Of a stretch of DNA of 64,000 bases, positions 1 through 64,000 are shown piece after piece. Position 1 is the first letter of the stretch. Each line of letters starts with the position of its first letter. Position numbers and translations under genes: made by a program. This DNA comes from Balanoglossus misakiensis. Lineage: Eukaryota > Animalia > Hemichordata. The stretch spans positions 7,672,844-7,736,843 of the forward strand of contig CM082588.2 in assembly GCA_040954595.2 (NCBI GenBank). Reading direction: 5' to 3'. The notes under the pieces are model-generated. The model made no database searches. It had not been told where the DNA came from and worked only from the letters and a program-made list of their open reading frames with translations.

Positions 1-1340
1 GTGACATTAACGCGTTTGAAATCATAACCATTTTGACTACCCCGTCATCTCATCGGTTGTTACAAGCCTTACAAAGTATCGCGGTATTGTATCTCTCGCG
101 AATAACCCCTCACACTTTCCACCCGTACACAAACAATCTCTGACGTTATCCGATGCTTGGCACTAGCCAAAGACAAATACTACCAGGTTTGGCTAGCAGA
201 CCTGACTATTGGTTAGTAGTTTCTAAACACATGCTTGTCTGTATTGTCTCTGCTGATACTCGCCCAGCAATAACAGCAGATCACAATGCAATTTCCCTGA
301 AGATATAGTTGTTCCAAAATATCAGGGAACCAGATTACTGGATATTCCACACAAGTTTATTAAAATACGAAAATTACAAAAAGTTAATTAGACAGTGGGG
401 TAATTACGGATACAACTGAACGGAACAAAGATACGTGTGATACCAGAAAACTGCTTTAGATGCATAGAGTCTCTTATCTAGACTGAAAGGACATTGTCGG
501 AGCGCCCGCACAGGACTGAATCTTTCAGTGTAAAGAGTCTCTGGCGCGTTGGCTTAATGCCTTGATCTCCATCCCCAACACAACAAACAAACACTTTTTT
601 TTAAGTGGACAAAAATAGTCAACCTTTGAGCAAAATTTTGAAATTATCTGGCAATTTTATTAGTAAAGCTACTTATTATAAACGATATAAAATTAGACAC
701 TCTACATTATAGTGATTTGAATAAAATAACAAAAACAAAAAAAATACTAACGTGAAGTATAAAATTTGGATCCCAAACACAAATTTGGTGCAGAGTATAT
801 ATATATATGTGCAGTCAATATTCACACTCACACCAATATGCATCGTGGTTTCCAAAATATGAAATTAAGGATTTATACGATCGGTAAAGTTGAATGCAAT
901 GCCACTTGTTACAATTGCGAATTTGAAGATTCTCCTAAAAATGTGGTATCAAACTAATATTTAAAATAGAGCTCACAATGCTAGACTACAGCCACGAAAA
1001 ATAAAATGCCGCGCGCGGGAGAATGTCCGCCATTTAAAATGAAACATGGTGACAGCACGATTGTTTAAAAAGCCTATATGCAAAATTTAATTCAAATGAC
1101 AAAAGAAGCGTCTTTGTCAATTTTCGATGTGATGTTATCGAAAGCGACAGTTCGACCTTGTTGTATATCTTTGAACATTTCTTCATACACATTTAGGTTG
1201 AAAATGTGCGATCACTTTCAGTCGAATAAGAACCGTTGGCCTGGCGGAAGATTACTGGCGAGCTTCTACGAAACATCTAGGACTACTTGCAAACTTCAGT
1301 GAAGTTAAAGCAGCGTGTTTCAGCCTTTCAAAGTCTATCA

Positions 1341-1569
1341 TTAAAGGGAAGCGGTCGTCGCGCCGCATTTGTTTGTCTATAAACATTACAATTCATCCAC
1401 AAATCCCTGAAATTAGATCATTCTTAGAATGAACGAAGCAGCCAACCGTAGCGTAGACTGGGCATGACAGCAACTGAAGATCCTAGTAGGTCGTGGCGAC
1501 TGCAGTGGCGGGAGGAAATATTCTCATCAAGGGGGACACCCTCGCGGCGCGACGACCGCTTGCCTTTAA
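1341..1569. mobile_element. TTAA-flanked MITE (Kolobok-like), related copy at ~24070-24312
   Basis: TIR ttaaagggaagcggtcgtcgcg ... cgcgacgaccgcttgcctttaa; near-identical internal sequence in reverse orientation at 24070-24312. Confidence 0.75.
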
Positions 1570-1667
1570 CATTTCTGAACCTTTTGAATTGTCCATAACT
1601 ATACATGTACACAATGTAGTGTCCAGCGCACATTGTCGAAGCACGAAGCTTTGTCGAACTGCATATT

Positions 1668-4600
1668 CTATGCATTAGCGGCAGCAGCATTGCTGTTCAC
1701 TCTCTCATTATCGTCCCACGGATCAGCTGTAGTCAAGGGACTTCTCTCAGACGGCGCCGCCGATCGCGAGTCCGAATAGTCCCACGTCATTGACACGTTG
1801 TCGTATTCCCCGCCACGGTGACGTCGACGGTAGCTGATGGTGCCGATCGCTACAAGCATGACAACCACCAAGACCCCGGCCACGATGATGCCGGCGAGTG
1901 CGGTCACAGACAAGTGGTTGCCAGTGCTGGTCTGCTCGTCGAAGTTGACGTCATCTGGGGCATTGGGGTTGTATGGCCCGTCTGGCTCATCAAAATCATC
2001 CGGTCCGCCGTCTACAGCGTCAGCCGAGTAGTTGAATGGATATGATCGTGGTGGGCATACTGGAACCGCGCAGGGCAAGAACGAGTAGGTCATCTGCAGA
2101 TAGATTGCCTTCACATTTCTGGTATCAACATCCGGGTTGTACTTCGGAGAGACACTGAGCGCCCATGGTCCGATGGGGCTCAAGGCTACATAGTCGCTGG
2201 TTTCATCCACGCTGATACGGGTGTTCTCGACGTAGATATTGACCTGTTTAGAGGACGATTTTCTGCCAGAGTATAGCGTCAGGTCCTTTACATTGTAATC
2301 GAAGAGCATGGTTCGAGGGGCGTGTGTGAATGTCCACGGCTCGCCGTTCTTGTCATACACCGTGGAGGAACCGTAGCGTTTGAGCCACACTCGGAGATTG
2401 TCATCGCGGGTTTTCACGCCAGGTAACCAGACGCGCACATCCAACATGCGCACGTTGGTCAGCGGCGCCAGTTGGTCTTCTTTGCCCGTGACCGTGAACG
2501 CCATGTCACCAGTCCTGTCCAATTCTGCAAAGTCGTCCGGGAATTCGTCTCTGCTGATGACAATGCTGTTGACCATGGGTGGGGAGTCTTGGTTGAAGAT
2601 CTGGGCTTGGCTGCCAAGTTGTTCGATCTTGTCAACCATGTGGATGCGATTGTTGGCCAGCCACGCCTCAAGAAGGGCAATTCTGGAGTCGTCGAACTTG
2701 AAGACTCTGTTCTCTAAGAACTGGTAGTTGTAGGCTTCTTGGAGAAGTTTCATCTTATCCACGATGGCGTCTTTGAGGTTGGTGTAGATACGACTGATGG
2801 TAATGGCGTACTCGATAACCGTGGGGTCAAATCCCTTCCCCATTTCACTTCGAAGTCTCGACTCTTCCAGCTGAAGTACGCCATACTGAGTATCCAACGT
2901 GGAGATCCTTAGGACAACCGAGTCATGGTGCAAGATTTTATCGTTGACAGACCTGCAATTGATAATTGTTATAAAATTAGGGAGTTACAAAGTTTCAGTT
3001 TATCCGAAACGGGGCGTCATTTCATCTGAGGGGATACTAGTAATTCCTTCCACCATAAAACCTTTTTCACAAGTTCTTATCTGTCTTCTAGAGGAACAAG
3101 TCCCATACCGACCACCCGGTGAAATATTAACGCACATCCGTTAACTAACAATGTTAGTTCTGGGACAACGATCACTTGGCATTCCAGTATGGAATTTATG
3201 TATTTGTCCACGACCGTGATTTGTCATTCAACTCGATTAGAACTTCTGTGTTATACTATAATCTAGAAAATAGCCTGATAGTTTAGATTGGTATATTTGA
3301 ATTACGGACAGAGGGCTGTCTAAAACTTACTGTGAGAGGTCCATATATGATTGAATACGGGACTGGGCATCTCTACATTCTGGAAGGAACAGATACTGCT
3401 CCAACAGCTGCAAACAATTGTAGTAACATAAATTATGCAGATTATGCAAAGAGCAGGCTCCACGTCAGGCGGGACAGTAGGCCCGTGTGCAAAAAAAGGT
3501 CCACTACCTGGTTTGGAGTGTGAATCGACACAGCAGGCAATGTTTGGAAGTGATAATATGATAGAGATTTCGATTGGAAATCAAGGGCATGTTATAGACA
3601 CTGAAACATTCATTTACCGTCACATCCTACCACATTGCGATCACTTTTATCAATGCAAACATCAGTCGTTGACATGTGTTTGTTGATTATGTTACGGTCA
3701 CTCCACACACGGTGTGCGGAGTGACCGTGATTAGAGAGGTTTAGTTACACGTAAATACGCGTACGTCTGACGGCAGGCAGTGGCGTTCGCGTATGCGTAG
3801 CGACGCGTGAATTTTGCGGTTTAGTTGTACGTTTTGAATAGCTAAAATATTTAAAAACAATAGAAAATTCAAATATTTATCACTTCAATAAATTTTGTGT
3901 GTGATGAAAATTCTCTAAGATCACCACCCTTGCAATAAGTTTCTTGACTGCAGTGGAAAGATAGTTTAGTGAAGTTTTTCGATGTCTTTGTCGAGGCGTC
4001 GACGCGTCCACTGAAAACGTAGTTTGGGAATACATTTTTGTGTTTATGTTTTGAAAACACCAAATAGCGCCGGTTTTAGCACATATGGCAGATTTTTTTA
4101 GATAACATGGATGCTGGCTACATCACAATTGCACTGCAAAGATCAATCGCCCAAATTAAAGAGAGAATATCGAGAAATTCCGAAAAAATGTTACACGTAA
4201 TCATGATTACGCGTAGAAGCGTCGCTTGCCGTTCCGAACGTCTGTTCTACGCGTACGCGACCTCTGCTTATCACGTGACAATGACGCTACGCGTACTGAT
4301 CGAACGTATTTACGTGTAACTAAACCTCTCTATTAGAGAGGTTTAGTTACACGTTACACGTTACACGTTAGTTACACAGTACGCGTAGCGTCATTGTCAC
4401 GTGACAAGCAGAGGTCGCGTACGCGTAGAACAGACGTTCGGAACGGCAAGCGACGCTTCTACGCGTAATCATGATTACGTGTAACATTTTTTCGGAATTT
4501 CTCGATATTCTCTCTTTAATTTGAGCGATTGATCTCTGCAGTGCAATTGTGATGTAGCCAGCATCCATGTTATCTAAAAAAATCTGCCATATGTGCTAAA

Positions 4601-7600
4601 ACCGGCGCTATTTGTTGTTTTCAAAACATAAACACAAAAATGTATTACCAAACTACGTTTTCAGTGGACGCCTCGACAAAGACATCGAAAAACTTCACTA
4701 AACTATCTTTCCACTGCAGTCAAGAAACTTATTGCAAGGGTGGTGATCTTAGAGAATATTCATCACACACAAAATTTATTGAAGTGAAAAATATTTGAGT
4801 TTTCTATTGTTTTTAACTGTTGTTGTTATTCAAAACGGACAACTAAACCGCAAAATTCACGCGTCGCTACGCATACGCGAACGCCACTGCCTGCCGTCAG
4901 ACGTACGCGTATTTACGTGTAACTAAACCTCTCTATTATGTCTAGAGGAATACGCCATTCTCATAAAGAGGGCGCCCTTCCCCAATATGGCGTCATCTCC
5001 AAGCAGACGATGCGAAAACGAGGCCAGTAAACCAAGGAGTACTGCTCAAGCTCGTCTAGTTTGCCGTATATATGATACAATTTACGGGTAAAAATTACCT
5101 TACGAAAATATATGGCTACCAAACGTCGTTTCCAACTAAAGAGACGATACACAAGACGATGATGTTTTTACTCTGTGACTTACTGGCCTCGTTTTCGCGT
5201 CGTCTTGGAAGGGCGCCCTCTTTATAAAAATGGCGTATGCAATACTTCACTGACAGATTCTAAGTTTTACCTTTTGTAATTCCTTTCCGTCAGCAACAAT
5301 CTTAACTGAGTTTTCCTGTCCTCTCTTTTCGATGGTGTCTTTGATTTTCTCGTACTGTTCCTCGATCCCACCGATCGTCGTTACAATGGTCCCAACCGAT
5401 TTATCATAGATTCCGCGGACATCTTCAATGATGGTGCCCACGCCGACTATTTGATCGAAGATACCCTTTCCCTGGAGTCCTTTGACAGAGTCGAGCGCTC
5501 CGACGAACTCACCGAAACCACCAGACAGCGACTGAAATCCTGGATAATTCACAACAGAAAAATATTTTTTGCAATGTTACAACCTTATTATAATCATCTT
5601 ACATCTCCGTTAGTTTTTGATGAGTTTCGTATTACTTGGTTTCCACAACGCCGCCGGGTACGATCGAGCGTATTGAGTCTCGCGTTCTGGGAAATGATGC
5701 CTAACGCTTGTATTACAGATTTCATTTTCATAGTTCAAATTTCGAAGTCTTGTAATTTAACTCACCTCCCGTGGCTAAAGTGAATATTTTCACAGCAGCG
5801 CCTATGATATTCAAAATGTCTCTGAAAATCATTTTGGATCTCTGTTTGACCAGGTATATATCCACAGCGTTCTTGCAGTTGGCTGAAATGCCTTCAGCCG
5901 AGACGCGAGATTCTCGTTGCAGATGGATGAGTTCACTGAGCTCTGATTTGATCTGAGGACATTAATACAAATACATGTTTTGAAAATGTGTGCATAGGGA
6001 TATAAACCCGAATCATGTATTTTCATATAGATCCTTAGTCTAGAATCTAGACTCCAGTGATTCTAAAATGAAGACCAAAATGCTCGACTGTTCGTGGTGA
6101 GTGAGCAACGCTAAAAACAACAACACCGATCTGGATTATAGACTAACAAATTCAGTGTGTTATGGAAAATCATTATTTTTTTATACAGATAAACAGAAAA
6201 AGCCGAAAAACAGAACAAAAACACCGGGAAGATTATGCAGAAGCAGTGAAAAGATTTGCATAGTAAAAAGGCGCCAAACATCCGGGTATTTGTCCAATAT
6301 ACCTGATATAACTCCTCCATTTTGTCTTCTCTTGTTTTATCCAGTACATCCATGTTGTATCGAGTATGTCCCATACAATCTTGAATGATAGCTTGTCTGC
6401 GCTGTATTTCGGTCGATTTGGCAAAATACAGGTTGTAGTCGACCTCCACGTGTCGAGCGTAGGGTACGATATCGTTGCTAAGGTAACTGTAAATGCTGTT
6501 GTAAGAACTGAGAGGCATGCTGTTCGGTGCGTGAGCCCAGAAGTCCAGACCTACATGGTAAGAAGGCGAAATGGTGGACATTATTATAATAAACTCAAAA
6601 TACAATGAAAAGTCAATTAAAGTTTGCAATTGGTGCTCTCTGGCGAAAAACCCTGATCGGTGAAAAGTGAGGTACTTTCAAAGAAGGATTGAAAAATCAT
6701 GACCACACTACTTAACCCTTTCACCCCCAGTTCCTTCTTTAGAGGTCCAAGTTTACCATACGAAGCAATGGGTTTGGGCTGAACCATGGTGGTGAAAGGG
6801 TTAAAGCTCCAGTAGGTTAAACTCTGGACTATTTTCTCAGTATAGAAAATGAGGAACGAAAATAATTGTGAATCTCACAACTTTCACGTAACTGCTACAC
6901 TCATCCACAACCATTACAAATCTCATCTTACCATGTGACAATTGTCTCAGGTACAGCAAAGACTGATTTGCATATTGCTGAAGTTCAAGATCACTGGAAT
7001 ACCGACCGGTGTAGTACACCCAGAGGTAAACATCCCTTGCTGACGTAAACTCCCCGTTCTTGTAATATCTGCAATGTAAATAACACATTCGTGTGTAAGT
7101 AGTTTCATTTCAATTTTTCCTTGTACCGATTCTTGAGGGAAAAAATGAAACTGAGTATTAAATGCATTTTAACCAGTTTTATCATTAAGTAATATCAGAG
7201 GCATGTTTGCTGAGTTAGATTTTGGCTTTGTTGGCTTCCTCTGATATGATTAGCAGGTTTAAAATGCACTCAAAATACCTCACACATTATTTTCGTATGT
7301 AAGGCCAAACAGATGAATTGCAGCGCCCTCTCCAGGACCAAATAAGCCTAGATAGACAAGTCGACTTGTTCTGATCATAATTACCAAACTTTCATCTGAC
7401 CTTGAGCTTGAGCATGATTATATAACGGTATGTTTCTCTTACTTGTTTCCTTCTCGTATTGTAACTTGCACCATTTCCGTGGAGACGTACTTAGAAAATT
7501 CATCGAAGTCAATGGATCGCATTTCAAAGTTGCCACGGGAACCTCGGTTGGCCATGGGCGCTGAGGGCGCTTTACTACCGGTATCACCTGAAATGAGGAA

Positions 7601-10600
7601 GCGAAACCGCGTGTTCACGCTTGTATCCCGTGATAATGAAGTAATTGTAAGTACAGCTACTGGTTTCAATGTGATAAAATTCTAAAGAGGTGATGTCAAC
7701 AGTTGAAATGATTTGTTCATCCATGACTTTTCAATCGAGGAAGTAAGAATTCAGCAGAGAGATCAGCTGAACTGAGAGGTACCCACCTTGTGGTCCGTAT
7801 GCGCCATTATTCCCCTCGCACTTTTTCTTCTTCCTCCACAACCATCCATGCGACTTACAGCGCGTCTTGCTTCCCATACCACCGGGTCCCCCGACCCCTG
7901 GTCGGCCTGGTTTCGCCTGTTGACCGGGCTGTCCGCCATCCACGTTCAGCAGTGGTAGGTCGACTGACGTCAAGAGATTCATATCCATATCCTCCCACGT
8001 TTGATTCAGTGTCAAGAAGGTGACGTCACCACCGCGGCCTGTTTGTGCAGGGGAAGGCAAAAACATGGTTAAAGGTATACGGTCACCTCCACACGCCCAT
8101 GTATGGCTGAAATGGCGTATTTGAGTGTTCTAAAGAACATATGGTGACGCTCTTTTTTCGCGTGTGCCACCCACTGAAAATCTGTGATTGGCTAGTTCTC
8201 AATTAGCCATGGTAACTTTAGCTAAATTTGCATAGGTGACCGTATACCTTTAACGCAGAAGATTTTATACTGTATTGCGAAGCTAAGATGTCTCCACTTG
8301 CCGGAAATTCAACCAGAGAAATATCGTGATGACATTAAACCGACAGAGGAAAGTAGGGAGAAAGGGGAAATACAGAAAAGGGAAGAATTTTTTAAAAAAA
8401 GCAGGAAACTGTGATGGACCTAGTGACAGGCACAATAGAATAGTTTCAGCACACACTGCAGAGATTGTGAAGCCGTATTTAACCTATTGGAAACTCTGCC
8501 AGCAGATCCCCCCTGGTATTTAAACATCATCCACAGTTATAGTAAGTAAAACCTAAGCAGAAGTAGGTACTAAAAGAGCAAAATGAAGAACTGTCCACCG
8601 ATTCTTGTATGGGTAGAGCTTTCACGAGATGGAGCTTTATGTGCCAATAATGTAACCATTGTATATGTTTACAATATTCACATATTTCACTGCTAATTCA
8701 GGACTTAAACGTCGCCTTAAAGGGACAAAGTCTCTATACAAGACATCGTTTATGTTATTCTACATGTGGATATATAGTGAATCAACGTTCGACCACGCAC
8801 AACTTCCACCCCGTTTGTAGGATATGAGAGTGAAAAGTTCGCCAAAATGAATAAATGGTAGAGACCCTTTAATGATGTGGCTATACACACCTCCGTCACC
8901 CGATCTCCCTGGTTTCCCGGCATTGCCGCCTCTGCCACCTTTGTGGCCCTGTGTGGAACGACCGCGACAACAAGCATCATAGTCTCTGAAATGTCAAACA
9001 CAGAACCAGATAAGCACATCGACTTACTAACAAAGCCACGCGCAACGGATTACAGTAATATAAGGGACAAAGTCTCTCTCTCGCTGCCCTTTTACCATTA
9101 ATCATGTCCGATACAAGACACCGTTTATGTTATTCTACATGTGGATATGCAGTGAATCAAGATTCAACCACACACACCTTCTATCCCGATTGTAGACACG
9201 AGAGTTAAAAACTCGCCAAAATGAATATAAATCGGTCTTAGCCATTTATTCATTTTGAGCGAGTTTTTTACTCTCATACCAAGTGGGATGGAAGTTGTGT
9301 GTGGTCGAACGTTCATTCACTACATATACACATGTACATTATGTATTGTATCAAACATAATTAATGGTAAAAGGGCAGCGAGAGAGAGACTTTGTCCCTT
9401 TAAGTAAAAGTGTAGGTATTGTATGAAGACTTACGTATTTGGGCTGCCTGCAGCGCCCTCGCGACCATTACCACCATCTTGTCCCCGTCCTCCAGGTCCT
9501 CCTTGCGACTTGACCTCGAGCTGACCTCCAAATAGGAATGCAACATACATCTTGACGTCACCACCTTGGTTACCTTTCCCACCTTGACCGCTTGAGTTAG
9601 CGAAAGGATAGTCAGAGACAGTCAGTCAGTCAGATATAGACAAAGAGATGAGACAAACTAGAGACAGAGAAAGACTGAACATCATTGACGCTATTAAGGA
9701 CATAACATCTCAAAAAGAAAATTTCTTCTTCGGATTCATAATATTGTTATAAAAGAATTAGAAACATTTATTTACCCGTCGCGGCCATTTTCTCCCGGTG
9801 AAACGCCATCATCAGCCGGCAACTTATTATCTGGTTGGCCAGGAGACTGAAAAGACGCATCAATCGTCGCTTTCTCTCCAACCACGGTCAAGTTGACAGC
9901 GGTGATGTAAACATTTCGACCTTTCCATTTGATGTTACCCTTGACAGTGACACTGACCGCCTGCAGGTAGAAATCTTTGCACGGATCGTAGATGGCGCTG
10001 TTTGCATCCAGGAATACTGACGTTGCCAGAATTTCAACCCGGTCGTCCGTCACCTAGATGAGTCATAGTAGAAAAGGGGAAATAAACTGAATGGAAATTC
10101 AATTCGAGTGAAAACATCTCTTATAACTGAATTACGTCATTGTTGTTTCGTTTGAGCACGGGACACTCTGAAAACTATATAGATGGACCGCTGGAAATAA
10201 AATGTGGAAACATTTGCGCAAATTTGTTCTCGTATTAACAAATAAAATAACGGAGACAGAATAACGATCTAGATTGCGACTCTATATGATATGAACTTAA
10301 TTATCGTGTGAATAATAGTTGGTATGTTCATTTATGCAAAGTTTTGAACTCAAATCTCCTGGCGGCGCAAAAATAAGTGATATTTATTGATACTGACAAA
10401 GAGAACAAATTAGGGTGTTGCAAAGACCGAAGTGGCTGTGGTGAGATTTGTAGTGTACACAGAAACACGAAACCTGACAGCGACTTCCTCAAAATTGAAT
10501 CCAAAATAAATCGTCTGTTTGAATGGCTTTTGTGGACAGAGATCAGCGTCCCTGTTCCTGTATGTAAAAGGTGCAACTAAACAGTAAACCCGTAGACACT

Positions 10601-12945
10601 TGGCCTACTCCCCAACTTTTCCATCAACTATATATAGGTATAGGTTAAATATTGTCGATGGTAATTTGCATCTTTACTCGAACAAATACAGAGCTATGAT
10701 ATACGGTCGTATATCATAGCAAATTTAGCCACAGTTACTATGGCAACTTGAGATTTAGCCAATGTCAGATTTTCATTTGGATGGCCACGCGAAAAAGTGC
10801 GCCGCCACATGGTCATTCCGAAGGCACAGACACGCCCTTTTCACAGTAAAGGTGGCCGTATCCATTCAATACCTAGAGATAAAATAAAACTTCTTTACTC
10901 ACTCTTTTGTAAAAGCCATCTGCTACTACAGTGTCTCTGGTTCCGTTTGCTGGCGGACAGGTCGGGTCGCGGGCTGATGACGCGCCACTGGCCATGAGAA
11001 GCCCCCTTAATGGTTTCCTTGGCCCCAGCAGGCCGTGCGAAGTCATGGGTTTATACGGCTCTTTCTTCGGGAATGTTGGACTTCCACGCGGCGACGACAG
11101 CAAAAGCTTGGGTTTGGCTGGCTGGATGGCGGGAGATTTTGTGGGTGTGGGATCGTGCTTCGTGTCGTTCATGATGACGAAAGTCTGGTTTTCCTCGGGG
11201 TTGGCTGTCGACATCTCGGTTGTCGTTTCTTCACTTTCGAGTTCATTCACGCCGAAAATTTCAAACATTTCGCCGTTTTCTCTGAAAATCATGGTTCCTT
11301 CACTTTCGTCAATAACGGTGTCTGGGTTGGATTTGACCTCGTCATATAGAGCATCGATATCGACACCATCTTGAAGCAAATCGACGATATCGATTTTTTG
11401 TAAATCAAACTCGGCCGGTTGTTCTTGAGAGATGACAATGTCACTTTTTCCTGTGTCGGATTCTACCTCTCCGTCCGCTCCATTCTTTGTCTCAGACGAC
11501 CAAATTTGATTCTCGCTGACAGATTCTTCGTCTGACTCCTGATTTGGCTCCGGGGTCCCAATGTTTAATTCCTCGATAAAACGCACGCGCTCGCTGGCTG
11601 TCATTTCTTGGCCTGTGTCTGAGTTGATTGACAGCAGTTTGCCGGCTGTTTCAAGCCCATTGCTGCCAATTTGGTCTTCTCTCTGATCTGGAGGTACCCA
11701 TGGGACAATCTCATCACCTCTTGGAGTGAAATTTGGCAGAGGTTCAAGACCTAGCCCTTCTATGGGACCAACATCTCCACCGTCAACCATTTCTTGTCCA
11801 GTGTTGTGTTTTCCCGATCGCAGTATTCCTCCAGAATCGGGTCCATTGCTGTCAATTCGTCCATCTCTCTGATCTGGTGATACCCATGGCATGATGCCAT
11901 GATCAGGGTTACTCGGAGTGAAATTAGGCAGGGGTTCACGACCTAGCCCGTCTATGGGACCAACATCTCCACCGTCAACCATTTCTTGTGCAGCGTTGTG
12001 TTTTCCCGATCGCAATATCCCTCCTGAATCGGGTCCATTTCTCCCAATTTGTCCATCCCTCTGATCTGGTGGTACCCACGGGACAATCTCATAGCCATTT
12101 GGAGTGAAATTTGGCAACGGTTCTCTTCCCAAACCTCTGACGGAATCTATGCGCTCCACCTCAGGAATTTCCTGTCCCATGTCACTTGACTGTGACTTTC
12201 CATCAGTTTCTTCTCTGTAATTCCCCCACTGTTCTTCTCTCTGCCCTGGCGATACCCACGGCACAATACCATACCCGCTCGGAGTAAAACTTGGTATCGA
12301 CTTCCTTGAGCGGGGATGTCGACGTCCATTTTTCAAACTCAACACGTCGTTTCCTTGTTTGTCAATTTCAACAATTTGATCTCTCCCTCCATTATTCAGA
12401 TTAATACTTCTGCTTTCAGGCAAATCGTAGCCGTGAGTGTCAACTTCGGTGAGTTCTTCAGCTCCGAGCAGAGCAATATTGCCCAAAAGGGAGCTTACCG
12501 CTATTTAAAAAAAAGCAAATAATAACTGCATCAGGTAAACATAGCTATATAGCTATACATGCACACAGCAGCAAATCAGTTCCAAATAACTTGACATGCC
12601 TTTCCTCGTCGAGAGAGATTTCAAGATTGAAACTTCCGCATCGATCTCATGCACAGAACCTCAGTACGAGACACGCAAAATGAAAGTCAGAACCACGCGT
12701 GTCACATCAAAGGTATATACGAAAACGCAAATTGAATATATGTCTGTCGACATACGAATTATCCCCAGCAAGTCAGACCGCAATCTCAGTACCGTGTTCT
12801 ATGGCCGCGTCAAACTTAAAAAAGTTTTTTACGAGAATATTACTTTTGTCTTATAAAATGCTGCTGTGTGTTTACTTTCGCTTTTGATCGCATATACTTG
12901 GAAATTTAACATACCTAAGCAGGCCACGCTTAACGGTCGGAACAT
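1668..12945 (-). CDS. 13-exon gene, ~1569-aa type-I membrane protein: signal peptide, acidic repeat region, Gly-rich collagen-like segments, helical toxin-like region, C-terminal TM helix
   Basis: Hand-built exons (minus): 12915-12945, 10903-12500, 9776-10053, 9435-9590, 8891-8985, 7787-8038, 7491-7587, 6932-7068, 6303-6550, 5766-5952, 5271-5539, 3331-3407, 1668-2952. All introns are GT-AG, phases match, total 4710 nt. N-terminus MFRPLSVACLAVSSLLGNIALLGA|EEL is signal-peptide-like. TM helix LSVTALAGIIVAGVLVVVMLVAIGTISY is followed by RRRHR. Confidence 0.85.
3733..4934. mobile_element. Two inverted copies of a ~600-bp PIF/Harbinger-like MITE forming a 1.2-kb palindrome
   Basis: Copies at 3733-4331 and 4335-4934, each with TIR agagaggtttagttacacg; ATT occurs before, between and after them; mirror ORFs 4107-4319(+) and 4368-4568(-). 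Confidence 0.85.
4951..5238. mobile_element. TA-bounded MITE
   Basis: TIR tacgccattctcataaagagggcgcccttcc ... ggaagggcgccctctttataaaaatggcgta. Confidence 0.7.
6712..6804. mobile_element. Short TTAA-flanked MITE (related degenerate copies ~14060-14135 and ~20254-20345)
   Basis: ttaaccctttcacc ... ggtgaaagggttaa. Confidence 0.65.
8069..8253. mobile_element. TTAA MITE family B (aggtatacagtcacc); other copies ~21657-21800, 23118-23309, 48525-48703, 56825-57007
   Basis: TIR ttaaaggtatacggtcacc ... ggtgaccgtatacctttaa; shared core gccacccactgaaaatctgtgattggcta. Confidence 0.8.
9061..9403. mobile_element. TTAA MITE family A (agggacaaag); other copies ~8717-8872, 19658-19966, 20986-21165, 21797-22151, 30391-30678, 42546-42835, 51438-51712
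   Basis: Long TIRs agggacaaagtctctctctcgctgcccttt ... aaagggcagcgagagagagactttgtccct with TTAA flanks, dispersed many times in the window. Confidence 0.85.
11640..12300 (-). repeat. Four degenerate coding repeats (GLGREPLPNFTP..IVPWVxPDQR) in exon 2 of the first gene
   Basis: Visible in translation of ORF 10873-12486. Confidence 0.75.
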
Positions 12946-13093
12946 GCTGCTGTACACAATCGCCAGGAAGATCGACCCGGAGTTCGAAATACTAAGATTA
13001 GCTTCAAAATGTTGGTGGACAGTTCTGGGTCACCCGAACTGAGCGTCTTTCTGTAAGTTCTGGCGCGGTTGATATGAGTATACTATGTCTGCT

Positions 13094-13183
13094 AAATATA
13101 TAGTTTGTGGAAATACCCGGCAGGGCTCTGATTGGTCAGAGGGTGGTTCTGTCTATGATGACATTTCTGCAACAGCCGATTGG
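13094..13183 (-). promoter_or_regulatory. Putative core promoter of the first gene (TATA-like element plus two CCAAT boxes)
   Basis: Minus-strand TATATATTT at ~13094-13102 and CCAAT at 13131-13135 and 13179-13183, ~150-240 bp upstream of the inferred ATG. Confidence 0.35.
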
Positions 13184-13358
13184 CCAGCACGACCTACGTG
13201 AAACACATTGAAGAAGTAAGGGGTCACCCAGCGGTCAATGCAGTATGAATATAGGTTTACGTGCGGGCGTTACTGGACTTTGTAGTCAAGAGTGTACGTT
13301 CCCAGTTAGTATTAAGTAGTGAATTGCTGCATAGGAAGGAACCTACACTAACTTATAA

Positions 13359-13555
13359 GGGACTGGTCCGTTTCTTCGGCCGCGGCGGGCGGGGGGTGGG
13401 GGTGATCGTATTTTGTGGATATCAAAAAGAGACTGAGCCCCCCCCCCCAACATTGAACATGGAAAAGTGACCCCCCCCCCCCCATCACCCAATTCCAAAA
13501 CAGGATGACCTCCCCCAAGAATCCAACCCCAGGGTGAAAAAAACTGACTAGTCCC
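13359..13555. mobile_element. Harbinger/Tourist-like MITE
   Basis: TIR gggactggtc / gactagtccc with TAA on both sides. Confidence 0.7.
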
Positions 13556-15074
13556 TAACGCTATTAAAGACTATGTGGGTTGGCGACATTTGTATGTACA
13601 TGTACATGTAATTAGAACGTTCATAATAAATCATACATTCCTGAATTACATGTTTTGTAAAAGTTGAATTATAGTGAACTAAAATCTCGCCCGAAACTAT
13701 CAGTCTAGTGAATATAAGATTGAAGAATCCGGAAAGAAATAAGGGTATAAATTATGACATGCATTTGTTTTCCGGGGTCATCATGTAATCATATGATGTA
13801 ATGGTATAAGTTACTCTCGTGACCAGGTATCTCATGACGTCATGAAAGGGAAGTAACTTCAGGCTGGCTGAACCATAACCCTGCGTCTAATCTGTGTGTA
13901 TGCTATAATATCAGGGACTGTGGTTCAATCATATGGTTCGAGAAAAAACAAATATCTGCTTCCAGAGGATGTAGTCAAAATCCTTTATTCAACGTTTCGG
14001 CCATTCACAGAGGACCTTCATCAAGATTAAACGAGGCGCGTGGACAACCGTGTTGCGCGCCTTTCACCCCCAGTTCCCTCTTTAGAAATCCAACATAACC
14101 ATAGAAACCAATGGGTTTGGACTGAACCATGGTGGTTCAACGGAAATGGTTCACTTCTCTCGGCTTCAACCAGTGGTATCATCGCTTATCAAGCGAAACA
14201 AAAACCAAAGCGTATGTTTATGAGATCATTGTGCATATGTGATATTCCGTGGCCTTGCACGTTTTTAGACACCTATGTAGCATTTACGTGTATTGCCATT
14301 TTGGGTGCACGTATCTAAATGCTCATAAAATGTACCCGTGTGCAACACCCGCTTGAATGCTATCAATAAGTATTATTAAAACTCCACAGCGCACACAACT
14401 TTAATTTTGTCGACTCGTTCAGTTTTTTCCTCTGAATCGGAAAATCCAAGATGGGAGCGACTTTCATTCAATAGAGACATGACTCATGATATTCACACAA
14501 ATGCTTGCGCATGCGTGTTTAAAGCCCCACGAGCAATCTCGGATATGCGTTTACATGTAATTCGACAAATGATATTGTCTGATAGTACATCAAGAAAACA
14601 CTAATTATTATGACAAAATGCCAAAAAATCTAAGAAATAGGCTGTCAGTACAGGCGAAAATTCCTGCAATTTAAAAAAAGTGAAATATTACAATGAAAAT
14701 GTAATGTCTCAGCGAAGTACATTTTTTTCCTTCCATGAGTTTAGTTCCAGTGGATTAGATTTTCTTTAAAAGTGAGAAAAGCAACATTCTTGAATAATAA
14801 CGCCAGGAAGAATTCATAATTTGTTGGACTCACCGCTTTCTCTTTTGTCAATATATTAGCTTTTAATTTTCGTAAATTCCACAAAAGATCGGGTACTAAA
14901 TGCTTCCCGATTGTTGATAATTGATTGTGGTTCCTCTATACATAAGAGGGGTCGTGGTCTTCCTGTAATCGTGACCACGCTGTTATTTTATGACGAATGT
15001 GGGGGTCACACACACACTGTCACACACACACCATTATGACGGTTCTGATTAGATGCGTCTTAGACGTGTGGACC

Positions 15075-15282
15075 ATCATCATCACCACCACCACCCTCGC
15101 CGCCACCACCAAAAACACGACCAAAACCACCACCACCCTCGCCGCCACCACCACCAACACGACCAAAACCACCACCACCACCCTCGACGCCACCACCAAA
15201 AACACCAGCAAAACCACCACCCTCGCCGCCACCACCACCACCACCAAAACCACCACCCTCGCCGCCGCCACCACCACCACCC
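15075..15282. repeat. (CAC)n-rich degenerate microsatellite/minisatellite
   Basis: caccaccaccctcgccgccaccacc units; gives low-complexity ORFs in several frames. Confidence 0.85.
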
Positions 15283-15396
15283 TGATACTTTCAACGACCG
15301 GGTTTTTCGAAAAAGTCTCCGGGCCCTTGTTGTCACGGCCCCTGGTGTAGAAGTTGAACAAATCACCTTCTTTCCTGTGATTTGGCAGGTATATAC

Positions 15397-16672
15397 GGGT
15401 GTCTCAAAACACATTGTGCGACAAGAAAGTGCTAGTCGCACTTTGAGGGAAATGCTATCTGCGACCACTAGCACTTTGATTCTGCGACCACTAGCACTTT
15501 GATTCTGCGACCACTGGTACTTGCATTGTGCGCTGTGATCATTTGCGACCAACAAGCTTGAATAAAAACCAGTTTCAAAAAGCACAGTCGTATCGATCGA
15601 GGGGTTTTGAAAGTATCGCGACATTCAACTTTCTTTCAAGATGATAACTTGATATGTTGTACTCGTGTCATGTACAAAATACACGATCCACGTAATTTCC
15701 GTTTGGTTAAATACTGACCTTTCATTTCTGCTAGATCATATCCAAGTCTGATTTTACACCGACTTTAATAAGAACTCTGGTTTGTCGATTTTTGTAGCTG
15801 AGTAAAACTAGCTATTAAACGAGCGCGAAATGCGCATTTGCGATGCGATGACAACACAATCGCCATTTTTGAATGACCTGACCTTTGACATCGTAGAATA
15901 TGGTCAAGGTCGCGCTGCACTCATCAGATGAATCGCTCGATGAATCTGACTACTTGCTTCCGTGATCGGTATACTTGCCTTTAGCGGTTTTATGTCTAAA
16001 TAAAGGTAATATTTTTATGTTGAAAAACGACTGTGTGTATTTCTGTAGCATGAGTGCAGTTAAGTGTTGTGCGCGCCCACATGAACCCGTGACCTTTGCG
16101 TGTTAAAAATAGGACTTCAAGATGCCGATACGATCGAGTACAGTACTTACGTTAATAAACTTTTTCCTTTATTCTGTCTATATAAATAATGTTTTATCAA
16201 CGTTTTCTCATTGCATTGATGTTTTAGTCTGAGAGCAATACGCAGCTAGTTTTTTCATGTACAGTTGTGGTTGCATGTTTGTACAAACAGTACGGAAAGG
16301 CGACGCAACGGCCGGGGCATTTGCTTTGTTAACTCGATCAATGACTGCCGCACTTATCAACGTGACAAACTTGGGATCCGCCGGGAAAGCATTGGGCATT
16401 GACGTTGCCTTGTCGAATCGTTCACACCTCGTTACTGTCAATGGGGTATTAATTGCGCACATAAGTTACACAACCAATAAAAAATCTTGTAGCAGAATGC
16501 AAGTGCTAGTGGTCGCAGAATCAAAGTGCTAGTGGTCGCAGAATGCAAGTGCTAGTGGTCGCAGAATCAAAGTGCTAGTGGTCGCAGAATCAAAGTGCTA
16601 GTGGTCGCAGATAGCATTTCCCTCAAAGTGCGACTAGCACTTTCTTGTCGCACAATGTGTTTTGAGACACCC
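15397..16672. mobile_element. Non-autonomous TIR transposon, Sola2-like
   Basis: Long TIR gggtgtctcaaaacacattgtgcgacaagaaagtgctagtcgc..., subterminal 23-bp tandem repeats, 4-bp TSD ATAC (15393-15396 / 16673-16676), GGG...CCC termini. Confidence 0.8.
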
Positions 16673-18001
16673 ATACATAACTCGATTTGGGGAACACTCA
16701 TGGGTACCCCGCACCTTCCCTGGGAGTGCAACCACCAGGCCCTTATCTCGCGCTAGTCGCGTGATTTTCGAGATCTCGTCGGCCATATTGGTCTAACGCT
16801 TATATTAGCATATTCTGCATTTTATTTCCTTTGACCCACCAACAGTCATAATAATAGCGACTACCTGCGGAACTGATCATAGAGAACTTTTGTGAAGAGA
16901 TCAAATACTAGTATAGTGGGAAGTCACGGTTCCAAAGACACTCGTTCCCTTTTTGTGCTCGTGATAGTACATGTATTGTGAGACTTGAATTTAATCTGGA
17001 TCACTTGAAACTGAGACTTTGCACGTGATATCGGCTGATAGCGTAGTGTTCAGAATCACATGCATTTTAAGCGTGAAGTTAAGACTCTCTACCAAAAAAT
17101 GCAAATAAAGTGAATAAATTTATAAAATTCCAAAAGTCAAAACTGAATTACAGAGACCGTTTTTATATATTTTCTGCTGACATCAGAAGTTTTCTTTTTT
17201 TACTGATTTTCGTAACTTTCTCTTTTTTGGCAATAGTTAGTTTAGGATGGATTCACTTTCCAAACTTAATACACCAACTTTTGCAGTAGACTCTGATATG
17301 CTTGTTGCTATTTCTGCCACTGGTGGCGCTATTCATTCCAATCCAGAGCCCAGCCATATGGTAGGAGTCCACAGTCCGCCATCTGACCGTGATCTCAATG
17401 ACCATCATATAACAGGTAGAATTATAGCAACAAGCAGTCAACATGGCGGCAAAGTTAAATTTGTGATCATTTATTAAACTTACATATTTAACAATGACAA
17501 TAAAGGACAGTAACTTACAGATAAATGTTTGAATTTACAAGATCGACTACATACAAACGTTTAAAAGCTCATATAGTTTTATTTCAGTTTTACCCTCAAA
17601 ATTCTGAATCTTGACCCTGCTTGTACATACCCGTGTTGTATGGTTGACATGTGCACAACCTTTAACTCATAAAATACAATCTGGCGCTCAAAAAAATGAT
17701 CTGGACAAACAAATTTTATCAAAGTCTTTTCCTTCTTTTAGTGACCGACTGTACAAAAAGTAAGGTTTTTGATTAAGAATACCGAATGCTCTTATCAGTG
17801 AAAGACTTAAAAGAAAAGTGTATTTCTAAAGCCATATTTAAATATCAATCAATCAATCGATTGATCAATCAATCAATCAATCATTTTTTGGCTTTCGCGT
17901 ATTTCGCGAAAATTTATTGTTTGCGAAAATAACCTGTTTTACAGTACATGTTATTTGCTGACAAGTGAATGAATACTTGGAACGACTGAATAATGCAATG
18001 C

Positions 18002-21000
18002 TTAGCATTGCTTTGGAGGATCGTCATCCTCTACCAGCTGTTGGTTGTCAACATCGGGTAAATCTGTCGCGCCGTCCGTAGTGTCTGCCTTGCATGGTGC
18101 TACGGTTGTGGGTTTGTCTTTGGGGTCTGCAGTGTCTGTGTCTCTTTCCTTGTCATCCGCGTCCCCGTCTGCTCTCATCTCATCAGCCTGGCTGGTTTGC
18201 TCTGTTGCCATGGCAACTCGGCTTAGAACTGCTTCCTCATCATCATCCGATGCGGTAGTCTGTGGGTCTGCATCTGCACCATCGTCCGTGGGCTCACCGC
18301 CGACCTTTAGATTCTGGAATGCCCGGGCCACGCCCTGGGCCTTCAGCTTGGTTGCCATGGCCCTCACCTGGTCCGAGAAATTAGCCGAGTCGGTGGACAT
18401 GATGCCCAGCAAGTTGTCCAGTTTGGTCAAATCCGGCCGATTGGAGTCCAGTTTGAACTGCAGGCACGTGATCCCTTCTTTGGCCAGCTCCTGTACCATT
18501 CGACCTTTGCTGTGTTGGTTCGGGAGGAAGGAGACAAACACCAGTCTGGCCGGGTACACCTCTTCACGATATTTCTTGAACAGCTCCGTAAATCTGTTGT
18601 TGTGATGGAGGGAAGAACAAGATACCATCTCATATTACCGTAATCACTCCATCAGTTCGATCGGAAAAAAATAAACATGATTTGTGAAAAGACAAACTAA
18701 TAGAATAAAAATAACATAACACAAAAATGGCCACTCTAAGTTCTTGAATAATTTTTCAGGGGGCATGTTTGCATGGCATGAACTGTATGCACTATCAGCA
18801 TGTAGTTTAGGTGATATTTATGATAGAATTGAACTGTTTGAGGTCAAACACAATAAAATCAGTGAGTTCTGAATATCTTGGAAGGTCTAAGTTGCAGATA
18901 GATTCATGAAAAATACACAATATCAACGCATGCATTTTAATCAGTGGTCAAACAATTGAAGGTTAAAAAATAATTAATTTTCCAAAGAATACTGGGTGGT
19001 TGAATTAATGGAGCGGTTGAACTGATAGATTGATTACGGTATGTTGAAAGTTAGTGATTATTTTTTCATAGTACCAAAAGTTTGAAAATAGACAAAATTC
19101 TCTGTAAATCAAGCTTTACAAACTACTTGTGAAATACTAGTATATCCATTATTTACAGGCAATCCTTGTGGTAGTGATTTCATGTCGTGTATGATTAACT
19201 CTAATGCTACTGAGTGTCATATCTGTTTAGAGTGTCAAGTCCCTTAAAATACCTATGTGCCATTTTTTCTTCTAAAATATATTTTGACTGTTTTGACATG
19301 GCTCTCATACGTACTTAGACACACTTGGCAGTTTGAACCCCCATAAAATGTACCAAATTGTAATTGTACTGGTTTGGTTTGAGGGTCTTGTATAGGCCCT
19401 ACTGATTAACATGCACTTGGCAGTCTAACAGGCCTGGGAGCCAGGATTCTAGGCACCCTGGAAATAAAACCAGTTTCAACCAACTTGGCAGCGTTAGGGT
19501 CAAACAAAACTATTTGCCTCATGGTACATTGTATGACCCTCCATTTAGGAACATGAGACATTGTATGATCTTTCATTCAGAGTATACCAAATACAGTAGA
19601 CTACCCAAAATGTGCGAGTCAACATACTGCCAGAAATTTGCCAAGTTGCACAAATCCTTAAAGGGACAAAGTCTTGCTCTCGCTGCCCTTTTTCAATTAA
19701 TTATGTTTTATACAAGACACTGTTTATATTATTCTACATGTGGATATATAATGAATCAACGTTCAAATACACACAACATCCATCCAACTTGTAGACACAG
19801 GAGTGAAAAACTCGCCAGAATGAATAATCGGTCTCTAATGTTTATTCATTCTGGCAAGATTTTTACTCTCATATCCTACAAACGGGATTGAATGTTGATT
19901 CTCTATATATCCACATATCAAACATAATTAATGGAAAAGGGCCTGCGAGAGACTTTGTTCCTTTAAAATATTGAGACTTGAGATATGGCAGATTTTTTAC
20001 CTGTAGTTTTTGTAGGATAAATTCTCCTCTTCATCGGTGACAATGATGAACGTTTTCACAACTTCTTTCTTATCATAGAAGTCGTAGAGACCAGCGGCTG
20101 GTGCCGTCATGTGAGCTGTCTGTACAGTTGTGGCTAATTCCAGAGCCTGTGTTTGGAAGAAATAATGTATGGAGTGTTATAGAAGTTCTTGATGTAGGAG
20201 TATAGAAATTATGCTTTTCGTTTGTCATTGTAAATTACACTGGAAATTTACTTCAACCCTTTCACCACAATGGTTTGGTCCAAATCCATTGCTTTTTACT
20301 GTAAAGTTGGACATCTTGAAACGAGATTAGGGTAAAAGGGGTAATCATGACAGATAGTAGCCAATCACACCAAGTTAAACAAAACGTTGTCTGCTCTGTT
20401 TTCAAATGCTGGTAATCTTTAGAATGAATCATTCAATACCACAATAGGTGCAAAGCAATCACGTTTTTTGAATTTCTAAAAAAAATTGTTGAATTTTTTA
20501 CAAAAAATGTAAACATATGAGCAAAATATGAGACTGGTTCTCACAAAAGTTCACTACCTTGTACAGCAGTTACCAATCTGATTAAAATCAGATGTAGGGA
20601 ACGGCGACTTGATTTTAATCAGATTGAGCAGTTACATGCCAGAGTCTACATACCTGACTGACATTTTCTGGGAGGAATGGAGGTTCCATTAAGAATGAAT
20701 GGAAGAAGACCAACTTTGCATGCGCAATGGCTGATAACAGACTAGCAATAATTGTACTTGTGCGGATGGCAACATTCATCGATGGAGAAGCATCTCCTAT
20801 GACAACCACGGGTGCTTCTAACGGTACACTGTTGGAAAAAAATACAGAATTTCATTTATAATGAAATTTGACCGCTTGAAATCATGTGATGCAATTTTCT
20901 TCACATTTATTCATGTTTTCCCACTATTTATCACAATGTCTTTCTACAATAAGCAAGAATTTTTAAATGCAAAATGAACATTTTTTAAAGGACAAATTCT

Positions 21001-23454
21001 CTCTCTCGCTGCCCTTTTCCCATTAATTATGTTTGATACAAGACTTCGCTTATGTTATTCTACATGATGATATATAGTGAATCAATGTTTGAAAACACAC
21101 AACTTCCATCCTGTTTGTATGATATGAGAGTAAAAATCTCACCAAAACGAACAAACGGTAGAGACCAAAGCATTCTTAATGCAAAAATGACAATACACTT
21201 TTAACAAAAGTTTACTGTCATACATGTATAAAATTGCTGTTCGAGTTATCAATTATACATTCTTATTTCTATCAGGCTATTTGACTCCTGTTACGATTAA
21301 AATTAAGTTCTGAATTCTTTGAGAAATATTGGTGTTGCGGTCAGTCCAAGCAAAACAAACAACCATGGTGAAATTCTCACCTGATGTTTTGAAGTTGTTT
21401 CTCAGCTATGGGTACCAGCAGATCATAGAACGGCGCTTTCTTCAGCGATTCCTCTGTAGCTTTTGAACCAGTTGCAAACCCTCCCCCGCCATAACCCGTA
21501 CCTGAGATGTTATCTCGTAGCATTTTCATGGTCAGCAATCTTTCCATCAGTTTACCGTATGGCAAATTGACAGGGTCTCCCCTCTTCAGCCTATCCAAGA
21601 TAACCTGGTCCGTAGCCTCACAAGCCAGATCTTCATAATACCTAGTTAATACAGCATTAAAGGTATACAGTCACCTATGGAAAATTAGCTATAGTTGCCA
21701 TGGCAAATTGAGATCCAGCCAATCACAGATTTTCAGTGGGTGCCACAAGCGAAAAAAAAAAAATTCAGAACGTAAATTCCAGGTAACCGTATACCTTTAA
21801 AGGGACAAAGTCTCTCTCTCGCTGCCCTTTTTTCCATTAATTATGTTTGATACAAGACACTGTTTATGTTAATGTACATGTGGATATATAGTGAATCAAT
21901 GATCAACCACACAAAACTTCCATCGCACTTGTATGATATGAGAGTAAAAACTCGCCCAAAATGAATAAATGGTAAAGAACGATTATTCATTTTGACGAGT
22001 TTTTTCACTCTCCTGTCTATAAGAGGGATGGAAGTTGTGTGTGGTTGAATCTCATTCACTATATATCCACATGTAGAATAACAAACGGTGTCTTGTATCA
22101 AATATAATTAACAGAAAAAAGGGCATTGAGAGAGAGACTTTGTCCCTTTAACTTATCTGTCAGGACAACACAATACAGGAGTAATAGGTACCTGGTAGGA
22201 CAGAGATTGCAATGTGTGTGTTTAGCTCTGCTGCATTTATGGCTGCACATGTGAGCTGTTGTTTGCTCCCCAGGGAGTTGAAAGGAATTAATTTAAGTCC
22301 AATGACCAGTGGCAATAATTGTTGTAAAGCGCCTTGTGTACAAAGGCAAAAACTAGGTCCAATGACCAGAATAATTGTCAAAGCGAATTGAAAATGTATC
22401 ACGTAATGTGCTATATAAGAAATCAAAATTACTATTGCTAGAAAGCATGACACAACAAAGTACAGCACAGCACAGAACATACACATAACAGTGCACTGCA
22501 CTAAAAAGCAAACGTGAAATGTAATGCAATGCAATTTTTCATAAACAAGTTCAATTTTGTAACAATTGCTATGCACTTTGAATGCTGATATTATACGGTG
22601 AACAAAAATCCTGTAAAATCATTTTATTATGACTAATCTCTGAGTAATATTTATATTTCTGTATGTAATGTTTGTTGCAATTGTTTTTCTGTTTATTTAT
22701 TTGTTTGTTTGTTATTTGTTTTACTCAGAATCTTCACAGTAAACTATCTTAACACGAGTAAACCATGCTGCCTTACCACAAGAGTGTGTCAAGTTCCGTT
22801 TCATAAGTTGCAATGCGAGCCTTAGTCTCCAGGGTCAGATTGCTCTTGTAGGCTTTGATGTGTGCGTATGGCACATTGTGACCCAGGACCAACTCATTGA
22901 CGTTATCTTTATTCAAATTCCCACAGCTCTGGACCATGGACCCATCAGGTGCATCGCCACCATAGCAGTATCTTAAGAACCAGGGCAGAGTGGGGAAATC
23001 CTAGGAAGCAAAATAATTAATTGACAAATATTAGCGTTAGGGGATAAGAAGGAGTCTGAAATAAAGAAATTAGGTAAAGTTGTTTCTGGTAAAACTGGCC
23101 TACTCAAACTTCTCACCTTAACGGTATACAGTCACCTCCAATTTACATACGCCCATATATGGCTGAATGGAGTATTTGAGCATTCTAAAGAACACATGAT
23201 GGCGATCTTTTTTTCGCGTGTGCCACCCACTGAAAATCTGTGATTGGCTAGTTCTCAATTTGCCATGGTAACTATAGCTAATTTTCTGAAGGTGACCGTA
23301 TACCTTTAAAGCCCCAATAGCTGCCAATTGTTGGATTATTCATACATGTATTGTATTTTTGAACTACCTAGGTGGGTATACACAAACGCAAATACATTAT
23401 CTACTTCCCTGGTCCGCACCAGTTATGTCAAATGCATCTTTCTGGTGAAATAAA

Positions 23455-23507
<53 letters not shown>

Positions 23508-25567
23508 AATTTCTGATCGTTCATGTACATGTGAATATGTACAAGTCAAATAATAAAAGGGTGCCACACCAGTTTATTCAACTGACCGTTTCAAGACTAC
23601 ACAACTATCGCCGATGTTTGCAAAGTACAACTGAACTGATAGTTACCCTTTCCGGGTGGAAGTGACAGATATCAGCCAATCGCTTCCATGGTTCTCTCGG
23701 GAAGTGCAGGGCGTAGAACTCCAGCTGGGATTCACTCAAGGTCTTCACCCACTTCTGTACGTGCCTGGCGACAGCGCCGCTGACCGAGCCGACTTTGGGT
23801 CTCACCGCGTTCAAGTTGTCGATGTTGCTCTTCAGTTTGCCCAGCGTCTTCTTCTTCACCTTCCCCTGCATCTCCAGACGGCGCATCTTCTTCTCGAACT
23901 CCCGCACCCTCCGCCCGGAGTCCAGCAGCGTCAGGGCCTTCAGGATCTCCACCAATCCGAATTGATCCGGCTGCGCCAGGAATGCGTTGACAGTGGAATG
24001 GTCTTTGCGGGCCCATGCGGCGGCCAGGGCTCGGATCCTGGAACCTGTCATGGGACAGATCAAATTACATTAAAGGGAAGGGGTTGTCGCGTCGCGTGGG
24101 TGTCCCCCTTGATGAGAATATGTCCTCCCATACCAGCACAAACCTCACTGCAGTCGCCACGACCTACTAGGATCTTCAGTTGCTGTTGTGCCCAGTCTAC
24201 ACTACAGTTGGCTGCTTCGTTTAGTCTATGAATGATCTAATTTCAGGGATTTGTGGATGAATTGTAATGTTTATAAACAAACAAATGCAGCGCGACGACC
24301 GCCACCCTTCAATAATGACACGTGAGAGCGCAGGCAATAACAGAACCTATAGCCTGCATGTAGAGGATGGTAAATTCTGACCATGAAAATGTTGAGGCCT
24401 GAATTTTTGTGAGAGTTGAAATACACATTCAAAATACTACATGTAAGCATGTGCATTGAGAATTCCAGCTTCAGACTACATAGTCAAGTGGATAATACCA
24501 TTTCACACAAAACGGAAATATCTCTCCATCCAAATACCTCTAAAAATTGGAGGCTGGTCTGAATGTAAATACCGGCCAGTAGAAAATTAGAGGTGGTATA
24601 TTTGCAGGCTCATCCCAATTCACAAATATACAAACAAATCAGTATACTGAATCGCCAAGGAGAATAAAGCTTATAGTGTCATCTAAACCATACCTTGGAG
24701 AATTTCCACTCCATTCTTTTCCAACACTAGCATGGTTGCTAGGTAACCGTCCTTGTCTTTCGCCTGGGCGTCATAATGTTGATCCACTGTGCTTGCTGAC
24801 ACAAACAGTGCTTCAAGTCCAGCATCCTGTTGAGATGACAATAATGGTTGTGTAAAAAACTTGTGTTATTGTTTGAGAGACAGTTCAAAACCTGAAAAAT
24901 TAAGTTTGGATTAAGCGCCCTCACGTAACAGAATCTTTCAACCAACACACACAGAAAATGTGATTGAAGTTGATCGCTCCATGGAAAAATCATGAATCTT
25001 GATGATGGAAATGACTAGTATAGTGCATGAAACTCCCTATAAAACAGACTTTATTGATCTGTATTTAATCCTGTATTTAAGGCAAATTCAAGCACATAGA
25101 GGGAAATAAAGACATGTCTTGTGATGTATTTGCGGTAAATACAGGCAAATAAAGCCTTAATTTAGTTGTATATGCACTTTTTTCAAGGCAGATATATCTC
25201 CCCTTTATTTACCTGTATTTATGACAAAGTGTCAATACTTGTTTTGTTTTGTAATGTTTTAGTAACCAATGACTCCTTAAATTTTTCTTGATATGCAAAG
25301 ATACTTTGTAATGAAATTGGTTTTGTTAAAAAAAGTACCAGATAATATAGAAGACATTTGTAGAGTGATGCGCTTTCTGGTACAAATGTAAATCCAGTAA
25401 TAACTCACTTGGTTATCAAGTGACACAGTTGAATTTGCGCTTGTATCAATGCCCCAGTCATCAACTGGTGGCTGGGTGGTGGCCACACCCCGTCCCCTAT
25501 TCCCACTTCGTCCTCGTCCTCTGCCTCCACGACCGCGCCCTCTTCCACCTCCTCTTGCTCTCGGCAT
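18002..25567 (-). CDS. 8-exon gene, ~695 aa: N-terminal RGG box, TROVE/Ro60-like helical region, vWA domain with MIDAS, acidic tail
   Basis: Exons (minus): 25409-25567, 24694-24826, 23647-24044, 22777-23000, 21381-21641, 20654-20828, 20001-20146, 18002-18593; GT-AG, phases consistent, 2088 nt. Motifs VVVIGDASPSM (DxSxS), HMTAP, FIIVTDEEEN, and MPRARGGGRGRGRGGRGRGR. The TROVE assignment is inferred. Confidence 0.82.
23455..23506. repeat. (ATCT)n microsatellite
   Basis: Direct observation. Confidence 0.9.
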
Positions 25568-26021
25568 TTTTGGAGAATAATGTGTCAAGTTTTCTAAATG
25601 CTTCTACTGCTATCACTCTGAGTCACTGTGGTGAGGAAAGAAAGAGATTTTATTTCGTCAGAAGCACCAGCATACAACTTCAATCAAATGCCATAACTTT
25701 CCTTGAATGACATTCTGTATGATTAAAGATACTAGTATCCTGTATATATTGTAAAACATGACATTTTCATGAACAATCAATTTTTGCGAACTTGCAGGAG
25801 CAAAAAAAATTTGAAAATAAAAAGTCACATAAAAATGTTTTTCGGAGATAACGATGCAGTGAAATACGAAAACGCGAAAAATAATCGTCGCGTAACAGTT
25901 GCAGTTTTTGATATCACGAAAATTTCCCATTTTACAGTACACTTACTCAGAACAACCACTGGCCCTTGACTGAAATAAAGTAATAATATATGAAATTGTA
26001 TGTCTATTTGGTTCGTAATAA

Positions 26022-26786
26022 GGCTGCATTCACAAACACCTCTGGAGGGGGGGGGGGGGCAGGAGAATTGAGGGGGGGGATTTGAAAAAATTGAGGGTAT
26101 GTAAGGGGGGGATTTGAAATAATTTAGGGACTGAAAGGGGGGGGACTTGAAAACTTTAACGACTAAATATTTATTTTGAGTCCACAAAAATGCAGTTTCG
26201 CGACCTTTATTTTACAAAATTTTCTAATGTGGGAGGGGGACACCCCCTCCATTCATCAACACCTTTCAATCATTGACTGGTTTATCTAGTGTCCCAGGTC
26301 AGGGGACTTGCCCCCACCCCATGATAACTTTGAGCGGCGACGATTAAATTTGTCCTCCCCAACATACCGGTAGTTGAGTTAATTTGCTTTTGCCGGGTTC
26401 ATTAAAATGCAGCTTTGAGCTCTGTATTTTAGAAAATTTTCTTACCCACCCCCTTCAATTCTCAGTTTACAATGTCTCCCAACACAGAATACAAATATAT
26501 GTACTTAAAAAATAAAAACAATGTGCAGTTTTAATACCCACTGATGAGGGGAAACATCAGTTTCAAATTCTTTTCATGGGAGCGTTGTTTTTCTTTTTAC
26601 AAGATAGATAGGTGATGTGTTTTGCTCTGTGAAAGAAAATGGGAGGGGGGATTTCAAAATTTTGGCAGTTCGGAAGGGGGGGATTTGAAAATATTGGCAG
26701 TTCGGAAGGGGGGCATGTGAAAATTAGCGGTAAAAAAAATTGAATTCTCCCGCCCCCCCCCTCCAGAGGTGTTTGTGAATGCAGCC
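26022..26786. mobile_element. Harbinger/Tourist-like MITE
   Basis: TIR ggctgcattcacaaacacctctggaggggggg ... ccctccagaggtgtttgtgaatgcagcc, TAA TSD. Confidence 0.85.
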
Positions 26787-28598
26787 TAATATATGTTTTA
26801 CAACAGCAACAAAAATACTAATCAAAGATATGTAATAGTAATAATTAACATTTACTTTTGCGAGAAGTTCTGGAGTTCATTTAATATTTCCAGAAATCTA
26901 TTTTATTGCAAGGGGTGGGGATAAGACATGGTCATCAGTACACAAATATGTCTGCCACCACTATTCTTGTTTGAGCAGGTAAATTTGATGATGCCACAAT
27001 TGCATTCATATGCAAATTTAGGAGTAGAGCCACGTCATTCAAACATTTCAAAATGGCTTTGTCAGCATATTGCCATTCTCTCCATACATGCTAAAACCTC
27101 TGACTGAGATACTATTGTTCAGTATCTTTGCCAACACTTTTATTAAAGCAAGGTTAGATTTATGTCTTTTAATTTTTCATGTTTTTGTAAGCATATTTTG
27201 CACAATTCAGATTTCATAAACTGGATGTCTTGGATGGAACGATGCATAGCAATGATCATATGCCATTTCACTGGTACTTTTCTGTTGAAAATGCTTTTGG
27301 GTCAACCCAACTTTAACAATTGGCCAACAAATAATATTGCTGTATATGACAAGATTCATACCTATTGAATGTGCACTTTTGAAAGGAATGCTGAAAACTG
27401 TTGGAAGTAATTTTTTTTTCATATATTAATTTATTCAGTTATCCGATTCTGAAGGTTTTTGACTAAGCTTTTATTTAGACGTAAATAAAAAAAATCGAAA
27501 CTGACTGGAGGCCAGGAGGAAAAATTAAAAACCTGTGACACTTCAAGTTATTTGCCAGATTTTTGTAGCTTAGTTTAGGCGGATTGTTTAGGGTGTACAG
27601 TATAATCTTGTTAGTCACGTGACCCTCGTCTAATCACTACAGTATCAAAAACAATGTGTCATTAAAGGTGTGTTATAACAAGTTTCTTAAAAAATTATTC
27701 TAAAAATTTCCTCGATCGATTCAGATATGATTTGTAGCGAGTCGATGACGGCAATCAAAAGGCAATTAGGGCAACGCATCATGAGATCGTAGCCGTTATC
27801 GTTCCTTTGATAGAATATTCTGATTTATATGACCCCCCCCCCCCCCCCACCACCACGCCCCCTCCCCTGATATGTGCTCACCTGTGTGGCTGTATTGAGT
27901 ACCTGCTGCAGTTGGCTCGATATCGCAAAACTCGAATCGAGTGTCAAGTCTGTGCTTGTCGGATAATTCTTCTACGGTGTCATTGCAAGCGTGTGTGCTT
28001 TTAGGGTTTGCTGCGCCGCTTTTTATGTTTGGCAACACACAAACCATTGCACAATGCTTCGCAAACTGAATTAACATGACGATCGCGATCACCAAGGCAG
28101 CTTTCATCACACTGGAGTTGACCCTTGACCTTACAGGGCTATTTTAAGAACACTACGCGTATATAAGAACACTACAAGGCGATTTTCGAGCGTAAAGATC
28201 AATTTTCTGCGATTCAGCACCACACATAAGGCTGAGATGGCTGATAATAATATTGTGGGGAATAGAAGGTTCCCGTTTTCCCAGATACAAATGATTTGTT
28301 TGGGATTATTTTTCTATCGCGTAGGATTCTTAGAGAAAGCTTCTTTGTGATACGCTTCAATTGAAAGAATTATCTTACAGGACACTTGCATCAGATTCAA
28401 AGGGTAGTTAAGAGTTCAGACTGCGTGTTTGTGATTTGCTCACAGAGTTGGAATTTGCGCCTGTTTGTAGAAAATGTGAACATTTTAGTGTATCACCAAC
28501 ACTGTTCGAGTTAATCTTGGAAGTGGGGATCTTCATATATCTGCGCCCAAGTGCTTCCAGAACTGAAGTCAAGTTGTGTTTTGTGATATCGTACAAAG

Positions 28599-31500
28599 AT
28601 GGCGACCGGTGGTGCATTTTTAACTACAGCCGAGAAGGTGAATCATGCTAGACTTTGTCGACTACTTATTGACGGTGGAACTAAAGCGGTGAGATGTGTA
28701 TTTGACAGCAAGATTCCACCTAATGTGCTTGCGAAAACTCTTAAAAAGCGTAGGGCATCGTTAAAGAAACTACGAATGTCGTATAGAGGACCTAATCCGG
28801 GTCCAAAAGTTATCAGTGATGGTCAGTGGGATCTGTTATACCCAACCCATCCCAACCTTGTCAAGTCTGAACATTTCGACATTACATTGCTCATAGTTTT
28901 ATTACGGAATATCTGTGGCCTTCGACATCCAAGAGATAGAGTATGGACACATCCCTCCCCTAGTGATCTCCGTGTTGAAGCTGATGTGACCCGAATAAGA
29001 GAGTTCAGGAATAGACTTCAACACATGACGGGCACAGCTGTCCCTGAGAGCGAATTTCAATCTTTCTGGGATGACATTAGTAAAGTATTGGTACGTCTTG
29101 GCGCTAAGCAGGGAGATATCGATCAGTTGAAGACTGCGAGTATGGACCTTGCTGAGACAGACAAATACGAACAAACTTTAAAGGACTGGCAAGAATCCGA
29201 CATGCTGGAAGAGAAAGTTGATAAGATATCAGAGACACAGAGTGGCCATAGCAGTACTTTGGCTGATATCGAACAGAACCAACGGGAGAACCAACAAGAA
29301 ACGACTCAACATCTTGATAAGATATCAGAGACACAGAGTGGCCATAGCAGTACTTTGGCTGATATCGAACAGAATCAACGGGAGAACCAACAAGAAACGA
29401 CTCAATATCTTGGTCAGATATCAGAGAGACAGAGTGGCCATAGCAGTACTTTGGCTGATATCGAACAGAACCAACGGGAGAACCAACAAGAAACAACTCA
29501 ACATCTTGGTCAGATATCAGAGACACAGAGTGACCATAGCAGTACTTTGGCTGATATCGAACAGAACCAACGGGAGAACCAACAAGAAACGACTCAACAT
29601 CTGGGTCAGATATCAGAGAGACAGAGTGACCATAGCAGTACTTTGGCTGATATCGAACAGAAACAACGGGAGAACCAACAAGAAACGACTCAACATCTTG
29701 GTCAGATATCAGAGACACAGAGTGGCCATAGCAGTACTTTGGCTGATATCGAACAGAACCAACAAGAAACGACTCAACATCTTGGTCAGATATCAGAGAC
29801 ACAGAGTGGCCATAGCAGTACTTTGGCTGATATCGAACAGAACCAACAAGAAACGACTCAACATCTTGGTCAGATATCAGAGACACAGAGTGGCCATAGC
29901 AGTACTTTGGCTGATATCGAACAGAACCAACAAGAAACGATTCAACATCTGGTTGACATCAAAGAAGGCCTCAAGACTTCACATACCAGTGAGTCAAGAA
30001 CATGTGTTCCAGGTAATAATTAAGATGGAGAAGTGGAATTCATTTCTATGGCTGAAATCTACGACATTATAGCTTTTTTATAATTTGTATAATTTTTGGT
30101 CAAACTTAATTGTTCCTTTATGGTCTCATAAATTATAAGTGCAGATAAGAATTCATATTCCAACTTGGTCAGATGACCCTGAGGGCCAATCTGGGTTAGC
30201 TCATTTCACATCTCAAGTCTTACGTCATAATCATACATCGCATAGACCATCATAAGCAAGTTTTATACTTATTTTTGCAATATATGAGAATGGGAATAAT
30301 CAGGAAATCAAGATAATTACAATTCCACTTTTCTGGGGAGTCCAAAATCTTGTTAGGTGGTGACATGTTGGGTTTTTGCTGCCAGTTATCTTAAAGGGAC
30401 AAAGATTCTCTCTCACTTCCCCTTTTCCATTAATAATGTTTGATACATGACACTGTTTATATTATTCTACATGTGGGTATATACAGTGATTCAACGTTCG
30501 ACCGCACACAACTTCCATCCCACTTGTATGATATGAGAGCAACAAATCTCGCCAAAATGAATATGGTCGAATGTTGATTCACTATATATCCACATGTAGA
30601 ATAACATAAACAGTGTCTTGTATCAAATATAATTAATGGAAAAGGGGCAGCGAGAAAGAGACTTTAATGTCCCTTTAATGGTGACATCATCGTTGCTTAG
30701 TTTAAAAAAAAGATTCTGTTGTACACCACCATTAAAAATAACTTTTTCTATAAATTCTCTCCTTTATCTCAAGATGCTTCCTGTGCTTGGTGCAACTGTA
30801 AGAGTGATAATCTCAATCTATAAATTCTCTCCTTTATCTCAAGATGCTTCCTGTGCTTGGTGCAACTGTAAGAGTGATAATCTCAAGAAGTTTATACGCT
30901 GTTGTGCAGTGATGTATTGTGGGAAAGACTGTCAGGACCAACACTGGAGGAAAGGTCACAGAGAAGAATGCAAAGGTACAATTGATCTTTTTCTGAACTC
31001 CACGTGACCCCACGAGATTTCACGTAGCCACAGACAAAGAGAAAAACAGACTAGCAACGCTATTGTCAAAAGGCGTGAAGTACACCTCCTAATCCCCCTA
31101 TACGTGTCTCGGCTGGCCTTCAAGGTGCAGCTTGTCTCCGAAGATTTCCGAACGTATCCACTTCGGCAATGTCCGGAATTTTCGTGATAATAAAACGAAA
31201 GTGTTTTCGTGAAAGTTTGTGCTGTTGTTGTCAGTCAGCTGTAGACGGAAGGCGAGTGGACAGCGAAATTTTGGGGAAGTTTGAGCATCGGAGAGATGAG
31301 TTTGACCATTTTAATAAAAAATTATGAATATATAATAAGTGTTTGATCGTAAATTTGAAAAGGTTTAATCATCAATCTCGATTTTTTTGGAATGGATTCC
31401 TGTTCGCCGAATCGTGTTCTGTAAACTTGCATGGGATGTAGATGCAAATTTTACTTCTAACGTGTAAATCAAGTGTCAATCGTGAAGTAGTGTTTCAGTC

Positions 31501-34500
31501 GAGTCCTGAGTGCAAAGCTGTGTTAGGCAAGGTTCTGCAGCTGTCGATAATGACGCAACCGCAAAGTTTTCTGGGAAGTCTCTGCGGTGTCTAACCCATT
31601 TGAAACCTATTGTTTGCCGTTGTTTGCCGAGGTGGACAAAACATCAAAGGGACATGCCGTGTTGCTAGTCTGTTTTTTCTCTTTGTCTGTGACGTAGCTA
31701 CATGTAAGCAATTTATATGGGAGGACATTCCCCTGGCACAGGGCAAACACTAACACATGTCCCACCATATTCAATGGCACAAACAATTTCCTTTTTTGTT
31801 AAACTCTGCACCTCTTCTAATTTCTTAGCTACCAACCCGTTGATATAGTAACTAACCAAGTCTCAGGAGATTTCTCAATGAGCTGGAAATCATCATTGTT
31901 AAAGTCTGAACCTATATTCTAGTTACATACCAAGCTAGATAGTATGAAAATATTCACAAACACCTTTTAGTACATGTAAGAACTTATAAATAAGATACTG
32001 AAAATTTCCATGTTTCACGCATAATGTTTGTATTCTCATGTGCTGAGCTGTCTGTCAAAAAGCTGGGGGTAATCACGACATGACCCTGCCTATGTGGGAC
32101 ACAATATGTGGTTCATATACTACGGTAGTTGTGGGTCATATGCTTCTAGTATACCATATGTAACCCCTGACTATATTATACTTAGTACAATGATGTTTTA
32201 CAGCTTGTACTAAATCTGCAATGCAAAAGTCATATCATCAATGTTTAATTGTTTTTCTACAGATACTTCTGCAGGGTTTGAGTGGCTTAAAGACAATCTC
32301 AAAAATTTGTACAGCCATGACTTTGACAAGTTCCAACCTCTGCCATGGAATGAAAACTTCTCACTCCATTTATCTGAAGTGTATACCCGACTGAAGATGG
32401 GAGAGGTTGATGAAAGGGGTAAGCGCTTGCGCACCAATGACAATGAAGCAAATGACTCTGTTGTTCGTGAAAATGCAATATTTGAAGCAGATAGAAAAGG
32501 AGTGAGACCACGTAGAATAAGAATTGAAGGACCTCCAGCTATTGGCAAGTCAATGTTTTCTAGAAAGCTAGCCTACAACTGGGCTTGTGGAAAATTAGAG
32601 CAATTTAAATTAGTCTTTCTGTTGAAAATGAGATATACGAGTAAAGAATCAATCATAGAAACCATATTTGATCAATTACTTCCTGATGATGCAGAAATTT
32701 CCAGAGATGAGCTTGACAAGGTTCTGAAAAGGAATGCAGATTCTGTGCTGTTCCTCTGTGATGGTTTGGATGAAATGTGTAAGGATTTCAAGGAAAGTTC
32801 CGATATTAGTCGGATTATTGCAAAGAAATTATTGCTAGGATGTACAGTAGCTATCACAACCAGGCCCCATGAATGTGACACACAGCTGAAAAACTGTGAT
32901 TCACATTATCACATACAGGGCTTCACAAAGAGTGATTGTAGGGAATATATCAGGAAGTACTTCAAGCATGAGTCTGAGACTGGTGAGAATTTGATCACAA
33001 ATTTAGAACAAAACCTCAAGTTTAAATGGTTGGATGATTTCCTTAGTAATCCCTTACATGTTTCATTTCTTTGTGTACTGTGGGAGGATCATCAAGGTGG
33101 TGACCATTTCCCAACTAGAGTGACAGAGTTGTATTTTGAATTATTGAAGTGTATTTTGAAGAGGTATTGTTCCAAGACTGGAGTCTGTCTTGATGAACAA
33201 GGAGAAGTACCCGTTGATATCATGGCTGATGTAAATAAACTGGCTGCCATTGCTTATAATTATCTGAAACAGGGCAAAATACTCATAAATGAGGTAGATG
33301 TGATGCCATCATGGCTCTTGTCACTAGGGTTACTTGTGCGTGATTGCGGTGTATCTCGCACAAAACCAAAGAAAGTTTGTTTCTTCTGTCACAAAACTTG
33401 GCTGGAATATTTTGCTGCTTTACATATTGCTGAATGTGTGAAGGATACTGCTTCCTTTGATGAGTTTCAATTTCTATCTGACAACATTCACCGCAATTTC
33501 CAAGTCTTTGTATTTCTGACTGGCACTCTGAAGGAGAAAGCTGGTCCAGTATTTAAGGAAATTGGGATGCAGACGTGCAAGTCTGCAGATGATGCTAACT
33601 TAATAGGCAAAATGAACCGCTATATAGATTTCTTACATGAAAGTGTCAATTATCAAGCATTTTTGAAATTCATAGAACCCATCCTTTATCAATTTGAGCG
33701 TTTCATTTGTAATTCTTCATTTTATTATAGAGCAACAACAATGGCTATAATTTCTATGTCTTCACCATCACTATATTTTCTAAGTGACGATTTGAATTTT
33801 CGTGCATTGTATTATTCAGATAGTTACTTGATGATAATCATTGATATGCTGAAGTATGAACACTCACATGAAAGTAGACCTAAATTTTATAACAATCTTG
33901 AGATAAATATCAACAATATGCAATCATCAGCGATATCTTATTTAGCAGAGGCACTGGAGAAGAATCTTATTTCTCTTGAATGGCTTGTGTTGAATGTGAC
34001 TTCATCCAGTGACAAGAATCTGCTTCAGTTGGCAAAAGCTATCAGAGAAACCAAAGCGGTACAAAACATTCAGATCATTGTAGATGATAGGGATAATGTT
34101 GTTGACAGCACTCCCAATGAAAAATGTAAGCAAGGCACCTCAAATAAAGAAACATACTTGACATCACATATTCTAAGAAACCTTATCGATAATGCTGTGA
34201 AAAATAAGCATATTGATTGTTTGTCCTTGCATACAGTTGACCTGTCTGACAATCAACGGGAGAATATTGATAACATTGTTCCATATAAGTCATTGAAACA
34301 GGCCAGGCACTTTCATAATATTGTGGAAACCAAAACAGGTGTAAATAGCGTATTATTGAAAGTTGCTGATATGCTTGAACACTGTCAATCTACCAAGGTT
34401 TGTCATTTTGTACTTTTTGATGGTGTCAGATATTCTGCCATTGAGGGCAGTACTGCAAGAGCTTTGTTAACAGCCATTCAAAATATCAGCACAACAATTA

Positions 34501-35117
34501 AATCTCTTGGCTTGTTTGTCACATCAGAATTTTCAGATGTACTGGAAGATTGTGTTGTTTCATCTGGATTTTTGACAATATCTCATGTTGTGAATGAGAT
34601 TTTACACATTTTGATGTCTAACACCACATTAGAGGATCTTAAGTTATTTATAGAGAATGAAAATGTTGATGCTGTATCGAAGTTTATTCAATGTAATAAG
34701 AATGTCAAGTCACTGTCCTTTGCTCTGTATCAGTCCAGAATGAGCATAGACCATTTATGTTCAGCTCTCGGTGCTGCTTTGAGTTCCAATACAACTCTGG
34801 AAAGCTTTGCGCTGGAGTTTTGTTATGAGTTTGATATACTTTTTGGTAACCCTGAACTTTCCACTGAGCAGAAGTATATTAGTCAATGGATTTTAGCAAC
34901 ACATAGGTTATTGTGTGGTGGAAAAACTGCATTGAAGACGATTTCATTTACTTTTCCATCATATAGTCCAAAACGCAGGGATGACATTGTCAATGTCATG
35001 ACCGAGTATTTTAAAGGAAATGTTTCAGGGTCATACCAATACACTGTGAAGAGGACAATCAAGATCTTTTCTAACATGTATATTCACGTTCTGAAAGTAT
35101 CGATCAGTGAACCCTAG
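28599..35117 (+). CDS. NLR-like gene copy 1 (~1466 aa): HEPN_DZIP3 - 8 heptad repeat units - MYND-like finger - NACHT - LRR-like
   Basis: Exons 28599-30012, 30844-30975, 32263-35117 (phase 1/1). HEPN motifs FDITLL..LLRNICGL and RIREFRNRLQH; MYND YCGKDCQ..HW..GHREEC; Walker A GPPAIGKS, Walker B LFLCDGLDE, TTRP, NPL, FCHKTWLEYFAA. Confidence 0.9.
29223..29950 (+). repeat. Coding VNTR, 84/96-bp units, 8 copies
   Basis: QISETQSGHSSTLADIEQNQ(RENQ)QETTQHLG. Confidence 0.95.
31029..31691. mobile_element. Non-autonomous P-element-like insertion in intron 2 of copy 1
   Basis: TIR cacagacaaagagaaaaacagactagcaac ... gttgctagtctgttttttctctttgtctgtg, 7-bp TSD ACGTAGC; empty site in copies 2-4. Confidence 0.85.
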
Positions 35118-35289
35118 ACAATGCTGAATGCCACATTTGCATAAGATGCATTCTGCTATATAGGGGAAACTCCATGAAAAATTGTAAACTTTAAAAATTT
35201 TTTTATATACACTTAATTTAAGGTACAGATATAAAATATACCAGGTAATAGACTATACTACAGACATCAATGCTTGCACAGTTAGACAA

Positions 35290-35700
35290 ACTGACGAGGA
35301 ATTTTCAACATACTGTATCCAGATGGAAATATAATCAATTTACTAGGGACACAAAGTGAACAAATAAACCAAATTTGATTTGTTCACTTTATAACAGTAC
35401 TAGAATCAAATATTTACCACTAAGTGTTTTTCTTGACCAGAACTATGACAAATTCAAAAGGCTTATAAGTTCCACAGATTTACAGGTATTATTGAATATT
35501 TGAAAGTTATGTTTATAAAGCTATGGCTGTGAGAAGAACAGCCACTTATAGGATGAATAATATTGTTCAACTTTCTTTGTATTTGTGTAGTCAGCATTCA
35601 CTTTGTATTTGTGTGATGTATTACTTTATTTGAGAACTGGATGTTCTCTTTGCATTTGGACCTGAGGTCTTGAAACGCAATAAATTACTTTTATTATTAC
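35290..35700 (+). mobile_element. 3' end of a non-LTR retrotransposon (RT C-terminus + 3'UTR), also present after copies 2 and 3
   Basis: Remnant LICSLYNSTRIKYLP...NYDKFKRLMSSTDL.VLLNICKYVYKAMAVR (clearest in copies 2/3), then AATAAA and a (TAT)n tail. Confidence 0.6.
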
Positions 35701-37171
35701 TGGCTGTGAGAAGAGCAGCCACTTGCCACTCATAGAGTGTATAATATTGTTCAACTTTCTTTGTATTTGTGTAGTCAGCATTCACTTTGTATTTGTGTGA
35801 TGTATTACTTTATTTGAGAACTGGATGTTCTCCTTGCATTTGGACCTGAGGTCTTGAAACGCAATAAATTACTATTATTATTACTGGCTGTGAGAAGAGC
35901 AGCCACTTGCCACTCATAGAGTGTATAATATTGTTCAACTTTCTTTGTATTTGTGTAGTCAGCATTCACTTTGTATTTGTGTGATGTATTACTTTATTTG
36001 AGAACTGGATGTTCTCCTTGCATTTGGACCTGAGGTCTTCAAACGCAATAAATTACTATTATTATTACTGGCTGTGAGAAGAACAGCCACTTGCCACTCA
36101 TAGAGTGTATAATATTGTTCAACTTTCTTTGTATTTGTGTAGTCTGCATTCACTTTGTATTTGTGTGATGTATTACTTTATTTGAGAACTGGATGTTCTC
36201 TTTGCATTTGGACCTGAGGTCTTGAAATGCAATAAATTACTTTTATTATTACTGGCTGTGAGAAGAGCAGCCACTTGCCACTCATAGAGTGTATAATATT
36301 GTTCAACTTTCTTTGTATTTGTGTAGTCTGCATTCACTTTGTATTTGTGTGATGTATTACTTTATTTGAGAACTGGATGTTCTCCTTGCATTTTGACCTG
36401 AGGTCTTGAAATGCAATAAATTACTTTTATTATTACTGGCTGTGAGAAGAGCAGCCACTTGCCACTCATAGAGTGTATAATATTGTTCAACTTTCTTTGT
36501 ATTTGTGTAGTCTGCATTCACTTTGTATTTGTGTGATGTATTACTTTATTTGAGAACTGGATGTTCTCCTTGCATTTTGACCTGAGGTCTTGAAATGCAA
36601 TAAATTACTTTTATTATTACTGGCTGTGAGAAGAGCAGCCACTTGCCACTCATAGAGTGTATAATATTGTTCAACTTTCTTTGTATTTGTGTAGTCTGCA
36701 TTCACTTTGTATTTGTGTGATGTATTACTTTATTTGAGAACTGGATGTTCTCTTTGCATTTGGACCTGAGGTCTTGAAATGCAATAAATTACTTTTATTA
36801 TTACTGGCTGTGAGAAGAGCAGCCACTTGCCACTCATAGAGTGTATAATATTGTTCAACTTTCTTTGTATTTGTGTAGTCTGCATTCACTTTGTATTTGT
36901 GTGATGTATTACTTTATTTGAGAACTGGATGTTCTCTTTGCATTTGGACCTGAGGTCTTGAAATGCAATAAATTACTTTTATTATTACTGGCTGTGAGAA
37001 GAGCAGCCACTTGCCACTCATAGAGTGTATAATATTGTTCAACTTTCTTTGTATTTGTGTAGTCTGCATTCACTTTGTATTTGTGTGATGTATTACTTTA
37101 TTTGAGAACTGGATGTTCTCCTTGCATTTTGACCTGAGGTCTTGAAATGCAATAAATTACTATAATTATTA
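35524..37171 (+). repeat. ~184-bp tandem repeat, 9 units (2 units at the paralogous sites ~47566-47930 and ~55851-56212)
   Basis: Unit tggctgtgagaagagcagccac...gcaataaattacttttattattac. Confidence 0.92.
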
Positions 37172-38380
37172 CGAAGGACACAATTTGTATGTAAGGAAAT
37201 ATGTGGAGAGTAGCAGAATATTTATTTAAACCAAGTGACACACTTTTGTAAGACACATTCCTGTACAGATTCAATTTAGTTCTGTTTCTTACCTCTGTGC
37301 AAAAATGCCAACATTTGCTGGAAATTGTACGAAACTTATCAAGTTTGGAGATGGCACAACAAGAGTTTATATATCTTAACTCCTTGTTATACATTTGCTT
37401 ATTTCTATTTATTTCTTCACTTTATTATTTTTTATTGAAACGTTTTTTTCTTAATTTCTATAGATATATGTAAATGAGTCTTGTTCTACTTGGTCTTTTT
37501 TTAAATAAATATAGTCTGAGAAGAAAGCAATCCTGAAAAATCTGTTTTCTTTATTTTAATTAAAACAGGATGAATAAAAAGATCGAAAGGTTGTATTATG
37601 TAAAGCAAGGGGAACATAATGTTAAACGAATGTAAAAGTGTGACTCTAGTGCAACTAATGCAAAATATATTTAAATGACAAAGTCTCTCTTGTTGCCCCT
37701 TTTTTACATTAATTAGGTTAAATACAAGACACCATTATGATATCCTACATACCGATATATAGTGCATCAACGTTCCACTACACACAACTTCCATCCCACT
37801 TATCGACATGAGAGTGAAAAACTCGCCAAAATGAATAATCGGTCTCAATAAATTACTAAATAGAGCAATGTCTAGGAGTCTTCTCAAAACATTGTTGCAC
37901 ATGGCCAGATCACATGATTGATAATAAAGAATATATTCATCGATATCGTCACACATATCGCTTAAAATGATGTGACTTTTTTAGAGTGCATGTCTACAAA
38001 ACCAAGACTTTTATCATTCAGATGTACTCAAGGCATTCTGTTTTATATCTTCAAATTTGTTCCATTAAAATCCTACACACAGTTTTACTACAATAATTAT
38101 ATACAATATATTGCTTACACAAACCCTTCACACTTGAGCTGTACAGTGCTTTCGTCAGCGTCAAAGCCAAAATGTTAGTATTGACTCCACAAATACTGCA
38201 ACTCAACCAACATTACATTTCGAAAACTTGTTGATGAGGTCATCAACATAGACATAAATAAATATGGGAAAGTACACCTCCTTAACCTAACTACACGGAT
38301 ACATAGAGGAATGCCCTATTACCATTTTGACCTATCTGAAGTCAAATGCCATGAATATATTCAGGCGAAAACGAGGTTGA

Positions 38381-38391
38381 GGGGATTCCCC
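38381..38391 (+). promoter_or_regulatory. NF-kB site upstream of NLR copy 2
   Basis: GGGGATTCCCC, a canonical kB motif ~480 bp before the ATG. Confidence 0.55.
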
Positions 38392-39684
38392 GATGATATC
38401 ACCATTACGGACAACCATATATTTATTTTTGTTTATATGTACTTGCATACTAGTATTTTGCGCCAATGTTAGTGGCCTTCACATTTGAAATCGTAGCCCC
38501 CAAATCATCGATTTGTTGGACTTTTCTACCCATATGATATAAAGTTACGAGAAACTTCATCTGATTGTATCATTCTAACCACTTAACTCTAGCACTCAAA
38601 ATATTTCAAGTGAGTTTCACATATACATATACATGGAACGGTAAGGCCACTGTGCCAAGCCTCTGTTTGTCATAGTTTAGAGTTCAGACTGCGTGTTTGT
38701 GATTTGCACACAGAGTTGGAATTTGCGCCTGGTTTTAGCAAATGTGAACATTTTAGTGTATCACCAACACTGTTCGAGTTAATCTTGGAAGTGGAGATCT
38801 TCATATATCTGCGCCCAAGTGCTTCCAGAACTGGAGGCAAGTTGTGTTTTGTGATATCGTACAAAGATGGCGACCGGTGGTGCATTTTTAACTACAGCCG
38901 AGAAGGTGAATCACGCTAGACTTTGTCGACTACTTATCGACGGTGGAACTAAAGCGGTGAGATGTGTATTTGACAGCAAGATTCCACCTAATTGTAATTG
39001 TAATTGATTTATTTTATCGAATGAAAAAATTATATGCATATGAATATTGGAACAAAGAAAAAGATAAAATACTATTCATCCGATATGGTCACGGAATTAG
39101 TTCGATAATGTGCACCTAATGCGCTTGCATTAGCACCTAATGTGCTTGCAAACACCCTTAACAACCATAAGGCGTCGTTAGTAAGAATACGAATGTCGTA
39201 TAAAGGACCTAATCCAGGTCAAAAGGTTATCAGTGATGGTCAGTGGGATCTGTTATACCCAACCCAACCCAACCTTGTCAAGTCTGAAGACTTCGACATT
39301 ACATTGCTCACAGTTTTATTACGGAATATCTGTGGCCTTCGACATCCAAGAGATAGAGTATGGACACATCCCTCCCCTGGTGATCTCCGTGTTGAAGCTG
39401 ATGTGGCCCGAATAAGAGAGTTCAGGAATAGACTTCAACACATGACGGGCACAGCTGTCCCTGACAGCGAATTTCAATCTTTCTGGGATGACATTAGTAA
39501 AGTATTGGTACGTCTTGGCGCTAAGCAGGGAGATATCGATCAGTTGAAGACTGCGAGTATGGACCTTGCTGAGACAGACAAATACGAACAAACTTTAAAG
39601 GACTGGGAAGAATCCGACATGGTGCTGGAAAAGTTCCTACAGCGTATAGAAGAGAAAATTGGCGATCAAACTCGTCAGCTTGGT

Positions 39685-41712
39685 CAGATATCAGAGAGAC
39701 AGAGTGACCATAGCAGTATTTTGGCTGATATCGAACAGAACCAACGGGAGAACCAACAAGAAACGACTCAACATCTTGGTCAGATATCAGAGAGACAGAG
39801 TGGCCATAGCAGTATTTTGGCTGATATCGAACAGAACCAACAAGAAACGACTCAACATCTTGGTCAGATATCAGAGAAACAGATTGGCCATAGCAGTACT
39901 TTGGCTGATATCGAACAGAACCAACAAGAAACGACTCAAAATCTTGGTCAGATATCAGAGACACAGAGTGGCCATAGCAGTACTTTGGCTGATATCGAAC
40001 AGAACCAACGGGAGAACCAACAAGAAACGACTCAACATCTTGGTCAGATATCAGAGAGACAGAGTGGCCATAGCAGTATTTTGGCTGATATCGAACAGAA
40101 CCAACAAGAAACGACTCAACATCTTGGTCAGATATCAGAGACACAGAGTGGCCATAGCAGTACTTTGGCTGATATCGAACAGAACCAACAAGAAACGACT
40201 CAACATCTTGGTCAGATATCAGAGAAACAGAGTGGCCATAGCAGTATTTTGGCTGATATCGAACAGAACCAACAAGAAACGACTCAACATCTTGGTCAGA
40301 TATCAGAGAAACAGATTGGCCATAGCAGTACTTTGGCTGATATCGAACAGAACCAACAAGAAACGACTCAACATCTTGGTCAGATATCAGAGAAACAGAT
40401 TGGCCATAGCAGTACTTTGGCTGATATCGAACAGAACCAACAAGAAACGACTCAACATCTTGGTCAGATATCAGAGACACAGACTGGCCATAGCAGTACT
40501 TTGGCTGATATCGAACAGAACCAACGGGAGAACCAACAAGAAACGACTCAACATCTTGGTCAGATATCAGAGACACAGACTGGCCATAGCAGTACTTTGG
40601 CTGATATCGAACAGAACCAACGGGAGAACCAACAAGAAACGACTCAACATCTTGGTCAGATATCAGAGAGACAGAGTGGCCATAGCAGTATTTTGGCTGA
40701 TATCGAACAGAACCAACAAGAAACGACTCAACATCTTGGTCAGATATCAGAGAGACAGAGTGGCCATAGCAGTACTTTGGCTGATATCGAACAGAACCAA
40801 CAAGAAACGACTCAACATCTTGGTCAGATATCAGAGAAACAGATTGGCCATAGCAGTACTTTGGCTGATATCGAACAGAACCAACAAGAAACGACTCAAC
40901 ATCTTGGTCAGATATCAGAGAAACAGATTGGCCATAGCAGTATTTTGGCTGATATCGAACAGAACCAACAAGAAACGACTCAACATCTTGGTCAGATATC
41001 AGAGAAACAGATTGGCCATAGCAGTACTTTGGCTGATATCGAACAGAACCAACAAGAAACGACTCAACATCTTGGTCAGATATCAGAGAAACAGATTGGC
41101 CATAGCAGTACTTTGGCTGATATCGAACAGAACCAACGGGAGAACCAACAAGAAACGACTCAACATCTTGGTCAGATATCAGAGAAACAGATTGGCCATA
41201 GCAGTACTTTGGCTGATATCGAACAGAACCAACGGGAGAACCAACAAGAAACGACTCAACATCTTGGTCAGATATCAGAGACACAGACTGGCCATAGCAG
41301 TACTTTGGCTGATATCGAACAGAACCAACGGGAGAACCAACAAGAAACGACTCAACATCTTGGTCAGATATCAGAGAAACAGATTGGCCATAGCAGTATT
41401 TTGGCTGATATCGAACAGAACCAACAAGAAACGACTCAACATCTTGGTCAGATATCAGAGAGACAGAGTGGCCATAGCAGTACTTTGGCTGATATCGAAC
41501 AGAACCAACAAGAAACGACTCAACATCTTGGTCAGATATCAGAGAAACAGATTGGCCATAGCAGTACTTTGGCTGATATCGAACAGAACCAACAAGAAAC
41601 GACTCAACATCTTGGTCAGATATCAGAGAAACAGATTGGCCATAGCAGTATTTTGGCTGATATCGAACAGAACCAACGGGAGAACCAACAAGAAACGACT
41701 CAACATCTTGGT
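39685..41712 (+). repeat. Coding VNTR, 23 units (15 x 84 bp + 8 x 96 bp)
   Basis: 2028 bp = 23x84 + 8x12. Confidence 0.95.
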
Positions 41713-41747
41713 CAGATATCAGAGACACTGGTTGACATCAAAGAAGG

Positions 41748-42498
41748 CCTCAAGACTTCACATACCAGTGAGTCAAGAACATGTGTTCCATGTAATAATT
41801 AAGATTGACAATTTGAATGCATTTCTATGGCTGAAATCTACGACATTATAGCTTTTTTTATAATTTGTATAATTTTTGGTCAAACTTAATTTTTCCTTCA
41901 TGGTCTCATAAATTATATGTGCAGATAAGAACTCATATTCCAATTTGGTCAGCTGCCTTGGGCTGACCCAGGGCCAAACTGGGTTAGCTTTTTTCTCATC
42001 TCAAGTCTTACGTCATAATTATACATTGCATAGACCATCATAGGCAAATTTTATACTTATTTTTGCAATATATGAGAATGGGAATAATCAGGAAATCAAG
42101 ATAATTACAATCCCACTTTTCTCCCTCAAGACTTCACATACCAGTGAGTCAAGAACATTTGTTCCATGTAATAATTAAGATTGACAATTTGAATGCATTT
42201 CTATGGCTGAAATCTACGACATTATAGCTTTTTTTATAATTTGTATAATTTTTGGTCAAACTTAATTTTTCCTTCATGGTCTCATAAATTATATGTGCAG
42301 ATAAGAACTCATATTACAATTTGGTCAGCTGCCTTGGGCTGACCCAGGGCCAAACTGGGTTAGCTTTTTTCTCATCTCAAGTCTTACGTCATAATTATAC
42401 ATTGCATAGACCATCATAGGCAAATTTTATACTTATTTTTGCAATATATGAGAATGGGAATAATCAGGAAATCAAGATAATTACAATCCCACTTTTCT
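41748..42498 (+). repeat. ~376-bp tandem duplication spanning the exon-1 donor of copy 2
   Basis: cctcaagacttcacataccagtgag... repeated at 41748 and 42124. Confidence 0.85.
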
Positions 42499-45400
42499 GG
42501 GGAGTCCGAAATCATGTTAGGTGGTGACATCTTGGGTTTTTTATCTTAAAGGGACAAAGACTCTCTCTCACTTCCCCTTTTCCATTAATAATGTTTGATA
42601 CATGACACTGTTTATGTTATTCTACATGTGGATATATATATAGTGAATCAACGTTCGACCGCACACAACTTCCATTCCACTTGTATGATATGAGAGCAAC
42701 AAATCTCCACAAAATGGATATGGTCGAATGTTGATTCACTATATATCCACATGTAGAATAACATAAACCGTGTCTTGTATTAAACATAATTAATGGAAAA
42801 AGGGCAGCGAGAAAGAGACTTTAATGTCCTTTTAATGGCGACATCATGGTTGCTTAGTTTGAAAAAAAAGATTCTGTTGCACACTACCATTGAAAATCAC
42901 TTTTTTCTATAAATTCTCTCCTTTATCTCAAGATGCTTCCTGTGCTTGGTGCAACTGTAAGAGTGATAATCTCAAGAAGTTTATACGCTGTTGTGCACTG
43001 ATGTATTGTGGGAAAGACTGTCAGACAAAACACTGGATGAAAGGTCACAGAGAAGAATGCAAAGGTACAATTAATCATTTTCTGAACTACACATGACCCC
43101 ACGAGATTTCACGTAGCTAAGCAATTTATATGGGAGGACATTCCCCTGGCACAGGGCAAACAATTAACACATGTCCCACCATATTCAATGGCACAAACAA
43201 TTTCATTTTTTGTTAAAATCTGCACCTATTCTAATTTCTTAGCTACCAACCCGTTGCTATAGTAATCAACCAAGTCTCAGGAGATTTCTCAATGAGCTGG
43301 AAAGCATCATTGTTAAACTTTGAACCTATATTCTTATCTAGTTACAAACCAAGCTAGATAGTATCAAAATATTCACAAACACCTTTTAGTACATGTAAGA
43401 ACTTATAAATAAGATACTGAAAATTTCCATGTTTCACGCAAAATGTTTGTATTCTCATGTGCAGAGCTGTCTGTCAAAAAGCTGGGGGTAATCACGACAT
43501 GACCCTGCCTATGTGGAACACAATATGTGGTTCATATACTACAGTAGTTGTGGGTCACAAGACTTCTAGTATACTACATGTATATGTAACCCCTGACTAT
43601 ATTATACTTAGTACAATGATGTTTTACAGCTTGTGAAAATAAACAGCAACTATCTGCAATACAAAAGTCATACTATCAATATTATAATTGTTTTTCTACA
43701 GATACTTCTGCAGAGTTTGAGTGGCTTAAAGACTATCTCAAAGGATTGTACAGCCATGACTTTGACAAGTTCCAACCGTTGCCATGGAATGAAAACTTCT
43801 CACTCCATTTATCTGATGTCTATACCCGACTGAAGATGGTAGAGGTTGATGAAAGGGGTAAGATCATTAAGGACAATGAAGAAAATGACACTGTAGTTCA
43901 TGAAAGTGCAATATTTGAAGCAGATAGAAAAGGAGTGAGACCACGTAGAATAAGAATTGAAGGACCTCCAGCTATTGGCAAGTCAATGTTTAGTAGAAAG
44001 CTGGCCTACAACTGGGCTTGTGGAAAATTAGAGCAATTTAAATAAGTCTTTCTGTTGGAAATGAGATATATGAGTAAAGAATCAATCATAGAAACCATAT
44101 TTGATCAATTACTTCCTGATGATGCAGAAATTTCCAGAGATGAGCTTGACAAGGTTCTGAAAAGGAATGCAGATTCTGTGCTGTTCCTCTGTGATGGTTT
44201 GGATGAAATGTGTAAGGATTTCAAGGAAAGTTCTGATATTAGTCGGATTATTGCAAAGAAATTATTGCCAAGATGTACAGTAGCTATCACAACCAGGCCC
44301 CATGAATGTGACACACAGTTGAAAAACTGTGATTCACATTATCACATACAGGGCTTCACAAAGAGAGATTGTAGGAAATATATCATGAAGTACTTCAAGA
44401 ATAAGTGTGAGACTGGTGAGAATTTGATCGAAAATTTAGAACAAAATCTCCGGTTTAAATGGTTGGATGATTTCCTTAGTAATCCCTTACATGTTTCATT
44501 TCTTTGTGTACTGTGGGAGGATCATCAAGATGGTGACCATTTCCCAACTAGAGTGACAGAGTTGTATTTTGAAGTATTGCAGTGTATTTTGAAGAGGTAT
44601 TGTTCCAAGACTGGAGTCAGTCTTGATGATATCATGGCTGATGTAAATAAACTGGCTGCCATTGCTTATAATTATCTGAAACAGGGAAAAATACACATAA
44701 ATGAGTTAGATGTGATTCCATCACGGCTCTAATTGTCACTAGGGTTACTTGTGCGTGATTGTGGTGTATCTCGCACAAAACCAAAGAAAGTTTGTTTCTT
44801 TTGTCACAAAACTTGGCTGGAATATTTTGCTTCTTTACATATTGCTGAATGTGTGAAGGATACTGCTTCCTTTGATGAGTTTCAATTTCTATCTGACAAT
44901 ATTTTCCGCAATTTCCAAGTCTTGGTATTTCTGACTGGCACTCTGAAGGAGAAAGCTGGTCCAGTATTTAAGGAAATTGGGATGGCGATATGCAAGTCTG
45001 CAGATGGTCATGGCCTTGAGTTTAGAATGAAAAGATATATAGATTGCTTACATGAAAGTGTCAATTATCAAGAATTTTTGAAATTCATAGAACCCATCCT
45101 TTATCGATTTACGTGTTTCAGTTGTTTTTTATTGTATTTGAGAGCAGAACCTATGGTTGTCAATTCTATGTCTTCACCATCACCATATATTCTAAGTGGC
45201 GATTTAAATTTTCGTACATTGGTTTATGAAGATAGTTACTTGATGCTAATCCTTGATATGCTGAAGTATAAACACTCAAATGAAAGTATACCTAAATTTG
45301 ATAACAATCTCCAGTTAGATATCAACAAAATGCAATCATCAGAGATTTTCTATTTGGCAGAGGCACTGGAGAAGAATCTTATCTCTCTTGAATGGTTTGT

Positions 45401-46904
45401 GTTGAATGTGACTCCATCCAGTGACAAGAATCTGCTTCAGTTGGCAAAAGCTATCAGAGAAACCAAAGCGGTACAAAACATTTATATCATTGTAGATGAT
45501 AGGGATAATGTTGTTCAAAGCACTCCCAATGAAAAATGTAAGCAAGGCACCTCAAATAAAGAAACAGATTTGACATCACGCACTTTAAGAAACTTTATTG
45601 AAAATGCTGTGAAAAACGAGCATATTGATTGTTTGTCATTGCATACATTTGACCGGTCTGACCATCAATGGGAGAATATTGATAACATTATACCATTTAA
45701 TTCATTGAAACAGACCAGGCACTTTCATAATATTGTGGAAACTGAAACAGGTGTAAATAGCGTATTATTGAAAGTTGCTGATATGCTTGAACACTGTCAA
45801 TCTACCAAGGTTTGTCATTTTGTACTTTTTGATTACAGATATTCTGCCATTGAGGGCTGTACTGCAAGAGCTTTGTTAAAAGCTGTACAAAATATCCGCA
45901 AAACAATTAAATCTCTTGGCTTGTCAGTCATATCAGAATATGTAAAGATACCTTGTGTAGTTCCATCTGGATCATTGCCAATATCTCATGTTGTGAATGA
46001 GACTTTACATATTTTGATGTCTAACACCACATTAGAGGATCTGAAGTTATTTATAGAGAATGAAAATGTTGATGCTGTATTGAAGTTTATTCAATGTAAT
46101 AAGAATGTCAAGTCACTGTCCTTTGCTCTGTATCAGTCCAGAATGAGCATAGACCATTTATGTTCAGCTCTCTGTGCTGCTTTGAGTTCCAATACAACTC
46201 TGGAAAGCTTTGCGCTGCATATGTGTGATGAGGCAGATGCAATGTTTAGTAACCCTGAACCTTCCACTGAGCATATTAAGTATATTATTAGTCAATTGAT
46301 TTTACCAACACATAGGTTATTGTGTGGTGGAAAAACTGCATTGAAGACAATTTCATTTACTTTTCCATCATCCAGTCCAAAACGCAGGGATGATATTGTC
46401 AATGTCATGACAGAGTATAAAATTTAAAGGAAATGTTTCAGGGTCATACAAATACACTGTGAAGAAGCAGCTCTTGTATCACGTGTATATTCACATTCTG
46501 AAAGTATCGATCAGTGGACCCTAGAGAATGCTGAAAGCCACATTTGCATAAGATGCATTCTGCTATATAGGGGGAAATTGTAAACTTTACATATTTTTTT
46601 TACATAGACTTAATTTAAGGTACAGATATAAAATATACCAGGTAACAGACTATACTATAGACATCAATGCTTGCACAGTTAGACAAACTGACAAGGAATT
46701 TTTAACATACTGTATCCAGATGGAAATATAACCAATTTACTGAGAACACATAAAGCGAACAAATAAAAAAAATTTGATTTGTTCACTTTATAACAGTACT
46801 AGAATCAAATATCTACCACAAAGTGTTTTTCTTGACCGGAACTATGACAAATTCAAAAGGCTTATGAGTTCCACAGATTTACGGGTATTATTGAATATAT
46901 GCAA

Positions 46905-47547
46905 TTATCATACATGCAACGCCTGTATTTGGCACTTTCTATTGTTCTCGCCCCGAAGATATTTTACGGTATTACACTGAGCACGATATTTTACGGTATT
47001 ACACTCCGCGTCTCTAACAATTTTTGAGAACGCGCGGCACGACAGTTCGCTGTGCGTGCGAGCGACGTACAGGGCATAGGACGCTAGTGGAGAGGGGTGT
47101 TGTAAAATTCGGTTATTAGAAGCTGAAATAACGTTTTCAAAGCTGGCGGTTTTGCCATGTTGAATGAATCATTTTTACTTCTTCGAAATTCTCAATGCGA
47201 AATAATTGTTAACATGATATTTTGAAAGAGAACGTAGACAAGTTTATTTAGAATGCGGATGTGCCCATCGTAATGAAAGCTGCCAACCCCCTTAAAATTA
47301 TACTACGGCCCACACGTCATACGTCACAACATGGCTACTGCCGTGATCCCAGCGCCTGGTTCAAATTTGAAATTGTTTTTCTCGGCGCATTTTCGCAAAT
47401 CATACTGTTTTATAGGTAGGCATGTATGATAAAGGGGTTATTACACGTGATGTCCGTATTTCGACTCGTTGCGAAGCGCAACTCGTCAAAATACGGACAT
47501 CACTCAAATACGACGCGTTATCGACCAAAATCCGTGTAATAACCCCT
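46905..47547. mobile_element. Non-autonomous element with asymmetric inverted repeats and terminal hairpin (Helentron/HINE- or Crypton-like)
   Basis: Absent in copies 1 and 3; ttatcatacatgc at the start is inverted at 47420-47432; then stem aggggttattacacg / cgtgtaataacccct; AA on both sides. Confidence 0.65.
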
Positions 47548-49766
47548 AAGTATGTTTATAAAGCTATGGCTGTGAGAAGAACAGCCACTTATTGGATGAA
47601 TATAATATTGTTCAACTTTCTTTGTATTTGTGTAGTCAGCATTCAATTTGTATTTGTGTGATGTATTACTTTATTTGAGAACTGGATGTTCTCCTTGCAT
47701 TTGGACCTGAGGTCTTGAAATGCAATAAATTACTTTTATTATTACTGGCTGTGAGAAGAGAAGCCACTTGCCACTCATAGAGTGTATAATATTGTTCAAC
47801 TTTCTTTGTATTTGTGTAGTCTGCATTCACTTTGTATTTGTGTGATGTATTACTTTATTTGAGAACTGGATGTTCTCCTTGCATTTGGACCTGAGGTCTT
47901 GAAACGCAATAAATTACTATTATTATTACTAAGGACACAATTTGTATGTAAGGAAATATGCGGAGAGTAGCAGAATATTTATTTAAACCAAGTGACACAC
48001 TTTTGTAAGACACATTCCTGTACAGATTCAATTTAGTTCTGTTTCTTACCTCTGTGCAAAAATGTCAAAATTTGCTGGAAATTGTACAAGACTTATCAAG
48101 TTTGGAGATGGCACAACAAGAGTTGATATTTCTTAATTCATTGTTATACATTTTTTTCTTTGCTTTATTTTTTTATTGAAATGTTTTGTCTTAATTTTTA
48201 TAGGACCTGTAAATAAGACTTGTTCCAGTTGGTCTTTCTGGAAATAAATAAAGTCTGAGAAGAAACCATTTCTGAAAAATCCATTTGCTTTATTTGGTCT
48301 AAACTAGTTTTTTAGGGGTTGACAAAGGAAATACACTTGTATTGCAAAATGGTATTTTTTGGTGCACATTTAACGCAGAAACAGTTGACCTTGGAAATCT
48401 TCATTTGATTTCCAACAACTTTTCTCAAAAAACAACAGAAAATACTAGTTGTACGTATTTGGATGTGTGCTCACACCATCTCTTAAAAATTCTCAAAAAA
48501 ATAGATATACCATCGTATAAAACTGTTAAAGGTATACAGTCACCTCCAATTTAAATACGCCCATGTATGGCTGAAATGGCGTATTTGAGTGTTCTCAAAG
48601 ACATATGGAGGCGCTCTTTTTTTCGCGTTTGCCACCCACTGAAAATCTGTGATTGGCTACATCTCAATTTGCCATGGTAATTGTAGCTAACTGTATACCT
48701 TTAATTACTTGAGCTGCCACAAGATTGCCTCAGTGTTTTTGCTAAGGCCGGGAAACACTGGTAAATGAGTTGGGAACCCTGGTAACGCTTCTGCTATCTA
48801 CTAATATGACTTCATTGACATACAAAGGGGAACTCTGGTAAAATGACTGGGGAACCCCGGTAACATTTATCTGGCTACTGCCCTTAACAAAAACACTGCA
48901 CTTTCTCTGCTATTTCAGTCCAAAGAACAATTACACCAGGAAAAATATGTGTGTCAATTAACGTCTTAAAAATAGAAAACATTGCAAGGGTTTCCTGAGC
49001 TAGTCCCTTCTCAGGTCCAAAATGAAGTAGTGTAAATTTTTCTCCCCCAAATGGGGGACTGGTGGTGTTCATTCAGTAAAACGAAAAATAATTCTCGCTC
49101 CTCCCATCATTTGTGTACTTGTACACACAGTCCAATATATATTTCAGTCTTCCGTACATCTGCAAGAGAATAAGAAATGTATTCAAAGTCCATGACCTGT
49201 AGGATTTTTTGAAATTATTGAGATCTTTGTATCAAGAACAGTTTCTCCTCGACTGATTTAAACATCATGAAATGCTCACTGTTTATCAACACAGTTCATG
49301 TCTGTGCATGTAGTCAGCATTGTTTGTTTGTGAACACTTGAATTCATTTCTCCAGAAACACTTACCACCAGTATTACTTGTACACAGACTATGTTGACAA
49401 GCAGAACACTTTTTAGCATAATGAAAATGTAGTCAAATAATAAAAAGCTAATGCCCAATTAAAAAGTACTAGACCATGGCGTACATTTGAGTATGAATGT
49501 CTCAAATAAACACAGATAGTTGGTGATAGTGATAAGTATATCATTGGTGGTTGAGTTATGTTAGTATTATCTCCACAAATACTGCAACCCATCCAACATT
49601 ACATTTCGAAAGCTTGTTGATGAGGTCATCAACATAGACATAAATAAATATGGGGAAGTACACCTCCTTCACCTAACTACATGGATATATAGAGGAACAC
49701 CGTATTAGCATTTTGACCTATCTGAAGTCAAATGTCATGAATATATTCAGGCGAAAACAAGGTTGA

Positions 49767-49777
49767 GGGGATTCCCC
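49767..49777 (+). promoter_or_regulatory. NF-kB site upstream of NLR copy 3
   Basis: GGGGATTCCCC. Confidence 0.55.
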
Positions 49778-50268
49778 GATGATATCACCATTACGGACAA
49801 CCATATATTTCTTTTTTGTTTATATGTATTTGCATACTAGCATTTTGCGCCAATGTCAGTGGCCTTCACATTTGAAATCGTAGCCCAAAATCTTCGATTT
49901 GTTGGACTTTTCTACCCATATGATATAAAGTTACGAGAAACTTCATCTGATTGTGTCATTCTAACCACTTAACTTTAGCACTCAAAAAATATCAAGTGAG
50001 TTTCACATATACATATACATGGAACTGTAAGGCCAGTCAAAATAGAAATGACGACTGTTTTCACAAGCTTCTGTTAGTTGCGGTTCAGACTGCGTGTTTG
50101 TGATTTGCACACAGAGTTGGAATTTGCACCTGGTTTTTAGCAAATGTGAACATTTTAGTGTATCACCAACACTGTTCGAGGTAATCTTGGAAGTGGAGAT
50201 CTTCATATATCTGCGCCCAAGTGCTTCCAGAACTGGAGTCAAGTTGTGTTTTGTGATATCGTACAAAG

Positions 50269-53200
50269 ATGGCGACCGGTGGTGCATTTTTAACTACAGC
50301 CGAGAAGGTGAATCACGCTAGACTTTGTCGACTACTTATTGACGGTGGATCTAAAGCGGTGAGATGTGTATTTGACAGCAAGATTCCACCTAATCTTACA
50401 CTTGCTGACACACTGAGGAACCATAAAGTTTCGTTACAGAGACTTCGTCCAAATGTTATCAGTGATGGTCAGTGGGATCTGTTATACCCAACCCAACCCA
50501 ACCTTGTCAAGTCTGAAGACTTCGACATTACATTGCTCATAGTTTTATTACGGAATATCTGTGGCCTTCGACATCCAAGAGATAGAGTATGGACACATCC
50601 CTCCCCTGGTGATCTCCGTGTTGAAGCTGATGTGGCCCGAATAAGAGAGTTCAGGAATAGACTTCAACACATGACGGGCACAGCTGTCCCTGACAGCCAA
50701 TTTCAATCTTTCTGGGATGACATTAGTAAAGTATTGGTACGTCTTGGCGCTAAGCAGGGAGATATCGATCAGTTGAAGACTGTGAGTATGGACCTTGCCG
50801 AGACAGACAAATACGAACAAACTTTAAAGGACTGGGAAGAATCTGACATGGTGCTGGAAATGGTCCTACAGCGTATGGAAGAGAAAGTTGATCAGATATC
50901 AGAGACACAGAGTGGCCATAGCAGTACTTTGGCTGATATCGAACAGAACCAGCAAGAAACGACTCAACATCTGGGTCAGATATCAGAGACACTGGTTGAC
51001 ATCAAAGAAGGCCTCAAGACTTCACATACCAGTGAGTCAAGAACTTGTGTTCCAGGTAATATTTAAGATGGAGAAGTGGAATTCATTTCTTTGGCTGAAA
51101 TCTACGACATTTATATAGCTTTTTTATAATTTGCATAATTTTTGGTCAAACTTAATTTTTCCTTCATAGTCTTATGAATTATATGCGCAGATAAGAACTC
51201 ATATTCCAACTTGGTCAGATGACCCTGAGGGCCAATCTGGGTTAGCTTATTTCTCATCTCAAGTCTTACATCATAATCATACATTGCATAGACCATCAGA
51301 AGCAAGTTTTATACTTATTTTTGCAATATATGAGAATGGGAATAATCAGGAAATCACGATAATTACAATTCCACTTTTATGGGGAGTCCAAATATCATGT
51401 TAGGTGGTGACATGTTGAGTTTTTGCCTCCAGTTATCTTAAAGGGACAAAGACTCTCTCTCACTTCCCCTTTTCCATTAATAATGTTTGATACATGACAC
51501 TGTTTATGTTATTCTACATGTGGATATATATAGTGAATCAACATTCAACCACAGACAACTTCCATCCCACTTGTATGATATGAGAGCAACAAATGTCACC
51601 AAAATGAATATGGTCGAATTATGATTCACTATATATCCACATGTAGAATAACATAAACATTGTCTTGTATCAAATATAATTAATGGAAAAGGGGCAGCGA
51701 GAAAGAGACTTTGCTTAGTTTTAAAAAAAAGATTCTGTTGTACAGCACCATTAAAAATAACTTTTTTCTATAAATTCTCTCCTTTATCTCAAGATGCTTC
51801 CTGTGTTTGGTGCAACTGTAAGAGTGATAATCTCAAGAAGTTTATACGCTGTTGTGCAGTGATGTATTGTGGGAAAGACTGTCAGAAACAACACTGGATG
51901 AAAGGTCACAGAGAAGAATGCAAAGGTACAATTGATCATTTTCTGAACTCCACGTGACCCCACGAGATTTCACGTAGCTAAGCAATTTATATGGGAGGAC
52001 ATTCCCTTGGCACAGGGCAAACAATTAACACATGTCCCACCATATTCAATGGCACAAACAATTTCCTTTTTTGTTAAATTCTGCACTGGTTCTAGATACA
52101 TTCCAAGCTTGATAGAATTTCTTAGCTACCAACCTATTGCTATGGTAATTAACCAAGTCTCGGGAGTTTTCTCAATGAGCTGAAAATCATCATTGTTAAA
52201 CTTTGAACCTATATTCTAGTTACATACCAAGCTAGATACCGTAGTATGAAAATATTCACAAACACCTCTTAGTACATGTAAGAACTTATAAATAAGATAC
52301 TGAAAATCTCCATGTTTCACGCATAATTTTTGTAATCTCATGTGCAGAGCTGTCTGTCAAAAAGCTGGGGGTAATCACGACATGAGCCTGCCTATATGGA
52401 ACACAATATGTGGTTCATATACTACAGTAGTTGTGGGTCACAAGACTTCTAGTATACCATATGTAACCCCTGACTATATTATACTTAGTACAATGATGTT
52501 TTACAGCTTGTGAAAATAGTAAAATAAACAGCAACTATCTGCAATACAAAAGTCATACTATCAATATTATAATTGTTTATTTCTTACAGATACTTCTGCA
52601 GGGTTTGAGTGGCTTAAAGACCATCTCAAAGGATTGTACAGCCATGACTTTGACAAGTTCCAACCTCTGCCATGGAATGAAAACTTCTCACTCCATTTAT
52701 CTGATGTGTATACCCGACTGAAGATGGTAGAGGTTGATGAAAGGGGTAAGATCATTAAGGACAATGAAGAAAATGACACTGTTGTTCATGAAAGTGCAAT
52801 ATTTGAAGCAGATCGAAATGTAGTGAGACCACGTAGAATAAGAATTGAAGGACCTCCAGCTATTGGCAAGTCAATGTTTTCTAGAAAGCTGGCCTACAAC
52901 TGGGCTTGTGGAAATTTAGAGCAATTTAAATTAGTCTTTCTGTTGGAAATGAGATATATGAGTAAAGAATCAATCATAGAAACCATATTTGATCAATTAC
53001 TTCCTGATGATGCAGAAATTTCCAGAGATGAGCTTGACAAGGTTCTGAAAAGGAATGCAGATTCTGTGCTGTTCCTCTGTGATGGTTTGGATGAAATGTG
53101 TAATGATTTCAAGGAAAGTTCTGATATTAGTCAGATTATTGCAAAGAAATTATTGCCAAGATGTACAGTAGCTATCACAACCAGGCCCCATGAATGTGAC

Positions 53201-55489
53201 ACACAGCTGAAAAACTGTGATTCACATTATCACATACAGGGCTTCACAAAGAGTGATAGTAGGGAATATATCAGGAAGTACTTCAAGCATGAGTCTGAGA
53301 CTGGTAAGAATTTGATCAAAAATTTGGAACAAAACCTCCAGTTTGAGTGGTTGGATGATTTTCTTAGTAATCCCTTACATGTTTCATTTCTTTGTGTACT
53401 GTGGGAGGATCATCAAGATGGTGACCATTTCCCAACTAGAGTGACAGAGTTGTATTTTGAAGTATTGAAGTGTATTTTGAAGAGGTATTGTTCCACCAAG
53501 CCTGGAGTCAGTCTTGATGAACAGGGAGAAGTACCCATTGATATCATGGCTGATGTAAATAAACTGGCTGCCATTGCTTTCAATTATCTGAAACAGGGAA
53601 AAATACTCATAAATGAGGTAGATGTGATGCCAACATGGCTCTTGTCACTAGGGTTACTTGTGCGTGATTGCGGTGTATCTCGCACAAAACCAAAGAAAGT
53701 TTGTTTCTTCTGTCACAAAACTTGGCTGGAATATTTTGCTGCTTTGCATATTGCTGAATGTGTGAAGGATGCTGCTTCCTTTGATGAGTTTCAATTTCTA
53801 TCTGACGACATTTATGACCGCAATTTCCAAGTCTTTGTATTTCTGACTGGCACTCTGAAGGAGAAAGCTGGTCCAGTATTTAAGGAAATTGGGATGGAGA
53901 TGTGCAAGTCTGCAGATGATGTCGGCCGTAAGTTTAGAATGGACAACTATATAGCTTTCTTACATGAAAGTAACAACTATCAAGAATTTTTTAAATTCAT
54001 AGAACCCATCCTTTATCGATTGAAGTGTTTCATTTGTAAGCCATTTTATTTTAGTGTAAGAGCAATGGTTGTCAATTCTATGTCTTCACCATCACCATAT
54101 ATTCTAAGTGACGATTTGAATTTTCTTACATTGTATTATGAAGGTAGTTACTTGATGATAATCATTGATATGCTGAAGTATGAACACTCATGTGAAAGTA
54201 GACCCAAATTTAATAAAATTCTCTGGTTAGATATCAACAATATGCAATCATCACAGATTTCCTATTTGGCAGAGGCACTGGAGAAGAATCTCATTTCTCT
54301 TGAATGGCTTGTGTTGAAAGTGACTTCATCCAGTGACAAGAATCTGCTTCAGTTGGCAAAAGCTATCAGAGAAACCAAAGCGGTACAAAACATTCATATC
54401 ATTGTAGATGATAGGGATAATGTTATTGACAGCACTCCCAATGAAAAATGTAAGCAAGGCACCTCAAATAAAGAAACAGATTTGACATCACGCACTTTAA
54501 GAAACCTTATCGATAATGCTGTGAAAAATGAGCATATTGATTGTTTGTCATTGCATACAGTTGACCTGTCTGACCATCAATGGGAGAATATTGATAACAT
54601 TGTTCCATATAAATCATTGAAACAGGCCAGGCACTTTAATAATGTTGTGGAACCCAAAACCGAAACAGGTTTAAATAGCGTATTATTGAAAGTTGCTGAT
54701 ATGCTTGAACACTGTCAATCTACCAAGGTTTGTCATGGGGTACTTTTTGATAGTGTCAGATATTCTGCCATTGAGGGCAGTACTGCAAGTGCTTTGTTAA
54801 AAGCTGTTCAAAATATCAGCAAAACAATAAAATCTCTTAGTTTGTTTGTCCCATCAGAATTTGTAAATATACCTTGTATAGTTCCATCTGGATCATTGCC
54901 AATTTCTGATGTGAAGAATGAGATTTTACACATTTTGATATCTAACACCACATTAGAGGATCTTAAGTTATTTATAGAGAATGACAATGTTGATGCTGTA
55001 TCGAAGTTTATTCAATGTAATAAGTATGTCAAGTCACTGTCATGTGCTCTGTATCAGTCCAGAATGAGAATAGACCATTTACGTTCAGCTCTCTGTGCTG
55101 CTTTGAGTTCCAATACAACTCTGGAAAGCTTTGCGCTGCATATGTGTGATGAGTCAGAGGCAATGTATAGTAACTTTGAACTTTCCACTGAGCATAAGTA
55201 CCGGTATATTAGTCAATTGATTTTACCTACACACAGGTTATTGTGTGGTGGAATAACCCCATTGAAGACAATTTCATTTACTTTCCCATCACCAAGGCCA
55301 GAACGCAGTGATTATATTGTCAATGTCATGACTGAGTATTTTAAAGGAAATGTTTCAGGGTCATACCAATACACTGTGAAGAGGCGGATCAGGATCATGT
55401 ATGATTTGTACCGGTATATTCACGTTCTTAAAGTATCCATCAGTGAACCCCAGAGAATGCTGAATGCCACATTTGCATGTGCTATATAG
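50269..55489 (+). CDS. NLR-like gene copy 3 (~1272 aa): HEPN_DZIP3 - 1 repeat unit - MYND-like - NACHT - LRR-like
   Basis: Exons 50269-51055, 51794-51925, 52590-55489; all motifs intact. Confidence 0.9.
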
Positions 55490-57494
55490 GGGAAATTCTC
55501 CATGAAAAATTGTAAACTTTAATTTTTTTACATACACTTAATTTAAGGTACAGATATAAAATATACCAGGTAACAGACTATGCTATAGATATCAATGCTT
55601 GCACAGTTAGACAAACTGTCAAGGGATTTTCAACATATTGTATCCAGATTGAAATATAATCAATTTACTAAGGACAAATAAAGTGAACAAATAAACACAA
55701 TTTGATTTGTTCACTTTATAACTGTACTAGAATCAAATATCTACCATGAAGTGTTTTTCTTGACCCCAAACTATGACAAATTCAAAAGGCTTATGAGTTC
55801 CACAGATTTACAGGTATTATTGAATATTTGCAAGTATGTTTATAAAGCTATGGCTGTGAGAAGAACAGCCACTTATAGGATGAATAATATTATTCAACTT
55901 TCTTTGTATTTGTGTAGTCTGCATTCACTTTGTATTTGTGTGATGTATTACTTTATTTGAGAACTGGATGTTCTCTTTGCATTTGGACCTGAGGTCTTCA
56001 AACGCAATAAATTACTATTATTATTACTGGCTGTGAGAAGAGCAGCCACTTGCCACTCATAGAGTGTATAATATTGTTAAACTTTCTTTGTATTTGTGTA
56101 GTCTGCATTCACTTTGTATTTGTGTGATGTATTATTTTATTTGAGAACTGGAAGTTCTCCTTGCATTTGGACCTGAGGTCTTCAAACGCAATAAATTACT
56201 ATTATTATTACTAAGGACACAATTTGTATGTAAGGGAATATGTGGAGAGTAGCAGAATATTTATTTAAACCAAGTGACACACTTTTGTAAGACACATTCC
56301 TGTACAGATTCAATTTAGTTCTGTTTCTTACCTCTATGCAAAAATGCCAACATTTGCTGGAAATTGTATGAGACTTATCAAGTTTGGAGATGGCACAACA
56401 AGAGTTTATATATCTTAACCCATTGTTATGCATTTGCTTATTTCTATTTATTGCTTTACTTTATTGTTTTTTTATTGAAATGTTTTTTTCTTAATTTCTA
56501 TAGAACCTGTAAATGAGACTTGTTCCACTTGGTCTTCCTTGAAATAAATATAGTCTGAGAAGAAAGCAATTCTGCAAAATCTGTTTTCTTTATTTGGTCT
56601 AAACTAGTTTTTTGGGGTTGACAAAGGAAATACACTATTGCAAAATGGTATTTTTTTGGTGCACATTTAACGCAGAAACAGTTGACCTTGGAAATCTTCA
56701 TTTGATTTCCAAAAAATTGTCTCAAAAAACAACAGAAAATACTAGTTGTAGGTATTTGGATGTTTTCTCACGCCATCTTTTAAAAATTCTCAAAAAAAAA
56801 GAGATACCGTCGTATAAAACTGTGTTAAAGGTATACAGTCACCTCCAATTTAAATACGCTCATGTATGGCTGAAATGGCTTATTTGAGTGTTCTACAAGA
56901 CATATGGAGGCGCTGTTTTTTTTTTTCGCGTGTGCCACCCACTGAAAATCTGTGATTGGCTAGATCTCAATTTGCCATGGTAACTGTAGCTAACTGTATA
57001 CCTTTAATTACTTGAGCTGCCACAAGATTGCCTCAGCGTTTTTGCTAAGGCCGGGAAACACTGGTAAATGAGTTGGGAACCCTGGTAACGCTTCTGCTAG
57101 ATACCAATATGATTGCATTGATATACAAAGGGGAACTCTGGTAAAATGACTTGGGAATCCTGGTAACATTTATCTGGCAACTGTCCGCTCGCTTTCTAAA
57201 ACTTTTATGTTTACCCATGGAGATAAACTCGCTGTAAGCCTTATATTTAATATGGCGATCTCAACATGTAAACACACAAAATAAATCAAACGCGAGAGGT
57301 TCGGACGTTAGGACAAGTTAATCGCATCATATTTGGAGTCGGTTAGGAGGCCGAAGTAGACAGGGAAAGGATTTTGCTTCGATAAAATTGAAATTCGGCC
57401 GAAAAAGCACCAGTTTTTTCTATGGCGCCTTGCAGGGCTGTGGTGGAGGCCGTGTAATGCCGGGAACACACAGACCTGTACGCAGAGCTACACA

Positions 57495-58830
57495 TTAAAG
57501 GCTGAGAGGGCTGATAATAATATTTTGGGGAATAGAAGGTTCCCGTGTGCCCAGCTACAAATGATTTGTTTGGAAATTTTTCACATATAGTGGGCATATA
57601 ATACATTATCAGATCTCCGAAAGTGAAGAAAATATATAAATTTTGAGTGTTTTCTGAAAATGACGTTTTTGGGGCAAAAAGTGGCAAAAATGGCATTTAT
57701 TCTTGAGTAGGATCAATAAGACTGCTATTTCTGGAATCAGCAGCATTTTTTACATAGGATGAACATTTCATATATCACATGATCTCTGAGCTTTATGAAG
57801 AAAAGTTTGTTTTTAAATTTTTTTCTAAAAATGGCCTTTTTGGGCAAAAACTTTCCAAAAGGGCATTTTTGCATTAGGTTGGGTCAATAAATCTGCTTTT
57901 TTGGAATAATCACCAAATTTTACATAGGGTGGGCATATAATACATTATCAGATCTCCGAAAGTGAAGAAAATATATAAATTTTGAGTGTTTTCTAAAAAT
58001 GACGTTTTTGGGCAAAAAGTGGCAAAAATGGCATTTTTTCTTGAGTAGGGTCAATAAGACTGCTATTTCTGGAATCAGCACCATTTTTTACATAGAATGG
58101 ACATTTCATATATCCAATGATCTCTGAATATGAAAAACACAATTTATTTTTAGTTTTTTTGTAAAAATGACCATTTTTGACCTCAAAAAGTGGCCAAAAA
58201 TGGCATTTTTGTATTGATTGAGGTCAAAAAGACTGCTTTATTTTTTAAAGTCACCACTTTTAACATAGAATTGACTTTCCATATATCACCAGATCAATCA
58301 TTATGAAGAAAACCGTGTGTTTTAAATGTTTTCTAAAAATGACGTTTTTTGGGCAAAAAATGGTCAAAAAGGCAATTTTCTGTTGTTTTGGGTCAATCGA
58401 ACTACTTTTTTCGTAATATTCACCAAATTTTACATAGAATAAGCATATCATATGTCATCAGATCCCAGAATGTGACGAATACAGTGTGTTTTTAGTGTTT
58501 TCTAAAAAAGACCATTTTTGGGTTAAAAATGGCCAAAATGGCAATTTTGTCTTGAGTGGGGTCAATAAGACTGACTTTTTTGGAATCAGCACCATTTTTT
58601 ACATAGAATGGACTTCTCAAACCTTCCTTACCAAAAATTCTGATTAACGGCACCTATCTCCTAGGGTATAAATGTAAAGAAAACGGCGTGTTTTTAATGT
58701 TTCTAAAAACGACCGTTTTGAGGGCTAAAAGTGGTCAAAATGGCAATTTTGTCTTAAGTTGGGTCAGTAAGACTTTTTTTTCGAATCAACACCAGTTTCA
58801 ACTTAGAACGGACTTAAGCTTCCCAAACCT
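57495..58830. repeat. Satellite-bearing element: about 7 degenerate ~170-bp units
   Basis: Recurrent gggtcaataagactg...ggaatcagcacc...tacatagaatggac; its left end matches 28225-28305. Confidence 0.7.
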
Positions 58831-59010
58831 TCTATACAAAATTCTGTTTAATCTATTTATATTTAATCTAATTTGATTTATCTATTTCTAAGAAATGTAT
58901 GTTTTCCAAAAGTAAATGATGACAACTTGAAATTGCAACAAACTTGTTAGTATCACTGTTAATATCTATAATAGTAAAATTTATATTTCCCCCTGTTTTA
59001 CCCCCGACAG

Positions 59011-59540
59011 TTTTGAACTGCTGAAGCGCTGTTTTAGAGCAAGATTGCTGAAGACGGAGATGGAAGTCAATTATTTCCCATACGGCGGATCCATCACCGA
59101 CTACACCTGCCATATGTTTGACACCAAATTGGGCGTGTCGGTCACCAGGGCAATGAAGTTCAAAGGTCAATACGAAACGGAGGACGCGGAGAAACTACTG
59201 AGAAAGAAATTACAGGGTGAGAAACAAGAATTATTCAGATAGTAAGAAATGGTACGGAGTTTATAAAAAAAAACCAAGCAATTATTTTACTTTTAATACT
59301 AATCTAATTCTTCTCGTATCATTTTTAGGTATTACCATGGCAACGAGAAATTCCTTAGAAGGCTGGTCTAAGCAAATATTACATGTGTGGGCTGCGTCCG
59401 CTCACATTGCGAACACTGTAGCGGACGTTTACTACAGACTGTCGAGGGATATAACCTCAAACACGGTAGTTTTAATCACAACAGCCAGCAGACGATCTAG
59501 TATATTCAGCAACTCGACAAACACCCGGGGAAGAGCCTAA
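59011..59540 (+). CDS. 3' two exons of an AAC4-like (AAC-rich mRNA clone AAC4 family) protein; 5' exons not found
   Basis: Exons 59011-59216 and 59329-59540 (GT-AG, phase 1): FELLKRCFRARLLKTEMEVNYFPYGGSITDY...LGVSVTRAMKF...LLRKKLQGITMATRN...WSKQILHVWA. Confidence 0.7.
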
Positions 59541-60158
59541 TTCTTAAAACCCGGCGACGGTTGATTTCAGAGGCGATTTCAAACGGTTGCAAATAACAAG
59601 AAAGACTTTTAGACTTATAATCTCACAGCGAAATTTGATAATGTTATTATAAAATATAATAGTTATATTATATCTGTACACGTACGTAAGGACGAAATTG
59701 TTTTCTGAAGACATGAATTTGAAAGACATGCTTTTGTTTTATTATATTAAATTGTATAAAACCTGGTATCATTATTGATCAATATTTCTAAGATCTTTTT
59801 CAACTTCTTTCATTCATTCGATTTAGGACTTTGTTACAAATAAAGTTTTTCGTTTCGCTTATTTACGGGATGTTTAGTGCGACTGAGACGTGAAAACATT
59901 GCGGGTTTGTGTTTACGTCCAATGATGTGCATCGCGAACACTGAGCAGAGAGAGATGGAGAGATAGCGAGAGAAAGAGAGAGATAGCGAGAGAGAGAGAG
60001 AGATAGCGAGAGAGAGAGATGAGATGAGTATTTACGGGATGAGTATTCTCAGAAAAGGCTGCAAAATAACGTTTTCCACATGGATATATAGAGGAACGCC
60101 CTAATAGCATTTTGACCTATCTGAAGTCAAATGCCATGAATAAATTCAGGCGAAAACG

Positions 60159-60225
60159 TTGCCTCTCAAGAGGGCGCCATCAATGACCTTTGGCCTTTCA
60201 TTGATGGCGCCCTCTTGAGAGGCAA
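60159..60225. other. Perfect 28-bp-stem hairpin inserted in the upstream region of copy 4
   Basis: ttgcctctcaagagggcgccatcaatga - 11-nt loop - tcattgatggcgccctcttgagaggcaa; absent from copies 2 and 3. Confidence 0.85.
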
Positions 60226-60241
60226 GCGATAACGAGGTTGA

Positions 60242-60252
60242 GGGGATTTCCC
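60242..60252 (+). promoter_or_regulatory. NF-kB site upstream of NLR copy 4
   Basis: GGGGATTTCCC (variant that still fits GGGRNNYYCC). Confidence 0.55.
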
Positions 60253-60733
60253 GATGATATCACCCTTACAGACAACCATATATTTCTTTTTGTTTATATG
60301 TACAATTGCATACTAGTATTTTGCGCCAATGTCAGTGGCCTTCACATTTGAAATCGTAGCCCCCAAACATCGATTTGTTGGACTTTTCTACTCATATGAT
60401 ATAAAGTTACGAGAAACTTCATCTAATTGTATCATTCTAACCACTTAACTCTAGCACTCAAAATATTTCAAGTTAGTTTCACATATACATATACATGGAA
60501 CAGTAAAGGCCACTGTGCCATTAGCCTCTGTTAGTCAATTAGTCAAGAGTTCAGACTGCGTGTTTGTGATTTGCTCAAAGAGTTGGAATTTGCGCCTGGT
60601 TTTAGAAAATGTGAACATTTTAGTGTATCACCAACACTGTTCGAGGTAATCTTGGAAGTGGAGATCTTCATATATCTGCGCCCAAGTGCTTCCAGAACTG
60701 GAGTCAAGTTGTGTTTTGTGATATCGTACAAAG

Positions 60734-63700
60734 ATGGCGACTGGTGGTGCCTTTATAACCACACCCGAGAAGGTGAATCATGCTAGACTTTGTCGACTAC
60801 TTATCGACGGCGGATCTAAAGCGGTGAGATGTGTATTTGACAGCAAGATTCCATCTAATGTGCTTGCAAACACCCTTAACAAGCATAAGGTGTCGTTAGT
60901 GAGACTACGAATGTCGTATAAAGGACCTAAACCGGGTCAAAAGGTTATCAGTGATGGTCAGTGGGATCTGTTATACCCAACCCAACCCAACCTTGTCAAG
61001 TCTGAAGACTTCGACATTACATTGCTCACAGCTTTATTACGGAATATCTGTGGCCTTCGACGTCCAGGACATAAAGTATGGAAATATCCCCCCACTGGTG
61101 ATCTCGGTGTTGAAGCTGATGTGGCCCGAATAAGAGAGTTCAGGAATAGACTTCAACACATGACGGGCACAGCTGTCCCTGAGAGCGAATTTCAATCTTT
61201 CTGGGATGACATTAGTAAAGTATTGGTACGTCTTGGCGCTAAGCAGGGAGATATCGATCAGTTAAAGACTGCGAGTATGGACCTTGCCGAGACAGACAAA
61301 TACGAACAAACTTTAAAGGACTGGGAAGAATCTGACATGGTGCTGGAAAAGTTCCTACAGCGTATGGAAGAGAAAATTGGCGATCAAACTCGTCAGCTTG
61401 GTCAGATATCAGAGACACAGAGTGGCCATAGCAGTACTTTGGCTGATATCGAACAGAACCAACAAGAAACGACTCAACATCTTGGTCAGATATCAGAGAC
61501 ACAGAGTGACCATAGCAGTACTTTGGCTGATATCAAACAGAACCAACGGGAGAACCAACAAGAAACAACTCAACATCTTGGTCAGATATCAGAGACACAG
61601 AGTGACCATAGCAGTACTTTGGCTGATATCAAACAGAACCAACGGGAGAACCAACAAGAAACGACTCAACATCTTGGTCAGATATCAGAGACACAGAGTG
61701 ACCATAGCAGTACTTTGGCTGATATCGAACAGAACCAACGGGAGAACCAACAAGAAACGACTCAACATCTTGGTCAGATATCAGAGACACAGAGTGACCA
61801 TAGCAGTACTTTGGCTGATATCGAACAGAACCAACGGGAGAACCAACAAGAAACGACTCAACATCTTGGTCAGATATCAGAGACACAGAGTGACCATAGC
61901 AGTACTTTGGCTGATATCGAACAGAACCAACGGGAGAACCAACAAGAAACAACTCAACATCTTGGTCAGATATCAGAGACACAGAGTGACCATAGCAGTA
62001 CTTTGGCTGATATCGAACAGAACCAACGGGAGAACCAACAAGAAACGACTCAACATCTTGGTCAGATATCAGAAACACAGAGTGACCATAGCAGTACTTT
62101 GGCTGATATCGAACAGAACCAACAAGAAACGACTCAACATCTTGGTCAGATATCAGAGACACTGGTTGACATTAAAGAAGGCCTCAAGACTTCACATACC
62201 AGTGAGTCAAGAACGTGTGTTCCAGGTAATAATTAAGATGGAGAAGTGATATTCATTTCTATGGCTGAAATCTACAATCATAGTTGCTTAGTTTGAAAAA
62301 AAGATTCTGTTGTATGTACACCACCATTAAAAATAACTTTTTCTATAAATTCTCTCCTTTATCTCAAGATGCTTCCTGTGCTTGGTGCAACTGTAAGAGT
62401 GATAATCTCAAGAAGTTTATACGCTGTTGTGAAGTGATGTATTGTGGGAAAGACTGCCAGAAACAACACTGGATGAAAGGTCACAGAGAAGAATGCAAAG
62501 GTACAATTGATCCTTTTCTGAACTCCACATGACGTACCCACGAGATTTCACGTAGCTAAGCAATTTATATGGGAGGACATTCCCCTGGCACAGGGCAAAC
62601 AATTAACACGGCCCACCATTTTCAATGGCACAAACAATTACATTTTTGTTAAACTCTGCACCTATTCTAATTTCTTAGCTACCAACACGTTGCTATAGTA
62701 ATCATCCAAGTCTCAGGAGATTTCTCAATGAGCTGGAAATCATCATTGTTAAAGTCTGAACCTATATTCTAGTTACATACCAAGCTAGATAGTATGAAAA
62801 TATTCACAAACACCTTTTAGTACATGTAAGAACTTATAAATAAGATACTGAAAATCTCCATGTTTCACGCATAATGTTTGTATTCTCATGTGCAGAGCTG
62901 TCTGTCAAAAAGCTTGGGGTAATCACAACATGACCCTGCCTATATGGAACACAATATGTGGTTCATATACTACGGTAGTTATGGGTCATAATACTTCTAG
63001 TATACCATATGTAACCCCTGACTATATTATACTTAGTACAATGATGTTTTACAGCTTGTGAAAATAAACAGCAACTATCTGCAATACAAAAGTCATACTA
63101 TCAATATTATAATTGTTTTTCTACAGATACTTCTGCAGAGTTTGAGTGGCTTAAAGACTATCTCAAAGAATTGTACAGCCATGACTTTGACAAGTTCCAA
63201 CCTCTGCCATGGAATGAAAACTTCTCGCTTCATTTATCTGATGTGTATACCCGACTGAAGATGGTAGAGGTTGATGAAAGGGGTAAGATCATTAAGGACA
63301 ATGAAGAAAATGACACTGTAGTTCATGAAAGTGCAATATTTGAAGCAGATAGAAAAGGAGTGAGACCACGTAGAATAAGAATTGAAGGACCTCCAGCTAT
63401 TGGCAAGTCAATGTTTTGTAGAAAGCTGGCCTACAACTGGGCTTGTGGAAAATTAGAGCAATTTAAATTAGTCTTTCTGTTGGAAATGAGATATATGAGT
63501 AAAGAATCAATCATAGAAACCATATTTGATCAATTACTTCCTGATGATGCGGGGATTTCCAGAGATGAGCTTGACAAGGTTCTGAAAAGGAATGCAGATT
63601 CTGTGCTGTTCCTCTGTGATGGTTTGGATGAAATGTGTAAGGATTTCAAGGAAATTTCTGATATTAGTCGGATTATTGCAAAGAAATTATTGCCAAGATG

Positions 63701-64000
63701 TACAGTAGCTATCACAACCAGGCCCCATGAATGTGACACACAGCTGAAAAACTGTGATTCACATTATCACATACAGGGCTTCACAAAGAGTGATTGTGGG
63801 GAATATATCAGGAAGTACTTCAAGCATGAGTCTGAGACTGGTGAGAATTTGATCATAAATTTAGTACAAAACCTCTGGTTTGAATGGTTGGGTGATTTCC
63901 TTAGTAATCCCTTACATGTTTCATTTCTTTGTGTACTGTGGGAGGATCATCAAGATGGTGACCATTTCCCAACTAGAGTGACAGAGTTGTATTTTGAAGT
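60734..64000 (+). CDS. NLR-like gene copy 4 (partial, runs off window): HEPN_DZIP3 - 8 repeat units - MYND-like - NACHT
   Basis: Exons 60734-62225, 62369-62500, 63127->64000; Walker A/B intact in the visible part; intron 1 shortened to 143 bp. Confidence 0.88.
61403..62146 (+). repeat. Coding VNTR, 8 units (2 x 84 bp + 6 x 96 bp)
   Basis: 744 bp = 8x84 + 6x12. Confidence 0.95.

Follow-up and report, generated by a model that had tools for sequence, protein, structure and literature searches.

Related receptors in other animals and in bacteria

Proteins that join a DZIP3-type HEPN domain to NACHT and LRR have been described in animals, and an RNase L-like or antiviral role is proposed for them in the text available (PMC3710099). 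More than 50 HEPN-NACHT proteins, in tandem arrays, are reported from the pearl oyster (PMC9646362) and 17–83 from each anthozoan (PMC8260672); coral and bivalve genomes each encode HEPN-armed NLRs by the dozen. Hemichordate counts are three in Ptychodera (five at a looser cut-off) and two in Saccoglossus (PMC13012124 Dataset S5). The HEPN_DZIP3-NACHT(-LRR) class and the idea of an RNase function are already published for cnidarians, bivalves, amphioxus and hemichordates. In the literature found on animal HEPN_DZIP3 NLRs the role is proposed only, and no report of an RNase-activity test was encountered.

The locus described here shares with invertebrate NLRs of this class (PF18738 plus PF05729; PMC10236652) an Rx4H HEPN, a coiled-coil linker, a NACHT, a predicted repeat sensor, an arrayed arrangement and a proposed RNase role. 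It differs from them in its MYND exon, found in none of 148 HEPN/NACHT relatives, in a NACHT of the DED-NACHT clade and in a solenoid that is invisible to Pfam. As in bacterial NACHT/Avs proteins with HEPN effectors, as presented in the available part of bioRxiv 10.1101/2022.07.19.500537, effector enzyme, STAND switch and repeat sensor would be combined in one chain. Unlike the intron-free anti-phage genes of prokaryotes (Avs, bNACHT), the array genes are split by introns, and every close relative whose source is named comes from an animal, the nearest being hemichordate. Nothing points to a recent bacterial origin.

Organization of the array

The window, a 64,000 nt stretch of Balanoglossus misakiensis contig CM082588.2, contains four tandem units on the + strand, starting at about 28405, 38673, 50083 and 60540. 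Self-BLAST and alignment place them 10.3–11.4 kb apart with DNA identity between copies of about 88–97 %, or 85–97 % at the widest, in agreement with the four paralogs of about 10–11 kb that had been proposed from the sequence. The array is young and stems from recent duplication. Copies 1 and 3 are intact, copy 2 is a pseudogene, and copy 4 is truncated by the window edge at 64000. Exon 1 of copy 2 carries an insertion of approximately 141 nt with a first stop at 39005, and its exon 3 contains two TAA stops and a 4 nt frameshift leading to a further stop. The features are as follows.

28599..30012, + strand: copy 1 exon 1, HEPN_DZIP3 and coiled-coil VNTR of 8 units; RNRLQH at 29007
After 29988, + strand: copy 1 exon 1, alternative phase-1 donor
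30747..30886, + strand: 70 nt tandem duplication doubling the exon-2 acceptor, copy 1 only
30844..30975, + strand: copy 1 exon 2, MYND cassette, 132 nt, phase 1-1
32263..35117, + strand: copy 1 exon 3, NACHT, helical domains and LRR-like solenoid; Walker A at 32529, Walker B at 32754
38381..38391, + strand: kappaB-like site GGGGATTCCCC, preceding copy 2 by about 490 nt
38867..41791, + strand: copy 2 exon 1 (pseudogene), insertion with stops at about 38993–39133, HEPN, 23-unit VNTR
42933..43064, + strand: copy 2 exon 2, MYND cassette, open frame
43702..46427, + strand: copy 2 exon 3 (pseudogene), two TAA stops (44043, 44730), frameshift stop at 46425
50269..51055, + strand: copy 3 exon 1, HEPN_DZIP3 and short coiled coil of 1 unit; RNRLQH at 50653
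51794..51925, + strand: copy 3 exon 2, MYND cassette
52590..55489, + strand: copy 3 exon 3, NACHT and about 11 predicted beta-alpha repeats
60734..62225, + strand: copy 4 exon 1, HEPN_DZIP3 and 8-unit VNTR; RNRLQH at 61142
62369..62500, + strand: copy 4 exon 2, MYND cassette; intron 1 just 143 nt
63127..64000, + strand: copy 4 exon 3, open, ending at the window edge past the NACHT core

Sites homologous to the kappaB-like site of copy 2 lie at 49767 (copy 3) and 60242 (copy 4), and none is found upstream of copy 1; these sites count in favour of the receptor reading given below.

Domains of the predicted proteins

The sequence-only reading had named an N-terminal HEPN, a VNTR coiled coil, a MYND cassette and a NACHT, and each of these was recovered. 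Pfam HEPN_DZIP3 (PF18738) matches all four exon-1 frames (E 2e-39 to 9e-43; 133–146 bits against a gathering cut-off of 27), and zf-MYND (PF01753) all four exon-2 frames (E 1e-8 to 4e-9; 35.5–37 bits against 22.7). The NACHT profile was run on two exon-3 frames and matches both (E 2e-27; 9e-29). In copies 1–4 the linker between HEPN and MYND holds 8, 23, 1 and 8 repeats, each 28 or 32 aa long; it is free of proline and has a hydrophobic period of 3.52–3.54. Variation in repeat number probably reflects slippage that is tolerated and preserves the coiled-coil register. The VNTR linker was rejected as a unique feature, as repeat-expanded linkers occur in 5 of 110 scorable relatives (14-residue repeats in P0043, P0141, P0041 and P0062, and 38-residue repeats in P0148).

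R-N-R-L-Q-H, which satisfies Rx4-6H with Asn after the Arg, lies at 29007, 39424, 50653 and 61142, and none of the 72 aligned HEPNs departs from R129, N130 or H134. The motif is kept in 194 of 202 oyster HEPNs (PMC9646362). PDB sequences gave no match to the HEPN domain. All four copies likewise have GPPAIGKS as Walker A and LCDGLDE as Walker B; the sensor-1 TTR, PLhhxxhC and winged-helix His motifs of the NACHT are also present, the last in all three copies that reach that far. The earlier statement that every copy retains RxxxxH and the Walker motifs holds for the DNA but not for the protein, copy 2 being dead and copy 4 incomplete.

The C-terminal half had been called LRR-like. It has no Pfam LRR match, but its predicted fold contains a beta-alpha solenoid. 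An alignment-based model with a mean pLDDT of 77, possibly biased by LRR-bearing rows from corals in its alignment, matches NLRC4, NOD2 and NLRP3 from end to end (E about 1e-26; Z 22–25) and RanGAP over residues 542–945 (Z 17.6, rmsd 5.8, 312 aligned), and its predicted solenoid resembles RNase inhibitor (Z 15.3). The single-sequence fold of exon 3 reached a pLDDT of 36, and Atlas look-alikes scored just 0.75–0.78. A hemichordate-only profile returned no LRR-only protein among the 60 PDB matches listed, and the C-terminal region used alone as a query found no homolog among 7,991 scored candidates. From the model, the C-terminal half is likely to be a cryptic LRR. A Pfam survey counted 0 NACHT-LRR genes in hemichordates (PMC13012124 Dataset S5); this locus suggests that hemichordate NLRs may have LRRs that Pfam does not see.

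Among three copies, variable residues make up 33 % of the HD2/linker, 24 % of the solenoid and 10–12 % of the NACHT core (p=2e-8). They are no more frequent on strands (16/75) than in helices (35/166), which departs from the concave-face pattern usually seen, and positive selection on LRR strands was rejected on these counts. Values of pN/pS among copies are noisy and often near 1 (HEPN 0.33–0.89; NACHT core 0.46–1.13).

Three-exon gene model

Predicted joins of exons 1, 2 and 3 are GT-AG and in phase 1, giving single terminal stops in copies 1 (1,466 aa) and 3 (1,272 aa) and a stop-free frame up to the window edge in copy 4; the joined frames of these three copies stay open both with and without exon 2. 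In copy 1, the upstream of the two duplicated exon-2 acceptors would lead to a stop at about residue 488. Exon 3 needs an upstream exon, because its first Met comes no earlier than residue 45 past the acceptor and homology to its two closest relatives begins at most 2 residues from the acceptor. Twelve of the 13 indels in exon 3 preserve the frame, compared with 4 of the 13 found in intron 2 (Fisher p=0.004). The proposal that splicing joins separate ORFs into one protein is in keeping with the predicted, frame-compatible GT-AG model for copies 1, 3 and 4.

Probable composite origin

The two halves of the protein have different nearest relatives. In a quick tree of the best 45 of 120 hits, the HEPN groups with those of the Ptychodera HEPN-NACHT proteins P0033 and P0035 (XP_070561656.1) at 53–54 % identity and 95 % support; these share the MATGG start and RNxLQH. 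They differ from the array in their short, unrepeated linker, lack of MYND and distant-clade NACHT, which is just 28 % identical and lies far off in the NACHT tree. In that tree, also a quick one and restricted to rows with at least 180 aligned residues, the array NACHT forms a clade (99 % support) together with 19 hemichordate proteins, of which 15 carry DED and none HEPN. Closest are DED-NACHT proteins of Ptychodera, Glandiceps and Saccoglossus (for example P0001 and P0002, XP_070556172.1), with 51–52 % identity along some 400 aa. The alignment with P0002 covers 97 % of exon 3, with homology beginning at the exon-3 boundary, and the DED-NACHT proteins bear DED (some also OTU) where the array has HEPN, coiled coil and MYND.

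By sequence comparison the array genes thus appear to be a chimera that looks new, with a NACHT from the hemichordate DED-NACHT clade and a HEPN from another family. Trees and intron phases suggest that the gene arose by exon shuffling: in a hemichordate DED-NACHT gene, the DED head would have given way to a HEPN exon, and a symmetric MYND exon would have been inserted between the HEPN and NACHT exons. The locus then probably exemplifies three-part shuffling, with HEPN, MYND and NACHT-LRR each having its own nearest hemichordate relative and all joins in phase 1.

The MYND exon

The 132 nt MYND exon follows the coiled coil and can be skipped in frame. Seven of the eight canonical ligands (Cys4 plus Cys3His) are kept; all four copies have Phe in place of the third zinc Cys, at a position that is Cys in 324 of 338 pattern matches among 150 MYND proteins. 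The Tyr/Gln/Trp triad, Y-x5-Q-x3-W, is kept in every copy with the spacing of the peptide-binding residues Y540, Q546 and W550 given for BS69 in the available text of PMC4742278. The order of coiled coil and then MYND with this triad recalls the CC-MYND of BS69/ZMYND11 by analogy only. BS69/ZMYND11 is a chromatin reader without NACHT or HEPN, whereas the array MYND, one zinc Cys short, bears more resemblance to the ankyrin-MYND and SMYD types; BS69/ZMYND8 family profiles fall below cut-off (PF24324, 13.8 bits against 27; PF23460, 19.8 against 27). The closest MYND among 150 listed (55 %) belongs to P0258, an otherwise unrelated hemichordate ankyrin-MYND protein. Spare Cys residues lie near the lost zinc ligand.

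Six of the seven variable MYND codons change the residue, and four of these six changes lie within about 5 positions of the triad. The exon has no indels in 132 nt, which is not significant (p about 0.07), against 13 in approximately 650 nt of the next intron. Purifying selection on the exon was dropped as a proven point on account of these codons and this p value. No MYND-NACHT or MYND-HEPN fusion is apparent by title or listing among the literature matches listed, the supplement of PMC9646362 possibly holding further architectures, and zf-MYND is absent as an NLR integrated domain among the literature matches listed. 'MYND' does not occur in 8 supplements of PMC8260672, and the available text of PMC3499355 makes no link between MYND and NACHT. 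The claim that the overall combination is undescribed stands for the MYND cassette, and the chimeric build also looks new, but the claim does not stand for the repeat linker, seen in relatives, or for the HEPN-NACHT-LRR class, already in print. Most likely, the MYND is an included but optional docking module for a predicted proline-motif partner.

Proposed function and alternatives

On balance, the favoured reading is a young NLR array whose HEPN-coiled coil-MYND-NACHT-LRR-like products, to judge from domains and motifs, likely cut RNA once a ligand switches the NACHT on. By homology, the fast-changing C-terminal half (HD2 plus solenoid) would bind a pathogen or damage signal, the NACHT would exchange ADP for ATP and oligomerise, and the coiled coil would pair two HEPN heads into a composite active site; cleavage of host or viral RNA could then stop translation or kill the cell. 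A sensor-effector RNase immune receptor, as the sequence-only reading had it, is a function already proposed in print, and it is the most likely one here.

Exon 1 read through into the intron meets a stop within 4 codons and would yield a HEPN-coiled coil protein, and HEPN-only proteins are described as common in oyster (PMC9646362). That exons 1 and 3 belong to two different genes, or that the array is an artefact of assembly, is nevertheless highly improbable: exon 3 has no shared start ahead of the NACHT module, the phases of exons 1 and 3 match, the Ptychodera proteins with the MATGG start carry NACHT, and the copies are 3–15 % apart with private insertions, unlike collapsed or doubled reads. 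A stronger contender, although still rather unlikely, sees in the MYND exon a relic in decay that is normally skipped, which would leave a conventional HEPN-coiled coil-NACHT-LRR receptor as the product and alter the novelty but not the core mechanism. The frame survives skipping, the exon-2 donor GTACAA and acceptor AAG are distant from the splice-site consensus, a zinc Cys is replaced throughout, most variable codons are non-synonymous, and copy 1 tolerates a doubled acceptor. Against decay, the frame, both splice sites, the seven other ligands and the triad are kept in all copies, the exon has no indels against 13 in the neighbouring intron, and copy 4 has lost most of intron 1 yet retains the exon and its acceptor; a neighbouring Cys could substitute for the missing ligand.

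Other readings assign the domains different roles. It is doubtful that the HEPN is not the killing step, binding RNA or scaffolding instead, as a sensor or modulator in mixed oligomers with DED-NACHT receptors that recruit caspase-8-like proteases. With a NACHT from the DED-NACHT clade the oligomer surfaces may still fit, and Ptychodera has 25–27 DED-NACHT genes (PMC13012124 Dataset S5), but the invariant Arg-Asn-His set and the motif's retention in oyster HEPNs argue for catalysis. Equally speculative is an integrated decoy, in which the coiled coil pairs MYND fingers and a viral tandem-PxLxP protein trips the receptor or aligns the HEPN dimer. The domain order is that of BS69, in which EBNA2 is bound by the CC-MYND dimer and E1A by the MYND (PMC4742278, in the text available); the triad spacing is reproduced, four of the six changed residues lie near the triad, and the nearest MYND of the 150 listed lies in P0258, as a copied host module predicts. 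Conversely, the triad is generic to MYND domains, MYND divergence is not distinguishable from neutral, the ligand is purely hypothetical, and inclusion of exon 2 is itself predicted. Plant NLRs with integrated domains likewise have an extra host-like module inserted; decoy function, shown in some of them, is hypothetical in the array, and if true would mean that the integrated-domain concept applies to animals as well as plants. A long shot is the switchable form, with a BS69-like coiled coil-MYND bait under a HEPN RNase converting viral PxLxP into RNA destruction, and the 132 nt exon, in or out, providing two sensing modes per gene; it would be an animal counterpart of the integrated domains of plant NLRs, coupled here to a killer head that is an enzyme. 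For the favoured RNase reading, copy 3, compact and intact with its one-unit linker, suits a first biochemical test.

Organization and gene model of the array

Four tandem paralogs had been proposed from sequence alone, and self-comparison places plus-strand units from about 28405, 38673, 50083 and 60540 (copies 1–4, the last cut by the window edge). In every unit two long frames enclose a short one rich in cysteine, and the three are taken here, in order, as exons 1, 2 and 3. The domains assigned to them in the sequence-only reading were recovered by Pfam: HEPN_DZIP3 in 4/4 first frames, zf-MYND in 4/4 middle frames and NACHT in both third frames tested. As that reading also held, all four copies retain the HEPN motif Rx4H (here RNRLQH) together with Walker A and Walker B.

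All exon junctions are predicted from sequence. Two alternative donors, both in phase 1, are available at the end of exon 1; the 132-nt exon 2 has phase 1-1, and exon 3 begins in phase 1. With or without exon 2, the joined models are open in copy 1 (1,466 aa, single stop), copy 3 (1,272 aa, single stop) and copy 4 (as far as the window edge). In these three copies the frames are compatible with the proposed single spliced protein. Copy 2 is a pseudogene: its exon 1 carries about 141 nt of inserted sequence, stop codons lie at 44043 and 44730, and there is a frameshift of 4 nt. A 376-nt segment with the end of exon 1 and the donor sites is also duplicated in copy 2 (41748–42498). In copy 1, a 70-nt duplication spans the exon-2 acceptor, and use of the upstream acceptor would give a stop near residue 488. 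Copy 3 has CAG where copy 1 has the stop TAG (55450–55489), and readthrough adds 12 residues.

Copies 2–4 are each preceded, at a distance of about 490 nt, by the motif GGGGATT(C/T)CC (0.10 expected per window), which we take to be of NF-kappaB type; copy 1 lacks the upstream region bearing it. Because the three sites are homologous to each other and the motif was chosen after inspection, NF-kappaB control of copies 2–4 is only a lead.

Relatives and origin

Among 28 NACHT relatives, the best 19 all belong to three hemichordate genera, Ptychodera, Glandiceps and Saccoglossus, and the best HEPN relatives by pairwise identity are from Ptychodera. An acorn worm is accordingly the likely source of the window. 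Its proteins are only about 50 % identical to those of the three genera, and the two window frames queried have no entry in the protein collection. A quick maximum-likelihood tree groups the window NACHT with these 19 hemichordate proteins, none of which has a HEPN, at 99 % support. The window HEPN clusters with two Ptychodera HEPN-NACHT proteins, P0033 and P0035, in a tree of the best 45 of 120 matches; their NACHT is 28 % identical to the window NACHT and distant from it in the tree. The chimeric origin of the receptor genes is traceable. Three-part exon shuffling would be the simplest reading, since all introns are in phase 1, and we infer the direction of the domain swap. Within the same NACHT clade, the hemichordate OTU-DED-NACHT proteins P0003 and P0005 represent a second enzymatic head in this NLR family.

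Linker and C-terminal half

The linker of copies 1–4 contains 8, 23, 1 and 8 repeat units, respectively, each of 28 or 32 aa, is free of proline and has a hydrophobic period of 3.52–3.54. In coiled-coil geometry a 28-mer equals four heptads and a 32-mer the same plus a 4-residue stutter; therefore every length change retains register. The longest array belongs to the dead copy 2, and the intact copy 3 has a single unit. We read the repeat number as tolerated slippage rather than a novel device. Similar repeat linkers occur in 5/110 scorable relatives, four of these with a 14-residue period.

For the C terminus, described earlier as LRR-like, Pfam detects no LRR, but the predicted beta-alpha solenoid resembles those of NLRs and RanGAP. 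The exon-3 model (38-row alignment, mean pLDDT 77) has about 11 beta-alpha repeats starting at residue 543 and resembles NLRC4, NOD2 and NLRP3 over its length in structure comparison; residues 542–945 align with RanGAP at Z 17.6 (rmsd 5.8, 312 aligned). Coral LRR proteins were part of the modelling alignment, and the 60 PDB matches listed for a profile built from hemichordate sequences alone included no LRR-only protein; an LRR-like solenoid is therefore likely and no more. Among three copies, variable residues make up 33 % of the HD2/linker and 24 % of the solenoid versus 10–12 % of the NACHT core (p=2e-8), with no concentration on strands (16/75 strand versus 35/166 helix residues). Across alignment columns 450–600, pN/pS is 1.13–1.68 in three non-independent pairs; the elevation is suggestive only.

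MYND exon and proposed mechanism

MYND is absent from 148/148 HEPN or NACHT relatives by precomputed Pfam, phmmer and pattern, and HEPN or NACHT query matches number 0 among the best 150 of 154 MYND proteins, the MYND query having started two residues past the first Cys. In NLR introns of Ptychodera, Saccoglossus and Glandiceps such a cassette may have been missed by gene prediction. The closest single-domain MYND among those 150 is in a Glandiceps ankyrin-MYND protein (55 % identity across the whole exon). Variable MYND codons are residue-changing in 6/7 cases, and the exon has no indels (p about 0.07); the copies are too young for selection on this exon to show.

Ligand-released NACHT, leading to RNA cleavage by paired HEPN heads, is the most likely mechanism, at somewhat better than even chances. 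Ligand would be bound by the variable C-terminal half, releasing the NACHT; oligomerisation would pair the HEPN heads via the coiled coil, and the paired heads would cut RNA. Past the anatomy, we infer these steps. Catalysis by HEPN dimers and the activation of NLRs are well known in their respective families.

Inclusion of the MYND exon in the transcript is probable; its skipping, with frames open either way, is possible but rather unlikely, and would leave the core mechanism as it is. All four copies have Phe in place of the third zinc Cys (Cys in 324/338 pattern matches to MYND proteins), and the exon retains the Tyr/Gln/Trp triad that in BS69, a coiled coil-MYND protein, is a PxLxP peptide binder according to PMC4742278. 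That the MYND acts as a decoy is doubtful. A non-killing sensor with DED-NLR partners is no more probable than the decoy; a DED is present in 15 of the 19 hemichordate members of the NACHT clade. That the exons are separate genes, or the array an artefact, is very improbable. In exon 3 the first Met comes not before residue 45 past the acceptor, similarity to the two nearest relatives starts at most 2 residues from the acceptor, and 12/13 indels keep frame versus 4/13 in intron 2.

Relation to known receptors

Several reports describe animal DZIP3 HEPN fused to NACHT, DEATH and LRR, with RNase L-like or antiviral action proposed for HEPN-NACHT fusions of the DZIP3-related CXorf38 family (PMC3710099); more than 50 HEPN-NACHT proteins, with tandem arrays, and Rx4H in 131/202 HEPNs (PMC9646362); a cnidarian expansion of HEPN-NACHT receptors (PMC8260672, PMC10236652); shuffled HEPN effectors in marine invertebrates (PMC8195603); and HEPN among effectors of bacterial NACHT proteins (bioRxiv 10.1101/2022.07.19.500537), on which the available part of PMC13581612 holds nothing further. 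HEPN-NACHT proteins have been counted in amphioxus and hemichordates, with a NACHT-LRR count of 0 in both hemichordates (bioRxiv 10.1101/2025.07.21.665930; PMC13012124 Dataset S5). The array is a real, well-built example of this known receptor class, with a likely cryptic LRR in addition. Neither functional tests of such receptors nor a MYND-NACHT or MYND-HEPN fusion were found in the literature searched, most subscription journals lying outside it; in that literature the skippable MYND exon of this array is an unreported part.

Surrounding sequence

Other features of the window are as follows.

1668–12504, minus strand: probable multi-exon gene with the next four long frames
10873–12504, minus strand: acidic, proline-rich frame with 192-nt repeat
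7731–8129, minus strand: Gly-rich frame
6111–6677, minus strand: frame
1668–2984, minus strand: frame with terminal hydrophobic, transmembrane-like stretch and short tail
23605–24069 and 18002–18634, minus strand: protein-like frames, probably exons of one gene
15053–15502: CAC/ACC-rich simple repeat with His-rich or Trp/Val-rich frames
9062–9403, 19658–19966, 20985–21151, 21797–22151, 30391–30678, 37677–37837, 42546–42835 and 51438–51713: short inverted-repeat (MITE-like) family
35541–37172, 47567–47930 and 55868–56212: 184-nt tandem repeat 3′ of stop codons
57576–58613: degenerate tandem array of 6 units of 169 nt, lying between copies 3 and 4

The frames of 1668–12504 gave no match of note in Pfam, NCBIfam or PDB, and those at 23605–24069 and 18002–18634 no significant match in Pfam or NCBIfam. 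The CAC/ACC-rich repeat is probably non-coding. One MITE-like element lies in intron 1 of each of copies 1–3 and is missing from copy 4. In copy 1 alone, intron 2 has gained about 676 nt (31029–31704); the inserted segment carries 30-nt terminal inverted repeats and is likely a DNA transposon remnant. The 184-nt repeat forms a second VNTR of the unit, with 8.9 units past copy 1 and about 2 past copies 2 and 3.
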